This document shows positions 1 through 64,000 of a DNA stretch of 64,000 bases, in pieces. The stretch lies in contig OY762964.1 in the NCBI GenBank assembly GCA_963667035.1, forward strand, positions 448,001 to 512,000. The letters are read 5' to 3'. The position numbers and the translations under genes are program-made. The stretch is from Candidatus Cloacimonadales bacterium. GTDB lineage: Bacteria; Cloacimonadota; Cloacimonadia; Cloacimonadales; JAFGVF01. How positions within the stretch are numbered: the first letter of the stretch is position 1; the number at the start of each line of letters is the position of its first letter. The notes beneath the pieces are model-generated. The model saw nothing but the letters and a program-made list of their open reading frames with translations, was not told the origin of the DNA and did not search any database.

Positions 1-1521
1 CACTATATATTCAAGTTTGGCGTTATTGAACATTCCTGTGAAGTTTGCTTTTATGATAAAGTGCTCTCCATGTAAAGAGCGAATCGGGCACTCATGTGTT
101 ATACCATTTCTAAACTTTTCGGGATTATTATAGTTGTTTCTGAATTCTTGAGCTAGTGCTTGATCTGTTAGAAAAGAACAAAACTCACCTTCAACATTAT
201 CGGTTGCTTGATAGCCAAGTTTAGTTTTAGCAAATTTATTTATTCTTCTAATTCTACCTCGGCTACTCAAGACAAGTACCATAGCTTCTTCAGTATCAAG
301 TACGGCAGACATGAAAATTCTTTCTCTTTCAAGTTCTTCAGTCCGAATTTTAACCGTAGCTTCCAGACTACCGGCCAGGCTTGCTAATTTCTCATGTGAA
401 TCAGCTAGTCGTTTATGAAGTTTACTTCTCTTAAAAGTGTTAACAACAAGCATTATTATTATAATTAAAAGGAATAATAGTAAGGAACCGAATTGAATTA
501 GTAGTGATTTGTTTCTTCGTATGAATGATTCAGGCATGTTAATAATTACGGACTTTCTCGGTAAATCTCTGACCTTTATACCCCATTTAGTCAAGGCTCT
601 ATAATCAAACATATATCTGTTGGCACTTGACATGTCTATTCCGGCGTCTTCAACTTCATTACCCTCAAGAATAGTTATTGCTTTGTTCGCTGCTTTTTCA
701 CCTTGATAATAACCACTTGTCAGAAAACCTCCAACAATACCGTAATCCAGATTGAAATCCCAGCATCCATAAATAGGGGAATTACTTGCTTCAACTATCT
801 CAATTATACTGGAATCAAACTCAAAGAAATGATTCTCACTATCTTTAAAAAAAACAGTATATAATACAGCTGTATCTTCGGGTAAGGAAGCAACTCTTAG
901 TTTAAGCTCATTCATAGTGATATTGCGAGGTTGCTCAATGCTGATTGTTGGAGGTAGCCATTTCACAGCTCTCTCGATCTCTTTATTAAGCTCAATACCT
1001 GTTAAAGTCTCATCATCTATTATGAAGAGATTTTTGAGATTGGGATGAAGTTTTCTAATCAGCTTTATATTTTGTAATATACCTACTTTTTCGTTTACTC
1101 CGGCTACTAACTTATTATCTCCAAGCATCGAGTAATGAAATCCATTTACACCGCAAAATATCATCGGTGTATTGGGGAAGATATCTTCAATATTCTCAAG
1201 CATGTAGTTAAAGGCGAAATTGTCTACTGTTATAACAACATCGAATTCTAATCCTTTATACTTGCGAAAGAATAATCTTTTTTCCTCTTCTAATTCCTTC
1301 TTACTACTATACCTCTTTGTGTCTAAGTATTCTGTCGAAATATGAATTTTATGATTAAAATCTCTCAGATTATCAACAATTCCCGCTTGAATATCGTCAG
1401 ACCATTTGTATCCAGAATGATAAGATTGTATAACTAAAATTTTAGGAATCTTTTCAACATCTCTGCCAGAAGCAGAAAGAATAAGTAACAGAAATAGGAG
1501 CAATATCATTAGTTTTTTCAT
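1..1521 (-). CDS. Membrane sensor protein (periplasmic substrate-binding-like domain, TM helix, coiled coil, PAS); probable histidine kinase; 3' end runs off the window
   Basis: Manual minus-strand translation from ATG 1521: MKKLMILLLFLLLILSASGRDVEKIPKILVLQSYHSGYKWSDDIQAG...; TM segment near 440-510; coiled coil and PAS-like region follow. Not in the ORF track because no stop lies in the window. Confidence 0.75.
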   Translation of the reverse strand, partial: MKKLMILLLFLLLILSASGRDVEKIPKILVIQSYHSGYKWSDDIQAGIVDNLRDFNHKIHISTEYLDTKRYSSKKELEEEKRLFFRKYKGLEFDVVITVDNFAFNYMLENIEDIFPNTPMIFCGVNGFHYSMLGDNKLVAGVNEKVGILQNIKLIRKLHPNLKNLFIIDDETLTGIELNKEIERAVKWLPPTISIEQPRNITMNELKLRVASLPEDTAVLYTVFFKDSENHFFEFDSSIIEIVEASNSPIYGCWDFNLDYGIVGGFLTSGYYQGEKAANKAITILEGNEVEDAGIDMSSANRYMFDYRALTKWGIKVRDLPRKSVIINMPESFIRRNKSLLIQFGSLLLFLLIIIIMLVVNTFKRSKLHKRLADSHEKLASLAGSLEATVKIRTEELERERIFMSAVLDTEEAMVLVLSSRGRIRRINKFAKTKLGYQATDNVEGEFCSFLTDQALAQEFRNNYNNPEKFRNGITHECPIRSLHGEHFIIKANFTGMFNNAKLEYIV

Positions 1522-2006
1522 GATTCCTCGCAGTTTGATTCGCTTCAATACTTATTATTAATGCAGTATTCATTCTCGTCAAACTATTTTTGAGGATGAT
1601 TCACATTTTCTTTATGCTAGAGAAAACCTATAAATTAGTCTAAATTATTATAGTTCTCCTAAATAAAAAGATAACGATAAGCATATACTATTTAGCGAGT
1701 AGGATTTTTCCCATTAAGATTTCCAAATTGATTATTGTCTATGCAATCGTTAAAGTGAAATTATCATTTATGTGTATCAAGAAACTATGCCACCAATGAT
1801 AAGAAGTAGAAATATATAAAAAAGACTTTACAAAGAAATTATAGCAGTTTATATTCGTTATTATAAAGAATTGAAAAATATAAATCGATAAGTTAAGTCG
1901 ATTTGGAAACTTTGGAAAGTCGATTAATATATAATTTAAGAAATAATACAGGTTCGGAATAAATAACAGTTGACAAGAAAGCTTGTTAATAGTGATTTGA
2001 TTCCGT

Positions 2007-2093
2007 GCCGAAGTGGTGAAACTGGTAGACGCAGTGGACTCAAAATCCTCCGAGCTTTAGCTCGTGCCGGTTCGAGTCCGGCCTTCGGCACCA
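2007..2093 (+). tRNA. tRNA-Leu (CAA)
   Basis: GCCGAAG...CTTCGGC acceptor stem, TGGTAGAC D-loop, CTCAAAA anticodon loop, long variable arm, GGTTCGAGTCC T-loop, encoded CCA. One T-T mismatch in the anticodon stem. Confidence 0.95.
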
Positions 2094-2218
2094 CTTTATA
2101 AATTGGAACTAAGGAGTAGCTTATAATATTATTGTTCTGACGAAGTCGTACGAATTGACTCAATTCTCAGATTTATTCTTATATTTACAAAAAAGATTAA
2201 CATAGGGGTTATATTAGT

Positions 2219-3274
2219 ATGAAAAACAAGAACTTAATTAAGCTGATTCTAGTTTCAGCAATTCTACTGATTCCAATACTTTCGAATGCTAGCTCTGAAG
2301 CTGGTGTACTTTTCCTTCTTATTGAACCTGATTCCCGTGCTAATGGTATGGCAGAGGCTTATGTCGCTAAGGCGGATGATGCCTATTCCGGTTGGTGGAA
2401 TCCGGGAGCTATGGCTTTCAACCGTAAGAACCAGATAGGCGTTATGCATGTAAGCTGGTTTGAAGATGCTAATATTGACGATGTTTATTATGAATATGCT
2501 GGCTATAACGGATATCTGGAAGGCATAGGTAATCTAGGTTTTCATGTTGTGTTTATGACATTTGGAAAAATGGAAAGAACGGATGCCGAAAATAATTACC
2601 TAGGTTCATTTACCAGTTATGAGTTGGCACCAACATTTACTTATGCTTCCCAGATAAACGATAATATCGGTCTTGGTGTGAACTTCAAGTTTATACTTAG
2701 TGACCTTGCCCCCAAAGGTACAGGCAATACTGAAGAAAGTACACATGGTCGAGGTATAAGTTTCGCCTTTGATTTTGGTTATAAACATAAGAATATCTTC
2801 AATTATGATAGACTAGACTTTGGTGTTACATTACAGAACATTGGTCCGGATATTACTTACATTGATGATGAGCAAAGCGATCCTCTTCCAATGAACCTTC
2901 GTGCCGGTTTCTCATATAGACCTCTTGATGACCAATTTAATCGTTTTACTGTCAATGCTGACATGAGTAAATTGTTAGCTAACGATGATTTTGTCTTAAG
3001 CCGCCTTGTAACAGCTTGGAAGGATGATCCGTTTCAACAGGAGTTGGAATCAACAATCTTCAGCATTGGTGGAGAATATGTCTATCTTGATATGATATCT
3101 TTACGTGGGGGATATTACTACGATAAAGCCGGTTCAATGGAAGGCCCATCATTTGGAGCAGGATTAAAATATTCATTTAATGACAAATATATTGGATCAT
3201 TTGATTTTGCTATGAAGCAAGCAGGTGAGCTTACACATTATAATAAGACATTCTCTTTGAGTGTAGATTTCTAG
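2219..3274 (+). CDS. porV: PorV/PorQ-family outer membrane beta-barrel (T9SS shuttle-like)
   Basis: Signal peptide; FLLIEPDSRANGMAEA and WWNPGAMAF motifs; LQNIGP..Y.....DPLP.NLRAG; C-terminal Phe. Confidence 0.8.
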   Translation: MKNKNLIKLILVSAILLIPILSNASSEAGVLFLLIEPDSRANGMAEAYVAKADDAYSGWWNPGAMAFNRKNQIGVMHVSWFEDANIDDVYYEYAGYNGYLEGIGNLGFHVVFMTFGKMERTDAENNYLGSFTSYELAPTFTYASQINDNIGLGVNFKFILSDLAPKGTGNTEESTHGRGISFAFDFGYKHKNIFNYDRLDFGVTLQNIGPDITYIDDEQSDPLPMNLRAGFSYRPLDDQFNRFTVNADMSKLLANDDFVLSRLVTAWKDDPFQQELESTIFSIGGEYVYLDMISLRGGYYYDKAGSMEGPSFGAGLKYSFNDKYIGSFDFAMKQAGELTHYNKTFSLSVDF

Positions 3275-3291
3275 ATTTAAAGTAGATAAAT

Positions 3292-6200
3292 ATGAAGAAA
3301 TCACTGATATTACTTTTGGTAATATTGAGCCTCAATCTACTTTGGGCAGATAAAATTATCATGCAAAAAAGCGGAGCTCCCCGAAAAAATAAGCTCCGCT
3401 TAAAGCATCCGGCTCAGGAGATTTTTGATTCAAGAATTTTGCCTGAAGATAACCGAAAAATAGGGTCAGAGGAAAACAAATTAATCGTTATTCTTGTCCA
3501 ATTTCAAGAGGAAGTTATTGATAATACTGCAACTACCGGGAATGGTCATTTTCTTACTTACATTGATTCTCTAAATGGCCCAACTATCGGTATGCCTCCT
3601 CATGATCAAGAATACTACAGCTCGGTATTAGAGAGTGTACGCAATTATTATAGAGCAGCCAGTTATGGTCATTTCGAACTTGACTATGATATTTGGCCTA
3701 AGGATAAGCCTGCATATACCTTATCCCATGAAATGAGTTACTATAGTCCTTCTGATGTAGGTTCAAGTCTGTTTGTAGAAAGATTGGAAGAATATTTCAA
3801 GGAATCATGGGAGACTGCGGATAGGGATGATCCAGAGATAGATTTTTCTCAATATCAGCATTTTATGTTAGTTCATGCAGGTGCTGATTGGCAACACGAT
3901 ACATTTGGGGATACTCCTTCCGATATGCCTTCTTTATTTATTCGAATAGGAACAGGAAAAGAAGCAATTGTTGATGATGGGCAGGTTTTGATAAGAAAAT
4001 CTTGCAATGTTCCAGAGACAATATCTCAGGATTATGAAGAATACGAATATGTAGACGATAATGGTGTGCCAGGAGTTATGGTGTATGGACATGGTTCCCC
4101 AAATGCTGTTTTTGCTCACGAGTTTGGTCATTCAATGGGTTTGGTTGACCTCTATGATACTCATTCTTCAACACCTATGGTTGGCTATTTTGATATTATG
4201 GACAGTGGTGGTTCTGGTATTATGCAATCTGTAGGTAGAGATAACAAACTATATAATTATGAAGGAGCTTTACCTGCTTTACCCGGGGCATATTCTAAAA
4301 GCTTGATGTTTGAAGATATATTTAGAGATGAAGGTATCATTAAAGACATCAATGAATTGAGTTTTGAAGAAAGCATGGAATTCTCTGCTGCTGAATCTAT
4401 GGTCAAGCCAATAAACAAGTTAAGAATTATTAAGGTGCCACTATCTGATAGTCAATACTTACTGCTAGAACACAGAAGTGTAGATCCTGATGGCGATGGA
4501 GGTACTGCAGTTAAAAGTACTTTATCCAGAAGAGTTATTCTTGGACCTACGACTATAGGGGGTGGGATTGATTCACCACTGACTTTTGAATACGACTATT
4601 TGTTACCTTCATGGCAAAAATGGAATTCTCAGAATGGTAGTTATGATTCATATGGAGGAGGAGTTCTGGCGTGGAGAATCAATGAAGATATTCTGAACAA
4701 AGTTCTCTATGTAGATAATGAAGGTAATCCGATAACAAATTTTGATAATAATAGTGTTAACACAAACTTATACAGAAGAGGCATTGAGTTGGTGGAAGCT
4801 GATAATATTAAGGATATTGGGGAACCTAGTTCATTCTATTGGTCTGGGACTCCATACGAATATTTCTTTCCACAAAAGCCAATGTTAGATTCAGAAGGAT
4901 TGTTTGTTTCTTGGAGTTTAGAAACACATACGCCTGTATTTTCGGGTAGCACTAAACCAGCTTTAGCCGATAGTTATGGGCACCCCTCTCAATACTCAAT
5001 TGAATTCTTGAGCAATCCAACAGGCGTTATGGAAATGAAACTGTCATTTCTAAATAGTACGTATACTCAGGAAATATATACAAATGATGATTTAGTTGGA
5101 ATCGGTCCTATTTTCCAATCTGAATTCGGAATGGAGTTACCAATAGTTACGGAGCATGGAATAATGCTTTATACACAATTGGATAATCAAGGTGAATGGC
5201 ATAATTATTATGATATTATTAATGAGTATGTTGATAAGATTGATTATTACCCTGTAGTCATAAATGATGAAAGAGGAAATGGTTGTCTTGTTCTTGTATC
5301 GGATAATAATATTTTAACTTTAACTCCACTTAAATATGGGGAGATCTCAGGATTACCTGAGATTACTGCTGCACCAATTGTGTTTTACAATTATGATATT
5401 CAAGGTAATTATCTTAGATTACTTGGAATTCCTACAACAGAAGGTTTCTATGTTTATCAGTATGTTTCTGATTGTGATTTCAGTTTTAGAGAGATTGTTG
5501 AAGGTAAGGTTATTGAAGCAGGTTATTTATCAAACAATAATGATGTTCAGACTGTATTAATAATGTTCGAAAATGATGTTCGAGAATACAACATTCAAAA
5601 CGAATATATTGATGGAGGATCACCAATTTTCTGTAGAAATCCGGGATATAACTTTAATGGATATTCGTCTCTTAGAGGGATGTTTGTAACAAACAATAGC
5701 AAGTTGTTATCTATAGAAGCTAAGTACGACTTCACTTATTATGCTACTTTTGCATTTAAAGAGCAAATAGATTTTAGTAAATATTCAAGTATCCCTCCAA
5801 CAAATCTCGCATATGGGAGAATCGGAAACATTGAGAATGTTTTTGTTTGGGGAGCTGGAGACCATTTGTTTGCCATGAAGAATAATGCCTTATTGGAAGG
5901 CTTTCCAGTTAAGTATGATGGATTACTCTTTAAAAGTAGAAGTTATCCACGTCTAGTTGATGGTATAATTCAAATTCAAACTGACGGTAACGGTTACTAC
6001 TCAATTAACTCGGACGGAGAAATACTTAGCGATGAAAGCTATACCAATTATAGTGAGAACAATGATAATGAATTGTGCTACTCTAATGGCTATCTGTATA
6101 ATGCTTTCATAAGTAATAGTCATTCAGTATTCGTTAATCAAGTTAAAGAATATGAAGAAAATCCAATCGAGTTTTCAGGATATCGAAGTCTGTTTAATGT

Positions 6201-6501
6201 CACTGAAGATTTCTCTAATACAGAAGTTACAGGTTTTAATGCATATATTTATCCTAATCCTATACGTAGTATAGATGCCCGGTTTAGAGTATATAATCCT
6301 GCTAGTGATTATGAATTGATAGTATATGACATTGCCGGAAATAAAGTTTATACAGACAAAATCACATTAAGTCGATTAGATTTAGATAAACAATATTTCG
6401 AAGCTTCTTTGAGGTTAGATAAGTTAAGTGCAGGGGCATATTTCTGCGTTTATAAAGACAGAAATAAAACTAAGAAGATTAAATTTTCAATTGAAAAGTG
6501 A
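3292..6501 (+). CDS. M6 (immune inhibitor A)-like zinc metalloprotease with T9SS-type CTD
   Basis: Signal peptide; LVHAG; AHEFGHSMGLVDLYD zinc motif; DIMDSG Met-turn; C-terminal IYPNP...YDIAGNKV...GAYF. Confidence 0.85.
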   Translation: MKKSLILLLVILSLNLLWADKIIMQKSGAPRKNKLRLKHPAQEIFDSRILPEDNRKIGSEENKLIVILVQFQEEVIDNTATTGNGHFLTYIDSLNGPTIGMPPHDQEYYSSVLESVRNYYRAASYGHFELDYDIWPKDKPAYTLSHEMSYYSPSDVGSSLFVERLEEYFKESWETADRDDPEIDFSQYQHFMLVHAGADWQHDTFGDTPSDMPSLFIRIGTGKEAIVDDGQVLIRKSCNVPETISQDYEEYEYVDDNGVPGVMVYGHGSPNAVFAHEFGHSMGLVDLYDTHSSTPMVGYFDIMDSGGSGIMQSVGRDNKLYNYEGALPALPGAYSKSLMFEDIFRDEGIIKDINELSFEESMEFSAAESMVKPINKLRIIKVPLSDSQYLLLEHRSVDPDGDGGTAVKSTLSRRVILGPTTIGGGIDSPLTFEYDYLLPSWQKWNSQNGSYDSYGGGVLAWRINEDILNKVLYVDNEGNPITNFDNNSVNTNLYRRGIELVEADNIKDIGEPSSFYWSGTPYEYFFPQKPMLDSEGLFVSWSLETHTPVFSGSTKPALADSYGHPSQYSIEFLSNPTGVMEMKLSFLNSTYTQEIYTNDDLVGIGPIFQSEFGMELPIVTEHGIMLYTQLDNQGEWHNYYDIINEYVDKIDYYPVVINDERGNGCLVLVSDNNILTLTPLKYGEISGLPEITAAPIVFYNYDIQGNYLRLLGIPTTEGFYVYQYVSDCDFSFREIVEGKVIEAGYLSNNNDVQTVLIMFENDVREYNIQNEYIDGGSPIFCRNPGYNFNGYSSLRGMFVTNNSKLLSIEAKYDFTYYATFAFKEQIDFSKYSSIPPTNLAYGRIGNIENVFVWGAGDHLFAMKNNALLEGFPVKYDGLLFKSRSYPRLVDGIIQIQTDGNGYYSINSDGEILSDESYTNYSENNDNELCYSNGYLYNAFISNSHSVFVNQVKEYEENPIEFSGYRSLFNVTEDFSNTEVTGFNAYIYPNPIRSIDARFRVYNPASDYELIVYDIAGNKVYTDKITLSRLDLDKQYFEASLRLDKLSAGAYFCVYKDRNKTKKIKFSIEK

Positions 6502-6510
6502 GGTTTGTAA

Positions 6511-7416
6511 ATGAAAAAATGGGTCTTACTACTAGTTATAATGGGTCTTTTCCTAACTATATTTGCTGAAGATTTCGATTTTACACCGAATGATAAAAAA
6601 GAGAAAGAATCAGAGAATAAACCGGTCCAAGATGAGAGAGAACTTCTTATGAGAGGTGATGTTATTAATGTAAAAACTAATAACAAGGATGCTCGACTTG
6701 CGATGGCATTATCGATGTTGGTTCCCGGTGTGGGAAATTTTTACGCTGATAAAACCTCGATAACAACATACATTTGGCCGGTTATTGAGATTGGACTATG
6801 GGCTGGGTATATTTATTATAGATCTGAAGGCGATAAAAAGACAGATGTTTACGAAGATTATGCAGACTTGCATTATCAGAGAACTCACCAGCATGAGATT
6901 GAAAATTATCTTAGAGAGATGTATGAGCACGATGTTTATGATAAAACTTTTTGGCGTTTGGATGATGACAATACTCAGCATTTCTATGAAGATATTGCTA
7001 AATATGACAAGTATGTCTTTGGCTGGGATGATTGGTACGCTGCTTATGCAACGGATAATAATGGCGACTTTGTTACACCAGTTTTTTACGGAAATGGGGA
7101 GAACGAGAATTTTAAATGGTTTGGAAATAGAGTAATGAATGATGAATACTCAAATTTTCCTGAAGATTCAAAATACTCTGAGTTGAGAGAAGAATATATA
7201 AATATGCGTAGAGATGCTCAAGATGATTATGATATGGCTACAGTTATGACCTTTGGAATACTTTTTAACCATGTTTTAAGTGGTGTAGATGCAATAAGAT
7301 TAACTATAAAGCATAATGCAGAGAACCTTGCTAGAAATGATGTGAAGCTTAATTATGCTGTTGTCCCTAGAAACAATCAGATGACTCCTTTTGTATATTT
7401 AACAAAGAGGTTTTAA
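6511..7416 (+). CDS. DUF5683-like exported/outer membrane protein
   Basis: Signal peptide; AMALSMLVPGVGNFY motif; NHVLSGVDA; terminal Phe. Confidence 0.6.
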   Translation: MKKWVLLLVIMGLFLTIFAEDFDFTPNDKKEKESENKPVQDERELLMRGDVINVKTNNKDARLAMALSMLVPGVGNFYADKTSITTYIWPVIEIGLWAGYIYYRSEGDKKTDVYEDYADLHYQRTHQHEIENYLREMYEHDVYDKTFWRLDDDNTQHFYEDIAKYDKYVFGWDDWYAAYATDNNGDFVTPVFYGNGENENFKWFGNRVMNDEYSNFPEDSKYSELREEYINMRRDAQDDYDMATVMTFGILFNHVLSGVDAIRLTIKHNAENLARNDVKLNYAVVPRNNQMTPFVYLTKRF

Positions 7417-8091
7417 ATGATTAAGAAACTAATTCTGTTGCTTATACTGGTATTATTTATTACTATCAGCTCAGCTCAGGAGTATTCGAGAGGTAAAGCT
7501 ATAATAATGTCAGCATTAGTTCCTGGTTCAGGACAGTTATATACAGGACAGAAGACAATGGGAGCTACTCTTATTGCTACGGAGCTAGGATTAGTTTTTT
7601 CACTTCTAAGATTTCAAAAAGAGATTGATTGGGGAGTAGATCATTATCAGCAGTATGCTTTTGCCTATAATGATATTCCCATTGGAAGTAGTACTGATTT
7701 ATATCAAGATATGTATACATATGAATCGAGTGAAAAACATAATGAAGCTGTGATTAGAGATGCAAGAAATTACTATCTCATTTATACGAATGACCCTGAA
7801 AGCTATTATGCCTATATTCAAAAGTTTGCATATAGTGGAGATGAAACATGGGATTGGAGTACAAAAGATAGATGGATGAAATATAGAAGTATTAAAGTGA
7901 GAAAACAAAACTTTGAAGTTTATAAGAATCTTGCTGTCGGTGGATTAGTTATTAATCACTTGTTCAGTACAATTCAAACAATCATCTCTACTCGTCCTCA
8001 TAAAACAGTATTGTCACAAATAAGCAATATAAATATTCAACCAGATTATATTAATAATGGAGTCAATGTTGTTTACTCATACAAATTTTAA
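7417..8091 (+). CDS. DUF5683-like exported/outer membrane protein
   Basis: Signal peptide; AIIMSALVPGSGQLY; INHLFS; terminal YSYKF; abuts the previous gene. Confidence 0.6.
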   Translation: MIKKLILLLILVLFITISSAQEYSRGKAIIMSALVPGSGQLYTGQKTMGATLIATELGLVFSLLRFQKEIDWGVDHYQQYAFAYNDIPIGSSTDLYQDMYTYESSEKHNEAVIRDARNYYLIYTNDPESYYAYIQKFAYSGDETWDWSTKDRWMKYRSIKVRKQNFEVYKNLAVGGLVINHLFSTIQTIISTRPHKTVLSQISNINIQPDYINNGVNVVYSYKF

Positions 8092-8737
8092 AAGAACAAT
8101 TCTGCTAAGTGTTATTGCTCTACTATCATTATCTTTGAATGCAGGGATTTCAGATAGAATCCCCCCTATCATTAAATCAATAATACTTCCAGGTTGGGGA
8201 GAGATCTCCCAAGGTTACAATCGTGGATATGCACAAATGTTCGTAGATGCTGGATTATGGACAAGTTTGTTCTACTACAACGAAGAATCAGATTTGTTTC
8301 AAGAAAAGGCATATGATTACGCAGTAAGATTTGCAGGGATTTCAAACACAAACCATAGTGAACAATATCTTGTTGATATTGGTAAGTATGATCATAGCGG
8401 ATTCGACGTTAGAGGTTATAATGCAATGATTGTTGTCATGGCTAACCATGAATATTCTACAGATAATGAATCAAGGCAGCAGTACATACAAGACAATATA
8501 TATAGTGATGATATGGCTTGGGAGTGGGAATCTGTTCAACATAGATCAAAGTATACTTCATATAGAAAAAAGTCGATGGATTGTGATGATTACGCAGGAA
8601 TGATATCCGGACTTTTAATTGTTAATCGTGTTGCGAGTTGTATTGATTTATTGATTATCAAACAAAGTAAGCTTAAAGCTATGACATCATTATATGATTA
8701 TCAAACTCCTATGATAAACCTTAGTTTCGAATTTTAA
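8057..8737 (+). CDS. DUF5683-like exported/outer membrane protein
   Basis: KSIILPGWGE motif; VNRVASCID; terminal LSFEF. Start codon uncertain. Confidence 0.55.
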   Translation: MESMLFTHTNFKRTILLSVIALLSLSLNAGISDRIPPIIKSIILPGWGEISQGYNRGYAQMFVDAGLWTSLFYYNEESDLFQEKAYDYAVRFAGISNTNHSEQYLVDIGKYDHSGFDVRGYNAMIVVMANHEYSTDNESRQQYIQDNIYSDDMAWEWESVQHRSKYTSYRKKSMDCDDYAGMISGLLIVNRVASCIDLLIIKQSKLKAMTSLYDYQTPMINLSFEF

Positions 8738-8758
8738 CAATTCAAAATTTTTTACCGG

Positions 8759-8811
8759 TTATAAATATTAGAAAACCCGACTTTTTAAGTCGGGTTTTCT
8801 AATATTTATAA
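8759..8811. terminator. Perfect 25-bp-stem hairpin between convergent genes; probable bidirectional terminator
   Basis: TTATAAATATTAGAAAACCCGACTT-TTT-AAGTCGGGTTTTCTAATATTTATAA. Confidence 0.85.
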
Positions 8812-8822
8812 TAATTTAAGAG

Positions 8823-9155
8823 TTAGAAATTCTCAATATCACCATTTTCAGCAAAATAAGTATTGTTCCATGTCCATCGCATTATTCTGCAGACTCCCCA
8901 AGGAGAGTAAAGCCCAAATGTGATAATTGTCAGAATAAAAATAAGCAGATAGTTCCCGAAGAAACCTGCTCCAGAACCTTTGAAAACAAGGCGTTTCCCA
9001 TTTATGTATACGTTAGAGAAAATCCATTTCAACTGTTGAACATAAGCCCAAGGAAAGTATAGTCCAAGGGTAATAATAGTTAACACAGATGTCCAAATCA
9101 TAAGCCACCAAAAGCTTAAGCCATTTCCTTTGAATTCGAATTTACCACTTGCCAT
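8823..9155 (-). CDS. DUF898/YjgN-like small membrane protein
   Basis: Internal repeat F.G.G...LTIITLGLYxPW occurs twice; GGAGG RBS. Confidence 0.75.
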   Translation of the reverse strand: MASGKFEFKGNGLSFWWLMIWTSVLTIITLGLYFPWAYVQQLKWIFSNVYINGKRLVFKGSGAGFFGNYLLIFILTIITFGLYSPWGVCRIMRWTWNNTYFAENGDIENF

Positions 9156-9328
9156 ATTTTTACCTCCAATATGTAATAAGTTGAACTATTAGGATTAGAT
9201 AAAAATTGTAAAGAAAAAACAATTACACTAACCTTTAACTATATAATCAGTTACATGCGGATAGCTATAGATATAACTGTAATAGAGCTTGTCTACGTAT
9301 CATCGCATAGTAAATCATTTGAAGGCTT

Positions 9329-11176
9329 CTACTTCATCAAAATCATTTTTTTGCTCTAGTAAATGAATCTGATTCCATTTTATAGAAGTATATCCCGTTA
9401 GATACATTGTTACCATTACTATCTCTACCATCCCATACTATTTTATTTACCTCGGGAGTAAAGTTCATCTTACCAATTTGTCTTATTAACTGCCCTTTGA
9501 TATTATAAATATGTATTGATAGAGATCCAGTTGTTTTAAGGTCGAAACTGATAGTTGTTTCATTGCTAAATGGATTAGGATAATTATTCAGAAGATCTGT
9601 AATTTGTGGGACATCGTTTTGCTCTTCGTTATCAATAGAAGTTGAATTAATGATCATAATATCATCAATACAAACTTCTCCATGAACAGTAGATTCATCC
9701 ACTATAGCCATGAAGTCGAGTATCACTTGTTGATTAGCATATTCGGAAAGCGATATCTCATAGTTTACCCATTCTGAAGCTCCATCAATATCGGTTAGTT
9801 GTGCTATGTTAGTAATTACGTTATCAACAATTGTATTAACTTGTAATTCAGAATTATTAATAGCATCACCAATCCAGTAGTTAAATGAGAGAGTAGGAGT
9901 AGCAATTCCTGATAGGTTAAATGGTAACGAATACATATGAGTATCTACATGCATAGAAGAAATAGAAGTGCAGTCTACAGCAAGATAATATCCATTGTTT
10001 CCGGTAGCATCCCCATTAGCTCCATTACTATATGAATCATAGTTTTTTAAAATCCAATCATTCATCTCAGTATCTATTGTCCATTCTATAGGGAAAATGT
10101 TAGTATCAAATGATTGTATGTATGGGTAATCTGAAACAATAGGATTATATCCGATACCTGTAAGTAGAATAGGGAATGAACCGTATGTTGCACAATCAAC
10201 AATTATAGTAGTTTGATGGAGTCCATCACTAGTGGGGTGAAAGACTAGATGATTTGTGTCAACTTCAAGAGGGAAAATTGTTAAAGGGTAATCAATAGTA
10301 TTACTAATTGAGAAATTGACGTTATCATCAGATTCAATTGATACAATATTGAAATCCACCATTATAGTATTTTGCATCGTAATTTGGATTGGTTGCGATT
10401 CATTTTCTGTTAAGATTGTTCCAAAATCAACTTCATTCGGAGTGATTAACAATGCTGGACTTGGCAAGGGGAAATACTCTAAGCGAATGTTAGGGATTAA
10501 CGATACTGTTTGCATAGCTGCAATTAGGATTAATACTATCGTTATGGTAGTAAATACTTCTGCTTTCGTTACAATATGAGCAGTAAAAATCACCACTAAT
10601 AATTGTATAACCTGATTGATTCTCCTCTATAGCTATGACAAGATTATCAGTATTATTATACTGAAAAGTATTGTTAAGATCAAACTCTATCCAGCCATCT
10701 GCTAGAATGGTAGATGGTTGACCAGAATAAACCTCAGTTAACTGATCAATTGGAATCCAACTATCTACAGTTGAGAAACTTGTATTGCTAGTGTACCACA
10801 TGTATATTGACCAGTTATCACTATTATCCAATGAACCATTGTTTGTGTAGTGGTAAGAGATTTTTTCTATTATAGCATTGGAGAGGTTTAACTCTGATTG
10901 TAAATAAACTGACTGCGAGTAAGAGTAGCCATAATTAGGTGTAATTGGCAACTGTTGGTTCATTATAGTCCCATCACCGATTGTGATGTATTCGTTTCTT
11001 AAATTTTCTTCATCATTTTATAATGATTGATTTGTAAAATCAGAGAAAGAATTTCCATTAGTATCTTTAGTCTTGGGTCTAATCGTAAGGGCTCTTTGAG
11101 CACTTGTTTCTACTTCCTCTGTAAATAGCCAAAGTGTAAATAATAGAGCAATACTAACTAAAACAGATTTCTTCAT
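9329..11176 (-). pseudogene. Disrupted secreted CTD protein (Ig-like/ASH and MAM or cleaved-adhesin-like domains)
   Basis: ATG 11176 with GGAGG RBS and signal peptide MKKSVLVSIALL; in-frame TAA at 11018-11020; frame shift near 10500 joining the 157 aa and 417 aa ORFs; an A7 run truncates the CTD (one extra A restores AKKMILMK*). Confidence 0.8.
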
Positions 11177-11541
11177 CACCTATTCCTCCGTAAAAAATGA
11201 TTCCAATTTGCTAATAGTGTTTTGTTACTCAATGATAGAACAGTGTAACTTGTTTTCCTATGCAATTCTAAGATAGTATCTTATCTAAATACATGTAAAA
11301 TGATTTTTATAAAAATGATGTTTCTAATATATAAATTCAATCTATAGCAAACCAGTATAGATTTTTTAATTATACACTAAGGATTGTCTATGAATTGATG
11401 TCAATGCGTAGAATGAAACTTATTCTCATAAGCAATCCATTAAAGATAAATAAGTGTATTAAATATACAATTTCTTGCTAATAAATTTGACAATCAGAGT
11501 AAGTGACATTTGTTTAGAAAAAATAGGATTAAGGATAGTAA

Positions 11542-12513
11542 ATGAGGAATATTGTTATTACAGGAGCAAATGGGTTTGTGGGAAGTTATCTTGTTAATCT
11601 ATTGGATAAGACTGATGATAATGTGATTGCTCTTGTAAGAAATGGATCTAGAACTGATTTAATAGAGAATCAATCACTAGTCGTAATGGTTGATTATGAA
11701 GATAGTTTGTCACTAACTAACATAATTTCTTCAGCTGATGTAATTGTGCATTGTGCAGGATTAACAAAAGCTAGAAGACAATCAGACTATCAGAAAGTAA
11801 ATGTTGGGTTAACAAAGAAGTTTGTTGAGATTGTAAACTCATTAGAGAGAAGAATACAGTTTATCCTTTTGAGTTCTCAGGCAGCAGCCGGGATGGCTAC
11901 TAAAGGTAGATTGAAAAAAGAAGAAGATGATTGTAAACCACTTACTTTCTATGGACAAAGCAAGTTGGATGCTGAAGAATATGTAAGATCAGACTGCAAT
12001 CAACCTTGGACTATAATACGTCCGGTTTCTGTTTATGGACCTGGAGATAAAGATTTTTTTGAATACTTTAAATTGGTAGAGTCGCATCTTGGATTGGTTA
12101 TTGGGCATAATAAACTAGCTAATTTTGTTTTCGTAAAAGAGCTCTGTGAATTTATTATGTTATCTATAGGTAATAAAAAAGCATATAATGAACTATTCTT
12201 TGTTAATGACGGGAAAGCATATTTTCAAGAGGATTTTGTTGATACCCTTTCAGAGGTTATGGGCGGATATATGATTAAGATACATATACCTGAGATTACC
12301 CTTTATCCTGTTGCTATTATTTCCGAAGTGATTTCTTTCTTTACCGATAAAGCAGTGCTGATTAATCTACAGAAAGTTAAAGAATTTAAAGGTGAAAACT
12401 GGCTTTGTAGTATCGATAAAGCTAGAAGTATATTAGGATATAAGCCATGTCCTAATTTAAAAAAGAATATTGAAGATACCTTGAATTGGTATAAGGAAAA
12501 CGAATGGTTGTAA
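11542..12513 (+). CDS. NAD-dependent epimerase/dehydratase (extended SDR)
   Basis: ITGANGFVG, HCAG, SSQAA, YGQSK, RPVSVYGP. Confidence 0.9.
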   Translation: MRNIVITGANGFVGSYLVNLLDKTDDNVIALVRNGSRTDLIENQSLVVMVDYEDSLSLTNIISSADVIVHCAGLTKARRQSDYQKVNVGLTKKFVEIVNSLERRIQFILLSSQAAAGMATKGRLKKEEDDCKPLTFYGQSKLDAEEYVRSDCNQPWTIIRPVSVYGPGDKDFFEYFKLVESHLGLVIGHNKLANFVFVKELCEFIMLSIGNKKAYNELFFVNDGKAYFQEDFVDTLSEVMGGYMIKIHIPEITLYPVAIISEVISFFTDKAVLINLQKVKEFKGENWLCSIDKARSILGYKPCPNLKKNIEDTLNWYKENEWL

Positions 12514-14462
12514 GAAAGCTTTTAACATTAATTATAGTACTTTATTCATATACAGTTTTTTCTCAAGAAGTTCCATCATTTGTCCCATCTCACCCTGTAA
12601 ACAATTTATACATAGTTGTTGAAGATGAGGATTTTACTTTTCCTATTCCGCCTATGTTTAAAGCTATTATAACAGTGGAAGCGGATAGTACAGTCTCCTA
12701 TGTAAACATACTTAACAAGGAGTATTCTGATAAAGAAGACTGGAAAACGGAGATAATGACATGGAAGTTTTATCCTGCAATGCAGGATAGTGTTCAAGTG
12801 CAGTCAAATGAATTATTTGAGATTCAATTACTATCGAAGAAAGAAGAGATTAAGGAAAAGAGTAAAGTAGGGTTCAAATTGAATGAAACTAAAGCAAGGA
12901 TAGTTGAATTTGCTAATAAGGATATAAGAAATTATTACGATAACTTGAGTTTGTTAAATCCGGGAGTATATGTTTCAAATCTGCATTTTGCGTCACCCTT
13001 GATAAATGAAATGATTATTACAGAGGATTCTTTTACTACTCTTTCTGATATAACTACACCATTGTTTAGATTTAAGACAGGTTTTAGTGGAACTAGACTA
13101 AAAAGAGTTGGGGATTACTATGAACAGAATCAACCGTATTATCCATACCAGCCTGCATTGACAACTATATATGCAGGAATGGGTGAGAATGATCATAATA
13201 TTGCAGTAATCGGATTTATGAAAAACAACATTCTTGATATCAAAGACCTGTATGTTAGAGCTGATATGCATTTTGAATATGGTTTTTGGGGTAATGCTAT
13301 AGAAACAACAGGTAATAATAAGTTTACAGTTGGTTATAAAAGCAAGATTGGTGACGTAACATTGAAATATAAGCGTTTGAATCAAGAGATACCATCCATT
13401 AACATAATGCCTGTTTATAAACTTGGCACTTATGATGTTACAAGTCAAAGAGGATATGTAATGTCTTCAGTGTTTAAAAGTAAATACTTTCTGCTTGGAT
13501 ACCAAGAAACAAACAAAAAGTTTAAAATTCTGGAAGAGGATGGTTCTAAATTTAAAGATGTATCTAAGCAGTATCTAACCGGAATAAAGTACGAACATGA
13601 TGCGTTAGCATCCTCATTGAATTATGAATATGTTGATAGGAAAACGAATTATGATGTAGTCGAATTGTATCAAGATAGCCCCGATTCAAAGCATATTCTT
13701 TCATTTAAATCAATTGTGAATACAAAATATCTTAAGTATGAAAGAATCCTTCTTTATAAAATGGAGCCCAAACAGTTAAACTATCAAAACGAATTGCATC
13801 TCCCTATTGCAAAATGGTTACAATTAAGAGGTGAGTACACATATAGAGAAAGAGATAGACATGAAACTAGTGTTGGAGTGGATTCATTGAATTACAAAGA
13901 AAGCTTCGAAGATTACACTGAAGCTTATAACAAACAGAAATGGGGTGGAGGTTTAGCTTTCAATTTCCCAATGCTAAGTATAGAAGCTCTATCCGGAATG
14001 AAGAAGACATATAACTTTCAACAAGACCAGATAGGTGAAGAAGTTGAAATCAAAGAATTTGATAGAGAGGATCTTTACATATCATTAAAAGCTTCTCTGA
14101 GGTGGAAGTTGAATGATGTGGATTTTACATTATCTAACAACACAAACTATCAGAAAAAAATTAACGAGTTATTTTACTATCCGGAGATACAATCAAGAAC
14201 ATCAATGCAAGCTAGGAAGCAATTAGAGCATGACAACGCATTGAAGACAGGTGTAAACAGTGTTTATATATCGGGTTATTTAAGTGAGAGAGGAGTAACG
14301 TCAGAGTATCTAATTGTAGATTGGTATTTTGGTTTTGAGATTTCTAAACTGTTTGAATTAAGAGGTTACATAAAGAATGTACTGAATGAACTGGATATTC
14401 TGAGAAGAGATTTAATACCTAGGACCTATATGGCAACTATGCAGTGGAACTTCATTAATTAA
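12504..14462 (+). CDS. Hypothetical outer membrane beta-barrel (putative porin-like)
   Basis: Signal peptide; amphipathic aromatic-rich strands; C-terminal QWNFIN; overlaps the epimerase stop. Confidence 0.55.
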   Translation: MVVRKLLTLIIVLYSYTVFSQEVPSFVPSHPVNNLYIVVEDEDFTFPIPPMFKAIITVEADSTVSYVNILNKEYSDKEDWKTEIMTWKFYPAMQDSVQVQSNELFEIQLLSKKEEIKEKSKVGFKLNETKARIVEFANKDIRNYYDNLSLLNPGVYVSNLHFASPLINEMIITEDSFTTLSDITTPLFRFKTGFSGTRLKRVGDYYEQNQPYYPYQPALTTIYAGMGENDHNIAVIGFMKNNILDIKDLYVRADMHFEYGFWGNAIETTGNNKFTVGYKSKIGDVTLKYKRLNQEIPSINIMPVYKLGTYDVTSQRGYVMSSVFKSKYFLLGYQETNKKFKILEEDGSKFKDVSKQYLTGIKYEHDALASSLNYEYVDRKTNYDVVELYQDSPDSKHILSFKSIVNTKYLKYERILLYKMEPKQLNYQNELHLPIAKWLQLRGEYTYRERDRHETSVGVDSLNYKESFEDYTEAYNKQKWGGGLAFNFPMLSIEALSGMKKTYNFQQDQIGEEVEIKEFDREDLYISLKASLRWKLNDVDFTLSNNTNYQKKINELFYYPEIQSRTSMQARKQLEHDNALKTGVNSVYISGYLSERGVTSEYLIVDWYFGFEISKLFELRGYIKNVLNELDILRRDLIPRTYMATMQWNFIN

Positions 14463-14571
14463 AATAATATAGAAAATGATATTTTAAATAGTGTTAACAA
14501 TAGATATTTTTCTTGCCCCTCTTTACTAAGTTGTAAAGTTGGGTAATAATATAAATCAAAGGAGATATAAA

Positions 14572-15573
14572 ATGGGTTTCAATCTTCGTAACAGACATTT
14601 TCTTACTCTCTTGGATTTTACTCCAAAAGAGATTAATTTTCTGCTCGACCTTTCAGCTAATTTAAAAGAGGCAAAATACACTGGTACAGAGCAACCACGT
14701 CTTCAAGGAAAAAACATTGCCCTTATCTTTGAAAAAGCTTCTACCCGTACAAGATGTGCTTTTGAAGTTGCAGCTTACGACCAAGGAGCTCATGTAACAT
14801 ATCTTGGCCCTTCAGGAAGCCAGATTGGTTATAAAGAATCTATTGCAGATACTGCTAGAGTACTTGGTAGAATGTATGATGGTATTGAGTATCGCGGATA
14901 TGGTCAAGAAGTTGTTGAAGCTTTAGCTGAGCATTCAGGTGTTGTTGTTTGGAATGGCTTGACTACAGAGGATCATCCAACTCAGATACTTGCAGATTTT
15001 CTTACAATTAAAGAACACCTCAAGAAACCGCTTGAAGATGTTATCTTTACTTATGCAGGAGATGGTAGAAATAATATGGCTAATGGTCTGATGATTGGAG
15101 CAGCTAAAGTTGGTATGGACTTTAGAATAGTTACTCCAAAATCTCTTTTCCCTGACGAAAAGCTTGTTGTACAATGCAGAGAAATTGCCAAAGAAACAGG
15201 TGCAAAAATTACTATTACTGAAGATGTTGCTGCAGGTGTAAAAGATACAGATGTTATCTATACTGATGTGTGGGTATCAATGGGAGAGCCAAAAGAAGTT
15301 TGGAAAGAAAGAATAGAACTCTTAACTCCTTATCAGGTTAATGCTGAGATGATGTCTCTTACAGGAAAACCTAACACCTTATTCATGCATTGCTTACCAG
15401 CATTCCATGACTTTACAACTACTCTTGCAAAGGAACTTAAAGAAAACAATGGTTTGGATTGTAGAGAAGTTACTGATGATGTCTTTGAAAGTGCTAACTC
15501 TGTTGTCTTCGACGAGGCTGAAAACAGAATGCATACTATCAAAGCAGTAATGGTTGCAACTCTTGGTGACTAA
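14572..15573 (+). CDS. argF: Ornithine carbamoyltransferase
   Basis: [29 protein letters not shown] motifs; AGGAG RBS before ATG 14572. Confidence 0.95.
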
Positions 15574-15597
15574 TAGAAAATACTAATAGATATTCAT

Positions 15598-15623
15598 AAG
15601 CTCCCTTAATCGGGAGCTTTTTT
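15598..15623 (+). terminator. Rho-independent terminator
   Basis: AAGCTCCC-TTAATC-GGGAGCTT followed by a T run. Confidence 0.85.
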
Positions 15624-15872
15624 GATTTTCTCATTTCTGTTGTTTACTACTAACATAAAGACAGTGACAACAAAATAACACAAATTAGTTAACTGACTCA
15701 ATCAAATAGAATCAAAGCAGATCTTATCATTTTCTTATAGTTTGCTCAAATACTCAATGAAACTTTACATATATACATAAATCAGGGAAAAACACCCGAT
15801 TGGAACAATTATTACATTTTAAGAATTTCGGTTAGTCTAATTGGGAAATGTGAGTTAAATAAACATTAGATA

Positions 15873-18800
15873 ATGAGAGGTTATGAAATGTGTAAAAAGA
15901 TCACGTTTTTTGTTCCCATCTTTTTGATTTTTTGGATAGGGTCATTGATAGCAAGTAATGATATTGCTTATGAGAACAGTAACAAGAACTCTTTTGAAAT
16001 TCTGGAATCCAGTGAGTCAGGACTAAAGATTAAATTCTCTTTACCGGAATATGAATTACAGACAGATAGGGCTTCCAGAGGAGCGGTTAAGATTATTAAA
16101 TCAGAATCTGTAACCAAAGCTTCTATTCCCGGAGTTAATGAAGTACCACTTTATACAACAACAGTTGCAATTCCCAATACGGGTAGTGTCGAATTGGAGA
16201 TATTGAGTCAGGAAACAGAATCAATTAATTTACCTTTTCTTCATTCTAAATTCGGTGATAGTAGCAGTGAAGTTATTGATCCTCTTACTGACTTGCGACT
16301 AGAAACCGGTAAGCTTTCATCTCCTGCCATCATCAGAGATTTGAGAGTTGTTAACCTGACTCTTTCTCCTTTTAAATATAACGTTGAAGAGGATAAACTG
16401 GAAGTATTAAAGGAAGTTACTTATAAATTAAACTATAAGCAAGACAGAGGTAATAATGAGTTAGTACGAAATGATAATACAATATCATCTTCTTTTATAC
16501 CTCTATATCGTTCTTTAGTTAGTAACTTTGATTTAATTTCTGACAGATATGAAATTGACTACAATAAGAGATTACTAATCGTTTATGGTAACTCGACAAA
16601 TGACCAATATATGGATAAATTAGATGAGTTTATCCGTTGGAAGAAACAGAAAGGTTATTCAGTAACGTATGCTTCCACTCAAACAACCGGTACAACTACA
16701 GGATCAATTAAAAGTTATATTCAAAGTAAGTATAACAACCACTATACAAGACCTGATTATGTGCTATTAATAGGTGATGTAACCGGTTCCTTATCTATCC
16801 CATGTTGGCAAGTCTATAATGGGGATTCTGACTATCCATTTACCCAGTTAGCAGGTGGAGATGATCTTGGAGATGTATTTATTGGGCGTATGCCTGCTGA
16901 AAATGTTACAGATTTTCTTACAATGGCAGAAAAAGTGTTTGTTTATGAGAGAGATCTAGTACCTATGCCTCCTGCGGCTACTGCTTGGTACAATAGAATG
17001 CTTTTAGTAGCAGATACAGCACCTTCAGGACAATCCTGTCAGTATGTGAATTACTATGCAAGACAGGTTTCCGAAATGGTTAATCCGGATTATGACTATG
17101 TAGAACTATATGCTGCACAGCCTTCTGCTCAAACTATGACAGCAACAATAAATCAAGGTGTATCTTTCTTTAACTATAGAGGACATATTAACATGAGTTA
17201 TTGGGATATGCCTTCAGAGGGTGAATACACTAATGCTAATAGATTACCGCATTGTGTTATAAATACTTGTGCTACAGGTAACTTTGGAAGTACCGATGTT
17301 TCTGATAGCTTTGTCAGATTCGGTTCGCCCGCTCTACCTAAAGGAGGTCTTACAGCTATTGGTATGGCTACCTCCGATACTCACACAATGCTTAATAATG
17401 TTCTGAGTTCCGGAACATTTGAAGGTATATTTGTTCATGGTATGCGTGATATGAGTGCTCCTTTACTACATTCTAAATGGTTACTATATTTTGTTTATCA
17501 TGATTTGTTACCTGTAAAGGCTGTAGAGTTTCCGGGATGGTGTAACCTGATGGGTGATCCTACTGTAGAAGTATTTGTCGGAGATCCCGAGAGTTTAAGT
17601 GTGCAATATCGTGAGAGCGTAAGAAATAGCGATACTGTATATTCTGTGAAAGTAAATGATGCTGATGGAAATGATGTAAATGATGCTTGTGTAACAATTC
17701 TCTATAATAATACACAGCTTATCGCTTATACTAATACTAGTGGTATTGCGACCTTGTCACTTCCAAGTAATATGAATGTTGGTGAAGATTTTACTTTAAC
17801 CGTCTCTAAACACGATTTTATTCCTGTTATAAGAACAATTGATATCAATGCTGAGAGTGTTTTAAGAATAGTTAATGCTAATTTTAATGATTCAAACAGT
17901 GGCAATGGAGATTCAATTGTTAACGCCGGTGAGCAAATCGAGCTTAATGTTGAATTCGAAAACATAAGTGATAGTAGTTATGCTCAGTCACAGCTAACAT
18001 TAACAACTGAAGATTCCTACTTAACAGTTAACAATGGTAACTCTCAGTTATCAGCAATTGCTGCTGGAAATACAGCTACCAACTCAACTCCATTTACAAT
18101 AACCATAGATCCCAATACTCCTGATGAGCATCTCGGAGAATTGATAATAAGTGATGGTGTTAATTCTTTCTCTACAAGAATCGAGATTCTTAATGGTGTA
18201 ATGGAAGTTACAAGTTTTCAGATATTCGATAATAATGGTGTGCTCGATATTGACGAACAAGTAAACATCTTACTTAACTTAGAGAATACCGGTTCACATG
18301 TGTTAAATGGTATTGTTGTTGAACTTAGCTCTGAATCAGAATTAGTTTATTTCCCTGACGGCAGTGCTTTTTTTGGAAATGCCCAACCGGGTCAAACATT
18401 ATCTAACATTACAGACGGTATCACAATTGGAACTAGAGTTGAATTCTTAACAGGGACAGATGTACATCTTAATGCTAGAATTACAGATAATAATGGATAT
18501 GTACAAGATAGAGAAATAGTTATTGCCGGCAGTACTCCGGGAGTAGGAAATCCATCCGGACCTGATTCTTTTGGACACTTCATTTATCATAGTAGTGATA
18601 CGAACTGGAGTGATGCTCCTGAATACGACTGGATAGAAATAGCTACTCACCAGAATGGTGACGGAACTCAGATATATCTTACCGATACATCACATGATGA
18701 TGATAATAGTGATTTTGTAGATATAGTTGCTTTTGGTAATGCCCAACTTCCATTCGATTTCACTTTCTATGGTGTGGATTATGATGAAGTCTATATATGC

Positions 18801-20816
18801 TCTAACGGGTTCATCAGTTTCGTCCCTACAGAGTTAAGTACTTCAAGAAATCTACCTTTACCAGGTCCTATGACACCTGATCCTATAATTGCTCCTTTCT
18901 GGGATAATCTTGAAGTACATTCTGATGGAGGAGTATTCCATAAATATGACAGTGTAAATCACATATTTATCATAGAATGGTACAACATGAAGAATAGTTA
19001 TAATACATCCTATTCTGAAACATTTGAAATAATACTTTATGATCCTGAGTACTATCCAACATCAACAGGTGATGGAAAAGTTAAAATTCAATATCAGGAA
19101 TTTCATGATATTGATGCAGGAGATGCAGCTAGTTATACACCCGGTCATGGGCAATATTGTACTGTAGGTATTGGTGATCATACCGGACTGGACGGATTAA
19201 CATATTTGTTTGATCAAAGTTACCTTTCAACGGCACAACCTATCACCAATAATTGTGCTCTCATCATAACCGGTGAACCCTATGTCACTATTGCTCCTGT
19301 TTTAGATATTGATGATTACAATTATTCGGAGACTAATGGCAATGGGTTCATCGAACCGGGTGAGAGTGTGCAGTTAGGTATCACAATTACAAACAGTGGT
19401 ACTGCTAATGCTGAGAATGTTACTGCTACTTTGACTTCCGGTAGTCCTTATGTTACAATTCAAGATAATAGCATTGAATCTATTTCCGTCTTAATTGATC
19501 AAGTTGTTGTTACTGAAACCGGATTTGAGATTAGCATAGATTCACATACACCACTTGAACAGGAAATACCAATAAATATAAGTCTTACCAATGGAGTTGA
19601 TACTTGGGATAAAGATATGAGTTTGTTGGTTACAGCTCCAATGTTGGAACACTTTAGTTATAGGATTTCAGATTATGAGGATGGTAATGGTAATGGTATT
19701 CCTAATTCGGGAGAAACATTCTACTTCGTACAAGAAGTTGTAAACTACGGTAATGTAGATATTCAAGACATAGATGTTTCAATATCTTCTGATAATAATG
19801 GTGTAGTAATTGGAGACTGTACTGATAATATTTATAGAATACCGGCTCAATCAAGTACGCAAGTTTGGTTTGAAATTACTCTTCCTAACAACCTGAATGC
19901 AGGAGACGAGATTCAATTACAAACAACTTATACAAAAACTGATTGGTTCGCAGATAGTTATACCGCTACTCTTGAGGTTGATGTACATACATATCAAAGT
20001 GCAGGAGTTATAAGTGGTATTGTAAACGTAGACCATCCTGACGCAGTTGTTGAAGATGGTTTAATAAAAATTAATAATAGCGGTGCTTTAATAGATGAGA
20101 ATGGTTACTATAAGATGTTTGCAGGAAGTGGAACCTATTCTATTAAAGCGTTAATAAATCATTACATTCCAATAACTATAGAGGATGTTGAGCTTACTGT
20201 AAGCAATGATATGATTACTAGTGATATCGATTTTACTCCGGTACCATTACCCATAGCTAACCAACTTAATGGAGTAATCAGCTATCCTAATCTGACATTG
20301 ACTTGGCAGGAACCTCAAGAATCCGATTATGAGTGCTTGGGATTCAATGTATATAAAGCTATAAACGATAGTGAGTATTCCCTTTTGGGCTATACCGAAA
20401 ACAACGAATATGTAGATGTTCTAAATAATGGAGAAAACTATTTCTATCGTGTTGAAGCTGTTTATTCTATAGGAACAAGTTTCTTATCTGAAGTTTACAC
20501 TTGTAGTACAGGAGCAAATGATAACAATCAAACAGCTCTTGTAACAAAATTAAATGGAAACTATCCTAATCCTTTCAATCCAGTCACAAATATCTCTTAC
20601 AGTATCTCAGGAAAGACACATGTAAAAGTCGATATCTTTAATATAAGAGGTCAGCATGTTCAATCACTTGTTAATGAAGTTCAACCTACAGGCAACTATG
20701 TAGTAAGCTGGGAGGGTTTAAATAAAGACGGTGAGGAATGTGCTTCCGGATTATATTTATACAAATTAGAAACAGACAATTCGATCTCAATGAGAAAGGC
20801 TATGCTTATTAAGTAA
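15873..20816 (+). CDS. C25 (gingipain-family) cysteine peptidase with Ig-like/nidogen-like domains and CTD
   Basis: Propeptide; WKKQKG; YVLLIGD; IGRMPA; NYRGH and NTCATG; NLMGDP; GNYPNPFNP...SGLYLYK...KAMLIK. Start may be 15888. Confidence 0.88.
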   Translation: MRGYEMCKKITFFVPIFLIFWIGSLIASNDIAYENSNKNSFEILESSESGLKIKFSLPEYELQTDRASRGAVKIIKSESVTKASIPGVNEVPLYTTTVAIPNTGSVELEILSQETESINLPFLHSKFGDSSSEVIDPLTDLRLETGKLSSPAIIRDLRVVNLTLSPFKYNVEEDKLEVLKEVTYKLNYKQDRGNNELVRNDNTISSSFIPLYRSLVSNFDLISDRYEIDYNKRLLIVYGNSTNDQYMDKLDEFIRWKKQKGYSVTYASTQTTGTTTGSIKSYIQSKYNNHYTRPDYVLLIGDVTGSLSIPCWQVYNGDSDYPFTQLAGGDDLGDVFIGRMPAENVTDFLTMAEKVFVYERDLVPMPPAATAWYNRMLLVADTAPSGQSCQYVNYYARQVSEMVNPDYDYVELYAAQPSAQTMTATINQGVSFFNYRGHINMSYWDMPSEGEYTNANRLPHCVINTCATGNFGSTDVSDSFVRFGSPALPKGGLTAIGMATSDTHTMLNNVLSSGTFEGIFVHGMRDMSAPLLHSKWLLYFVYHDLLPVKAVEFPGWCNLMGDPTVEVFVGDPESLSVQYRESVRNSDTVYSVKVNDADGNDVNDACVTILYNNTQLIAYTNTSGIATLSLPSNMNVGEDFTLTVSKHDFIPVIRTIDINAESVLRIVNANFNDSNSGNGDSIVNAGEQIELNVEFENISDSSYAQSQLTLTTEDSYLTVNNGNSQLSAIAAGNTATNSTPFTITIDPNTPDEHLGELIISDGVNSFSTRIEILNGVMEVTSFQIFDNNGVLDIDEQVNILLNLENTGSHVLNGIVVELSSESELVYFPDGSAFFGNAQPGQTLSNITDGITIGTRVEFLTGTDVHLNARITDNNGYVQDREIVIAGSTPGVGNPSGPDSFGHFIYHSSDTNWSDAPEYDWIEIATHQNGDGTQIYLTDTSHDDDNSDFVDIVAFGNAQLPFDFTFYGVDYDEVYICSNGFISFVPTELSTSRNLPLPGPMTPDPIIAPFWDNLEVHSDGGVFHKYDSVNHIFIIEWYNMKNSYNTSYSETFEIILYDPEYYPTSTGDGKVKIQYQEFHDIDAGDAASYTPGHGQYCTVGIGDHTGLDGLTYLFDQSYLSTAQPITNNCALIITGEPYVTIAPVLDIDDYNYSETNGNGFIEPGESVQLGITITNSGTANAENVTATLTSGSPYVTIQDNSIESISVLIDQVVVTETGFEISIDSHTPLEQEIPINISLTNGVDTWDKDMSLLVTAPMLEHFSYRISDYEDGNGNGIPNSGETFYFVQEVVNYGNVDIQDIDVSISSDNNGVVIGDCTDNIYRIPAQSSTQVWFEITLPNNLNAGDEIQLQTTYTKTDWFADSYTATLEVDVHTYQSAGVISGIVNVDHPDAVVEDGLIKINNSGALIDENGYYKMFAGSGTYSIKALINHYIPITIEDVELTVSNDMITSDIDFTPVPLPIANQLNGVISYPNLTLTWQEPQESDYECLGFNVYKAINDSEYSLLGYTENNEYVDVLNNGENYFYRVEAVYSIGTSFLSEVYTCSTGANDNNQTALVTKLNGNYPNPFNPVTNISYSISGKTHVKVDIFNIRGQHVQSLVNEVQPTGNYVVSWEGLNKDGEECASGLYLYKLETDNSISMRKAMLIK

Positions 20817-20839
20817 CCTTTCTTGAGGCTAACCACCAG

Positions 20840-20870
20840 AGCCCTGTCCGAAAGGACAGGGCTTATTTTA
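20840..20870 (+). terminator. Terminator of the C25 gene
   Basis: AGCCCTGTCC-GAAA-GGACAGGGCT followed by TATTTTA. Confidence 0.75.
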
Positions 20871-20880
20871 TTCCATAAAG

Positions 20881-20909
20881 AAAAGCCCTTCCCGATATCA
20901 AGAAGGGCT
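20881..20909 (-). terminator. Terminator of pepP-coaD
   Basis: AAA-AGCCCTTC...GAAGGGCT; T tail on the minus strand. Confidence 0.65.
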
Positions 20910-20926
20910 GTTATATAATTATTATA

Positions 20927-21406
20927 CTATTTCTTAAACTTTTTCTCCATTGCTCTTTTCACTGGAGTAGGTACCATATCCATTAGATTGCCACCTGCTT
21001 CTGCAACTTGTCTGATTATAGAGGAAGAGAGATATAAGTATCTATAGCTGGGTATCAAGAAAAAGGTCTCAATACACTTCTCTAGCCTTTTATTAGTTAG
21101 AGCTACAGAAAGCTCAAATTCAAAGTCCGATAGAGCTCTCAAACCTCTTATCATTACTTCGCAGTTGTTTGATTTAGCAAATTCAACAGCTAACCCACCA
21201 AAAGGCATGACTGTAACATTAGGAAGATGAGCACAAGATTGTCTGCATAATTCTGTTCTCTCCTCAAGTGTAAACAAAGTATTTTTACCTGTAACGCCGG
21301 CTACAGCTAAAATTATCTCGTCAAAATGTGTTGATGCCTTTTCCAGTATGTTTATGTGTCCACTTGATATTGGGTCAAAAGTACCAGGATAACATGCACG
21401 CTTCAT
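20927..21406 (-). CDS. coaD: Phosphopantetheine adenylyltransferase
   Basis: YPGTFDP...GH, IRGLRALSDFEFE, LSSS. Confidence 0.95.
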   Translation of the reverse strand: MKRACYPGTFDPISSGHINILEKASTHFDEIILAVAGVTGKNTLFTLEERTELCRQSCAHLPNVTVMPFGGLAVEFAKSNNCEVMIRGLRALSDFEFELSVALTNKRLEKCIETFFLIPSYRYLYLSSSIIRQVAEAGGNLMDMVPTPVKRAMEKKFKK

Positions 21407-21410
21407 ATTA

Positions 21411-22643
21411 TTAACTCAGAGCTTCTTTGCGAATTCTTTCCAATTCTACTGCTTCTTTAGGAATGTTGATTGATAGATTAACATTTCCTGTTTCAGTAAC
21501 TAGAATATCATCTTCTATTCTTACACCTATTGCTTCTTCCGGTATGTACAATCCAGGTTCAACAGTTATAACATTTCCGACTTCGAGGACAGAATCCCTG
21601 GCACCTACATCATGCGTATCAAGACCTAAATGATGACCTATGCTGTGCATATAGTACTTTCTGAAATCCTTAGCGTCTTCAATAAGCTTAAGTTCAAGCA
21701 TAGCATTAGCCAAACCTTCGGAAGCAGCCAGATTGAGGTCTGTCATTGAGACCCCTGGTTTAATCATATCAATAATGTCTTTCTGGACTTTCAATACAGC
21801 GTTGTATACATCAAGTTGGCGGGGAGTAAATTCTCCGCTAATGGGAAAAGTTCTTGTTATGTCAGCACTGTAACCGTTGCAGGCAGCACCTACATCAAGT
21901 AGTACAAGAGTATTCTCGTCAACTACGCAATTGTTTTCTTCATAGTGTAAGGTAGTGGCATTTTTCCCACCTGCGATAATTGGTCTAAAACCCCAATGAC
22001 GGAAACCGTTTGATAGCATTTCATTATAGAGCATGGATTCTAAAGTGTATTCTGCCATACCTACTCTGCTATCATCCATTATCTTCCTAATTCCTTGACC
22101 TGTGATATCGATAGCTTTTTGCATCTGCTCTATTTCCCAAGCATCTTTTACGGAACGAAGAGGAGCGACTATCTTATTAATTCCTTGAAATCGGATATTC
22201 GGATAATGCTTTCTAATTTCCTTTATCCACATAGCAGAACGAGTTAATGGTGTTCCAAGAGGTATCTGAAAATCCTGTGAGTAGATAGTTTTAAAGGCCG
22301 GAGCATAAGCGGAAATGACTCTCTCAAACTCATCCAGATAGTATATGGAATCTATTCCCGAGATTTCAGTAGCTTCTTCTTTATACATCTTGGCACCTTC
22401 CCAAACAATACGTTCAGGGATGTTACGCTCTATAAACAGCATAGTTTGGCTATTTTTGCCAAAGTTTGCTTGAAGCATAATTGCATTAGGGATCTCAAGT
22501 CCGGTAAAGTAGAGGAAATTCTTTTCTTGGATAAAGTGATATATTCCACCGGGTAATGGATTGGCAAAAATTAAGATACCTTCACCCGATTCTAATTTTT
22601 CAAGAGCTTTTTCACGACGTGTAACATACATTTCTTTGTTCAT
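21411..22643 (-). CDS. pepP: Xaa-Pro aminopeptidase (M24B)
   Basis: NFLYFTG, TLHY, LLDVGA...YSADITRT, HSIGHHLGLDTHD, TVEPGLY, GVRIEDD. Confidence 0.92.
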   Translation of the reverse strand: MNKEMYVTRREKALEKLESGEGILIFANPLPGGIYHFIQEKNFLYFTGLEIPNAIMLQANFGKNSQTMLFIERNIPERIVWEGAKMYKEEATEISGIDSIYYLDEFERVISAYAPAFKTIYSQDFQIPLGTPLTRSAMWIKEIRKHYPNIRFQGINKIVAPLRSVKDAWEIEQMQKAIDITGQGIRKIMDDSRVGMAEYTLESMLYNEMLSNGFRHWGFRPIIAGGKNATTLHYEENNCVVDENTLVLLDVGAACNGYSADITRTFPISGEFTPRQLDVYNAVLKVQKDIIDMIKPGVSMTDLNLAASEGLANAMLELKLIEDAKDFRKYYMHSIGHHLGLDTHDVGARDSVLEVGNVITVEPGLYIPEEAIGVRIEDDILVTETGNVNLSINIPKEAVELERIRKEALS

Positions 22644-22669
22644 TTTAACTCCCTTTATTGAGACTGAAA

Positions 22670-22975
22670 CTAGCCGGCTATTTTATCTTTGATCTCCTCG
22701 ATCTCATCTTTGGCGGCATCTATGTGCTTTTTAGTTTCTTTCTTTTTGGCTTTCAAATCTTTTTCAATCTCTTTCGTAGTTTTTTCTATCTCTTTTTGAG
22801 TCTGTTCAATTTCTTCTTTTGCTGTTTCTTTAAACTCTTTTGCTTCTTTATTCATCAGCTCAAGATGATTTTTCACCTTTTCCTGTTTTTCCTTTAAGTC
22901 ATCAACCTGTTTTGAACAAGCTGTGAATCCCCCTATAATGAGGGTTGAGCATATTATTGCAATTATCTTCCGCAT
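22670..22975 (-). CDS. Small coiled-coil lipoprotein
   Basis: Lipobox FTAC; K/E-rich heptads; GGAGG RBS. Confidence 0.75.
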   Translation of the reverse strand: MRKIIAIICSTLIIGGFTACSKQVDDLKEKQEKVKNHLELMNKEAKEFKETAKEEIEQTQKEIEKTTKEIEKDLKAKKKETKKHIDAAKDEIEEIKDKIAG

Positions 22976-23087
22976 TCCTTAACCTCCGAATAATCTTTTA
23001 TTAACCAATTAACTAGATAATTCTGATGTCAAGTGAATTTATATCTTGTTTCAGCCATATCTGTAAAACAGTTGACAGTGTAATAGT

Positions 23088-23237
23088 TTATTGTATTAGT
23101 TTATTTGTTAGGATTAAACGGAGGTTCTTCATGCGTCGTTTGGTAATGTTCATCTTTTTATTAATTGCTGTTCTACTTCTTAGCATCTTATCGAAATTTT
23201 CTGCCATTGCAACTGTGTTAAATAACCTTATTTTCAT
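23088..23237 (-). CDS. 49 aa basic small protein (below the ORF-track cutoff)
   Basis: GGAGGT SD then ATG; MKIRLFNTVAMAENFDKMLRSRTAINKKMNITKRRMKNLRLILTNKLIQ*. Confidence 0.5.
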   Translation of the reverse strand: MKIRLFNTVAMAENFDKMLRSRTAINKKMNITKRRMKNLRLILTNKLIQ

Positions 23238-23544
23238 AATACCTCCGATTATAAATTACCCTTAACTCAGTTTATTGCAATTGTTTGTTTTGAAAACCTA
23301 CTTAACGAACAATGGGTTATTATAGGGAAGGAGTACTCTCATACTTTTTTAAAGTGGTGAACAGTTCTTCTGGTTGCACTTAATAGCCTAGCTGTTTTAT
23401 ATATACCATGCTCTATTTATGATATTTTATCATGCAATCTAAGTAGTATTATTCTTGGTAAAACTTTGACCTCTCTAGGGTGGATACTTTTAAGGGTGAC
23501 TCGCCAATTCATTTTTTATGTTATTTTTTATCACTGTTCGGTCA

Positions 23545-23682
23545 ATGCTCCATCACAATTATTGAGAGTCTCTTGAGCAATCCCTATGCAAAACTACCGA
23601 ATCTCCAATTTTCCAGAACAAGTGATGCATTCGAATCTGATAAGAGTTTGAGATTGGTATAACAATTATTGTGATAGAGCAT
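23545..23682. repeat. 138 bp segment bounded by 20 bp inverted repeats (MITE-like or structured RNA)
   Basis: ATGCTCCATCACAATTATTG ... CAATTATTGTGATAGAGCAT; 18/20 complementary. Confidence 0.45.
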
Positions 23683-23841
23683 AGATATAGCAATGAATCA
23701 TTGGTTACACTTGTTTTATAATGTATGGGTTTAATATTTTAAACCTTCAAATGTTTCCAAAATATGCGTGTTAAGAATTGTTTTAAAACATATTCCTTAT
23801 GGTACAAGTTACTGAACCTATACATTAAGAAGCCGGCTTGC

Positions 23842-26160
23842 TTATTTCACCACCATCATTTTTCCAATGGCTTCACTACCTTCACAGCTGACTTTATAGA
23901 AGTATATCCCCGATGCTACAGATTTACGATTATTATCCTTGCAATCCCATACTTGTGAGTAATACTCACCGGACTGCTTATCCTCGGATGATAAGCCTGC
24001 ACTTCTTACTAACTGTGAGAAACTCTGAGTTATCTTAATATCTCTAACCTTCTGACCTCTGATATTGTATATCTCTAATGTAGGTTTCCCTATAGGTTTC
24101 TTTGGTAATGTAAACTCAATGAATGCAACTTTCCCATTATTACCGTTAGGTGTTACCGGATTAGGAAAATGCGATAACTGGATTGTTGAAGGTGGAGAGG
24201 GTGCTGTTTCATTGTAAATATCTACAGTAGGATTATATTCATGTGCTCCCATATCTATTATATTACCCCATACTCTCGGATTACCCGTTATATCCAATGC
24301 CGGCAAGTTCATACCTAATGTATCAGGTGTTCCTGCATTCACGCATGGAGAATTCTCTGTTAGTTGTACCCATCTTGTATCTCCAACAGGTACATCACCT
24401 TCTACATCTCCACGAAACATCGGATTTGCATCAATATTATTTACTCCCCACAATACATTGTTGTTGGGATTATCTGCTCCCGGTACTCCTGAAATTCCGT
24501 TTCTTACAAGACTGTAATCTATATCAATATTTGACCATAATGGATTAGTATCTCCTTCTGCTGGAACCCATACACCCATTTCATAAGCTCCGTCAGGATT
24601 ATAAATTAAACTATTCCTGATAGTGTAATCTCCACCAAATCTAGTCATAGCAGTTGGCCCTGTATTATGTGCAATCGTCATATTGTTAATATAGCACTCT
24701 TCATGGTAAGTAGAGAAGTTAAACATGGGCATAGAGTTTGATAACGATGTATTGTTATATGCTAAGAAATTATTCAATTCAAGGTTACCCATTACATTGC
24801 TTTCAACAGAATTCCCATATGAAAAAATAACTCCAGTATCTTCAATTATCACATTTGTTATCAGCATATTATTAACAGATACTTTACTTCTAGCGAACCT
24901 TACTAATACAGTAGAGCTATCTTCCATAATGTTAGAAATACTATCAATAATAGTATTATTAAATATCGTATTCTTACACTCGTATGTTTTGATACAAGAT
25001 ATTTTATGTAAATCATGTTCGACACTATTTACCGAAATATTATTAAAAATTATGTTATTACTATACAAAATTAATAATCCTGGATATTCAGAATAATTAT
25101 TGATACATGCAACATCATGAACAAGTACATTACAACTCCTACTTACAAGCAAAACAGTTTCAACTTGTTCATTTGCTTGTGTGATAGTAAAATTACCGAC
25201 TTCAACATTAGTTGCATTTGAAATACCAATCTTACTATCCTCTCCTACATTTCCTATCACAACTTCATTAGGTATATCACCCATACCTAACATCTTAGTA
25301 TGAGATTGTAAAGCAATTGGGAAAAACTGATTGTTCAGTTCTGAACTGTATGTCCCCGGTAATAAATGAACAGTATGAGGATTAAGACTATCGGGTTTAA
25401 CCATCCGATTTGCATAGGCGATTGTTTGTAAAGCTGTTTCAGGACTAAGTCCATTATTGTTATCATCACCATCCGGAGAGACATACAAATCAGCATCTAT
25501 TTGACTGAAATAATTGTTCTGTACTGATATTTGTGGAGAAGGTAATCCCTCTTCATGAAAGTAAGACACAAAGAATCCATCAGGTTCGGCAATATTAACG
25601 CTCAGCGTATCGAGGACAATGTTAGTGCATTGAGAGTTATAAATGAAGATGTCTTGTACATCTCCATAATTGTTGAAGATGCTGTTTAAATTAGTAGTAT
25701 CATAAACTAAAGAAGCACCATTAAGTCCAATTCCTCCACCTTGATAGACAGTTCTATTTCCAAAAATCCTACATCCGGATAAAACAAGATTACTTGATTG
25801 TGTACATCTTATTCCACCGGTATTTAGTATTGTAAAACCGTTAAGAATAGCATTTTGTTCACCGTTAATCACTACTACACAACTAGATTGCTGATTCCCA
25901 TCAATAATAGTCGATTCAACAATACTCCAGTCATGGTTATTGGCATATTCGCTACAAACAGTAATGCTTTTGCCAACAAAGTCAATGTTCTCAAGATATC
26001 TTCCGGGATACACAAGTACTGTATCACCATTGTTTGATGCATTAATAGCTGATTGGATAGAGGTGTATGGATGAGTTCCATCAAGTGATACTTCTAGAAT
26101 AATAGAATTGAGGGTCAACATTACCGTTAATAATGATATTAGCAAACAAAGTGTTTTCAT
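23842..26160 (-). CDS. Secreted parallel beta-helix (DUF1565-like/choice-of-anchor Q) CTD protein, paralog A
   Basis: Signal peptide; YTSIQSAI...GDTVLVYPGRY.ENI; YVSPDGDDNNNG...ALQTI; SPCVNAG...DMGAHE; CTD ending GKMMVVK. Confidence 0.85.
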   Translation of the reverse strand: MKTLCLLISLLTVMLTLNSIILEVSLDGTHPYTSIQSAINASNNGDTVLVYPGRYLENIDFVGKSITVCSEYANNHDWSIVESTIIDGNQQSSCVVVINGEQNAILNGFTILNTGGIRCTQSSNLVLSGCRIFGNRTVYQGGGIGLNGASLVYDTTNLNSIFNNYGDVQDIFIYNSQCTNIVLDTLSVNIAEPDGFFVSYFHEEGLPSPQISVQNNYFSQIDADLYVSPDGDDNNNGLSPETALQTIAYANRMVKPDSLNPHTVHLLPGTYSSELNNQFFPIALQSHTKMLGMGDIPNEVVIGNVGEDSKIGISNATNVEVGNFTITQANEQVETVLLVSRSCNVLVHDVACINNYSEYPGLLILYSNNIIFNNISVNSVEHDLHKISCIKTYECKNTIFNNTIIDSISNIMEDSSTVLVRFARSKVSVNNMLITNVIIEDTGVIFSYGNSVESNVMGNLELNNFLAYNNTSLSNSMPMFNFSTYHEECYINNMTIAHNTGPTAMTRFGGDYTIRNSLIYNPDGAYEMGVWVPAEGDTNPLWSNIDIDYSLVRNGISGVPGADNPNNNVLWGVNNIDANPMFRGDVEGDVPVGDTRWVQLTENSPCVNAGTPDTLGMNLPALDITGNPRVWGNIIDMGAHEYNPTVDIYNETAPSPPSTIQLSHFPNPVTPNGNNGKVAFIEFTLPKKPIGKPTLEIYNIRGQKVRDIKITQSFSQLVRSAGLSSEDKQSGEYYSQVWDCKDNNRKSVASGIYFYKVSCEGSEAIGKMMVVK

Positions 26161-26179
26161 ATTCCTACTTTTTTATATT

Positions 26180-26262
26180 TACCGGGTACGCGGACATCCT
26201 TGTCCGCACTCTTTGTAGGCAAGATGCCTGCCTATAAACAAGGGCAGGATATACCTGCCCCC
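26180..26262. repeat. Three-hairpin REP-like element, copy 1
   Basis: GGGTAC-GCGGACATCCTTGTCCGC; GTAGGCAAGATGCCTGC; GGGCAGGATATACCTGCCC. Confidence 0.85.
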
Positions 26263-26275
26263 AATATCCATAGTT

Positions 26276-26310
26276 TTATTTGAGTAGCATCATTTTCTTT
26301 GTCAAGATTT
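26276..26310 (-). pseudogene. Orphan 3' end of a large-gene CTD (ILTKKMMLLK*)
   Basis: 33/35 nt identical to the last codons of 56987-60121; both differences are synonymous. Confidence 0.75.
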
Positions 26311-26353
26311 CCTCTTCTATAAAAAATATTGTGTAAATTATAAACATTTGCGA

Positions 26354-28777
26354 CTACTTCACTACCATCATCTTTCCAATGGCTTCACTTCCTTCACAGC
26401 TGACTTTATAGAAGTATATCCCTGATGCTACAGATTTACGATTATTATCCTTGCAATCCCATACTTGTGAGTAATACTCACCGGACTGCTTATCCTCGGA
26501 TGATAAACCTGCACTTCTTACTAACTGTGAGAAACTCTGAGTTATCTTAATATCTCTAACCTTCTGACCTCTGATATTGTATATCTCTAATGTAGGTTTC
26601 CCTATAGGTTTCTTTGGTAATGTAAACTCAATGAATGCAACTTTCCCATTATTACCGTTAGGTGTTACCGGATTAGGAAAATGCGATAACTGGATTGTTG
26701 AAGGTGGAGAGGGTGCTGTTTCATTGTAAATATCTACAGTAGGATTATATTCATGTGCTCCCATATCTATTATATTACCCCATACTCTCGGATTACCCGT
26801 TATATCCAATGCCGGCAAGTTCATACCTAATGTATCAGGTGTTCCTGCATTCACGCATGGAGAATTCTCTGTTAGTTGTACCCATCTTGTATCTCCAACA
26901 GGTACATCACCTTCTACATCTCCACGAAACATCGGATTTGCATCAATATTATTTACTCCCCACAATACATTGTTGTTGGGATTATCTGCTCCCGGTACTC
27001 CTGAAATTCCGTTTCTTACAAGACTGTAATCTATATCAATATTTGACCATAATGGATTAGTATCTCCATTTATCGGTTCCCAAACAACCATTTCATAAGC
27101 TCCGTTAGGATTATAAATAATATTGTTTCTGAGAGAGAAATCTCCACCAAATCTTGTGATTGCTGTGGGACTTGTATTGTATACTATTGACATATTATTT
27201 AGAGTACATTCATCATGTCGTGTAGAAAATAGTATCAAAGGTAAAGAATTAGATAAAGAAGTGTTATTATATGCTAAGAAATTGTTTAGCTCTAAGTTTC
27301 CACAGGTTTCACTTGCTAAAGTGTTACTATACTGAAAAATAGATCCTGGTTCGTTTATTACTGAGTTTGTAATCATCATATTATTGACTGTAACATCACT
27401 TTTCTCAAGCTTCACAAACAATGAACTTCCTTCTTGCATAACATTGACGATATTATCTACAATAATACCATTTAAAGTAATGTTATCACATTCATAGAGT
27501 TTAACACATGAAATCCTTGTCTCACTGTTTAAAACGTCTGAAACTGTGATGTTTTCGATTACGGAGTTTGAAATAGAACTAAAAGCAATACCCGGCTCTT
27601 GATTATAATTGTTTTTTAAAATTATATCATGAATATATAACTCATTACTTCTACTAGCTCCTAAGCAAAAGTCTGAGTTAAGACTTGATTGCATCATAGT
27701 AATATTACTAATTTCAACATTAGTTACATTTCGTGGTATTATTTGATATAGACTGAGTTCACTACCGATAATAACTTCTTCTGGAGATAATCCTAATCCA
27801 ATTAATTTAGTATTGGATTGAAGAGCAACAGGAAAAAACTGGTTATTCAGTTCTGAACTGTATGTCCCCGGTAACACATGAACCGTGTTAGGATTCAAAC
27901 TAACCGGTTGAATTATTCTACTCGCATAAGCAATAGTCTGTAATGCAGTTTCGGGAGTTAGACCATCATTGTTATCATCTCCATCAGGTGATACATACAG
28001 GTCTGCATCAATTTGATTGAAATAATTGTTCTGTACTGATATTTGTGGATTAGGTAATCCATCTTCGTGATAGTGTGATACAAAGAAACCGTCAGGTTCG
28101 GATATATCAATGCTAAGTGTATCGAGGATAATGCTAGTACATTGAGAGTTATAAATGAAAATATCTTGTACATCTCCATAGTTATTGTGTATACTGTTCA
28201 GATCTATTGGATCGAATGTAATCGATGCATTGTTGATTCCAATTCCTCCACCTTGATAAATTGAGCTGTTATCAAAAATACATGAACCGGAAATAACTAG
28301 ATTACTTGAATTGATGCATCTGATTCCACCAGATTTGTATGCTGTATTTCCTGTAATATTACAATTACTTATGCTAGCATTGCTTTGTTGTTTAATGTAT
28401 ATGCCACCGCCATATCTTGAATTACCATATCCAATCCCATTAGTTATTGTAAACCCATTAAGAGTAGCATTCTGTTCACCAGATATAATTACTACACAAC
28501 TGGATTGCTGATTACCATCAATGATGGTCGATTCAACTATACTCCAATCTGGATTATTGATATAATCACTGCATAAAGTAATATTTTTCCCTGAATAGTT
28601 AATGTTTTCAAAATACCTACCGGGATGTACAAGTACTGTATCACCATTGTTTGAGGCATCAATAGCAGATTGAATAGATGTATATGAATGAGCTCCATCA
28701 AGTGATACTTCAAGAGTGGTTGAACTGAGAGTCAGCATTACCGTTAATAATGATATTAGCAAACAAAGTGTTTTCAT
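26354..28777 (-). CDS. Secreted beta-helix CTD protein, paralog B
   Basis: Same motifs as A; 3' ~715 bp nearly identical to A. Confidence 0.85.
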   Translation of the reverse strand: MKTLCLLISLLTVMLTLSSTTLEVSLDGAHSYTSIQSAIDASNNGDTVLVHPGRYFENINYSGKNITLCSDYINNPDWSIVESTIIDGNQQSSCVVIISGEQNATLNGFTITNGIGYGNSRYGGGIYIKQQSNASISNCNITGNTAYKSGGIRCINSSNLVISGSCIFDNSSIYQGGGIGINNASITFDPIDLNSIHNNYGDVQDIFIYNSQCTSIILDTLSIDISEPDGFFVSHYHEDGLPNPQISVQNNYFNQIDADLYVSPDGDDNNDGLTPETALQTIAYASRIIQPVSLNPNTVHVLPGTYSSELNNQFFPVALQSNTKLIGLGLSPEEVIIGSELSLYQIIPRNVTNVEISNITMMQSSLNSDFCLGASRSNELYIHDIILKNNYNQEPGIAFSSISNSVIENITVSDVLNSETRISCVKLYECDNITLNGIIVDNIVNVMQEGSSLFVKLEKSDVTVNNMMITNSVINEPGSIFQYSNTLASETCGNLELNNFLAYNNTSLSNSLPLILFSTRHDECTLNNMSIVYNTSPTAITRFGGDFSLRNNIIYNPNGAYEMVVWEPINGDTNPLWSNIDIDYSLVRNGISGVPGADNPNNNVLWGVNNIDANPMFRGDVEGDVPVGDTRWVQLTENSPCVNAGTPDTLGMNLPALDITGNPRVWGNIIDMGAHEYNPTVDIYNETAPSPPSTIQLSHFPNPVTPNGNNGKVAFIEFTLPKKPIGKPTLEIYNIRGQKVRDIKITQSFSQLVRSAGLSSEDKQSGEYYSQVWDCKDNNRKSVASGIYFYKVSCEGSEAIGKMMVVK

Positions 28778-28796
28778 AGTTCCTGCTTTTTATATA

Positions 28797-28880
28797 TACC
28801 GGATAAGCGGACATCCTTGTCCGCAATCTTTACAGGCAAGATGCCGGCGAACAAAGAAGGGTAGGACATGCCTACCCTCT
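28797..28880. repeat. Three-hairpin REP-like element, copy 2
   Basis: GCGGACATCCTTGTCCGC; ACAGGCAAGATGCCGGC; AGGGTAGGACATGCCTACCCT. Confidence 0.85.
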
Positions 28881-28894
28881 AACGATTATATTGT

Positions 28895-31800
28895 TTATTT
28901 AAGTAACATCATTTTCTTTGTCAAGACTTTGTCGTTTGTTTTTAAACGATAGAAATATACACCTGATGATACTTGTTTATTATTCTTGTCACTACCATTC
29001 CAAACTACAGAATGATACCCCGGCTTGAGATGTTTATTAACAAGTGTAGCTACTTTCTGCCCTCTTATATTGTAGATATTTAGTTTTACATCAGATTCAC
29101 TGGAAATGTTATAGTTTATTGTTGTTGTTGGATTAAACGGGTTCGGATAATTTCCTACCAATGAAGTATAGAGGGGTATTAAACCTTGCTCTAAATCTTC
29201 TTTCTTAAATGAGATGTAAGCAAATCCTTCATTACAATCATTAGTAGTTAGTTTTTTAGCGATGAATTTCTTCTCAATTCTATCCATAACAGCATATTTT
29301 TCAATTGCTTTCTTATCTCCTTTATAAGAGTAAGCTAGTTGAAAGGAAAGCTCTTCTCCCAATAAAGAAGGGTCATCAACAACATAAGCTTTCAGAATTA
29401 CATCATTGGATTTTATTACTTCAGCTCCTTTGCATTCGTTATCCACAAACACTGCAATCTCTATTGGTTTATCTCCTTCACCAATTTCATCCATATCAAA
29501 AGAACAAAGTATTGGATAATAATCTTTCTGTTCCTCATAATCAAAACAAACTGGTAGCTCAACAACAGTTTCATTTACACCAGTTCCATTTGAATCCCAA
29601 GTAATTCCAATCGGCTCTGTATCTGTTGGATCTTCAGGCTCATGCTTTGCCCAACAAACAAAATCAACCGCTTCACCGTAGTTCAACGTAGGTGGATTAG
29701 TACCGATATATGAACTAATCCAAGTAGTTTTAGCTCCACTTTGTTGAGTGTTCAAATATGATAAGTTTATAGCTGACCAATATCTAGTTTTTATAGCAGC
29801 CATTTGGTCTAGAATATCTTCATCAATTGCTTCAAAGATTGTTTGACCGTCTCTAAGATAATACCCAACTAAAGTAGATTTTGTATTATCATTGATTCCC
29901 GGTCTGAATATTTTCATGTTCAAATTATTACTGTTATTGTTGGATGTACCGTTTCTAAATCCATCAAACTCAAGGAATACTGCATCAGGTGCTTCTTCTG
30001 TAAGTTTTAACTTATATCCTTTGATAGTATCAATAGATTCAGTTAGAGATGTCCATTCATTGTTTTGAACATCCCATCCTATCTGACCTGGCTCATCATA
30101 GCTCCAAAAAATTTCATCTAAGATTTCTGAATCTTCTTCGAAAGGAAGACTATCTATTCTATCTCCGTTAGTATTATAATGATACATTTGCACACCAAAA
30201 ACATACTCTGCTTGGGAGTAAGAACTAGCTCTTAACTCATCAATTCCGGGAAGGCAAATCCAATTATAGCCATCCTTGTCTAGTTCTAAGACACTATTCT
30301 CAACAGTAAATTCTCCGTTATTATCAATTGGTAAGTAAGGAATTGCACCTATATCTGGTCGCGACATATCTCTATCTCTATCTTCATAGTCACCTAATGG
30401 GTTTCCATTTCCAAGGAGTAGTAGTTCTTCATACCACAAAATCCCATCTCCATCCATATCTGGATTACCAGAATTAATACAAGGTGATTTTTCTGTAGCT
30501 GTCCAGCTTGGAGTATAATTTATGTCTATGAGCGGATTTATATCAATTAGATTATTTTGTGTAATCAGTGGATGAGTAGTATTTCCAATAAAATCCCAAT
30601 TGTCTGTATTGTTATTAAACAAGCAAAAGTTTACATTGAGTTCCTCAGTTGTTGTAATTGTGCCATCATTCCAATTAATGGCATTCCCGATTATATTAGA
30701 AAAAATACTATTATTTATAGTAATCCCTGGACCTTTTTCATGTACAAACCCATCACCTGTAATATTTAACAAAGTATTATTATTGAAAGTAAAGTAGTTG
30801 TTTGGATTCATTACAGTTCCATTATATACAGATTTTAAGCCAAATATTTCTATGCCATCAAGTACGTTATGTGTAAACTCAAAGTTGTTTCTGCCAAAGT
30901 AGTCATTGAAAAGAACAGCACCATCTGACTGGTTCTTAAACATATTGTGAGATATTTCAATCTTTGTGTAAGTCTCTTCTGATAACTCATTACTTATTAG
31001 TTCATCGTAAATTTTCATTGATGGAGTCTCAGCATCATAAGTTCTATTAAACATACAGTTAGTAATTCTTAAATTATCTAAACTACCGGTTCTTCTAATA
31101 TAAATATCCGCAGCTACATTGATATCATAGTTATTTGTAAAAGTGCAATAGTCAAAGTTGATTGAGCCAGTTCCTATATCATTATTGACGATTACACCAC
31201 CACCACTATTTGAACAAATTTAAGATGACCCACCTACAGATGTATCTGAGAAATTGCTAATAAAAGAACAGCTCTGAACATCTATAGAACCAGATAATGC
31301 CAATGCACCTCCACCAATAACTGAATCACAATGATTATAGTCGAATATACAGTCCTGAAACATAGGAGCCTCTTCTTGGTCAACCACACCTTGAACAAAC
31401 ACAGCTCCTCCAACTCCAATACAATTATCTGAAAGATCATAATTATTACATCCTGAATAGTTTGTGCTATTGTTGAAAAAATAACATCTATCAACAATAG
31501 GAGAAGCTCCATTCAATAGTGTTATTGCAGGTCCTCTCGTATAAGTTTGGCATTCTTCAAATCTAAATCCCTCAATCGTGTCGGTGTTATCAATTCCTTC
31601 CCAATCAAGCTTTATTGCATGGTTTGTGCTAGTTAACTCAGCAGGGTCTTGCTGATTAGTAAATAGACGAATATGTTTATGTCTCCACGATAGGTTGCTT
31701 ACCTGGTATGCACTACCGTCTTGATTTGGAAAGACTACAACAATTCCATCATCTTGAATACGATCAATTGCTTCTTGAATAGACTGATAGTCATAAGGTA

Positions 31801-34156
31801 CTCTAATGATCCGATCACAATTTTCAACAAGTTGAATAGATATAGAAGTGCTTAAATCAATCAGACCAGGAGCTTGATCTGGGTACTTTTTATTCTCAAA
31901 ATTATTAGAGTTATGCTGAAAAACCAATGTAACTTCTTCATCCTCTGGACATGGGAAAGAAAATGAGCCATCTGAATTACTAAAGTAGAAATACTCTTCT
32001 CCATTTTCATTGGTCAAAATAATTCTTGTAATTCCTGTATGAGGTGGATTTCCCGTATAACCTTCTAATGATATATTTCCATTAATAAAATTAAGGACCT
32101 TAATGGTTCTTATATAGCATTTATAGTTTGGGGCTGTTACAGTCAAAGTAATCGGACTATTTGTTTCAGGAGTAAATGTAAAGGTAATGCTACCATTAAC
32201 ATCTGTTTTGCCATATTGATACACATCATCTTCACTTTTTAAACAAACTAGTGCATCAAACACACCAGTCTCGACTGTTATTGAATTCTCAATGTTAATT
32301 CCAATATTACTATTGGATATATTCACTATAAAGTCTTGTGGATCTTCCGTTAGCAATGGAAGTTCAGGATCTCCCAACAGGTTATGAGAGTACATTAACC
32401 AAGAGTATGAGTTAAATGAATCAGGAAGCATATTTTTTGAATAATTAAAACATGCTCCTAAATGAAACGATTGATTATCTGAGTTCTGCATAAACAGACA
32501 TTGGTAGAAATCTTTTATCAAAGTTAATGAAGAACCTAAGTCGGCTGTAACTTGAAAACCATTCCCCCAGCCATAGCGAGAACTCCCTATATAAGCTACT
32601 GCACCACCATTTTCTCTACGTGTAAAGCCTTCTCCTAAACTTAATTGGCTACTATCAAAACTATTTGTATTACATGCAGTTGTTGCTATGATACCTTGAG
32701 TTGAACTATTTGATAGAGATGATAATGTTTCTGTGTCAAAATAATCACCAGATTCCATTACCCATAAGTTTGTACTTCCATGCGTGCACATTACCATAAA
32801 TCCATATCCTGTGTTAATTCTATCCTTAACATGGTTTTCTGTTACATCATAACTTGCACCTTCAAAGCTAGTATCGCTATCATACAATTTGTCATGAGTT
32901 CCACTCGACCAATAAGGGGATATGTAATTATTCCACATATTCTCTAAACGCCAATAAGCATCACTATTAATAGGATATCCCCAACTATGCCAACATTCAA
33001 TACCACTCATAAGCATTTCTGTAGCAAAATTACTACTTGGAGGATACTGTTCATAATTAACAGTTTTATTAACAAATGAATCAACTGTTGCATCTGTAAC
33101 AGAAGCTCTTCCTATGTAAACTTCTGGTCCTAAATCAATATTATCTGTTGTCTCTCCGCATATTCCATTATTATTGGCATCCCAATTGAATGAAAGGTCA
33201 AAACAGGAATAAAAAAGGTCTGCAGGGATAGTAGCATCTGCACAACTACCGCATTCTGCATAACAATCTTGGTCTGGTATTACATCAATATCTCCTCCTA
33301 GTAGAAACCATGTTGTCCCTTTGTTTAGGTAATAGTCATGTATGCAATTCTTAATCTTAAGCTGATTTGTTGCTCCTGGGAAATTAGAGTATATGAATTC
33401 GGTAGTAATAATTTCTGCTGGAACTCCTTTCTGAGTTTTCCAATCAGCTAATACTTCAAAATTATCAGAAAGTTCATTATTAGTCAGTATTAAATAACTA
33501 ACATCGTTGGGATTAGAGGGGGATCTGTTAGTGCAAGTACTAACATCATTAGGATTTACCACGATTCTCTTAAGCTCTTCTCCAAAGGAGCCATCATCCC
33601 AGTTCAGTGAGGTAGCATTTTTAAAATCAGAATACTCAATATCAATCTTGATATTTGTCACTATCCAAAGCTCTTTACTTGCCGGATAGTAAATAAATGG
33701 AGATTGGAGAAATGAGAGATATTTATAACATCTTATAATAGTAGAAGACGTATATGTACAATTCTTTTCCGGGAACATTTTTTGAGAATTATAAATCAAA
33801 GGATTAGGTTCTACTTTGACAATGTCTTTTTTACTAATTGATGTAGGGTACTCATTTTGAGCCTGAGCTATTGTAATATCTTTATCTACCAATTCCAAAT
33901 CATAACTTACATCTATACCAGTAAATTCAGCACCAATTGGGACGGAGTACCTTATTTGTTTATATGGCAAATTAGGAGAGCCTGCTTCACCTGAGTATAC
34001 ATAATCGAAATTGCTTCTAGGTTGAATCTGAGTACCATCTTCTGTCTCTAAAAATTCAAAGTTTTCTACTTGATAATTTAATGTGATTGAAGCTTTTGTT
34101 GCGGATAGCAAAGAAATAGCAACAAGTAACATCCATGTGATAACTCTACTTTTCAT
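28895..34156 (-). pseudogene. ~1750-codon C25 peptidase + beta-helix + CTD gene split by one in-frame TAA (31220-31222) into the 978 aa and 719 aa ORFs
   Basis: The frame continues past TAA (GGSS*ICSNSGGGVIVNND...) directly into the 719 aa ORF (168 nt offset). C25 motifs WKTQKG, LLGGD, IGRAS, CTHG, TTACNT, NLLGDP; CTD GNYPNPFNP...KKMMLLK. Confidence 0.82.
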
Positions 34157-34474
34157 ACTTCCTCCAATAATAAATGCATTTGTGTCATTTTATTGTTTGC
34201 ACAACATCAAGTTGTCTTCCCAGTTCTCTTTCCTTTAGAATTGCTTATAGAGATAATTGTTTAATTATATTTTAATAAGTCAAGATATTTAAAAATCTAC
34301 TAGAAATGTAAATAGCATTTTATGAATATGTAGTTACATGCATACTAATAACTCAAAGAGCTATATTATGTCAGTATATTTAGCATACTTAGTCATAGCA
34401 TTAACTTGTGAGAGTTGCAGTATAATACAGAATGATTTTCTTCAGAGAGTGCTTACTCAGTGAGCTATTTATAT

Positions 34475-34550
34475 CTATTTGACAACCATCATCTTTCCAA
34501 TCGCTTCTTTACCTTCACAGCTAACTTTATAGAAGTATATCCCGAAGGCT
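34475..34550 (-). pseudogene. Orphan 3' end of a fifth beta-helix-family paralog (AFGIYFYKVSCEGKEAIGKMMVVK*)
   Basis: Matches the CTD end of paralogs A-D; no upstream homologous sequence seen. Confidence 0.8.
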
Positions 34551-35013
34551 AGAGATCTATGTATTATATTAAAGTCCATTTTAAGTAATTCAAGAATCAT
34601 CAGTTCAAATAGAGGAATAGGGAGTTACTTATCTCCCGGATTATAAATTGATTTTGGTTTGAAATCTTTAACGTAGATTTTTGTATTATTTTTATTATTA
34701 GATTTCATAGTATTCATTAGTTAAGTATCTGAAAGTAGATTGTAGATACACCTCTTAAATTATAAAAATAGCTCTTGTATGGGATTCATATTCCTGCTTC
34801 TTACGCCTCATGAGATACTCGTTAGCTTCCCGTTACAGGAGATGGAAAATAGATAAGTACAGTATGGGGTCTAGATTGACTATGAATTATTATTATGATA
34901 CAGCAATATAATTGCAAATAAAAAGGCAGATTATCTTGATAATCAGCCTCAGACTGTTGACAAAAACATTCTAATTTACATGGATATATTGTTGAAAGTC
35001 ATTTTTCTTCATT

Positions 35014-36486
35014 CTAACTGAGTCCAAACCCAAACATGCGAGATTTTGCTCTATTTTCGTGTAAATTGGAGTTGAAAATCATGTAATTGATGATAAATTT
35101 TGCTATTAATTTCCCTAATTTACCTTTGAAAAGGTATTTTACGAGTTTCTTGATATTTTGCACAATAGCTGTTAGATAAGCTTGTTCTCGAACTCGCTCT
35201 ATTCCTCGATATTTTGCATATCGGTAGCCATGAAGTTGCTTTGCATTGGCAAAGCTTCTCTCAATGGTTTCTTTTCTCCTCTTGTATATCTCTTTCCCAC
35301 ATAATGTTAACCTATTCTTGTGGATTATCTCTTTGCTCTCTTCCCAGACATGACGAGTGATTACTTTTTGAGAAGACTTACTTTCTGTACATTTACTTAG
35401 CATTGGACAATTCTTGCATTCACTAGGATTCGACTTGTATTCTTTATAGCCATCACGGCTCGTTGTTCTATAATTTAACTCTTTATTACATGGACAAAGG
35501 TAAACATCCTTCCGGGAATTATATGTAAATTTGTTCTTTTTAAATAGACCTTTCTTACCTCCCTGTCTTTTGTAGCCAAGGACTCCCATAATATTCATAT
35601 CTACCAGTTGCTTACAAATGCTAATTGTATCATATCCTGCATCAAGCCCTGCTGCCTGAACATTAAAACCATAAACCTTTTGTTGGAACTGTAACCTGTC
35701 AATATAGCAGGTGCCATCATTTACATTGCCGGGAGTAATGTGAACATCGGTTATATAGTTCGTTTTATGGTCGACTGTCCTATGATCTAAGTAGAAGAAG
35801 CCTTGAGGCTTTCTATCACGGGTCATAAAGCCACTATCGGGATCTGTTGTGCTAGACTTGATATTTTTTACTTTAGGTGATGCTCCTCCTTTACGATTGT
35901 TATCCTTAGGAGGTAAAGGTTTCTTACCATGAGCCTTCCGATCTTCATCAACGCTTGTGTTAAGATCTTCCAAGTAACTCTTGGAGGATACCTCAACTTC
36001 AATATCCTCGAATTTACCTTTATTAGCATTTGCCTTTAGATGGGTTGAGTCGCTATAAAGTATCTTCCCATCAACTAATCCATGTTTAATGCCTAACTTC
36101 ACTATATCTATAAAAATCTCTTCGAATACGCTGCTATCATTAAATCGCCTTCTACGATTTTGACTGAAGACTGAGTGATGAGGTACTTTATCAGTTAGTC
36201 CAAAGCCTAAGAACCAACGATAAGCCACATTGACCTCTATCTCTTTGACCAATTGTCTTTCCGAGCGAATACCGAATAGATAGCCAATAAAAAGCATTTT
36301 GAAAAGAGTAATAGGATGAATTGGAGGACGATCGGTAGTAGAACAATACAAATGCGCTGTTCTATCTAAAATGAATGAAAAATCTATTACGCTATCGATT
36401 TTCCTTAGTATGTGATCTACCGGTACTAAATCATCTATTATTACAAACTCCATTTGGGACTGTGTGTCAGAAACTTTTTTAAGCAT
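35014..36486 (-). CDS. IS1182-family DDE transposase
   Basis: DDLVPVDHILRKID, LFGIRSERQL, VAYRWFLG, DSTH, DAGY, C-x-C zinc-like insert, RKETIERSF, RYAKYRG. Confidence 0.93.
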   Translation of the reverse strand: MLKKVSDTQSQMEFVIIDDLVPVDHILRKIDSVIDFSFILDRTAHLYCSTTDRPPIHPITLFKMLFIGYLFGIRSERQLVKEIEVNVAYRWFLGFGLTDKVPHHSVFSQNRRRRFNDSSVFEEIFIDIVKLGIKHGLVDGKILYSDSTHLKANANKGKFEDIEVEVSSKSYLEDLNTSVDEDRKAHGKKPLPPKDNNRKGGASPKVKNIKSSTTDPDSGFMTRDRKPQGFFYLDHRTVDHKTNYITDVHITPGNVNDGTCYIDRLQFQQKVYGFNVQAAGLDAGYDTISICKQLVDMNIMGVLGYKRQGGKKGLFKKNKFTYNSRKDVYLCPCNKELNYRTTSRDGYKEYKSNPSECKNCPMLSKCTESKSSQKVITRHVWEESKEIIHKNRLTLCGKEIYKRRKETIERSFANAKQLHGYRYAKYRGIERVREQAYLTAIVQNIKKLVKYLFKGKLGKLIAKFIINYMIFNSNLHENRAKSRMFGFGLS

Positions 36487-36562
36487 AACCACCTCTAATT
36501 ATGATGGTTTAAGTATAATATTTGGAGAAATCTGTCAATGATTGATGTTCTTATTTTAAGCT

Positions 36563-36603
36563 AAAAAAAGACAAAGCTATGAAATATTACTCATAGCTTT
36601 GTC
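36563..36603 (-). terminator. IS-internal terminator shielding the transposase from valS read-through
   Basis: GACAAAGCTATGA-8nt-TCATAGCTTTGTC followed by T7 on the minus strand; overlaps the IR. Confidence 0.75.
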
Positions 36604-36659
36604 AGCAGTCTGAGGCAGATTATCAAGATAATCTGCCTTAGTTGTTTAATCTTTATGTA

Positions 36660-39305
36660 TTAGTTTAAGCCGTCGAGGAGCTCTTTGGTTTTATCAAACT
36701 TCTCCTTAACTTCATCATACTTAGCTTTCTCTTTTTCTACAACCTCAGGTTTAGCATTACTCAAGAACTTCTCGTTGCTGAGTTTTCTTGTAATACCGCT
36801 CAACTCTTTTTCAAGTTTATCCAATTGCTTTTGGATTTTAGCTTTTTCAGCATCCATGTCGATTAATCCTTCCAAAGCAAGATAGAGAGTTGTTGAGCCT
36901 ACAACAGCTGCAATTGCACCTTTAGGTTTCTTAGCAACGAATACAATATCTGTAACTTTTGCAAGCTTATTCAAATAACCATTATACTCTTTATAAAGGG
37001 ATTCAACTGAAGAGTCATCAGTTAAAACGGTTATACTTACTTCTAGTCCGGGACTCAAATTTACTTGTTTCCTCAAATTTCTGATAGCAGTGATAGATTC
37101 TTGAATGAAGCTCATATCAGCAGATATTTTACTATCAATCATAGCATCATCAGCTATAGGGAATTGAGCAATGATAAGAGCTTCTTCGCTGTTAGGAAGT
37201 TGAGTCTTAATTCCCTGCCATACTTCCTCTGTAATGAATGGCATGATAGGATGAAGCATACGCATCGATTTCTGCATAACATCGAGAAGCATATATTTGG
37301 CAGTTAACTGACCAACTTTATCCTCTGCATTATAGATTCTGTCCTTTGTCAATTCCAGATACCATGAGCAGAACTCATTCCAGATGAAATGCATCAATGT
37401 AGAAGCCGCATCATTAAAACGAAGAGTTTCATAGTAGTCTCTAACCTCTTTAGCAACTTCATTCATTCGGCTATAAATCCATTTATCGGCAAGTTCCGGA
37501 CGAAGCTCAGTTTCGCTAGGTAATCCTTCTATTTGCTCAGCATTCATCATAATATATCTGTATGCATTCCAAATTTTATTAGCAAAATTTCTGCCATTCT
37601 CTAAGAGAGAATCCGAATAATAACTGTCTGCACCTTTAGGAGTATTAAAGATAATACCGAACCTAAGAGCATCAGCACCAACTTTCTCAATTATATCTAT
37701 AGGATCCGGTGAGTTACCAAGAGATTTACTCATCTTACGACCAATCTCATCTCTGACAATACCATGTAGATATACAGTATCAAATGGTATGGTACCTCTG
37801 AATTCAAGAGTTGACATAATCATTCTGGCAACCCAGAGATAGATAATTTCATGACCTGTAACAAGTAAGTTTGTAGGAAGAAAGTAGTTTAGCTCTTCTG
37901 TTTCTTCCGGCCAACCCATAGTCGAGAAGGGCCATAACCAACTTGAGAACCAAGTATCAAGAACGTCTTCATCTTGTCTGAATGAACCATGTCCGCATTT
38001 TGGACATTCAGTAGGAGTATCAACCGATACAACAAGTTCACCGCATTCTTCACAATAATAAGCGGGAATTCTATGCCCCCACCAGATTTGACGTGAGATA
38101 CACCAATCTCTTATATTGTTCATCCAGTGCATATATACTTTAGTCCAACGCTCAGGTTGGAATTTAATTTCACCTGATTCAACCTTTGCTATTGCTTCCT
38201 TTGCAAGAGGTTCCATCTTAACAAACCATTGGTCGGAAAGATATGGCTCAATAACCGTTTCACATCTGTAACAATGCCCAACAGAATGTACATGAGTGTC
38301 TATCTTTTCAAGCAGACCTTCATCTTCCATCATCTTAACCAGTTTCTTACGGCATTCATATCTATCGAGTCCGGCAAAGTCTTTGCCTGCCGTTTCATTC
38401 ATAACACCATGCTCATCTATAACGAGAATACGTTCAAGATTATGCCTGTTACCAACTTCAAAGTCATTAGGATCATGTGCGGGAGTAATCTTAACACATC
38501 CGGTTCCAAATTCCATATCAACGTAACTATCGGCAACAACAGGAATTTCACGACCTGTGAAAGGTAGAATTACATTCTTACCAATGAGGTCAGTATAACG
38601 CTCATCTTTCGGATTAACAGCAACAGCCGTATCACCAAGCATTGTTTCAGGACGAGTAGTTGCAATAACTACATATCCTTTGCCGTCAACACGTGGATAA
38701 CGGAAATGCCAAAGTCTTCCTTCTTCATCTTCATGGTCAACTTCGTCATTAGCAAGAGCTGTTACACAGCGAGGACACCAGTTGATTATATATTTACCTT
38801 TGTAAACTAAACCTTTCTCATATAAGTGAACAAATACTTCCCGAACTGCTTTTGACAAACCTTCGTCCATAGTAAAGCGTTCACGAGTCCAATCGCATGA
38901 AGCACCAAGCTGTTTGAGCTGTTCAATAATTCTTCCACCCTTCTCTTCTTTCCAAGCCCAAATACGCTTAACAAGCTCTTCACGCCCAATCTCATGACGC
39001 GTGAGATTCTCTTTTGCAAGTTGCTTCTCTACAACATTCTGGGTAGCAATACCGGCATGGTCAACTCCCGGAATCCAGAGAGTTGGAATACCGTTCATTC
39101 TCTTAAATCGAATGATAGTATCTTGCAAAGTATTGTTAAGTACATGTCCCATGTGTAGAATACCGGTTACGTTTGGTGGTGGTATTAAGATAGTAAAAGG
39201 CTCTTTGTCCTTATCAATAGTAGGGGAGAAGTACCCTTTATCATTCCAATGCTTATACCATTTCTTCTCAATTTGATTCGGCTCATAAGTTTTGTTAATA
39301 TCCAT
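36660..39305 (-). CDS. valS: Valine--tRNA ligase
   Basis: PPPNVTGILHMGH, DHAGIATQ, DWCISRQIWWGH, KMSKS, C-terminal coiled coil. Confidence 0.98.
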   Translation of the reverse strand: MDINKTYEPNQIEKKWYKHWNDKGYFSPTIDKDKEPFTILIPPPNVTGILHMGHVLNNTLQDTIIRFKRMNGIPTLWIPGVDHAGIATQNVVEKQLAKENLTRHEIGREELVKRIWAWKEEKGGRIIEQLKQLGASCDWTRERFTMDEGLSKAVREVFVHLYEKGLVYKGKYIINWCPRCVTALANDEVDHEDEEGRLWHFRYPRVDGKGYVVIATTRPETMLGDTAVAVNPKDERYTDLIGKNVILPFTGREIPVVADSYVDMEFGTGCVKITPAHDPNDFEVGNRHNLERILVIDEHGVMNETAGKDFAGLDRYECRKKLVKMMEDEGLLEKIDTHVHSVGHCYRCETVIEPYLSDQWFVKMEPLAKEAIAKVESGEIKFQPERWTKVYMHWMNNIRDWCISRQIWWGHRIPAYYCEECGELVVSVDTPTECPKCGHGSFRQDEDVLDTWFSSWLWPFSTMGWPEETEELNYFLPTNLLVTGHEIIYLWVARMIMSTLEFRGTIPFDTVYLHGIVRDEIGRKMSKSLGNSPDPIDIIEKVGADALRFGIIFNTPKGADSYYSDSLLENGRNFANKIWNAYRYIMMNAEQIEGLPSETELRPELADKWIYSRMNEVAKEVRDYYETLRFNDAASTLMHFIWNEFCSWYLELTKDRIYNAEDKVGQLTAKYMLLDVMQKSMRMLHPIMPFITEEVWQGIKTQLPNSEEALIIAQFPIADDAMIDSKISADMSFIQESITAIRNLRKQVNLSPGLEVSITVLTDDSSVESLYKEYNGYLNKLAKVTDIVFVAKKPKGAIAAVVGSTTLYLALEGLIDMDAEKAKIQKQLDKLEKELSGITRKLSNEKFLSNAKPEVVEKEKAKYDEVKEKFDKTKELLDGLN

Positions 39306-39412
39306 TTATAAAATCCTCTATATATTCTTAACTATTATTTTGGTGAATTAGTAGGCTATAAACGCTTCAATTTAGATTGTAATCTAATAACGATAATGTG
39401 GCTGTCTATAGA

Positions 39413-39976
39413 CTATTGGTTATTGTCTATGCAGTATGCTTTGTATGGCAAACCACGTCTTTCCAATTCTTTATCCAAAAACTCTTTCTGAGTTTCAAAA
39501 GCGACAGGAATCAGATTAGACAAAGGGACGAACCGGGCATCGATAGCATCATCACCGGCCCTTAATTCACCTCCTGTAATACGCATACAAAAACATAATG
39601 AAAGCACCTTGTGATAGAAAGGGTTATCACCAATAGTATAACCGACAAAATGGTCTACTTCCCCTATGAGACCTGTTTCTTCCAACATCTCATCAACAAC
39701 GGCGGTTTCGGGAGTTTGATAAATCTCCATATATCCGCTAGGAAGTGCCCATTCTCCTGCCGCAGGTGGAAGTCCTCTTTTAATCATAACAACCTCGTCC
39801 TTATCGTTGATAATCATAGCTGCAACGACAGGAACAGGATTACGATAGCATGTCCATCCGCATTCGGGGCATATTGCTCTGAGCTTATTCTCAGAGTCCT
39901 TTTTGAGTTCCATTCCTGCACCGCATCGCTGACAGAAATTGACTCCTTCATAGTGCTTTTTTGTTATTAAATCCAT
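39413..39976 (-). CDS. NUDIX hydrolase with N-terminal zinc ribbon
   Basis: FCQRCG...CPECG...YRNP; WALPSG...ETAVVDEMLEETGL. Start taken at ATG 39976. Confidence 0.88.
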   Translation of the reverse strand: MDLITKKHYEGVNFCQRCGAGMELKKDSENKLRAICPECGWTCYRNPVPVVAAMIINDKDEVVMIKRGLPPAAGEWALPSGYMEIYQTPETAVVDEMLEETGLIGEVDHFVGYTIGDNPFYHKVLSLCFCMRITGGELRAGDDAIDARFVPLSNLIPVAFETQKEFLDKELERRGLPYKAYCIDNNQ

Positions 39977-40048
39977 AATAGTAACAAATTTAGGATGCGG
40001 GGATAATGTCAAGGATTATGGGATGGATAGTATAAAGGTGTTTGTAGT

Positions 40049-40363
40049 TTAGACAATTCCTAAAGATTCTAAAAGCAAATGAATATCTGAAAATGGTAGC
40101 CTGCAATCTTTATCCTTAACTCCTACTTTTATCTTTTTTTCTCTTGTTTTTGTAGCCCTCTTCGAATTACTTGCAACGTTATTAACTATAGGTTTCAAAT
40201 GTTAATATAGATCAAACTTAGGGTTACCATTCTTGTAGTTTGGAATATGGTTTCTTAAAAGATTAACCATTTCATCACACTTGCATACTTCTCATGAAAC
40301 TAACTCATAATGAAATAACACCCATGTCTCAAAGCATGGGAATGACTGTATAACATGAATATT
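40049..40363 (-). pseudogene. RloB-like domain remnant (C-terminal half, two in-frame stops)
   Basis: Manual translation NIHVIQSFPCFETWVLFHYELVS*...LRNHIPNYKN...DLY*HL...PFSDIHLLLESL matches the RloB pattern SxPCFExWxLxH...PxYxK...PxSxxxxLxExL. Confidence 0.65.
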
Positions 40364-40385
40364 CTAATTTACTGTGGAGAATAAT

Positions 40386-40652
40386 CTACTTTGTATGGAT
40401 TTGATTGAAAACAAAATTACCAAGAAAAATAGATTTGATAGAACCATCCATAATCATCATTAAAATAACTAGTTTTATTACAATCAATATTGCATATAAG
40501 AATTTATGGCGGCGTGGAACGAAGAATGAGAATGCTATGACTAATGGGATAACTCCCAAGAGGTAAACTGAAATAAGCATCAGTAATATTTCACCTGCAA
40601 AGCGAAGGTTAATTTCTCGATTATCCTCCTTATCCTTATTAAATCTACGCAT
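40386..40652 (-). CDS. Small hypothetical membrane protein
   Basis: AGGAGG RBS; 2-3 hydrophobic segments. Confidence 0.6.
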   Translation of the reverse strand: MRRFNKDKEDNREINLRFAGEILLMLISVYLLGVIPLVIAFSFFVPRRHKFLYAILIVIKLVILMMIMDGSIKSIFLGNFVFNQIHTK

Positions 40653-40769
40653 AAATACCTCCTAATATACCCCGTTCAATAGCAAAAAAAAGAAAAGCTG
40701 ATTAATCATTTTCTTAAGTATATGTTTCGTAGTGTAAATAATATTGTCAAGCTTTTGTAAACATGGCTA

Positions 40770-40799
40770 TTGACATAAACGGATGTTAAAACGTATTAT
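40770..40799 (+). promoter_or_regulatory. Sigma70-like promoter
   Basis: TTGACA-18nt-TATTAT, 26 nt upstream of the flavoprotein ATG. Confidence 0.5.
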
Positions 40800-40825
40800 A
40801 TCCGAAAACAACCAAAGGATATATA

Positions 40826-41455
40826 ATGAAAGTCGTAGCCATTAATGGGAGTCCAAAATCGGAAGGGAACACAGCTTATGCCATTACTGTAGTGCTAAAA
40901 GAGTTGGAAAGCAAAGGAATTGAAACAGATGTTATACATATAGGTAATTCAACAGTTAAGGGATGTACCGGATGTGGTATGTGCTCTAAAAACAAGGATG
41001 AGAGATGCATTATTGATGACGATGTAAATATATGGATTCAACAAATGAAGAAAGCTGACGGCTTACTCTTTGCTTCACCTGTTTACTACTCGGGAATAAA
41101 TGGAACAATGAAAGCATTTATGGACAGAGTTTTCTATATAGGGGGAGCTAATGGAGGATTTTTTAGACATAAGGTAGGAGCTTCAATTGTTGCCGTTAGG
41201 AGATCAGGTGGTCTTCCCGCTTTTCAACAACTAAATACTTACCTTAATTATGCTGAAATGATGATACCTTCATCCAATTATTGGAATGTTATATATGGAA
41301 GAGTTCCCGGTGATGCCAGGAAAGATGAAGAAGGTAATCAAATCATGCGAGTACTGGGTCGTAACATGGCATGGCTGATGCAGATGATTGACAGTACCAA
41401 AGACGAAATCCCAAAACCAATTCCCGAAAAGAAGATATACACACATTTCTTATAA
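40826..41455 (+). CDS. Iron-sulfur flavoprotein / NADPH-dependent FMN reductase family
   Basis: INGSPK..GNT; CxxCxxC-x7-C; ASPVYY; VRRSG; SNYWN. Confidence 0.9.
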   Translation: MKVVAINGSPKSEGNTAYAITVVLKELESKGIETDVIHIGNSTVKGCTGCGMCSKNKDERCIIDDDVNIWIQQMKKADGLLFASPVYYSGINGTMKAFMDRVFYIGGANGGFFRHKVGASIVAVRRSGGLPAFQQLNTYLNYAEMMIPSSNYWNVIYGRVPGDARKDEEGNQIMRVLGRNMAWLMQMIDSTKDEIPKPIPEKKIYTHFL

Positions 41456-41474
41456 ACAAGAACAAGGAGATTTA

Positions 41475-41864
41475 ATGGATAAACTTAACAAGACAATGGA
41501 GTCATTGACTTTTGAGTTCTTCGGTAGTTCGGAATATAAAACCGATCCCTCAACTTTTCTTTACGATGATGATTCTGTCCTCGTTGACATTAGATGTAAG
41601 GAAGAAATAGAAACAATTTCACTAAACTTACTTCATCATATTCCCGTTATCAATATACCTCTTAATGAGTTACCTACAAGAATAAATGAATTACCTAAAG
41701 ATAAAAGACTGGGGCTTTTCTGTTCTTCAGGAGTCAGGATTGCAATGGCATTTCTATATTTGAAGACTGTAGGATTTGATAATGTCGTGATGCTTTCAGG
41801 TGGATTGAATGCAATTGTAAATGAGCTTAAGCCGGGGAAGATACATTATAGAATTAACAACTAA
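41475..41864 (+). CDS. Rhodanese-like protein
   Basis: LVDIR..E, NIPLNEL, FCSSGVR, LSGG; AGGAG RBS before ATG 41475. Confidence 0.85.
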   Translation: MDKLNKTMESLTFEFFGSSEYKTDPSTFLYDDDSVLVDIRCKEEIETISLNLLHHIPVINIPLNELPTRINELPKDKRLGLFCSSGVRIAMAFLYLKTVGFDNVVMLSGGLNAIVNELKPGKIHYRINN

Positions 41865-41869
41865 TAAGT

Positions 41870-41896
41870 AAGGCTGTTGACTTGGTCAACAGCCTT
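41870..41896. terminator. Bidirectional terminator hairpin
   Basis: AAGGCTGTTGAC-TTG-GTCAACAGCCTT between convergent genes. Confidence 0.8.
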
Positions 41897-41902
41897 TATG
41901 TT

Positions 41903-42316
41903 TTACCATTCAATCGGTTCATCAATATTACTCCCTGAAGCCATGAATGTTACTTCATCGGGAATAATCTCAACTAATCCGAATCCGGGATGATCAGGAC
42001 TATCAAAATACCCGGAAATGAATGTAGCAATATTCCATATTGTTTTTCGATCTGCTTTATCATTGCTATATATAGCCTTACCCTTAACTCGGGCAAAACA
42101 TTCCTCGTTGTTTTGTTTCAAAGCGATACTCAAGGCTACTTTAGGATGATTGAGAATCTGTTTAGTTTTAGCATCTTCAATACCGGTAGCTAACCAGAAT
42201 CTATTTTCATGCTTTATGAGTATCATTGGACGTACTCTTGGATACTCTCCATCATAAGTTGCAAACCAGCAACGTTGCATTGGCTCAAACAATTGCAATA
42301 GCTCTTTTTTATTCAT
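41903..42316 (-). CDS. Pyridoxamine 5'-phosphate oxidase-like FMN-binding split barrel (general stress protein 26-like)
   Basis: FATYDGEYPRVRPM, KTKQILNHPKV, YFDSPDHP. Confidence 0.8.
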   Translation of the reverse strand: MNKKELLQLFEPMQRCWFATYDGEYPRVRPMILIKHENRFWLATGIEDAKTKQILNHPKVALSIALKQNNEECFARVKGKAIYSNDKADRKTIWNIATFISGYFDSPDHPGFGLVEIIPDEVTFMASGSNIDEPIEW

Positions 42317-42355
42317 TGAATCTCCTTTCTTTATATCATTTATTAATGTGCAGTT

Positions 42356-43156
42356 CTAAAACTTGTAGCTATCCCTGACAGTAGCAAATTTAATTATATT
42401 CCTTCTGAAGTTTGGAACAACCAAGGCATTATTTTTTTCAAAGTAGTAAATATCAGCAGGTCCATCTTGATGAGTTATGAACTTCAGTTTATTTTTAAAG
42501 CTCTTATCAAATACATAAACGGTACCATCCTCCCAGCATGATATATAGAAATAACCGTTCCGGTCTCTAGTTATACCATCAAGATATGAAAGCTTGGTTG
42601 TTGTAACTGTGCTCACTATTCCTGTATCTGTGTCTATGTAGTAGATAGGTGAATCAGTAGTATTACATACAACGTAAAGTCTTTGATCTTCCTCTGTATA
42701 GTATACCCCGTTGGGAGCAGTAATATCTTTAGTCAGTATCATACTATATCCGCTTCTTATATCTATTCGCAGTATATTGTCTTTCTCTGTGTCCGACACA
42801 TATAGATAGTTTTGATTATCCCAAACAATATCGTTTAGAAAACCAGAGTCTGGTATTAGTATTTGGACTTCCAGTTTAGAAGTATTGAGGTTTATACCAA
42901 ATACTCCTCCGTCTGCTGCACAATATAAAAGAGAATCAACTCTTGTTATGCCTCGTACTGATATTAAGTCTTGATTGAAAATCTCTTCATTTCCTTCCAT
43001 ATCTGATTTGATTATTGCACCGCCACTCTTGTTTGAGCTTAAAAAAGCATCCATCTCTTTAATATAAACAATGCTTTCTGGTAGTTTTAACAATGTTTCA
43101 ATTGAATTTAAACTACCTATTACAATACACAGTATTAGTAGGACTTTTAGTTTCAT
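42356..43156 (-). CDS. Secreted SMP-30/gluconolactonase-like beta-propeller
   Basis: Signal peptide; PES, FLNDI, LYVSDT, PNG, LDGI, GPADI repeats. Confidence 0.8.
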   Translation of the reverse strand: MKLKVLLILCIVIGSLNSIETLLKLPESIVYIKEMDAFLSSNKSGGAIIKSDMEGNEEIFNQDLISVRGITRVDSLLYCAADGGVFGINLNTSKLEVQILIPDSGFLNDIVWDNQNYLYVSDTEKDNILRIDIRSGYSMILTKDITAPNGVYYTEEDQRLYVVCNTTDSPIYYIDTDTGIVSTVTTTKLSYLDGITRDRNGYFYISCWEDGTVYVFDKSFKNKLKFITHQDGPADIYYFEKNNALVVPNFRRNIIKFATVRDSYKF

Positions 43157-43163
43157 AGATAAC

Positions 43164-43946
43164 CTATCTTAGTGTTATTCTCTTACTTATTGTTTCATTT
43201 CCTGATTTAAGATTTAGGAGATAGATTCCCGAAGGTAATTTGTGACCTTTTGAATCAACTCCATTCCACACAAGTTTATCTGAGTCTATGATTTTTCTTT
43301 TATACAATAACTGACCTTTAACGTTGGTGACTGTTAATAAAGCATTCTTATTATCATTCTTGATAGAGATATTAAGAGGCTCGTTGTTCGAAAAGGGATT
43401 AGGATAACATTCCAATAACGAGGTTAGTTCTGACACGTTACCCGAATTGGAAGTAAGAGGGTTCATTACGATATTAACTCTTTCTGCATCATTAGAACCA
43501 ATAGTTATGTTTTCAATCGTGTAAGAATTGAAGTCGGGATGTGTCGTAGTTATTGAATAAGAACCTTGGGTAACTTCTAATGAGTAATCTCCATAGAAAT
43601 CGGTTGTAGCACTATCAATTCCATTGCTTACTGTTACCCCGTTTATTGCGAAGTTAGTTTCCGAATTGCAGACTCTACCAAAAATATAAGAACGACCGTC
43701 AGCTTCATAAATAGCAGACCTTGGACAGTTATGGAGGCAATCTCCACATCCGTCACAGAGATTCTGGTCTATTCGTAAGCACATTAACTCAACATCTGGT
43801 TGAATTGCTCCGGTGGGGCATGAATTCATGCAGCGACCGCACATATCACAGGCTGCAGGATTTATCTGAAAGTTTATTCTGCTGATTCCATGCAAAATAG
43901 CAGTAAAAACAACTATAAGAATAATGACTTTTACTATCCTTTTCAT
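43164..43946 (-). CDS. Signal peptide + 2x[4Fe-4S] dicluster ferredoxin + carboxypeptidase-regulatory-like domain + T9SS-type CTD
   Basis: MKRIVKVIILIVVFTAILHG; CDMCGRCMNSCP and CDGCGDCLHNCP; TTDFYGDYSL; CYPNPF...NVKGQ...WNG.DSKG...SGIYL. Confidence 0.85.
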   Translation of the reverse strand: MKRIVKVIILIVVFTAILHGISRINFQINPAACDMCGRCMNSCPTGAIQPDVELMCLRIDQNLCDGCGDCLHNCPRSAIYEADGRSYIFGRVCNSETNFAINGVTVSNGIDSATTDFYGDYSLEVTQGSYSITTTHPDFNSYTIENITIGSNDAERVNIVMNPLTSNSGNVSELTSLLECYPNPFSNNEPLNISIKNDNKNALLTVTNVKGQLLYKRKIIDSDKLVWNGVDSKGHKLPSGIYLLNLKSGNETISKRITLR

Positions 43947-44033
43947 AATCATCACCTTTATATTTATTGCGATCATTACAAATTAGATGAAGTTTGTGGT
44001 TCAAAGTCAAGTATAAACTTGTTTAAGAATTAG

Positions 44034-44948
44034 TTACATTTCTTTCTTAAGATAATCAGCTACTTGAAGAGCGGCTTGAGTATGACCATAGTGATTCCAG
44101 TGTTTATCATGTGAGAACTGCCATTCTTTGAGGTTGTTACATCTTAATTTAAGGCTTTTGAAATTAAACTCATTTGCTAAACTTTCATATCTACTATCTG
44201 TGTCCGGATGAAACACAAGAATTATTCTATCTAAATCAAAGTTTAGCTCAATATATTTCATCATTGAATATAGGTCTTCTTTATATTTTGAGAATTCATC
44301 TATCGGTTCGTTAGTATTATTTTCATTAGTTATGGGTCTATGTTTCCAGAATCTTAGATAACTGTAGTAAAGGAGTTTACTTGAATAAAGAATCTTTTTT
44401 AGTTGCGGAGATTTCAATTTAACTTCTGCAAGATCATTCGCTTTAGGATTATATTGTAATACATCTTTTTTTCTTCTAATTGTAGTTAAGCTTTCACTAA
44501 AATCTTTCTCTTCAACATATATTAGATGCTTATCGAATTTACATATCTCATTATCAATTTTTTCCGCTATTGCAAATGCTTCAATGAATGAGGCTCCAGA
44601 TCTACCTGCCTCAAAAAAACTTATCCACGAAAGCTCATTATCTAATATATATCCCTGATGAAATCTAATGGGATTCATTAAATTCTCAATGTAGGAATCA
44701 CCAATAATGGATACTTTTGTTTCTTTACTTAAATCAGATACTCCAGTCCATCCATATTTATTAACAACCCACTTTTCCTTTGCATTTTTAAAGTAGCCTG
44801 CTTGATTCGGGATATAGTCTTGAATGCCAGATGAATCTATTCTTCTCCTAGGAACATCCGAAGTAAGCCTGAAAACTCTTATGATAATCTCCGTAATTAA
44901 ACAAAATAGTAATGAAAAAAGTAAAAGTGTTCTTATAAATTTTATCAT
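44034..44948 (-). CDS. SGNH-like (AlgJ/AlgX-type) O-acetyltransferase partner
   Basis: N-terminal TM; IIGDSY; DKHWNHYGH; directly downstream of the MBOAT gene. Start taken at ATG 44948. Confidence 0.6.
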   Translation of the reverse strand: MIKFIRTLLLFSLLFCLITEIIIRVFRLTSDVPRRRIDSSGIQDYIPNQAGYFKNAKEKWVVNKYGWTGVSDLSKETKVSIIGDSYIENLMNPIRFHQGYILDNELSWISFFEAGRSGASFIEAFAIAEKIDNEICKFDKHLIYVEEKDFSESLTTIRRKKDVLQYNPKANDLAEVKLKSPQLKKILYSSKLLYYSYLRFWKHRPITNENNTNEPIDEFSKYKEDLYSMMKYIELNFDLDRIILVFHPDTDSRYESLANEFNFKSLKLRCNNLKEWQFSHDKHWNHYGHTQAALQVADYLKKEM

Positions 44949-44956
44949 AATCAACC

Positions 44957-46396
44957 TTAAAATTGGAAATAAATGAATGCCTGTTCTTGACCGGTAAAAG
45001 CAAAGATTGCAAAAATAATGATGTAACTTACAATCCATCTTAAACTGTAATGAATTTTAGAAACACCTTCAATAGCAAACTCCTTCTCTCTTCCAATCCA
45101 TTCAATCAATGTAAAACAAACAAGAACAATTAATAATGGGTGAGAGTGCTCAGGAATAGTTGGTATACTTACAATCGAGGATGAAAATATTCTTGATAAG
45201 TATCCTAGGGCTATAGAAATACTTTCAGCTCTAAAAAAAATCCATGCAATAGTCACTAACATGAATGTGTTTAGAATCTGAAAGAATTCACGTATATCAG
45301 GCAGTATTTTGTTTTTAGCAACGACTTCGATGTACTTCCGATTATAACCAATCAACATTGATGGTAAAAAGTAGATAGCATGTAACAATCCCCATACTAT
45401 AAATGTCCAGTTAGCTCCATGCCAAAATCCACTAACAAGAAAAATAATGATTGTATTCCTAATCTTAGTAACCATTCTCCCTCTACTTCCTCCGAGGGGG
45501 ATATATAGATAATCTCTGAACCATGTAGAAAGTGAGATGTGCCATCTCCTCCAAAACTCTGCAATGTTCCTTGAAAAATATGGTGTGTTGAAGTTCCTCA
45601 TCAACTTAAATCCAAGTAATTTTGAGGAGCCTATGGCAATATCGGAATATCCTGAGAAATCACCGTAAATCTGAAAAGAAAAGAGAATAGCTCCTATCAG
45701 TAAGGTTGAACCTGATAGTGTTTGATATCGGGAGAAGATTTGATTTACTATTTCTGCACAATTATCTGCAATAACAACTTTTTTAAACAGTCCCCAAAGA
45801 ATTTGCCTTACACCATTTAACGAATTCTGATAGTCAAATACTCTTTTCTTACAAAATTGTGAAAGTAGGTTTGAAGCCCTTTCTATTGGACCTGCAACTA
45901 ACTGAGGAAAGAAACTAACAAAAGATAGGAATTCTATTAAGTTCTTATGAGGTTCTATACGCTTTCTAAATACATCTATCGAGTAGCTTAGAGTTTGAAA
46001 TGTGTAGAAGCTTATTCCAACAGGAAGTATTACATTGATTCTTTTTGAGGAGATTTCTTTCCCTAAAATCGAAAAAACACCATCGAAAGAATCAATAAAG
46101 AAATTGTAGTACTTGAAAACCATTAACAAACCGATATTAACAAAAATGCTAATAAATAAGTAAAACTTTCTTTTTCTCATATCGCTTTCTTGACCAAGTA
46201 GAAGTCCAATTGAATAATCAACAACTGAACTAAAAGCAATTAATGAAAGAAATCTATAGTCCCACCATCCATAAAATATGTAGCTAACAATCAAAAGCCA
46301 TATATTCTATAATTTATAGCTTTTCATTCCAAGAATCCAATAGATAGCGAACACTATAGGAAAGAAAATAGCATATTCCAAAGAGTTAAAAAACAA
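44957..46396 (-). pseudogene. AlgI-type MBOAT O-acyltransferase with an in-frame TAG at codon 30 (46307-46309)
   Basis: TTG start after GGAGG: MFFNSLEYAIFFPIVFAIYWILGMKSYKL*NIWLLIVSY...; body has LPVGISFYTFQ, YGDFSGYSD, FWRRWHISLSTWFRDY, GFWHGA. Confidence 0.75.
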
Positions 46397-46415
46397 TCAT
46401 CCCTCCAGTGTTAAC

Positions 46416-49115
46416 TCAATTCCTTAAGTAAACATCCACAATTTTATACATCTCTTTAGTGATAATCGGTTTTGTTAGGTATGCCGCAAAGTTTACGTTT
46501 TCAACAAACTCTCTATCCTCTTCGAGTGTATAGGCTGACTGAGCAATAATCTTTAACTCGGGTTTTACTTTATGCATTTCTTCAGCTGTTTCAGCTCCCG
46601 ATAGAACAGGCATTTGCAAATCCAAAAGAACAAGATCAATAAGAGATGAATTCTTTAATATTTCAATTGCTTCCATACCTGAATTCGCAGTAACAACAGA
46701 AGCTCCGTTTTTCTCCAGGAGTTTCTTTAGAAGGGTAGTAGTTGAACGGGTATCATCCACTACCATTATGGTTTTACCGTTCCAGTTAAATTCTCTTCCT
46801 GAGTTTGATTTAGTTTTGATACTATCTTTATTTTTATCTGTAATCTTCTTTTTTAAAGAAAAATAGAATGTAGACCCATTGTTGACTTCCGATTCCAGCC
46901 AAATTCTCCCCCCGAGAAGGTTAAGAATACTCTTTGTTAGGTAGAGACCTATTCCAAGACCGCTATATACTTTAGTGAGTGACATCTCGAGCTGGAAGAA
47001 CTTCTCAAAGATAGCTTTATGCATTGAACCGGGAATACCTATACCGGTATCTTTTACATAGAAGATAATTTCTGAATCATTCTCATCGAAATATCCGAAT
47101 TCTACTTCTCCGGTAGGAGTGAACTTTATAGCATTGGATGTTAAATATTGGAATATCTGAGTGATTCTTATTGAATCCGTGTATAAGGTTTTACTCTTCT
47201 CAGGATGCTTTCTAACATGAGATTTGATGTACGTTTTATCTAAATCGTTAGCGAGATTGTGGACACATTTATCCAAACTCTCAAGTATTTGGTTTACATT
47301 AACATCAGTTAGGTTTATATCGAATTGATTTGTTTCTATTCTGGAAATATCCATGATATCGCTAATCATCTGCAAGAGTTTCTGTGATGATTGATTCATA
47401 ATATCAATGTAATCTTCTTTTTCCTCATTATCCAACTCTGATTGTCCAAGCAGATTGGCAGAACCAATGATAGCATTCAAAGGAGTTCGTATCTCATGTG
47501 ATATGTTATTAATGAAGGCAGCTTTTAAACGATCACTTTCTTTGGCTTTCTCCAATGCTTTCTTTAACTCAAGTTCAGAATTCTTTGTTTTCGTTACATC
47601 ATGAGTCATTATCAATATGTATTCAACTTTACCTTTCTCAATAATTGGTATTTTGTTAGTATTTAAGAATCTGTTATTGAGATTAAGCATCTTGATTTTC
47701 TCTTCGCCAATTCTATAAGGTTTAGCTGTATTAAAAACAATTTCATCTGTAGAATCAAATAATGCTGTAAAATCAGGAGGAAAAATATCTTTATTTGTTC
47801 TGCCTATTGCTTCTTCTTTGGTAATACCTGTCAACCTTTCAGCTTCACTATTCCAAATCTCATATTTACCTGTATCAACTCTCTTAACAAAAATGGATAC
47901 GGGAAGATTATCGATCATTGTCTGCAAGAAAAGCTGATTCTCTCTTAACACTTTCTCTCGGAATTTCCTCTCAGTTATATCATGTATAATCAATAGTAAG
48001 TGTTTAGGTGAACCATCAGGATTTTTAATAAGTATTGACTTTGCTAACATATCTTGCCAGTAACCTTTCTGATGCCTAACCCTATACTCATAGCTGATTG
48101 AATCTTGTTTTGTTAAATCGTCTCTAATAGCTAAATAATAATCAAGGTCTTCGGGATGCACAAGTTCAAGAGCAGACATTCTATAGAATTGTTCTCTAGA
48201 ATAACCTAATGACTTATAATAAGCGGAATTTGACAGGATGATATTGTTTGCCATATCCTTGAGTACTATGCGCATATTAAGAGCTTCCAGAAGAGTTCTA
48301 TATCTGTTTTCACTCAAAGCAAGTTTGTTTTCATGTTCCTTCTCTATTGTTAAATCTACACAGATACCTATAATGAATTCTATTTCGTTGTTTCTTGATA
48401 GATTGGGTACTTTAATGATTTTTACTGACTTCTTTTCATTTCTTCTATTCCAAAATTTTTCTTCAAGAACAACAGAATCTTTTGACTTCAGGACTTCCAA
48501 ATCACCATCAATGTATGATTTGGCATCTTCGTCATTATAGATTTCAAAGTCTGTTTTACCGATAGCTTCTTCTCTTGGGATACCTGTCAATTCTGCCATT
48601 GCATGATTCCATGTGATATATCGGTGCTCTTTAGGATCTTTTGAGAAAACAGCAACAGGCAGAGAGTTAATAAGATTCTCAAGATACAATTTATAAAAGA
48701 AATCCTGATTACCTTCATAGTCACTGTTAAAATCAACTTCAATAGTATGTATTGCTTTCCCGCAAAAAATTACATTATCAATATCGGAATTGACTAGCTC
48801 TATCTTTGTCATGAATGATAGCCATTTCCCATCCGAGTTCTTTACTCTGAATTGTATGAAGGAGTTGTGACTTTGAAGGCGAGTAACTTCCCTGGAAGCT
48901 AATAATACATCATTCTCATAAATCACATCAACTTTATTGGGAAAATCAGGCTTGGAACACCCGTCATCAGAGATGATTACTCCTTTATAGCCTAACAAAT
49001 CTTGTAAATCGTTATTGAAATAAATTGTGCTATTGTTTCTGGTATAATACCAGACAAAATCCTTGCTCTGCAAAAAGCTATTTACTTCTTGTGGAAATGT
49101 ATTGTAGGTAGTCAT
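46416..49115 (-). CDS. Cytoplasmic multi-PAS hybrid histidine kinase with receiver domain
   Basis: Several PAS repeats; SHEIRTPLN; NAIKFT; DTGIG; GLGIGL; VVDD...LLDLQMP...KP. Confidence 0.92.
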   Translation of the reverse strand: MTTYNTFPQEVNSFLQSKDFVWYYTRNNSTIYFNNDLQDLLGYKGVIISDDGCSKPDFPNKVDVIYENDVLLASREVTRLQSHNSFIQFRVKNSDGKWLSFMTKIELVNSDIDNVIFCGKAIHTIEVDFNSDYEGNQDFFYKLYLENLINSLPVAVFSKDPKEHRYITWNHAMAELTGIPREEAIGKTDFEIYNDEDAKSYIDGDLEVLKSKDSVVLEEKFWNRRNEKKSVKIIKVPNLSRNNEIEFIIGICVDLTIEKEHENKLALSENRYRTLLEALNMRIVLKDMANNIILSNSAYYKSLGYSREQFYRMSALELVHPEDLDYYLAIRDDLTKQDSISYEYRVRHQKGYWQDMLAKSILIKNPDGSPKHLLLIIHDITERKFREKVLRENQLFLQTMIDNLPVSIFVKRVDTGKYEIWNSEAERLTGITKEEAIGRTNKDIFPPDFTALFDSTDEIVFNTAKPYRIGEEKIKMLNLNNRFLNTNKIPIIEKGKVEYILIMTHDVTKTKNSELELKKALEKAKESDRLKAAFINNISHEIRTPLNAIIGSANLLGQSELDNEEKEDYIDIMNQSSQKLLQMISDIMDISRIETNQFDINLTDVNVNQILESLDKCVHNLANDLDKTYIKSHVRKHPEKSKTLYTDSIRITQIFQYLTSNAIKFTPTGEVEFGYFDENDSEIIFYVKDTGIGIPGSMHKAIFEKFFQLEMSLTKVYSGLGIGLYLTKSILNLLGGRIWLESEVNNGSTFYFSLKKKITDKNKDSIKTKSNSGREFNWNGKTIMVVDDTRSTTTLLKKLLEKNGASVVTANSGMEAIEILKNSSLIDLVLLDLQMPVLSGAETAEEMHKVKPELKIIAQSAYTLEEDREFVENVNFAAYLTKPIITKEMYKIVDVYLRN

Positions 49116-49154
49116 GAAAAGTCCTAAAGAGATTTACTAATAGAGTAGGGAAAG

Positions 49155-49180
49155 AGGAGCTTGTTTACTAACAAGCTCCT
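49155..49180 (-). terminator. Hairpin after iorB
   Basis: AGGAGCTTGTT-TACT-AACAAGCTCCT. Confidence 0.7.
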
Positions 49181-49187
49181 GATATAT

Positions 49188-49763
49188 TTATTTAGATGCA
49201 GCCTCACTTCCGGCTTTGAGAGCATTAAGGTTTAATTCTACAACCTTATCTCCTTTTGAACCGAAAATATCTTTAATCGCTGTAATGAGTTGTTCCATTG
49301 AGAAACAAGTCTTATCAGCAGCAGCTCCAACCATCACGATATTAGAGGCTAAAACATTACCAAGCTCTTTGGCAATATCTTCTGCGTCTATGAGAATGTG
49401 ATTCTTAACTTTTTTCACATCATTGTAGATAGTTTCTATCTCAGGATAGTTAGGGATGTTAACAAAAGGTTTTGAGTTTGTTATCAACCAACCGTCTTTT
49501 GATAATAAAGGAAGATATCTAAGTCCTTCCATAGGCTCAACAGATAAGATTATATCTGCTTCACCGTCAGGAATCAAGTCAGAATAGATTTCTTTATCAG
49601 AAATACGAAGATGTGACTGTACGTCTCCGCCACGTTGACTCATTCCGTGAACTTCCGCTTGTTTAAGGAAGAGGTTCTCTTTGATAGCAACTTGTCCGAA
49701 TACTTTTGCGATGGTAAGAATACCTTGTCCGCCAACACCGGCTAAAATAATATCTAATTTCAT
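49188..49763 (-). CDS. iorB: Indolepyruvate:ferredoxin oxidoreductase beta subunit
   Basis: GVGGQG, EVHGMSQRGG. Confidence 0.92.
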   Translation of the reverse strand: MKLDIILAGVGGQGILTIAKVFGQVAIKENLFLKQAEVHGMSQRGGDVQSHLRISDKEIYSDLIPDGEADIILSVEPMEGLRYLPLLSKDGWLITNSKPFVNIPNYPEIETIYNDVKKVKNHILIDAEDIAKELGNVLASNIVMVGAAADKTCFSMEQLITAIKDIFGSKGDKVVELNLNALKAGSEAASK

Positions 49764-49780
49764 TTATCTTACCTCCGTCT

Positions 49781-51391
49781 TTATTTCTTTTGAGCTTTCT
49801 TCTGAGCTCTCATTCTACGTGTCATTGTTTGGATGCATTCACGACGAGGGATAATCACGGATACACCTTCGTATGCAAATTCTTCTTTATAAACCTGTAT
49901 CATTTCTTCATGATGTCTCTTGAGAGGAGTTACGACTCTGATGTGGTCTTTCTCAACACCTAAACCGATACAGATATCTTCAAGTTTCTTCTCTGCTGTG
50001 TATGATTGACCACCGGTCATACCTGTTGTAGCGTTATCAAGAATAACAATAACTACGTTGGATTTATCATAGATACAATCAAGCAAACCTGTCATACCGC
50101 TATGTGAAAATGTTGAGTCACCTATAACAGCAACTGCAGGGAACAGACCTGCATCAGCAGCACCTTTAGCCATAGTGATTGATGCACCCATATCAAGACA
50201 TGTGTTAATTGAGTTATAAGGAGGCATAAATCCGAGAGTATAGCAACCTATATCTGAGAACACATGTCCGTCGCCATGCTCTTTTAAAGCTTCATTAAGA
50301 GTTGTGAATGAATCAATGTGAGGACAACCAACGCATAATGCAGGTGGTCTTCCTACGATGTCTTCTGGAATATCAAGTATTTCTTCTTTACCGAAACCAA
50401 GAGCTACGGCAACTTTATTAGGATCCATTTCTCCATCGCGAGAGAAAGTACCGTCAAGACGACCTTTAATTTTGTCGTTTCCTGAGATATAACCTTTAAG
50501 CATCTCTTCAACAACAGGCATACCGTCTTCTACAACGAGTATTTTGTCACATTCGTTATACATTCTTTCAACAAGCTTTCTGGGTAATGGATAATGACTG
50601 ATTTTTAAAATAGGGAAATTACATTCTCTGTTTACAAAGTTCTCCATTACATAGTTATAACCTAAACCACAAGCGATAATACCGAGTGATTTATCGGAAC
50701 CGTCTTTGTAGCTGTTGAATTGTGATTCTTCGGCAGCGGCTACAAGTTCTGATTGCAGGTTAAGAAGGTTCTTATATTTTCTACGTGAGAAAGCAGGTAA
50801 TAGCATGAATTGATTCTTGTCTTCAGGAAGTTGAAGTTTGTTCTCAGCAAGTCTTTCTCTTCTGATAACGCCTGCTCTGGAATGAGAAAGACGAGTTTCA
50901 AGTCTAATCATCACAGGAAGTTTGAATCTTTCAGATAACTCGAAAGCAAGGAAAGCCATATCATAGCATTCTTGCTGATTTGATGGCTCAAGACATGGAA
51001 TCATAGCGAATTTAGCGTAAAAACGTGAGTCTTGTTCGTTCTGTGAAGAGTGCATAGAAGGATCATCTGCAACTGCAACTATTAAACCACCGTTAGCTCC
51101 AACAAAGGCTGAATTCATAAATGGGTCTGCAGCTACATTCAATCCAACGTGCTTCATACATGTCATTGTACGCTTTCCGGCATAAGACATTCCAACAGCT
51201 TCTTCAACAGCTGTTTTTTCGTTTGAAGCCCAAGTTCTGTGAACATTACGCTCTGCTGCTTCTTTGTTATGTTGGATGTACTCCATTATTTCAGTGGATG
51301 GTGTTCCGGGATAGGCAAAACAACCTGACATTCCGGCGTCTAATGCACCTTGTGCCAATGCCTCATCTCCGAGTAACATCAATTTCTGCAT
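49781..51391 (-). CDS. iorA: Indolepyruvate:ferredoxin oxidoreductase alpha subunit
   Basis: YPGTPSTE, MKHVGLNVAAD, SSQNEQD, LCVGCPH, DIGCY, GDSTF..SG, LDN.TT.MTGGQ. Confidence 0.93.
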   Translation of the reverse strand: MQKLMLLGDEALAQGALDAGMSGCFAYPGTPSTEIMEYIQHNKEAAERNVHRTWASNEKTAVEEAVGMSYAGKRTMTCMKHVGLNVAADPFMNSAFVGANGGLIVAVADDPSMHSSQNEQDSRFYAKFAMIPCLEPSNQQECYDMAFLAFELSERFKLPVMIRLETRLSHSRAGVIRRERLAENKLQLPEDKNQFMLLPAFSRRKYKNLLNLQSELVAAAEESQFNSYKDGSDKSLGIIACGLGYNYVMENFVNRECNFPILKISHYPLPRKLVERMYNECDKILVVEDGMPVVEEMLKGYISGNDKIKGRLDGTFSRDGEMDPNKVAVALGFGKEEILDIPEDIVGRPPALCVGCPHIDSFTTLNEALKEHGDGHVFSDIGCYTLGFMPPYNSINTCLDMGASITMAKGAADAGLFPAVAVIGDSTFSHSGMTGLLDCIYDKSNVVIVILDNATTGMTGGQSYTAEKKLEDICIGLGVEKDHIRVVTPLKRHHEEMIQVYKEEFAYEGVSVIIPRRECIQTMTRRMRAQKKAQKK

Positions 51392-51686
51392 AGTATACTC
51401 CTTACTTATTTTATTGTAATTTATTCAAATAATCCACACTTGCTATTTTCAAGCAAGCATTTTTTGCATTGTTTAAATACTCTGTGTTATATAGTAAGTT
51501 ATAAGAACGAGTTGAAGTTACAGCTTTTTTTAATACTCCCTTTGTAACTATTAGACAAGCATGCTTTTTATAAGTGTAGTGGGAAGATAACACTTTATTA
51601 TTGATTTGCAATGTAACTTAATAGGTGTTACTTCTTTTGTATATGGCATGTAAAGACATGTTGGGAATTTGTCTACTTTATTCTTT

Positions 51687-51800
51687 ACCGGATATGCGGA
51701 CATCACTTACCTGTCATTACGAAACCTATGGTAAAGTCCGGTTCGTATGTGTTGCAGGCAAGATGTCTACGAACAAAGAATGTCAGGACGTGCCTACCCT
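51687..51800. repeat. Three-hairpin REP-like element, degenerate copy 3 with expanded first hairpin
   Basis: ACCGGATATGCGGACATC...insert...GTCCG; GCAGGCAAGATGTCTACGAACAAAGAA; AGGACGTGCCTACCCT. Confidence 0.75.
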
Positions 51801-51816
51801 TCAATAATTATATTAT

Positions 51817-54243
51817 TTACTTCACTACCATCATCTTTCCAATGGCTTCACTACCTTCACAGCTGACTTTATAGAAGTATATCCCCGATGCTACAGATTT
51901 ACGATTATTATCCTTGCAATCCCATACTTGTGAGTAATACTCACCGGACTGCTTATCCTCGGATGATAAACCTGCACTTCTTACTAACTGTGAGAAACTC
52001 TGAGTTATCTTAATATCTCTAACCTTCTGACCTTTGATATTGTAAATCTCTAAGGTTGGTCTCTCTATAGGTTTCTTTGGTAATGTAAACTCAATGAATG
52101 CTACTTTCCCATTATTACCGTTAGGTGTTACCGGATTAGGAAAATGAGATACTTTTATTGCAGAAGGAGGGGTGGGGGCTGTTTCATTGTAAATATCTAC
52201 AGTAGGATTATATTCATGTGCTCCCATATCTATTATATTACCCCATACTCTCGGATTACCCGTTATATCCAATGCCGGTAAGTTCATACCTAGTGTATCA
52301 GGTGTTCCTGCATTCACACATGGAGAATTCTCTGTTAGTTGTACCCATCTTGTATCACCAACAGGTATATCACCTTCTACATCTCCACGAAACATCGGAT
52401 TTGCATCAATATTATTTACTCCCCACAATACATTATTGTTGGGATTATCAGCTCCCGGTACTCCTGAAATTCCGTTTCTTACAAGACTGTAATCTATATC
52501 AATATTCGACCATAATGGATTAGTATCTCCTTCTGCTGGAACCCATACACCCATTTCATAAGCTCCGTCAGGATTATAAATAATGCTGTTTCTGATAGTA
52601 TAATCCCCTCCAAATCTAGTCATTGCTATTGGACCTGTATTATGAGCAATTGTCATATTATTAACAAAACACTCATTATGATAAGATGATAACAGAACCA
52701 TTGGCATCCAACTGGTAAAAGATGAAGAGTTGTTATATACAAGTAGATTATTGAGCTCTATATTTCCAACAGTTTCGCTATAACTTGGATTACTATACTG
52801 AAAAATTGTTCCAACTCGATCAACGGTAGTATTTGAGATTACTATATTTGTTGCAGTAACATCACTTCTATCTAACATAACTAATAATGATGTGTTTTCA
52901 TCGTTAACGGTATAAATGTCATTAACCAGAAAATTGTTTATCACTAAATTGTCACACTCATAGAGCATTATACAATTAACACTTTCTTCATAGTTTACAA
53001 TATCCTTAGCGATAATGTTTTCTATTATACTATTATCACAAAATAGGAGACTTAATCCGCATTTTTCATTATAATTATCTGAAAAAATAATGTCATGAAT
53101 ATATAGATTGTTACACCAATTTATTCCCAAGGAGGGCGGGGCGTCAGATTCAACAAATGAAGACTTAAATCGTCCAATCTCAATGTGCTCAGCAGTCTTT
53201 ATATAAATACAGTTTGAATCATATACATCTCCAATAACTACATCTTCATTAGTATTGCCAGCCCCAAGTAACTTAGTGTGTGATTGCATTGATATAGGAA
53301 AGAATTGATTATTGTATACGTTATATGTACCGGGAAGTAGATGGATGGTATTAGGATTCAAACTATTCGGTTGAACAATCCTATTTGCATAAGCAATTGT
53401 TTGTAAAGCAGTTTCGGGAGTAAGACCATCATTGTTATCATTACCAAGAGGAGAGACATATAAATCAGAGTCAATCTGTATGATATATGGATTTAACACT
53501 GATACGTGAGGTGGCGGTGTTTCATTGCTAACAAATGAAATGAAATATCCGTCTGGTTCATCTATAATAATGCTGAGAGTATCAAGAATAATATCAGTAC
53601 TTATAGAAAACTGTAGATAAATATCCTGCACAGCACTATAATTATTGTAAATACTATTTAAGTTGATGGAATCAAAGTATACAGTTCCTTCATGTACTCC
53701 AAGACCACCGCCCCAACCTTTAGCTATGTTGTTTCTTATAATATTGCCAGATAAAGAGATATAGCTATTCTCATACACTCCTATACCCCCAGAATGACTA
53801 GAAGTACTATTCTGAATAATGGAATTATTTAATTCTAGCTGACTGTTATCGTGAACAAGAATGGCTCCACCATAATCATAGTTTTCATTGTAATGATACC
53901 CAATACCGTTTTCCATTAGAAATCCATTAATAATTACATTTGAATTTGTTTCTATCCTAATGCAATTTGACAGAAAGTTAGCATCAATTATTGTGTTTAG
54001 GACATCGTCCCAGTTATTAGTTATCTCATATTGACTTTGTAGTGTTACCGTCTTCTCAAGAATGTCAATATGTTCAAAATATCTACCGGGATAAACATGA
54101 ATGATATCACCATTATTTGCATCATCAACTGCCGATTGGATAGAAGTATATGAATGAGTACCGTCCAGTGATACTTCTCTTAAAGTTGAGTTAAGAAAAC
54201 ATAACGAGACAATAAATACTGTAAGTAATAAAACTCTTCTCAT
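51817..54243 (-). CDS. Secreted beta-helix CTD protein, paralog C
   Basis: Same architecture as A/B; leader MRRVLLL shared with D. Confidence 0.85.
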   Translation of the reverse strand: MRRVLLLTVFIVSLCFLNSTLREVSLDGTHSYTSIQSAVDDANNGDIIHVYPGRYFEHIDILEKTVTLQSQYEITNNWDDVLNTIIDANFLSNCIRIETNSNVIINGFLMENGIGYHYNENYDYGGAILVHDNSQLELNNSIIQNSTSSHSGGIGVYENSYISLSGNIIRNNIAKGWGGGLGVHEGTVYFDSINLNSIYNNYSAVQDIYLQFSISTDIILDTLSIIIDEPDGYFISFVSNETPPPHVSVLNPYIIQIDSDLYVSPLGNDNNDGLTPETALQTIAYANRIVQPNSLNPNTIHLLPGTYNVYNNQFFPISMQSHTKLLGAGNTNEDVVIGDVYDSNCIYIKTAEHIEIGRFKSSFVESDAPPSLGINWCNNLYIHDIIFSDNYNEKCGLSLLFCDNSIIENIIAKDIVNYEESVNCIMLYECDNLVINNFLVNDIYTVNDENTSLLVMLDRSDVTATNIVISNTTVDRVGTIFQYSNPSYSETVGNIELNNLLVYNNSSSFTSWMPMVLLSSYHNECFVNNMTIAHNTGPIAMTRFGGDYTIRNSIIYNPDGAYEMGVWVPAEGDTNPLWSNIDIDYSLVRNGISGVPGADNPNNNVLWGVNNIDANPMFRGDVEGDIPVGDTRWVQLTENSPCVNAGTPDTLGMNLPALDITGNPRVWGNIIDMGAHEYNPTVDIYNETAPTPPSAIKVSHFPNPVTPNGNNGKVAFIEFTLPKKPIERPTLEIYNIKGQKVRDIKITQSFSQLVRSAGLSSEDKQSGEYYSQVWDCKDNNRKSVASGIYFYKVSCEGSEAIGKMMVVK

Positions 54244-54262
54244 AGTTCCTGCTTTTTATATA

Positions 54263-54345
54263 TACCGGGTACGCGGACATCCTTGTCCGCAATCTTTGCA
54301 GGCAAGATGCCTGCGAACAAAGAAGGGTAGGATATAGCTGCCCCC
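54263..54345. repeat. Three-hairpin REP-like element, copy 4
   Basis: GGGTACGCGGACATCCTTGTCCGC; GCAGGCAAGATGCCTGC; GGGTAGGATATAGCTGCCC. Confidence 0.85.
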
Positions 54346-54358
54346 AATATCTATAGTT

Positions 54359-54393
54359 TTATTTGAGTAGCATCATTTTCTTTGTCAAGATTT
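54359..54393 (-). pseudogene. Orphan CTD 3' end (ILTKKMMLLK*)
   Basis: Identical to 26276-26310. Confidence 0.75.
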
Positions 54394-54436
54394 CCTCTTC
54401 TATAAAAAATATTGTGTAAATTATAAACATTTGCGA

Positions 54437-56869
54437 CTATTTCACCACCATCATCTTTCCAATCGCCTCACTTCCTTCACAGCTGACTTTATAGAAGTAT
54501 ATCCCTGATGCTACAGATTTACGATTATTATCCTTGCAATCCCATACTTGTGAGTAATACTCTCCGGCTTGCTTATCCTCGGATGATAAACCTGCACTTC
54601 TTACTAACTGTGAGAAACTCTGAGTTATCTTAATATCTATAACCTTTTGCCCTCTGATATTATAAATCTCTAAGGTTGGTCTCTCTATAGGTTTCTTTGG
54701 TAATGTAAACTCAATGAATGCTACTTTCCCATTATTACCGTTAGGTGTTACAGGATTAGGAAAATGAGATACTTGTATCGAAGAAAGTGGGGTTGGTGCT
54801 GTTTCATTGTAAACATCTACAGTAGGATTATATTCATGTGCTCCCATATCTATTATATTACCCCATACTCTCGGATTACCCGTTATATCCAATGCCGGTA
54901 AGTTCATACCTAGTGTATCAGGTGTTCCGGTATTCACACATGGAGAATTCTCTGTTAGTTGTACCCATCTCGGGTCTCCAACAGGTATATCACCTTCTAC
55001 ATCTCCACGGAACATCGGATTTGCATCAATATTATTTACTCCCCACAATACATTATTATTAGGATTATCTGCTCCCGGTACTCCTGAAATTCCGTTTCTT
55101 ACAAGACTGTAATCTATATCAGTATTCGACCATAATGGATTAGTATCTCCACTTGCCGGAGTCCAGACACTCATTTCACATCCTCCTTCCGGATTATGAA
55201 TTATACTGTTTCTGATAGCATAATCTCCTCCAAATCTTGTGATTGCTGTGGGACTTGTATTGTTTGCAATTGTCATATTATTGAGAAGACATTCATTATG
55301 ATAGGTAGAGAAGTTAAACATAGGCATATGAGCCCAATAATAAGCAGCAGTATTATTATATGCTATGAAATTACTTAATTCAAGGTTACCATATGTATAA
55401 CTGTAACTCGGATTAGAATATTGGAAGATTATACCACTTCCATAAGTTGTGCAATTTGAGATTATCATATTGTTCACAGTAACATCACTTCTGGAAAATG
55501 AAACACAATGATGAAATGCATCATAATTTGTATTTGTCACATTGTTGACAATTACGTTGCTAAAATTGATATTATCACATTCATATGTTTTTATGCAAAT
55601 TAGTCTATCAATATTGTTTTGTATATTTTTTATTGTTACATTTTCAATCAAACAATTAGAACTAGAGCTCAAATTTATTCCAGGAATATAATTGTAGTTG
55701 GTCTCAAACATCATATCATGAAGATATAATCTATTACAACTCCCTACACCTAATGTTGATTCTGTCCCGGCTTGAGAGAATGTAAATCTAATCTTGCTAA
55801 TTTCAACATTTTCAACCATGTATAGTTTAACACTATTCATACCATATATATCCCCAATGGTCACTTCTTCAATCATACTACCTGTACCAAGTAACTTAGT
55901 GTGTGATTGCATTGATATAGGAAAGAATTGATTATTGTATGTATTATATGTACCGGGAAGTAGATGAATGGTATTAGGATTCAAACTATTCGGTTGAACA
56001 ATCCTATTTGCATAAGCAATTGTTTGTAATGCCGTTTCGGGAGTAAGACCATCATTGTTATCATTACCAAGAGGAGAGACATATAAATCTGCATCAATTT
56101 GTGTTAGCCAACTGTTTTGAGCTGAAACAGCAGGTGGACTTGAGCCATCATCATGATAGTAGGAGACAAAGTAACCGTCTGGCTCATCCAATGTGATGCT
56201 TAATGTATCAAGAATAATATCTGTACTTGTAGAGAACTGTAAATATATATCCTGGACAATACTATAATTATTGTATATACTATTCAAATTAGATTGATCA
56301 AAGATTATGTCACCATTTTTGACTCCAAGACCACCACCCCAATAAATAGCCCTGTTATTTCTTATTGTATTGTTTGAGAGAGAAACAGTGCTACCATTAT
56401 TACATAAAACTCCACCATTATACATCCCATAATTATTTTCAATAATGCAGTTTACTATGTCTACATCACACTCGTTATTAATAGAAATACCGCCACCATA
56501 ACTTACATCATCTCCATAAGAAAAACCAATCCCATTAGTTAATACAAATCCATTTAACAGAACTGTGCAATTGTCCTCAATCCTAATGCAGTTTGATTGG
56601 GAGTCTGCATCAATTATTGTGTTTAGGACATCGTCCCAGTTATTAGTTATCCCATATTGGCTTCGTAGTGTTACTGTCTTCTCAAGAATGTCAATATGTT
56701 CAAAATATCTACCTGGATAAACATGAATGATATCACCATTATTCGCATCATCGACTGCCGATTGGATAGATATATATGAATGAGTACCGTCCAGTGATAC
56801 TTCTCTTAAAGTTGAGTTAAGAAAACATAACGAGACAATAAATACTGTAAGTAATAAAACTCTTCTCAT
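54437..56869 (-). CDS. Secreted beta-helix CTD protein, paralog D
   Basis: Same architecture as A-C. Confidence 0.85.
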   Translation of the reverse strand: MRRVLLLTVFIVSLCFLNSTLREVSLDGTHSYISIQSAVDDANNGDIIHVYPGRYFEHIDILEKTVTLRSQYGITNNWDDVLNTIIDADSQSNCIRIEDNCTVLLNGFVLTNGIGFSYGDDVSYGGGISINNECDVDIVNCIIENNYGMYNGGVLCNNGSTVSLSNNTIRNNRAIYWGGGLGVKNGDIIFDQSNLNSIYNNYSIVQDIYLQFSTSTDIILDTLSITLDEPDGYFVSYYHDDGSSPPAVSAQNSWLTQIDADLYVSPLGNDNNDGLTPETALQTIAYANRIVQPNSLNPNTIHLLPGTYNTYNNQFFPISMQSHTKLLGTGSMIEEVTIGDIYGMNSVKLYMVENVEISKIRFTFSQAGTESTLGVGSCNRLYLHDMMFETNYNYIPGINLSSSSNCLIENVTIKNIQNNIDRLICIKTYECDNINFSNVIVNNVTNTNYDAFHHCVSFSRSDVTVNNMIISNCTTYGSGIIFQYSNPSYSYTYGNLELSNFIAYNNTAAYYWAHMPMFNFSTYHNECLLNNMTIANNTSPTAITRFGGDYAIRNSIIHNPEGGCEMSVWTPASGDTNPLWSNTDIDYSLVRNGISGVPGADNPNNNVLWGVNNIDANPMFRGDVEGDIPVGDPRWVQLTENSPCVNTGTPDTLGMNLPALDITGNPRVWGNIIDMGAHEYNPTVDVYNETAPTPLSSIQVSHFPNPVTPNGNNGKVAFIEFTLPKKPIERPTLEIYNIRGQKVIDIKITQSFSQLVRSAGLSSEDKQAGEYYSQVWDCKDNNRKSVASGIYFYKVSCEGSEAIGKMMVVK

Positions 56870-56888
56870 AGTTCCTGCTTTTTATATA

Positions 56889-56970
56889 TACCGGGTACGC
56901 GGACATCCTTGTCCGCAATCCTTGCAGGCAAGATGCCTGCGAACAAAGAAGGGTAGGACATGCCTACCCT
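56889..56970. repeat. Three-hairpin REP-like element, copy 5
   Basis: GGGTACGCGGACATCCTTGTCCGC; GCAGGCAAGATGCCTGC; AGGGTAGGACATGCCTACCCT; all three stems perfect. Confidence 0.88.
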
Positions 56971-56986
56971 CTAACGATTATATTGT

Positions 56987-59900
56987 TTATTTAAGTAACA
57001 TCATTTTCTTTGTCAAGATTTTATCGTCTGCTTTGAGGCGATAAAAATAAACTCCGGACGAAACTTTCTTATTATCATTATCAATACCATCCCATGTAAC
57101 CGAATGATATCCCGGTTGCATCCTATCATTAATCAGAGTAGTAACTCTTTGACCTTTTACATTATAAACATTAAGCTCGACATTCGTTTCATTAGCTATA
57201 TTATAATTAATTGTTGTTGTTGGATTAAAAGGATTAGGATAGTTACCCATAAGGTTAGTTTTTAAAGGTACTAAACCATTCTCAACATCCCCTTTTTTAA
57301 ATGATACAAAGGCAACATCTGTGCTTGAATTAGGAGAGACTCGCAATTTCTTAGTCACATATCTTTTTTCAACTTCATCCATTACTGCATAATTAGATAT
57401 TCTTGATTTCGACTTGCTATATGAATATGCAAGCTGGAAAGTAAGTTCTTCACCAATTAATGAAGGATCATCAACAACATAAGCTTTCAGAATTACATCA
57501 TCGGATTTTATTACTTCAGCTCCTTTGCATTCGTTATCGACAAACACTGCAATCTCTATCGGCTTATCGCCTTCATCATAACCGTCCATGTCAAATTTAC
57601 AAACGATCGGATAATATCCGGATTGTGGTTGATATGAGAATACCGTAGGTAAATCTATTACTACAGGACTTCCATTGGAATTTGTATCTTGCCATTCTAA
57701 ATCAAAGGTACTTGTACTAGGATTACCATCACTATAATTAGTAACAAATCTCACAGCTTCACCATATTTAAAAGTAGGAGAAACTCCTACTCCCATACTA
57801 GTTAGCCAAGTAGAACCAACTGTTGACTGCCCCTGCGGACAGTTACGCTCGGAAAGATTAATTGCACACCAATCCTTAGTATCTATTCTAGAAAGCTTAT
57901 CTAAAGTATTTTGTTCAATTGCTTCAAAGATATTCTGATTACTATGTAAGAAATATCCAGCTAAAGTTCGTGCAGGTTCTCCAGCTACAGTTAACTCTTC
58001 TACCTTAACAGTTTTCTCATCATTATTTGTTGATCCTGCTTTGAAACCATCAAACTCAATATAAATTGGAGCTTCCACGACTAATTCATTTAAATCAATT
58101 AGATAGCCCATAGTAGATTTAACTGTATCATTAATGTTTTCCCAGATATTATTATCAATATCCCAAATGATAGAACCTTCAAAATCATAATCAAACTCAA
58201 TTTCAGTCAGATAAAATGGATTATCACTAAACAAATACTCACTTGCTTGTTCACCAAACACATAGTTTGCTTTAGTAAAACTGCTTCCCCTTAAACCATC
58301 AAGACCGGGTATACATACCCAGTTTATTTCGTCGGGATTAAGCTCTATAACACTGTTCTCAACAACATACTCACCATTTTCTTGAGGTAAAAATGGCTTA
58401 GCTCCAATATCCATTCTAGACATATCAGAATCTCTGTCTTCGAATTGTGTCAGCATATCTCCGTTTGTGTCTACTACGTTTTCTTTATACCAAGGAATTG
58501 TATCTCCGTCTAAATCAGGATTTCCCGAATTGATACACGGCGATTTAGTTGTGCTATTCCAGATAGGTATGTAGTTAGAGTCAAGTTGTGTACTGGTACC
58601 AGTCATGCAATTATTTCCGGTTATACTTAGATTGGAATAACAGTAAGAAAATGTGTTAAGTTGTGATAATATTTCTTGTGATAGTGAATTGTAACCAAAA
58701 ATAATACAATTAACTATATTGTTTGTTGTTGATGTATTAAGAATTAATCTACTTGGATAGATTATGTTATATATACTATTTATAACAGTATTATTAAAGA
58801 TGTCACAATTTTGGGAACTATTGATAATAACTGGAGTTGAAGTAACAACTCTAGCAAGTTCAGTAGGATTCGATAACTCAAGAATATTACTTTTTAATAA
58901 GATATCTCTATTATCAGAGCCTATTTCTGGTAACTCTTGGAGAATTCCTTCAATGAACCCAGAGAAGACGTTATTAGAAATTAGAATAGGCTCAGTAAGT
59001 TGGTCATTTCTGGTATCAAATTCTGCAATTGTATAAACATTCTTTACGTAGTTATTCATAATGCTTGATGAGTTATAGTTTCTTGTTTCATCGTAACAGT
59101 AAAGACCTGTTTCGTTCTGAAAATCATAAGTATATGATTCCTCTGATTTAAAAAAAGTAGTTTCATTATTATATTCATTAATTCTGATGTCATTCTGGAA
59201 TTTGTTATTGATTATACAAAAATCTGATGCTCTTTCTAAACAGATGCCAAATCCACATTCTGTGAATTTGTTACCATCAATAATAGTAAGATAATAGCGA
59301 TAATAACTATTATTCGCTTGGTTGAAAGCAACATCCATCTTAATTGGATACTCATTTAAGGATGAAGCTGCTTTGAATATACTATCTAAAATAATCCATT
59401 GAGGAACACTCATATTATTATTCGTATTATAAATACTATTTGCATAGTTTAAATTCTCTCTCAAATGGCTGTTACTAATACGTTCACCAAAACTACATTT
59501 TACAATTTCACAATTTCTAGTAAATGCTCTAACTCCTGCCCCAAGTCTTTCAATAGGTAGTCCAGTAGGATTTCTTTGCTGAATTGTAAATCCACCTACA
59601 ACAACTGTTGACTCATTGTAAATTGGACATGTTTGCCAGTCTGACAGGATTTCTATTCCATTTACAATCTGTTGCATATTTGGTTCAGTTACTAGAAAAC
59701 AATAATCAGTTGCGTATTCTGTAACTTCTATTGGAGAGCTATTTATATATGATTTAACAGAAACAAATTCAACTAAATCTGGAGTCTCATCATCATCATC
59801 AATTGACCTGATAATAAATGCTTGGTTGAAGTATGTTTCTATTGGCAAACCATTATTATCGTAATTCACAAAAAAATGGAACTGACTGTTCTCATTATAA

Positions 59901-60109
59901 GGACTTCCATAAGTCGTAATAACATCTGGATACCCATTGTAATGATTAGGTAAAGATGGAGCATTATTAAATGGATAGTAAAATTCATCATAATAATGTA
60001 ACAGGCTATTGTATCCAGGAACATCTGGATTCAAGTTTATTGCAATTTTTATACTATATAGCGAAATGCAAATTAATGCAACAATTATCAGTAATATAAC
60101 TTTTTTCAT
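56987..60109 (-). CDS. Large secreted beta-helix CTD protein; C-terminal half paralogous to 28895-31054
   Basis: Signal peptide MKKVILL; KSPCINSGNPD.DGD..WY; DMSR.DIGA; GDKPIEIAVFVDNECKGAEVIK; CTD KKMMLLK. Confidence 0.82.
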   Translation of the reverse strand: MKKVILLIIVALICISLYSIKIAINLNPDVPGYNSLLHYYDEFYYPFNNAPSLPNHYNGYPDVITTYGSPYNENSQFHFFVNYDNNGLPIETYFNQAFIIRSIDDDDETPDLVEFVSVKSYINSSPIEVTEYATDYCFLVTEPNMQQIVNGIEILSDWQTCPIYNESTVVVGGFTIQQRNPTGLPIERLGAGVRAFTRNCEIVKCSFGERISNSHLRENLNYANSIYNTNNNMSVPQWIILDSIFKAASSLNEYPIKMDVAFNQANNSYYRYYLTIIDGNKFTECGFGICLERASDFCIINNKFQNDIRINEYNNETTFFKSEESYTYDFQNETGLYCYDETRNYNSSSIMNNYVKNVYTIAEFDTRNDQLTEPILISNNVFSGFIEGILQELPEIGSDNRDILLKSNILELSNPTELARVVTSTPVIINSSQNCDIFNNTVINSIYNIIYPSRLILNTSTTNNIVNCIIFGYNSLSQEILSQLNTFSYCYSNLSITGNNCMTGTSTQLDSNYIPIWNSTTKSPCINSGNPDLDGDTIPWYKENVVDTNGDMLTQFEDRDSDMSRMDIGAKPFLPQENGEYVVENSVIELNPDEINWVCIPGLDGLRGSSFTKANYVFGEQASEYLFSDNPFYLTEIEFDYDFEGSIIWDIDNNIWENINDTVKSTMGYLIDLNELVVEAPIYIEFDGFKAGSTNNDEKTVKVEELTVAGEPARTLAGYFLHSNQNIFEAIEQNTLDKLSRIDTKDWCAINLSERNCPQGQSTVGSTWLTSMGVGVSPTFKYGEAVRFVTNYSDGNPSTSTFDLEWQDTNSNGSPVVIDLPTVFSYQPQSGYYPIVCKFDMDGYDEGDKPIEIAVFVDNECKGAEVIKSDDVILKAYVVDDPSLIGEELTFQLAYSYSKSKSRISNYAVMDEVEKRYVTKKLRVSPNSSTDVAFVSFKKGDVENGLVPLKTNLMGNYPNPFNPTTTINYNIANETNVELNVYNVKGQRVTTLINDRMQPGYHSVTWDGIDNDNKKVSSGVYFYRLKADDKILTKKMMLLK

Positions 60110-60749
60110 ATGAATCTCCAAAGGTTTAAATTAATAGAAAATTACAGACTATGTAATACATCAATAATAGAGATTAGGATTATCCAAATTAACAGAGATT
60201 CTATTTAATTGGATCCCTCATTGAGTAGATTCAAGAATCTATGTCATAATTACCCCCAATAATCAAAGCTTATTATAAGATTCCAGTTTTCACATAATCT
60301 AATAAATGGTTATAGAATATGTCATTGCATTTTTAATAACTAGTTCATTGATAGTCTATCTGGCAGTGCCAAAACTTTATATAATAAGTATATCTACTAC
60401 TAGTGATAATAAGAAATATTTATTAAATCCTAATTCTTAGTGCCAATGTTATATTATGAAAATATATGTGTCAAACAATTTTAATCTTATAAATAATAGC
60501 TAAAAACTAATATACTACCGGCAATCTCTGCTTACCCTAATTTTTCTCTATGACGACACCTGTTGATAACATGAACAATCATCTAAGAATAAATCTTTTT
60601 GGCTTCAGTGAATAAAATGAAGAAATAGACTGTGGGTTGTTACATAGTTAGTATATAGATTTTCCTTTATTATGATAAATGACTAACCAATGTAGTATAT
60701 CAACATGTACCAAGCTCAATCGATGGTAGCTTATCATTCTTCAAACCAA

Positions 60750-60781
60750 TAAAAAAAGCCCGTACTTAATCGTACGGGCTT
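60750..60781 (-). terminator. Terminator of the kor-mce operon
   Basis: AAGCCCGTAC-6nt-GTACGGGCTT with a T run on the minus strand. Confidence 0.85.
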
Positions 60782-60802
60782 AAAGAATTATCTATAAATT
60801 AC

Positions 60803-61213
60803 TTAGTCGTGATGTTTTTCCTTACAGAGTTCTAGTAATACACCACCTGTTGATTTAGGATGCAAGAAAGCTATATCAGCTCCATGTGCCCCTGGTCTGG
60901 GTTCCTTATCAATAAGGCGTATTCCTTTTTCTTCAGCTTTTTGAAGCTCAGCAGGTAAATCATCAACAGCAAGGGCTATATGCTGAATGCCTTCACCCTT
61001 TTTCTCTATGAATTTAGCCACGGGGCTATCTTCACTGGTCGGACATAGAAGTTCAAGACGGCACTCTTTTCCTACAGTGAAGAAAGCAACTTTGATTTTC
61101 TGAGATTCAACAACTTCTATACTTTCCAGTTCCAATCCCATGCTTTGATAAAATTCAATAGCTTTATCAAGGTCTTTCACTGCAATTCCGATATGACTAA
61201 GTTTATTTATCAT
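60803..61213 (-). CDS. mce: Methylmalonyl-CoA epimerase
   Basis: HIGIAV, LELLCP, KFIEKKGEGIQHIA, GAHG..IAFLHPKSTGGVLLEL. Confidence 0.9.
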   Translation of the reverse strand: MINKLSHIGIAVKDLDKAIEFYQSMGLELESIEVVESQKIKVAFFTVGKECRLELLCPTSEDSPVAKFIEKKGEGIQHIALAVDDLPAELQKAEEKGIRLIDKEPRPGAHGADIAFLHPKSTGGVLLELCKEKHHD

Positions 61214-61796
61214 CGTTAGTCTCCTCTTCATCAGAAACTTCTCGTTCTTTCAGCTCTTTAGCTGCAAAGCTGAATCCCAGTTTCATTGCTTTTATGTTTA
61301 AATCAACAAAAGCAGGTTTAACTGTTGAACGGATAGCTTTCTCAAGAGATTTCTCATCAACAATTCCCGATATTTTTACCAAGAATGATAATGAAAGAAT
61401 ATTTGTCACAAGTTCTGTTCCGAGTTCGTTTTGAGCAATGTCGGTGAAAGGTAGCTCATAAGTATTAGGAGCTTGAATAGCAATATGCTTAACATGAGAT
61501 GAATCAACAATAAGGATTCCACCCGGTTTAAGATCAAGAACGTATTTATCACAAGCTTCCTGAGTCAGACTAAGAAGTATGTCCTGTCTGATTGCTTCAG
61601 GGAAGTTAATATCTTCGTTACTGATAATAACATCGGCTCTTGAATAACCACCGCGTGATTCAGGTCCGTAACTTTGAGTTTGAGTTACTTTGTTGCCTTC
61701 TAAAACTGCGGCATTGGCAAGGATAATTCCACCAAGGATGAGTCCCTGACCACCACTTCCACTGAGTCTGATCTCTTTGAATAATGTTTCGCTCAT
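61203..61796 (-). CDS. korC: 2-oxoacid:ferredoxin oxidoreductase gamma subunit
   Basis: GSGGQG, QSYGPESRGG. Confidence 0.88.
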   Translation of the reverse strand: MSETLFKEIRLSGSGGQGLILGGIILANAAVLEGNKVTQTQSYGPESRGGYSRADVIISNEDINFPEAIRQDILLSLTQEACDKYVLDLKPGGILIVDSSHVKHIAIQAPNTYELPFTDIAQNELGTELVTNILSLSFLVKISGIVDEKSLEKAIRSTVKPAFVDLNIKAMKLGFSFAAKELKEREVSDEEETNDDK

Positions 61797-61804
61797 GGGT
61801 ACTC

Positions 61805-62635
61805 CTATTTGCCTTTAACTTTGTCAACTAGAGCCTGATACTTATCACAGTATTCAGGGACTTCTACTTGCTTCATGACGCCACGAATAATCTTACCTTC
61901 GATTTTCTCGGGAGGTAATTTATCCATTGCAGTATTAAGAATTGAGTTATCTCTCATGTGCATCATCATCTCGGGAGCTCCGCCTTTTTTATTCAGACGC
62001 CCAAAGATAACAGGACATGCACTTACAACATCAATAATTGAGAATCCTTTGTGTTGCATAGCATCAACAATCATCTTCTGTAATTCGATTGTATGGAAAG
62101 CAGTTGTTCGTGCAACATAGGTAGCACCGGCACCGATAGCTAAATTACAAAGGTCAAAAGGAGCATCTAAATTACCATAAGGAGCTGTAGTTGCTCTTGC
62201 ATCTACAGGAGTTGTAGGAGAGTATTGTCCACCGGTCATACCATAGATATTATTATTAATAACTATAACAGTGATGTCAATATTTCTTCTAGCGGCATGA
62301 ATAAGGTGATTACCACCGATAGCGGAACTGTCACCGTCTCCTGTAACAACAATCACTTTCATATCAGGGTTATAGGTCTTAACACCTGTAGCAAATGCGA
62401 TAGCTCTTCCATGAAGAGTATGTAATGTATTAAGATCAATGTAAACAGGCATACGGCTTGAACAACCGATTCCTGAAACCATTGTAATATTATTTCTGTC
62501 TAAGTTTTGTTCTGCTATGGCTCTGATGATTGTACCAAGGATTGTTCCATTGCTACAACCTGCACACCATACGTGTGGGAACTTTTTGTCATGACGGAGG
62601 AAATTATGTACTACTCTTTGCGGTACCTTTTTCAT
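61805..62635 (-). CDS. korB: 2-oxoacid:ferredoxin oxidoreductase beta subunit
   Basis: WCAGC, SGIGCS, HGRA, GDGD..AIGGNH, NNNIYGMTGGQ. Confidence 0.9.
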   Translation of the reverse strand: MKKVPQRVVHNFLRHDKKFPHVWCAGCSNGTILGTIIRAIAEQNLDRNNITMVSGIGCSSRMPVYIDLNTLHTLHGRAIAFATGVKTYNPDMKVIVVTGDGDSSAIGGNHLIHAARRNIDITVIVINNNIYGMTGGQYSPTTPVDARATTAPYGNLDAPFDLCNLAIGAGATYVARTTAFHTIELQKMIVDAMQHKGFSIIDVVSACPVIFGRLNKKGGAPEMMMHMRDNSILNTAMDKLPPEKIEGKIIRGVMKQVEVPEYCDKYQALVDKVKGK

Positions 62636-63789
62636 TACAATACCTCCTTAATTTTTTGAAGAATCTGGGTTGGAGTGATAAGAGTACCGTTTACTCTTTG
62701 GAATCCGATAAGTTTGGAATCTGATTCACTCTTAACAAGTCTTCTAAGCTCATGAAGCAATTGACCTTGATTAAGCTCAGGAACAACTACATATTCTACG
62801 TTCTTAAGCATTTTACGAACTGCATCGTCCGGGAATGGCCAAATTGTTAAAGGTCTTAACAATCCGACTTTGAGTCCTTCACTTCTAGCAATCTTAACTG
62901 CAGCTTTAGCTGAACGTGACATGATACCGGCAGCAAAAATAGCTATTTTTGCATCTTCCATCATGTAACTTTCAATTTGCACAAGGTCTCTGATGTTATG
63001 AACTATCTTCTTTTCAAGACGCTCCATCATTGCACCGGCTTCGGCAGGTTTGTTTGTTGGAAAACCGTGTTGGTCATGAGAAAGACCGGTAACATGGAAT
63101 CTGTAACCGTCTCCATAACTTGCTAGAGGTGAAAGATACTTTTGGTTTTCATCATAATGTTTATACCAGTGGGCAGGTACAGTCGGCTTAATACGATTTA
63201 TAATAGGAATTTCAGAAGCATCAGGTATTGATATTGCTTCACGCATGTGTCCGATTACTTCGTCTAAAAGTAAAACAACACAAGTTCTATATTTTTCAGC
63301 CAAATTAAAGGCCCTAATAGTTAAAGCATAGCTTTCCTTAACCGAGCAAGGATACAGAACTATAGCCGGAGCATCACCGTGTGAACCCCAACGAGACTGC
63401 ATAATGTCTCCTTGTCCAGGGCTTGTTGGCATACCTGTACTTGGTCCGTTTCTTTGAACATCAACAACAACGCATGGAGTTTCGGTTATTTTAGCAAATC
63501 CGATACCTTCTTGCATAAGAGAGAAACCCGGACCACTTGTTGCAGTCATTGATTTAGCTCCTGCCAAAGATGCACCTATAATAGCTGCAATACTGGCGAT
63601 TTCATCTTCCATCTGTATGAAAGCTTTACCTTTTTTAGGTAATTCTTTAGCAAGAATCTCGGCAATTTCTGTTGAAGGAGTAATGGGGTAACCTGCAAAA
63701 TAATCGCAACCTGCAGCTAATGCTCCGGCTGCAACCGCTTCGTTTCCTTGCATTAATACAAGACCTGGTTTACTAGTTTTGCGAGCCAT
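62635..63789 (-). CDS. korA: 2-oxoacid:ferredoxin oxidoreductase alpha subunit
   Basis: GYPITPSTE, QMEDE, ATSGPGFSL, QRNGPSTG.PT. Confidence 0.9.
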   Translation of the reverse strand: MARKTSKPGLVLMQGNEAVAAGALAAGCDYFAGYPITPSTEIAEILAKELPKKGKAFIQMEDEIASIAAIIGASLAGAKSMTATSGPGFSLMQEGIGFAKITETPCVVVDVQRNGPSTGMPTSPGQGDIMQSRWGSHGDAPAIVLYPCSVKESYALTIRAFNLAEKYRTCVVLLLDEVIGHMREAISIPDASEIPIINRIKPTVPAHWYKHYDENQKYLSPLASYGDGYRFHVTGLSHDQHGFPTNKPAEAGAMMERLEKKIVHNIRDLVQIESYMMEDAKIAIFAAGIMSRSAKAAVKIARSEGLKVGLLRPLTIWPFPDDAVRKMLKNVEYVVVPELNQGQLLHELRRLVKSESDSKLIGFQRVNGTLITPTQILQKIKEVL

Positions 63790-64000
63790 ATACTTCCTCC
63801 CGTTTGTCTTTTGCGCCGGTTATAGCAAAGTCCGGGCACAATCTGTCACATGTTTCACAGTGAATACATTTTTCCGGGTCTTTCACGTACGGTGAACCGT
63901 CTGCCTTCCTAGCAAGACACTTTGTCGGGCAGAATGCCACGCAAATACCGCACTTCTTACACCAATTGTAGTAGATGTAGACCGGGGCGTTAAAATCTCC
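63773..64000 (-). CDS. korD: 4Fe-4S ferredoxin delta subunit (5' end outside the window)
   Basis: Manual translation ...WCKKCGICVAFCP...KCIHCETCDRLCPDFAI...; TAG stop at 63773-63775. Confidence 0.85.
   Translation of the reverse strand, partial: GDFNAPVYIYYNWCKKCGICVAFCPTKCLARKADGSPYVKDPEKCIHCETCDRLCPDFAITGAKDKREEVYGSQN

What the first reader, a model, noticed from the sequence alone, without database searches (positions are those of the whole stretch)
26180..56970. Five copies of a ~83 bp three-hairpin element, always just after a CTD stop codon and usually just before a paralog start
Seen: copies at 26180, 28797, 51687, 54263 and 56889. All 5 lie about 13-17 nt downstream of a CTD stop (real or remnant). 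Four lie about 20 nt upstream of a paralog ATG. Hairpin 3 shows a compensatory change (GGGCAGG/CCTGCCC vs GGGTAGG/CCTACCC), with a G-T intermediate in copy 4, suggesting selection on structure. The elements are GC-rich in AT-rich DNA. Hairpins 1 and 2 form an inverted doublet with GTAC/GTTC feet. Established: a tetranucleotide foot plus palindrome in inverted doublets is the REP/REPIN layout acted on by RAYT HUH nucleases. Inference: the element is either a ssDNA nicking/recombination site that delimits gene cassettes, or a structured RNA leader that stabilises or processes these mRNAs. It has no poly-T tail, so it is not a simple terminator.
Basis: partly seen in the sequence, partly recalled or inferred. 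Interest (0 to 1): 0.8.

Follow-up and report, generated by a model that had tools for sequence, protein, structure and literature searches.

The report
Terminator hairpin plus REP doublet
The repeated 83-base element is a transcription-terminator-like hairpin joined to a pair of small palindromic repeats from a genome-wide mobile-repeat family, and it was copied along with a duplicating family of secreted-protein genes.

Summary
The five copies are real. The genes lie on the minus strand. In that sense each element reads: stop codon, 13-17 nt, hairpin 3 with a T-rich tract (terminator-like), then hairpins 2 and 1, then about 20 nt, then the next ATG.

Hairpins 1 and 2 are an inverted doublet of a genome-wide REP family. 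The unit is GCNNNCW-RG(G)A-WGNNNGC followed by the foot GTACCCGGT. A covariance model finds 107 units in the 3.1 Mb genome.

REPs and close RAYT orthologues co-occur in relatives.

The link to CTD genes is not a property of the family. Most REP clusters are nowhere near CTD genes, and the CTD-linked ones collapse to three co-duplicated groups.

The claim of no poly-T tail is wrong on the sense strand. Copy 4's "G-T intermediate" is a recombinant of copy types 1 and 5.

One point stays open. The whole intergenic module is far better conserved than its coding flanks (96% against 62-72%) and across species (93.5% against 76% for housekeeping DNA).

Verdict: a new member of a known kind (a REP/RAYT system, apparently in Cloacimonadota), of moderate interest.

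The parts
26180..26262 (-). Copy 1. Foot TACCGGGTAC 26180-26189; hairpin 1 at 26190-26207; hairpin 2 at 26215-26231; hairpin 3 at 26242-26260.
   Evidence: Folds as three hairpins, z -3.65. Hairpin 1 hits the REP model at E 2.6e-8.
26263..26353 (-). Spacer plus a 78-nt remnant of another paralog's CTD end with its own stop (26276-26278), lying between the real stop of gene B (26354) and copy 1.
   Evidence: 90/91 identical to the matching stretch beside copy 4.
28797..28879 (-). Copy 2. Hairpin 1 has the foot variant TTATCCGGT; hairpin 2 stem is GCCGGCA/TGCCTGT; hairpin 3 is GGGTAGG/CCTACCC.
   Evidence: Hairpin 3 is called terminator-like at 28879-28857 on the minus strand. z -2.66.
51687..51802 (-). 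Copy 3, decayed. It has a 33-nt insertion in hairpin 1 and mismatches in hairpins 2 and 3, and no paralog start downstream.
   Evidence: Fold z -0.45.
54263..54345 (-). Copy 4. Hairpins 1 and 2 are intact. Hairpin 3 is broken because its two arms come from different copy types (c1-like and c5-like).
   Evidence: z -1.83.
56889..56971 (-). Copy 5. Foot ACCGGGTAC 56890-56898; hairpin 1 at 56899-56916; hairpin 2 at 56924-56940; T-rich tract (sense TTCTTTGTTC) at 56941-56950; hairpin 3 at 56951-56969.
   Evidence: Terminator-like call at 56971-56949 on the minus strand. z -4.30.
23842..26160 (-). Paralog A, 772 aa, T9SS C-terminal sorting domain. Its ATG lies 19 nt from the foot of copy 1.
   Evidence: CTD found by an HMM trained on this genome, E 2.7e-22. 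No Pfam hit at E <= 0.001.
26354..28777 (-). Paralog B, 807 aa, with CTD.
   Evidence: Pfam CHU_C 22.8 bits, below its cut-off of 27.
28895..31054 (-). Paralog C, 719 aa. Its CTD passes Pfam's cut-off.
   Evidence: Por_Secre_tail 31.3 bits, cut-off 27.
51817..54243 (-). Paralog A', 808 aa, with CTD.
54437..56869 (-). Paralog B', 810 aa, with CTD.
56987..60109 (-). Paralog C', 1040 aa from the ATG. Its CTD passes Pfam's cut-off.
   Evidence: Por_Secre_tail 33.3 bits.

Best explanation
The 83-nt element is a composite of two things.

(1) Hairpin 3 is the intrinsic-terminator-like hairpin of the upstream secreted-protein gene. It is a G+C-rich 7-9 bp stem lying 13-17 nt after the stop and followed by a T-rich tract on the sense strand.

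(2) Hairpins 2 and 1 are an inverted doublet, with feet pointing outward as in a REPIN or BIME. The units belong to a genome-wide family of repetitive extragenic palindromes. Each unit is a 7-bp hairpin with fixed outer pairs, a variable middle and an RG(G)A loop, plus a conserved 9-nt foot GTWCCCRGT.

Inferred mechanism: these REPs are, or were, bound and cut as single-stranded DNA hairpins at the foot by the genome's two REP-associated tyrosine (HUH-Y1) transposases, which spread them.

The five window copies did not arise by five insertions. One doublet was captured between a terminator and the start of a paralog. It was then copied with the gene family by tandem and segmental duplication and gene conversion, giving ten composite or doublet copies in this genome, all beside this family.

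Shown: the repeat family, the stem covariation, the doublet polarity, the RAYT genes and their REP flanks, co-occurrence in relatives, and homology that runs through the flanks.

Inferred: RAYT cleavage, termination at hairpin 3, and any effect on mRNA stability.
For: Repeat family in this genome:
- The REP model R1 finds 107 matches at E <= 1 and 93 at E <= 0.01. 150 of 394 first-look candidates were scored, and 69 of the matches were training rows.
- An independent regex scan gives 107 units in 61 clusters.

Stem covariation, tested without circularity:
- There are 128 exact foot sites, against about 37 expected from base composition.
- 55 of them abut a perfect 7-bp hairpin. The same test at seven offset positions finds 0-6.
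- The hairpins use 16 different arm sequences.

Doublet polarity: of adjacent unit pairs within 60 nt, 23 share orientation, 21 have feet outward and 0 have feet inward.

RAYT genes:
- Two Y1 genes of 179 and 184 aa, 69% identical, are each flanked on both sides by REP clusters.
- Their best NCBIfam match is REP_Tyr_transpos, 68-70 bits.
- HVH, Y and N at Y+4 are invariant in 16 of 16 aligned relatives.
- In the PDB fold search, all 30 matches with E <= 0.001 (22 listed) are HUH-Y1 transposases, with the E. coli RAYT 4er8 at rank 3.
- No TnpB-size ORF lies beside either gene.

Relatives:
- REP matches occur in 11 of 11 genomes of the same family and in 3 of 29 genomes of other families of the order.
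- Those 3 are exactly the genomes outside the family that carry an orthologue at least 54% identical.
- In all, 11 of 11 genomes with a close RAYT have REPs, and 26 genomes have neither.
- REPs flank the orthologues in G011, G015 and G031.

Terminator: hairpin 3 of c2 and c5 is called terminator-like. Other copies carry TTTTTT after it.

Co-duplication: the ten copies share the same stems, spacer and distance to the ATG, and their flanks are homologous.

Recent mobility: REP units lie inside a Mu-like prophage and in frame inside hsdM.
Against: - There is no experiment and no RNA data. No RNA run was listed.
- The NCBIfam score is below the curated cut-off (68-70 against 80).
- The foot is G[TA]AC within ACYGGGWAC, not the canonical GT[AG]G.
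- Unit orientation shows no bias that mirrors between the replichores.
- Three same-genus genomes have REPs (21, 15 and 9 matches) but no close RAYT.
- RAYT orthologues in G004, G006, G009 and G016 are not flanked by R1-type units. In G004 they are flanked by different hairpins.
- The simple terminator scan calls hairpin 3 in only 2 of 5 window copies, and the T tract is interrupted.
- A selfish repeat plus passive co-duplication does not explain the conservation of the module. It is 115/120 identical between c2 and c5 while the coding flanks are 62% and 72%. It is 93.5% identical over 168 nt between two species whose housekeeping DNA is 76% identical.
Confidence: 0.8

Rival explanations
1. 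The whole intergenic module is a functional non-coding element kept by purifying selection. It runs from the last codons of the CTD through the spacer, hairpin 3, the doublet and the leader up to AAAGCAGG. It could be an RNA structure that ends and protects the upstream message, or one that sets the 5' end, stability or translation of the downstream paralog. On this reading the REP doublet has been co-opted.
For: - Island of conservation with sharp edges: c2 against c5 is 115/120 identical, against 62% and 72% in 300 nt of coding flank on either side.
- G000 against G001 is 93.5% over 168 nt, while the adjoining gene is at most 69% identical and a housekeeping stretch is 76%.
- In eight copies the stems vary less than the unpaired columns: 12/46 against 20/41, p 0.044, with related copies.
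- There is one compensatory change in hairpin 3.
- Copy 3, which no longer precedes a paralog, has decayed.
- In G001 the same layout occurs with a different terminator hairpin: CTD stop, hairpin, doublet, paralog ATG.
Against: - This gene family undergoes gene conversion, which can also produce such islands. Its 3' ~950 nt are 88-98% identical among paralogs against 62-77% elsewhere.
- The G000 and G001 copies compared are not at syntenic places, so the 93.5% may reflect transfer or cassette movement.
- The covariation term in the composite alignment is about zero (0.34).
- There is no Rfam match.
- No RNA data exist.
Confidence: 0.3
2. The module is a recombination joint for gene cassettes. 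It gives conserved homology, or a RAYT-nicked hairpin, at which paralog cassettes are exchanged, duplicated or moved. This diversifies a family of T9SS-secreted surface proteins.
For: - Copy 4 is a chimera whose crossover lies in the loop of hairpin 3.
- Identity among the paralogs is mosaic.
- CTD-end remnants lie in front of copies 1 and 4, and in G001.
- In G001 the module plus a paralog gene lies in a ~5 kb insertion between flanks that are 60 nt apart in G000.
- The orthologous place of the A'-B'-C' cluster in G001 holds 2.4 kb where G000 holds 9.2 kb.
Against: - Only one crossover is mapped inside the element.
- Any conserved stretch attracts homologous recombination without being a dedicated site.
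- Other block borders lie at the stop codon, not in the hairpins.
- There is no evidence that the RAYT cuts here.
Confidence: 0.2
3. Passive co-duplication of a meaningless intergenic stretch: the hairpins are a local accident with no relatives elsewhere.
For: The five copies do owe their number to gene duplication.
Against: About 100 further units occur elsewhere in the genome and in all 11 searched genomes of the same family. They show stem covariation, a fixed foot and cognate transposase genes.
Confidence: 0.02

Closest known systems
REP/BIME/REPIN elements with their RAYT (TnpA-REP) transposases, as in E. coli and Pseudomonas. Sources: PMC3116915 and PMC3337134 (search listing and abstracts); PMC3733652 and PMC6006769 (passages read).
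   Same: Short G+C-rich extragenic hairpins with a conserved foot beside the stem, about 100 copies, and singlets, tandem arrays and inverted doublets of one polarity. There are low-copy HUH-Y1 transposase genes flanked by the repeats (a REPtron layout). Repeat and transposase co-occur across genomes. Some units lie in frame inside genes.
   Different: The foot is G[TA]AC inside a 9-nt ACYGGGWAC, not GT[AG]G. The stem is only 7 bp, with three freely covarying middle pairs and a conserved loop. The protein scores below NCBIfam's RAYT cut-off. I could not place it in a published subclass. By its closest named relatives the host appears to be Cloacimonadota. My searches found no paper describing REP/RAYT in that phylum.
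IS200/IS605 insertion sequences (TnpA Y1)
   Same: The same protein fold and catalytic motifs. Both recognise sub-terminal DNA hairpins.
   Different: This genome also has true IS200 copies: about six, counted. They have their own hairpin, CACCTGC-AGA-GCAGGTG, and score better on the IS200 profile. The two RAYT-like genes are single, differ from each other by 31%, carry N rather than Q at Y+4, and are flanked by arrays of the dispersed repeat.
Rho-independent terminators
   Same: Hairpin 3 has a G+C-rich stem and a 5-nt loop, is followed by a T-rich tract, and lies within 17 nt of a stop codon.
   Different: The T tract is interrupted in the window copies (TTCTTTGTT). It overlaps the decayed foot of the inverted REP unit. 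Termination is not shown.
Integron attC sites (the 'delimits gene cassettes' idea)
   Same: An imperfect palindrome sits between the stop of one gene and the start of the next.
   Different: The hairpins belong to a dispersed REP family that lies mostly away from these genes. The 'cassettes' are 2.4-kb paralogs of one family. I did not search for an integron integrase.

Membership tests
REP/REPIN-RAYT system | A short palindromic unit repeated many times, mainly between genes | tested here: met
   107 covariance-model matches at E <= 1. 107 units in 61 clusters. 48 of the 61 clusters lie outside crude ORFs, and several of the 13 'inside' cases are artefacts of over-long ORF calls.
REP/REPIN-RAYT system | A hairpin maintained by compensatory change | tested here: met
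   55 of 128 exact foot sites abut a perfect 7-bp hairpin with 16 different arm sequences; offset controls give 0-6. One search agrees, but its alignment had been selected for perfect stems.
REP/REPIN-RAYT system | The canonical GT[AG]G tetranucleotide foot | tested here: not met
   The foot next to the stem is GTAC, GAAC or GACC, inside the conserved ACYGGGWAC. Non-GTAG feet are reported for some RAYT classes in PMC6006769 (passages).
REP/REPIN-RAYT system | Inverted doublets of fixed polarity (REPIN/BIME) | tested here: met
   21 pairs with feet outward and 0 with feet inward, within 60 nt.
REP/REPIN-RAYT system | A low-copy Y1 HUH transposase gene flanked by the same repeats | tested here: met
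   Genome 2952203-2952742 and 1509010-1509564 have REP clusters on both sides. Pfam Y1_Tnp scores 50 bits against a cut-off of 23.
REP/REPIN-RAYT system | A RAYT-type protein signature | tested here: inconclusive
   NCBIfam REP_Tyr_transpos is the best hit, but 68-70 bits is below the cut-off of 80. Y-x3-N is invariant in 16/16 aligned relatives. The fold search does not separate RAYT from IS200.
REP/REPIN-RAYT system | Repeat and transposase co-occur across genomes | tested here: met
   11 of 11 other genomes with an orthologue at least 48% identical have REP matches. 26 genomes have neither. 3 same-genus genomes have REPs only. Related genomes are not independent.
REP/REPIN-RAYT system | The transposase binds and cuts the single-stranded REP hairpin | not testable with these tools
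   This needs protein and oligonucleotide assays.
Intrinsic terminator (hairpin 3) | A G+C-rich stem followed at once by a T run on the transcribed strand, just after a stop codon | tested here: met
   c2 and c5 are called by the scan. c1 has TTGTTTAT, and other genome copies have TTTTTT. The hairpin lies 13-17 nt after the stop.
Intrinsic terminator (hairpin 3) | Transcripts end there | not testable with these tools
   No RNA run was listed.
Any curated Rfam RNA family | A match to a covariance model | tested here: not met
   At gathering scores the window matches only a tRNA elsewhere. Copy 5 gives nothing better than E 2.1.

The most novel reading that the evidence does not exclude
The ~120-165-nt intergenic module (CTD end, terminator hairpin, REP doublet, leader) is a domesticated, selected unit. 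It serves as the junction of movable cassettes that encode T9SS-secreted proteins. A REPIN has been co-opted, with or without RAYT nicking, to drive duplication, exchange and relocation of surface-protein paralogs, or to set their expression. That would explain why the module is better conserved between species than housekeeping genes.
Probability: 0.15. Interest if true: 0.65.

Novelty: new member of a known kind. Interest (0 to 1): 0.4.

Why it matters
It identifies a full REP/RAYT system in a little-studied lineage. The system has about 100 units, two cognate transposase genes, and apparently a second REP family with a third Y1 gene. The closest named relatives are Cloacimonadota MAGs.

The foot and stem differ from the classic GTAG type. 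That gives a fresh test case for how Y1 nucleases read hairpin plus foot.

It also shows how a REP doublet can be captured by an expanding gene family and then look like a gene-specific signal. Motif hunters should note this caution.

The unexpectedly strong conservation of the whole intergenic module is a concrete lead on co-option of selfish repeats.

Tried and rejected
- Rfam gave no family for the element.
- The look-up of sequencing runs listed no RNA holder, so I did not lay reads and no transcript ends could be mapped.
- Replication-strand bias of unit orientation: the bias does not mirror between replichores (fwd 22+/27-, rev 18+/40-).
- Preference for a type of intergenic region: nothing clear. 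Observed: divergent 15, tandem 25, convergent 8. Background: 218, 817, 161.
- CTD enrichment: 11 of 24 clusters that follow a stop follow a CTD gene, against 151 of 2216 genes (p 1.6e-7). After collapsing co-duplicated copies it is 3 of 16 (p 0.09). In G007 it is 1 of 30 loci, using a CTD HMM trained on G000 that may miss distant CTDs.
- Sigma-70-like promoter scan: no excess in one region (38 found against 36.9 expected) and nothing conserved between hairpin 1 and the ATG.
- Placing the RAYT in a published subclass: the Y motif fits class 2, not class 3, but no subclass could be assigned from the passages read. I did not open that paper's supplementary tables.
- I considered an integron attC reading and set it aside without an integrase search.
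Full report
**Observation**

The neighbouring genes are all on the minus strand, so I read the element in that sense (alignment A1). The order is:
- stop codon of a protein with a T9SS C-terminal sorting domain;
- 13-17 nt;
- hairpin 3 (GGGYAGG, 5-nt loop, CCTRCCC), followed directly by a T-rich tract (TTCTTTGTT or TTGTTTAT);
- hairpin 2 (GCAGGCA TCT TGCCTGC);
- a 7-nt spacer;
- hairpin 1 (GCGGACA AGGA TGTCCGC) with the foot GTACCCGGT;
- about 20 nt;
- the ATG of the next paralog.

Details of the individual copies:
- Copies 1, 2, 4 and 5 are 83 nt and 53-57% G+C, in a window of 34.8%.
- Copy 3 is a wreck. It has a 33-nt insertion in hairpin 1, mismatches in the other two stems and no gene start after it.
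- As RNA, copies 1, 2 and 5 fold into the three hairpins (z -3.65, -2.66, -4.30). Copy 4 (z -1.83) and copy 3 (z -0.45) do not.

**What hairpins 1 and 2 are**

Searching the whole genome (3.10 Mb, 35.6% G+C, one contig) showed that the two hairpins are not special to this locus. They belong to a dispersed family. Each unit is a 7-bp hairpin GCNNNCW / WGNNNGC with loop RGA or RGGA, followed by the foot GTWCCCRGT.

Counts:
- A covariance model built from 69 clean units (A2 and R1) finds 107 matches at E <= 1 and 93 at E <= 0.01 in the genome. 150 of 394 candidates were scored.
- A rule-based scan gives 107 units in 61 clusters. A mononucleotide shuffle of the genome passed 28 sites under the scan's loose filter.

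Covariation: alignment A2 was chosen for perfect stems, so its 100% pairing proves little. The independent test is:
- There are 128 exact foot sites, against about 37 expected from base composition.
- 55 of them abut a perfect 7-bp hairpin. The same test at seven offset positions finds 0-6.
- The hairpins use 16 different arm sequences.

So the stem is kept by compensatory change while the foot and loop stay fixed.

Polarity: hairpin 2 is a unit in the opposite orientation. Its foot has decayed in this genome to GTTCCAAAA or GAACAAAGA. In a same-genus genome it is still the full ACCGGGAAC. Across the genome, adjacent units within 60 nt are either in the same orientation (23 pairs) or inverted with feet outward (21 pairs). 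They are never inverted with feet inward (0 pairs). This is the REPIN/BIME type of order.

A search with Pfam Y1_Tnp found 13 matches. About six belong to a true IS200 with its own hairpin, CACCTGC-AGA-GCAGGTG.

Two others are different: genome 2952203-2952742 (179 aa) and 1509010-1509564 (184 aa), 69% identical to each other.
- The first is flanked on both sides by the same four-unit REP cluster, two units in each orientation.
- The second is flanked by units with a slightly different foot, GTTCCAA / GGACC.
- The model R1 hits both flanks of both genes.
- Their best NCBIfam match is REP_Tyr_transpos at 68-70 bits. That is below the curated 80 but well above the IS200 model at 42 bits.
- In an alignment with 14 relatives, MPNHVH, SWKS and Y-I-x-x-N are invariant. 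According to the figure legend quoted in PMC6006769 (passages), N at Y+4 is the RAYT state and Q the IS200 state.
- An AlphaFold model (pLDDT 87) matches only HUH-Y1 transposases at E <= 0.001. All 30 such matches are of this kind, and the E. coli RAYT-REP complex 4er8 ranks third. The fold does not separate RAYT from IS200.
- No TnpB-size ORF lies beside either gene.

**Relatives**

With R1, all 11 other genomes of the same family have matches (7-87 each). Only 3 of 29 genomes from other families of the order do.

With the 179-aa protein, orthologues at least 48% identical occur in G004-G011, G015, G016 and G031.
- All eleven of these genomes have REP matches.
- The three outside the family (G015, G016, G031) are exactly the three outside genomes with REP matches.
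- Twenty-six genomes have neither.

Counter-evidence:
- Three same-genus genomes (G001-G003; two of them 72-83% complete) have 21, 15 and 9 REP matches but only a 35-39% identical Y1 protein or none.
- REPs flank the orthologues in G011, G015 and G031. They do not flank them in G004, G006, G009 or G016. In G004 the flanks carry arrays of a different hairpin.

These genomes are related to one another, so none of this is a statistical test.

The closest named relatives of the protein are Cloacimonadota MAGs (61% identity). More distant relatives are in Acidobacteriota, Planctomycetota, Verrucomicrobiota and Bacteroidota.

**Hairpin 3**

Hairpin 3 is not a REP unit. It occurs only beside this gene family.

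On the sense strand it is followed by a T-rich tract. The simple scan calls it terminator-like in copies 2 and 5. Copies elsewhere in the genome carry TTTTTT.

The double change C-G to T-A is real but is a single event, seen in copies 2 and 5. The covariation term of the composite alignment is about zero.

Copy 4 is not an intermediate. Left of the hairpin-3 loop it matches copy 1 (remnant and spacer 90/91). Right of the loop it matches copy 5 (leader 20/20). It is a recombinant, and on the RNA strand its odd pair is C-A.

**Why it looks CTD-specific**

The genome has at least 134 Pfam CTD matches. By an HMM trained on this genome, 151 of 2216 crude genes carry a CTD.

The REP family as a whole is not tied to these genes:
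- 47 of 61 REP clusters have no CTD gene within 250 nt.
- Of 24 clusters within 250 nt after a stop, 11 follow a CTD gene.
- Seven of those eleven belong to the window's own gene family. Homology there runs through the flanks, and all ten genome copies share the same stems, the same spacer and the same distance to the ATG.
- Three more belong to a second co-duplicated group.
- Collapsed to independent groups, the count is 3 of 16 (p 0.09).
- In G007, from another genus, 1 of 30 REP loci follows a CTD stop.

The window clusters A-B-C and A'-B'-C' are an old segmental duplication, 62-77% identical. Their 3' ~950 nt have been homogenised to 88-98%.

**What remains unexplained**

The intergenic module is much better conserved than its surroundings.
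- Copies 2 and 5 are 115/120 identical, while the 300 nt of coding sequence on either side are 62% and 72% identical.
- A copy in G001 is 93.5% identical over 168 nt to the G000 copy at 439 kb, with sharp edges about 20 nt before the stop and 8 nt before the ATG.
- The adjoining G001 gene is at most 69% identical to any G000 paralog. A housekeeping stretch of 4,966 nt is 76% identical between the two genomes.
- The two places are not syntenic. In G001 the module and its gene lie in a ~5 kb insertion between flanks that are 60 nt apart in G000.
- In eight composite copies the stems vary less than the unpaired columns (12/46 against 20/41, p 0.044; the copies are related).
- G001 also has the same layout built with a different terminator hairpin.

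Selection on an RNA or DNA function, gene conversion and cassette movement are all compatible with these facts. I could not separate them, because no RNA run is listed.

**Comparison with what is known**

The system works like, and by most tests is, a REP/RAYT system (a REPtron with dispersed REPs and inverted doublets).
- Its foot is not the canonical GT[AG]G.
- Its stem is shorter than usual.
- The protein falls below NCBIfam's cut-off.

PMC3733652 and PMC6006769 (passages read) describe GTAG- and CGTC-tagged REPs and RAYT classes with atypical feet in Bacteroidetes, Planctomycetes and Acidobacteria.

My searches found no paper that treats REP or RAYT in Cloacimonadota. I searched 'RAYT', 'REPIN', 'Cloacimon' and 'Bacteroidetes', 'Cloacimon' with 'extragenic palindrom', and 'RAYT' with 'type IX secretion'. 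The two hits I saw as listings only.

**Verdict**

The CTD-specific link, the no-terminator claim and the G-T intermediate are not supported.

This is a new member of a known kind. The conserved module is a lead worth following.

Noticed in passing
Genome 853240-853731 (outside the window); L011 1072-1128 and 1786-1842: A third Y1 transposase gene (204 aa, 37% identical to RAYT-1) is flanked on both sides by a different repeat: hairpin GCAAGTG...CACTTGC followed by ATAGCTC...GAGCTAT. That stem has 10 perfect-hairpin copies in the genome, and the repeat also sits after CTD stops at 1780 kb, 1782 kb and 2362 kb. It is probably a second REP/RAYT system.
   Followed up: partly
L009 3599-5278 (-), genome 2955512-2955573: Two REP units lie in frame inside the HsdM_N domain of a type I methylase gene next to RAYT-1. 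The domain match spans 186 residues for a 135-position profile.
   Followed up: partly
L014 (genome 1650001-1663000): A Mu-like prophage (Portal_Mu, Mu F, Mu transposase) carries about a dozen REP units. One is a four-unit tandem array inside a 795-aa open frame that joins the portal and F domains. Others lie inside the Mu transposase ORF. This suggests REP insertion after the prophage arrived.
   Followed up: partly
Window 23842-24774, 26355-27346, 51817-52812, 54438-55390: The 3' ~950 nt of four paralogs are 88-98% identical while the rest of the genes are 62-77% identical, and the block ends at the stop codon. This looks like gene conversion of the C-terminal part.
   Followed up: partly
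L020 about 1010-1060 (genome 434 kb); window 51700-51740: Small insertions sit exactly in REP hairpins. A 47-nt insert with its own inverted ends lies in the loop of hairpin 2 at 434 kb, and a 33-nt insert lies in hairpin 1 of copy 3.
   Followed up: no
L128 192-354 (G001); genome 1965762-1965924, 154050-154207, 587053-587216, 2880121-2880219 and others: A ~160-nt repeat with inverted ends (a MITE-like element) has at least seven copies in this genome at 79-91% identity to the G001 copy. Several lie within 0.5 kb of REP clusters. It has no Rfam match.
   Followed up: no
L137 (G001:C2:1-12000) against window 51532-60753: The place orthologous to the A'-B'-C' cluster holds only 2.4 kb in G001, against 9.2 kb here. 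So this cluster is gained here or lost there.
   Followed up: no
L156, L157 (G007): In another genus two of the 30 best REP matches lie inside open frames of 926 and 963 codons. REP matches there also cluster at 2-3 kb spacing in three regions.
   Followed up: no
Window 31220-34156 (-): A gingipain-type Peptidase_C25 gene with its propeptide lies directly upstream of paralog C.
   Followed up: no

What the first reader, a model, noticed from the sequence alone, without database searches (positions are those of the whole stretch)
43164..43946. Signal-peptide 2x[4Fe-4S] ferredoxin fused to a T9SS-type sorting domain: candidate cell-surface electron carrier
Seen: a hydrophobic Sec-type leader with no twin-arginine motif, two complete CxxCxxCxxxCP motifs at the mature N-terminus, a beta-sandwich stalk and a CTD. 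Established: T9SS cargo crosses the inner membrane unfolded via Sec, while exported Fe-S proteins normally use Tat. Inference: this may be an extracellular ferredoxin that acquires clusters outside the cytoplasm. It could be relevant to interspecies electron transfer or redox sensing in a fermentative/syntrophic anaerobe whose ior and kor genes make reduced ferredoxin. It is closely followed by a secreted beta-propeller gene (7 nt gap) and an FMN-binding protein gene.
Basis: partly seen in the sequence, partly recalled or inferred. Interest (0 to 1): 0.8.

Follow-up and report, generated by a model that had tools for sequence, protein, structure and literature searches.

The report
Secreted surface ferredoxin without Tat
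A bacterium with no folded-protein export system and no multihaem cytochromes encodes an iron-sulfur ferredoxin carrying both an ordinary secretion leader and a cell-surface sorting tag, which may be the outer end of an unknown way of passing electrons out of the cell.

Summary
Window 43164-43946 (-) encodes 260 aa: a hydrophobic leader (KR, no twin arginine), two CxxCxxCxxxCP motifs, a CarboxypepD_reg beta-sandwich and a T9SS type-A sorting domain.

It is a conserved family, not an artefact. Full-length members occur in 27 of 232 Cloacimonadota genomes. Seven cysteines are invariant; the eighth is Asp in 3 of 24 members.

None of the 27 genomes has TatC. The own closed genome has SprA, PorU and PorV, about 130-150 sorting-domain proteins, DsbD but no DsbB or VKOR, and no ORF with two or more CxxCH.

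In 15 genomes a short form without the sandwich lies inside an operon. That operon holds further leader- or lipobox-bearing 2x[4Fe-4S] ferredoxins, a predicted 20-strand outer-membrane barrel and a DsbD_2 membrane protein. The own genome has this operon 2.25 Mb away, without a sorting-domain member.

Best reading (0.42): a Sec-exported, T9SS-displayed ferredoxin that gains its clusters outside the cytoplasm. It would be the surface end of a cytochrome-free Fe-S electron route. Export, cluster binding and electron flow are inferred, not shown.

The link to the neighbouring beta-propeller gene is confined to one genus.

The parts
43164..43946 (-). Whole gene, 260 aa plus stop: leader, 2x[4Fe-4S] ferredoxin domain, CarboxypepD_reg sandwich and T9SS type A sorting domain. 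An alternative ATG lies at 43976.
43887..43946 (-). Leader, residues 1-20. The n-region is MKRIVK (K2, R3, K6; no RR) and the h-region is VIILIVVFTAIL. The likely signal-peptidase I site is after G20. This is inferred.
   Evidence: The residue 13 positions before the first Cys is A, G or S in 19 of 24 family members. The AF2 model shows a helix at residues 2-21.
43704..43871 (-). Ferredoxin domain, residues 26-81, with a predicted (beta-alpha-beta)x2 pattern.
   Evidence: Fer4 at 4.2e-13; strands 26-28, 48-51, 56-59 and 79-81, helices 38-42 and 69-73, pLDDT about 90; best solved relative is the MvhB polyferredoxin 9sw6_G at 1.1e-23.
43815..43850 (-). Motif 1, CDMCGRCMNSCP (C33, C36, C39, C43, P44).
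   Evidence: All four Cys are invariant in 24 sequences.
43722..43757 (-). Motif 2, CDGCGDCLHNCP (C64, C67, C70, C74, P75).
   Evidence: C64, C70 and C74 are invariant. C67 is Asp in 3 of 24 sequences (P0023, P0026, P0029).
43464..43685 (-). CarboxypepD_reg (transthyretin-like) beta-sandwich, residues 88-161. It is present in the long form only.
   Evidence: carboxypeptidase D transthyretin-like domain 5aq0_B, TM 0.88 on the target. The domain is absent from the 13 short-form rows of A2.
43167..43406 (-). T9SS type A C-terminal sorting domain, residues 181-260, preceded by a low-confidence linker at 168-174.
   Evidence: 34.5 bits at G000:C1:491176-491406.; hit to PorZ 5m11.
42356..43156 (-). 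Next gene, 7 nt downstream: a leader-bearing SGL (SMP-30/gluconolactonase/LRE-like) beta-propeller without a sorting domain. Probably co-transcribed. Adjacent to the ferredoxin gene only in this genus.
41903..42316 (-). PNPOx-like FMN-binding protein gene without a leader; last gene before the terminator.
41870..41896 (.). Hairpin of 12 bp with 6 G-C pairs, between the convergent PNPOx-like and rhodanese genes. Likely a two-way terminator that closes the ferredoxin / propeller / PNPOx unit.
   Evidence: 4 terminator-like sites against 1.2 +/- 1.2 in shuffles.

Best explanation
The gene encodes a clostridial-type 2x[4Fe-4S] ferredoxin module that works outside the cytoplasm.

Proposed course, with every step inferred from sequence:
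(1) The leader takes the unfolded chain through Sec, because the organism has no Tat. It is cut near G20/I21, 12 residues before the first cysteine.
(2) The eight cysteines stay reduced. DsbD is present, DsbB and VKOR are absent, and the habitat is anoxic. The domain takes up its two clusters after export, as c-type cytochromes take up haem. This happens either spontaneously from Fe(II) and sulfide or with help from operon-encoded factors such as the DsbD_2 membrane protein.
(3) The folded holo-protein is passed through the T9SS translocon SprA. PorU removes the sorting domain and fixes the protein to the cell surface, where the transthyretin-like sandwich acts as a stalk.
(4) There it is the outermost relay of a haem-free Fe-S electron path. 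The other members are the leader-bearing and lipobox-bearing small ferredoxins, and a 20-strand outer-membrane barrel. These are encoded in one operon, which in 15 other genomes also contains the short form of this protein. The path would carry ferredoxin-level electrons to or from an external partner such as a mineral, sulfur, humics or a methanogen.

Shown here are the architecture, its conservation, the absence of Tat and of multihaem cytochromes, the presence of T9SS parts, and the operon context. Export, cluster binding, surface display and electron flow are not shown.
For: Architecture above curated cut-offs.

Family:
- phmmer over 1.84 billion representatives gave 8 proteins at 1e-30 or better. 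Among the 150 listed were 9 long-form and 13 short-form proteins; I fetched 31 of the 150.
- The profile found full-length members in 27 of 232 Cloacimonadota genomes, in 5 families.

Conservation typical of real Fe-S ferredoxins:
- 7 of 8 Cys are invariant in 24 sequences. The eighth is replaced only by Asp (3 of 24), the classic 3Fe/Asp-ligand variant; that label is recalled, not tested.
- The same Cys-to-Asp change occurs in one lipobox ferredoxin.
- Solved relatives are all cluster-binding modules: MvhB 1.1e-23, FwdF, HydB, RnfB.
- The AF2 model has pLDDT 89.6 with a (beta-alpha-beta)x2 pattern.

No Tat:
- TatC is absent from the closed, 98.2% complete own genome, while the control rings in 11 of 14 genomes.
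- TatC is absent from all 27 family-bearing genomes and is found in 8 of 232 overall.
- RR occurs in the leader of only 4 of 24 members.

T9SS:
- SprA 472.7 bits, PorU 615.5 bits against a cut-off of 420, PorV/PorQ family 250.5 bits against 90.
- 129 sorting-domain matches. 132 of 150 such ORFs have leaders like this one.
- T9SS is described as working after Sec export (PMC11285876, passages read).

Reducing envelope: a full DsbD lies next to the operon; no DsbB and no VKOR.

No ORF with two or more CxxCH among 5391 ORFs of the own genome.

Operon:
- In all 12 short-form genomes examined, the gene lies beside other exported ferredoxin genes.
- By subtracting coordinates, 14 of 15 short-form genes lie 477-506 nt upstream of the barrel gene on the same strand. 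The fifteenth, G096, has only a partial barrel match.
- The barrel model has 20 strands and pLDDT 80.3.
- A NapH/MauN-like membrane Fe-S protein is in or beside the operon in G164 (66.6 bits, below cut-off). ORFs with like leaders and motifs are seen in G194 and G119 but were not scanned against families.
- The own genome holds the operon at C1:2742924-2749008.

A recent paper hypothesises direct interspecies electron transfer for Cloacimonadota and never uses the word 'cytochrome' (PMC13082233, passages read).
Against: - No pathway is known that puts [4Fe-4S] clusters into proteins outside the cytoplasm. The accepted view is that exported Fe-S proteins go through Tat (abstracts in the listing).
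- The window's long form is not linked to the operon. It lies 2.25 Mb away in G000 and on other contigs in G112 and G113.
- 9 of 12 long-form genomes have no match to the barrel profile at 1e-15. All 5 of those that I examined do hold paired small exported ferredoxins. The 2 that I fetched hold a variant operon with a divergent barrel.
- 72 of the 90 genomes with the barrel have no sorting-domain ferredoxin. A surface member is therefore not needed for whatever the operon does.
- Operon neighbours sometimes point to metal handling: CopA in G108, a Fur-family regulator and FeoB in G164.
- Only 11 candidates per genome were scored, so those counts are lower bounds.
- The leader was not tested with SignalP.
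- The tree of the family is unresolved, with 13 of 21 inner branches open.
- The structure models carry no cofactors.
Confidence: 0.42

Rival explanations
1. Iron, sulfide or metal handling rather than electron transfer. The exported cysteine-rich ferredoxin folds capture Fe-S clusters, Fe(II) or thiophilic metals at the surface and in the periplasm. The barrel and the DsbD_2 protein move them, either for uptake in sulfidic, iron-poor water or for detoxification.
For: - A Fur-family regulator and FeoB lie directly after the barrel gene in G164. A CopA-type P-type ATPase lies directly before the operon in G108.
- The DsbD_2 protein has a conserved CxxxC(T/A)P in its first membrane helix in the 6 genomes read.
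- The barrel model aligns best, by TM-score on the query, with the 22-strand barrels of TonB-dependent metal receptors (0.52-0.59).
Against: - These neighbours differ from genome to genome.
- No TonB box, plug domain or ABC importer was seen in the operon.
- Four to five separately anchored ferredoxin paralogues, plus a NapH-like membrane Fe-S protein, fit a relay better than a carrier.
- The conservation pattern, including Cys-to-Asp at one ligand, is that of redox ferredoxins.
Confidence: 0.2
2. A ferredoxin fold co-opted as a non-redox module. The cysteines bind Zn or nothing, and the protein is an ordinary T9SS surface protein such as an adhesin or coat component.
For: - The sandwich and sorting domain are typical of many T9SS surface proteins. 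The nearest ESM Atlas clusters carry only those domains.
- No cluster-insertion route outside the cytoplasm is known.
Against: - 7 of 8 Cys are invariant down to 30% identity, with the canonical CP and AI positions kept.
- The only substitution seen is the ligand-competent Asp.
- The short form is little more than leader, ferredoxin and sorting domain, which leaves no other functional part.
- It is embedded among four other ferredoxin genes.
Confidence: 0.12
3. A periplasmic electron donor for the co-transcribed SGL beta-propeller enzyme (with the FMN protein). The sorting domain would be secondary.
For: - 7-nt gap to the propeller gene, no terminator-like site between the two genes (two weak 5-bp sites lie within the propeller gene), and one strong terminator after the PNPOx gene.
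- The same order is found in L001 and L002.
Against: - All three cases are in one genus. L003 and L004, L045 and all short-form loci lack the propeller.
- SGL-family enzymes are, from recall, hydrolases or lactonases with no need for electrons.
- The PNPOx-like protein has no leader, so it would sit in another compartment.
Confidence: 0.06
4. Not exported, or an artefact. The leader is only a membrane anchor or a mis-called start, or the fusion is an assembly error.
For: No export prediction program or experiment was available.
Against: - The same architecture occurs in 27 genomes, many of them closed.
- The gene lies in a single 3.10-Mb contig, and three public runs of one study hold all sampled words of the stretch. 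These may be the source sample, so they are not independent.
- The leader is conserved in all 24 members and matches those of 132 of 150 sorting-domain ORFs.
- A cytoplasmic sorting domain would make no sense.
Confidence: 0.03

Closest known systems
Clostridial-type 2x[4Fe-4S] ferredoxins and polyferredoxin modules (for example MvhB, PDB 9sw6_G; FwdF; HydB; RnfB)
   Same: - Two CxxCxxCxxxCP motifs, about 55 residues, with a predicted (beta-alpha-beta)x2 pattern.
- Significant sequence matches.
- The domain starts with Y-Q-I-N-P-x-x-C, like the N-terminus of clostridial ferredoxins (that N-terminus is recalled).
   Different: Those are cytoplasmic and have no leader and no sorting domain. This one has both, in a genome without Tat.
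NapG/NapH-type extracytoplasmic ferredoxins (quinol dehydrogenase of periplasmic nitrate reductase)
   Same: - A ferredoxin-type carrier outside the cytoplasm working with a NapH-family membrane Fe-S protein.
- A NapH/MauN-like gene lies in the related operon of G164. A copy is in the own genome at 71.9 bits, below cut-off.
   Different: - NapG is Tat-exported with four clusters (recalled) and stays in the periplasm.
- Here there is no twin arginine and no TatC, there are two clusters, and there is a T9SS tag.
Porin-cytochrome conduits (MtrCAB, PDB 6r2q; Geobacter Pcc)
   Same: - The same logic of parts: periplasmic carrier, lipid-anchored carrier, wide outer-membrane barrel and a carrier on the outer face.
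- MtrB appears among the barrel's fold matches (rank 24, TM 0.45).
- Geobacter OmbB is likewise predicted to have 20 strands (recalled).
   Different: - No haem motifs anywhere; Fe-S clusters take the place of haems.
- The surface member uses T9SS, not T2SS.
- There is no specific sequence or fold relation beyond being a barrel. No complex was tested.
c-type cytochrome maturation (Sec export, CcdA/DsbD reductant, cofactor added outside the cytoplasm)
   Same: An unfolded apoprotein exported by Sec, with cysteines kept reduced by a DsbD-family membrane protein. DsbD_2 is in the operon, and a full DsbD lies beside it in G000.
   Different: - The cofactor would be an Fe-S cluster, for which no extracytoplasmic insertion system is known.
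- No haem lyase is present.
- The parallel is my inference.
T9SS type A cargo such as Porphyromonas gingivalis HBP35 or RgpB
   Same: - N-terminal leader, Ig-like stalk domains and a C-terminal sorting domain above cut-off.
- The machinery is present in the genome.
- HBP35 is named as a haemin-binding cargo (PMC11285876, passages read).
   Different: - No T9SS cargo with a ferredoxin domain turned up in five full-text searches.
- No ESM Atlas cluster of 50 or more members combines Fer4 with the sorting domain among the hits shown.
Exported polyferredoxin of a Saprospiraceae genome (L009:7323-8396)
   Same: - Hydrophobic leader followed by P-Y-Q-I-D-P-x-x-C and ferredoxin motifs.
- Lipobox-like LINAC.
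   Different: - It carries D-R-R-L-F-I, a twin-arginine-like motif, and many more clusters.
- It comes from a phylum in which TatC is found (Bacteroides control).
- It has no sorting domain.
- This is a single case, read by eye.

Membership tests
Fer4 / 2x[4Fe-4S] bacterial-type ferredoxin domain | Two CxxCxxCxxxC(P) motifs, and a Pfam Fer4 match above the gathering score | tested here: met
   48.9 bits against 21.1, 2 stretches. Motifs at residues 33-44 and 64-75.
Fer4 / 2x[4Fe-4S] bacterial-type ferredoxin domain | Ligand cysteines conserved among relatives | tested here: met
   7 Cys invariant in 24 sequences. The eighth is Cys in 21 and Asp in 3.
Fer4 / 2x[4Fe-4S] bacterial-type ferredoxin domain | (beta-alpha-beta)x2 fold | tested here: inconclusive
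   the secondary-structure pattern fits at pLDDT about 90. The whole-model Foldseek search was dominated by the two sandwiches, so no ferredoxin-only structural match was obtained.
Fer4 / 2x[4Fe-4S] bacterial-type ferredoxin domain | Binds two Fe-S clusters | not testable with these tools
   Needs anaerobic purification or reconstitution with UV-vis and EPR.
T9SS type A cargo | C-terminal sorting domain above the curated cut-off | tested here: met
   TIGR04183 at 40 bits against 23. PF18962 at 31.8 bits against 27.
T9SS type A cargo | N-terminal Sec-type signal peptide | tested here: inconclusive
   Positive n-region and a 12-13 residue h-region (KD 3.51). A small residue at the likely -1 position in 19 of 24 members. 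The leader is like those of 132 of 150 sorting-domain ORFs. SignalP was not available.
T9SS type A cargo | T9SS machinery in the same genome | tested here: met
   SprA, PorU above cut-off, PorV/PorQ family above cut-off. The GldK/L/M/N-type motor genes were not searched.
T9SS type A cargo | Secreted and processed by PorU | not testable with these tools
   Needs proteomics or a secretion assay.
Tat substrate (the usual route for exported Fe-S proteins) | Twin-arginine motif in the leader | tested here: not met
   The leader has K-R. RR occurs in 4 of 24 family leaders.
Tat substrate (the usual route for exported Fe-S proteins) | TatC present in the genome | tested here: not met
   none in the closed own genome, control 11 of 14; none in the 27 family-bearing genomes.
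Porin-cytochrome extracellular electron conduit (Mtr/Pcc) | Multihaem c-type cytochromes (several CxxCH) | tested here: not met
   0 of 5391 ORFs have two or more CxxCH. It is therefore not a member; only the layout of parts is alike.
Porin-cytochrome extracellular electron conduit (Mtr/Pcc) | Carrier proteins bind in or on the barrel | not tested
NapG-type periplasmic ferredoxin | Tat leader and four cluster motifs (recalled definition) | tested here: not met
   Two motifs, no RR and no TatC.

The most novel reading that the evidence does not exclude
Cloacimonadota, which lack Tat and, in the one genome checked, multihaem cytochromes, build a haem-free electron wire across the cell envelope. 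It would be made of Sec-exported clostridial-type ferredoxins that receive their [4Fe-4S] clusters outside the cytoplasm. Its parts would be soluble and lipid-anchored ferredoxins on the periplasmic side, a 20-strand barrel through the outer membrane, and a T9SS-anchored ferredoxin on the cell surface. This would be a new kind of extracellular or interspecies electron transfer at ferredoxin potential. It would also be the first case of extracytoplasmic Fe-S protein maturation.
Probability: 0.3. Interest if true: 0.95.

Novelty: new variant of a known kind. Interest (0 to 1): 0.8.

Why it matters
Two textbook rules are at stake.

The first rule is that exported Fe-S proteins need Tat, because clusters are inserted in the cytoplasm. 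A conserved family of leader-bearing ferredoxins in genomes without TatC either breaks this rule or points to an unknown maturation route.

The second rule is that electron conduits across the outer membrane are built from multihaem cytochromes. Here the same layout of parts is built from ferredoxins, in an organism with no such cytochromes.

Cloacimonadota are abundant in anaerobic digesters. They are suspected of syntrophic propionate oxidation and of direct interspecies electron transfer, with no known hardware for it (PMC13082233, passages read). These genes give a concrete, testable candidate.

The protein is small, about 70 residues for the mature ferredoxin part, so biochemical tests are easy.

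Tried and rejected
- Complex prediction (barrel + lipobox ferredoxin + this ferredoxin domain) was never run. The queue was full on several tries and the tool was then declared unavailable. Binding is therefore untested.
- Expression: no RNA holder was listed.
- Foldseek on the whole model returned mostly beta-sandwich proteins: teneurins, DUF3823, carboxypeptidase D domain, PorZ. One two-part analogue appeared, the pyrogallol transhydroxylase beta subunit 4v4c_B. No ferredoxin-only match was obtained.
- Foldseek on the barrel returned only generic porins and TonB-receptor barrels. MtrB was at rank 24, which is not specific.
- ESM Atlas: the nearest clusters carry only sorting and sandwich domains, with a top score of 0.90. 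These are leads only.
- The family tree could not say whether the long form arose once. It needs at least 2 changes, and 13 of 21 branches are open.
- The promoter scan was at chance level: 11 found against 11.2 +/- 3.5.
- The NapH-like gene of G000 stands alone next to glmS and a LexA-like gene, so it gave no link.
- Rejected: assembly artefact, Tat export, disulfide-rich structural role (no DsbB or VKOR), and a functional tie to the propeller gene beyond one genus.
- Cluster look-up gave no names for the two closest homologues. One relative is called only 'ferredoxin' by its source.
Full report
**What is in the sequence.**
The minus strand carries an ORF at 43164-43976. The start that fits its relatives is the ATG at 43946, which gives 260 residues.

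Pfam finds four parts:
- two Fer4 stretches (48.9 bits, cut-off 21.1);
- CarboxypepD_reg at residues 88-161 (41.4 bits, cut-off 32.3);
- Por_Secre_tail at residues 181-257 (31.8 bits, cut-off 27).

NCBIfam's T9SS type A sorting domain scores 40 bits against a cut-off of 23. The motifs are CDMCGRCMNSCP (33-44) and CDGCGDCLHNCP (64-75). The leader is MKRIVKVIILIVVFTAILHG, with K-R and no R-R.

Seven nucleotides downstream starts a leader-bearing SGL-family beta-propeller gene. After it comes a PNPOx-like FMN-protein gene. A strong hairpin at 41870-41896 closes the unit. The ior and 2-oxoacid:ferredoxin oxidoreductase genes it mentioned are also in the window.

**It is a real, conserved family.**
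The word-indexed search found only two full-length relatives, at 53% and 36% identity. The exhaustive phmmer search gave 6725 proteins at E 0.001 or better, almost all through the sandwich or sorting domain, and 8 at 1e-30 or better. I fetched 31 of the 150 listed:
- 8 further long-form proteins (about 250-266 aa);
- 13 short-form proteins (174-201 aa) that lack the sandwich;
- one 100-aa fragment;
- 9 cytoplasmic polyferredoxins, which are irrelevant here.

In an alignment of 24 members (11 long, 13 short), C33, C36, C39, C43, C64, C70 and C74 are invariant. C67 is Cys in 21 and Asp in 3. From recall, Asp at that ligand position is the well-known variant of 3Fe or Asp-ligated ferredoxins. That pattern is what is expected of cluster ligands, not of disulfides.

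The ferredoxin part matches solved cluster-binding modules: MvhB 1.1e-23, then FwdF, HydB and RnfB. AlphaFold2 on the alignment gives pLDDT 89.6. The model has a leader helix, a (beta-alpha-beta)x2 unit, a sandwich, a floppy linker at 168-174 and the sorting sandwich.

A profile search of 232 Cloacimonadota genomes found full-length members in 27, counting the own genome:
- own family f1: 10 of 12;
- f3: 2 of 98, plus one cut at a contig end;
- f6: 6 of 8;
- f12: 6 of 62;
- f13: 3 of 9.

Twelve genomes hold the long form and 15 hold the short form. Only 11 candidates per genome were scored, so these are lower bounds. The four full-length loci from the species-level collection all carry Cloacimonadota or Cloacimonadales titles.

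Public sources give the proteins no name, or just 'ferredoxin'. No ESM Atlas cluster of 50 or more members shown combines Fer4 with the sorting domain.

**How it must leave the cytoplasm.**
The own genome is one 3.10-Mb contig, 98.2% complete. It has no TatC, while the same search rings in 11 of 14 control genomes. Across the phylum, TatC is found in 8 of 232 genomes, and none of the 8 is among the 27 that hold the family. Only 4 of 24 leaders contain RR. Tat is therefore excluded as the route.

The leader resembles that of other T9SS cargo in the same genome. Of 150 ORFs that match a sorting-domain profile, 132 have a 12-residue hydrophobic window of 2.5 or more (median 2.97). This protein has 3.51. 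The residue 13 positions before the first cysteine is A, G or S in 19 of 24 members, and the other five have one within a few residues. This fits signal peptidase I cleavage just ahead of the conserved Y-Q-I-N-P.

T9SS parts are present:
- SprA, 472.7 bits summed in a 2063-aa frame;
- PorU, 615.5 bits against a cut-off of 420;
- a PorV/PorQ-family gene inside the window;
- 129 sorting-domain matches.

T9SS is described as acting on cargo that first crossed the inner membrane by Sec and folded in the periplasm (PMC11285876, passages read). The genome has DsbD but neither DsbB nor VKOR. Exported cysteines are therefore expected to stay reduced.

**The context that changes the picture.**
A script over the own genome found 34 ORFs with CxxCxxCxxxC. 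Five have a strongly hydrophobic N-terminus: this gene and four adjacent genes at C1:2742924-2744946.

That second locus encodes, in order:
- a 184-aa leader protein with a C-terminal ferredoxin domain;
- a 358-aa lipobox protein with FN3 and a ferredoxin domain;
- an 83-aa leader-ferredoxin;
- an 86-aa lipobox-ferredoxin;
- a 420-aa protein with no family match;
- a DsbD_2 membrane protein;
- a full DsbD.

The 420-aa protein models as a 20-strand beta-barrel at pLDDT 80.3. It resembles porins and receptor barrels only in a general way.

In the 12 short-form genomes whose loci I read, the sorting-domain ferredoxin gene lies inside this same operon. It sits between the first ferredoxin gene and the two small ones. 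Subtracting coordinates shows that 14 of 15 short-form genes end 477-506 nt before the barrel gene on the same strand. In G096 the barrel match is partial.

G164 adds a NapH/MauN-like membrane Fe-S protein (66.6 bits, below cut-off). ORFs of the same look occur in G194 and G119, but I did not scan them against families.

The own genome has no ORF with two or more CxxCH. Whatever moves electrons outside its cytoplasm does not use multihaem cytochromes.

**Results that cut the other way.**
- The window's long form is not in the operon. It lies 2.25 Mb away in G000 and on other contigs in its two congeners.
- The barrel profile finds 90 of 232 genomes at 1e-15. All 15 short-form genomes match, but only 3 of 12 long-form genomes do.
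- I then examined 5 of the 9 long-form genomes without a barrel match. All 5 have paired small exported ferredoxins. The two that I fetched hold a variant operon with a four-motif ferredoxin, a 736-1058-aa lipobox protein with ferredoxin motifs at both ends, the two small ferredoxins and a divergent barrel. In G119 a DsbD_2 gene follows. The barrel count is thus an undercount. Four long-form genomes remain unexamined.
- 72 barrel-bearing genomes have no sorting-domain ferredoxin, so the surface member is an optional addition.
- Operon neighbours vary and sometimes suggest metal handling: CopA, or a Fur-family regulator with FeoB.
- The propeller and PNPOx neighbours of the window's gene recur only in L001 and L002, the closest relatives. 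They do not recur in L003 or L004, in L045, or in any short-form locus.

**Most likely mechanism.**
I read the protein as a Sec-exported apo-ferredoxin that acquires two clusters after export, is carried out by the T9SS, and is fixed to the cell surface. There it would end a chain of periplasmic and lipid-anchored ferredoxins that crosses the outer membrane through the 20-strand barrel.

The layout parallels porin-cytochrome conduits such as MtrCAB, but nothing here is homologous to them. The maturation logic parallels c-type cytochromes: Sec export, a DsbD-family reductant and cofactor addition outside the cytoplasm. Both parallels are mine.

That apo-ferredoxins self-assemble clusters from Fe(II) and sulfide in vitro is recalled knowledge. 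It makes unassisted maturation in sulfidic, anoxic habitats conceivable.

I put 0.42 on this whole chain. That the protein is exported and cluster-binding at all I hold more likely than not. The main rival is metal or Fe-S capture (0.2).

**Known or new.**
Five full-text searches and passages of four papers found no exported ferredoxin using T9SS or lacking Tat. The papers were PMC8542988, PMC13082233, PMC12590816 and PMC5566968. They also showed no ferredoxin-based outer-membrane conduit. Subscription journals and supplements were not seen.

Abstracts listed restate that cofactor-bearing exported proteins rely on Tat. A 2026 paper hypothesises direct interspecies electron transfer for Cloacimonadota on the basis of pili (PMC13082233).

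One exported polyferredoxin in a Saprospiraceae genome has a twin-arginine-like leader (DRRLFI) and a lipobox. That is the orthodox form of the same idea.

**What could not be done.**
- No RNA runs were listed.
- No signal-peptide predictor was at hand.
- Model coordinates could not be inspected for cluster geometry.

Noticed in passing
own genome G000:C1:2742924-2749008 (= L031:4924-11008), outside the window: An operon of four leader- or lipobox-bearing ferredoxin-domain proteins (184, 358, 83 and 86 aa), a predicted 20-strand outer-membrane barrel (420 aa, no family match), a DsbD_2 membrane protein with a conserved CxxxC(T/A)P in helix 1, and a full DsbD. The barrel profile matches one copy in nearly all of 90 of 232 Cloacimonadota genomes.
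   Followed up: partly
L052 (G117:C1:224001-240000) and L053 (G119:C1:3542001-3557000): A variant of that operon in GC-richer Cloacimonadales. It has a leader protein with four ferredoxin motifs, a 736-1058-aa lipobox protein with ferredoxin motifs at both ends, the two small ferredoxins and a divergent barrel. In G119 it also has DsbD_2 and a divergently transcribed NapH-like gene.
   Followed up: partly
L009:7323-8396 (Saprospiraceae MAG): A 357-aa polyferredoxin with a twin-arginine-like DRRLFI leader and a LINAC lipobox, followed by PYQIDPxxC. This looks like a Tat-routed lipoprotein counterpart of the Cloacimonadota exported ferredoxins.
   Followed up: no
window 2219-3271 (+) and 3292-6498 (+): A PorV/PorQ-family outer-membrane protein gene (250.5 bits, cut-off 90) lies directly upstream of a 1069-aa relative of a T9SS-dependent M6-like inactivated metalloprotease.
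   Followed up: no
window 6247-6480, 9346-9582, 20562-20801, 28907-29149, 56999-57241: Five further T9SS sorting domains fall inside this 64-kb window (converted from the genome coordinates). They end ORFs of 417 to 1647 aa. The three large ORFs at 51820-60121, two of about 810 aa and one of 1044 aa, gave no NCBIfam match at 1e-20.
   Followed up: no
window 35017-36492 (-): An IS1182-family transposase (459 bits). A near-identical 492-aa transposase ORF also appears at G000:C1:1995121-1996599 (L051), so the element is multicopy.
   Followed up: no
window 40826-41455 (+): An NADPH-dependent FMN reductase family protein with a CTGCGMC motif. A close homologue also lies near the ferredoxin gene in L001 (11265-11906), so it is a second flavoprotein kept in this neighbourhood within the genus.
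   Followed up: no
window 44034-46294 (-): An MBOAT-family membrane O-acyltransferase (445 aa) overlaps a 334-aa protein without a family match, directly upstream of the ferredoxin gene on the same strand. This may be a surface-polymer acylation pair.
   Followed up: no
window 60806-61231 (-): A methylmalonyl-CoA epimerase lies next to the 2-oxoacid:ferredoxin oxidoreductase genes. This fits the propionate metabolism proposed for the phylum.
   Followed up: no
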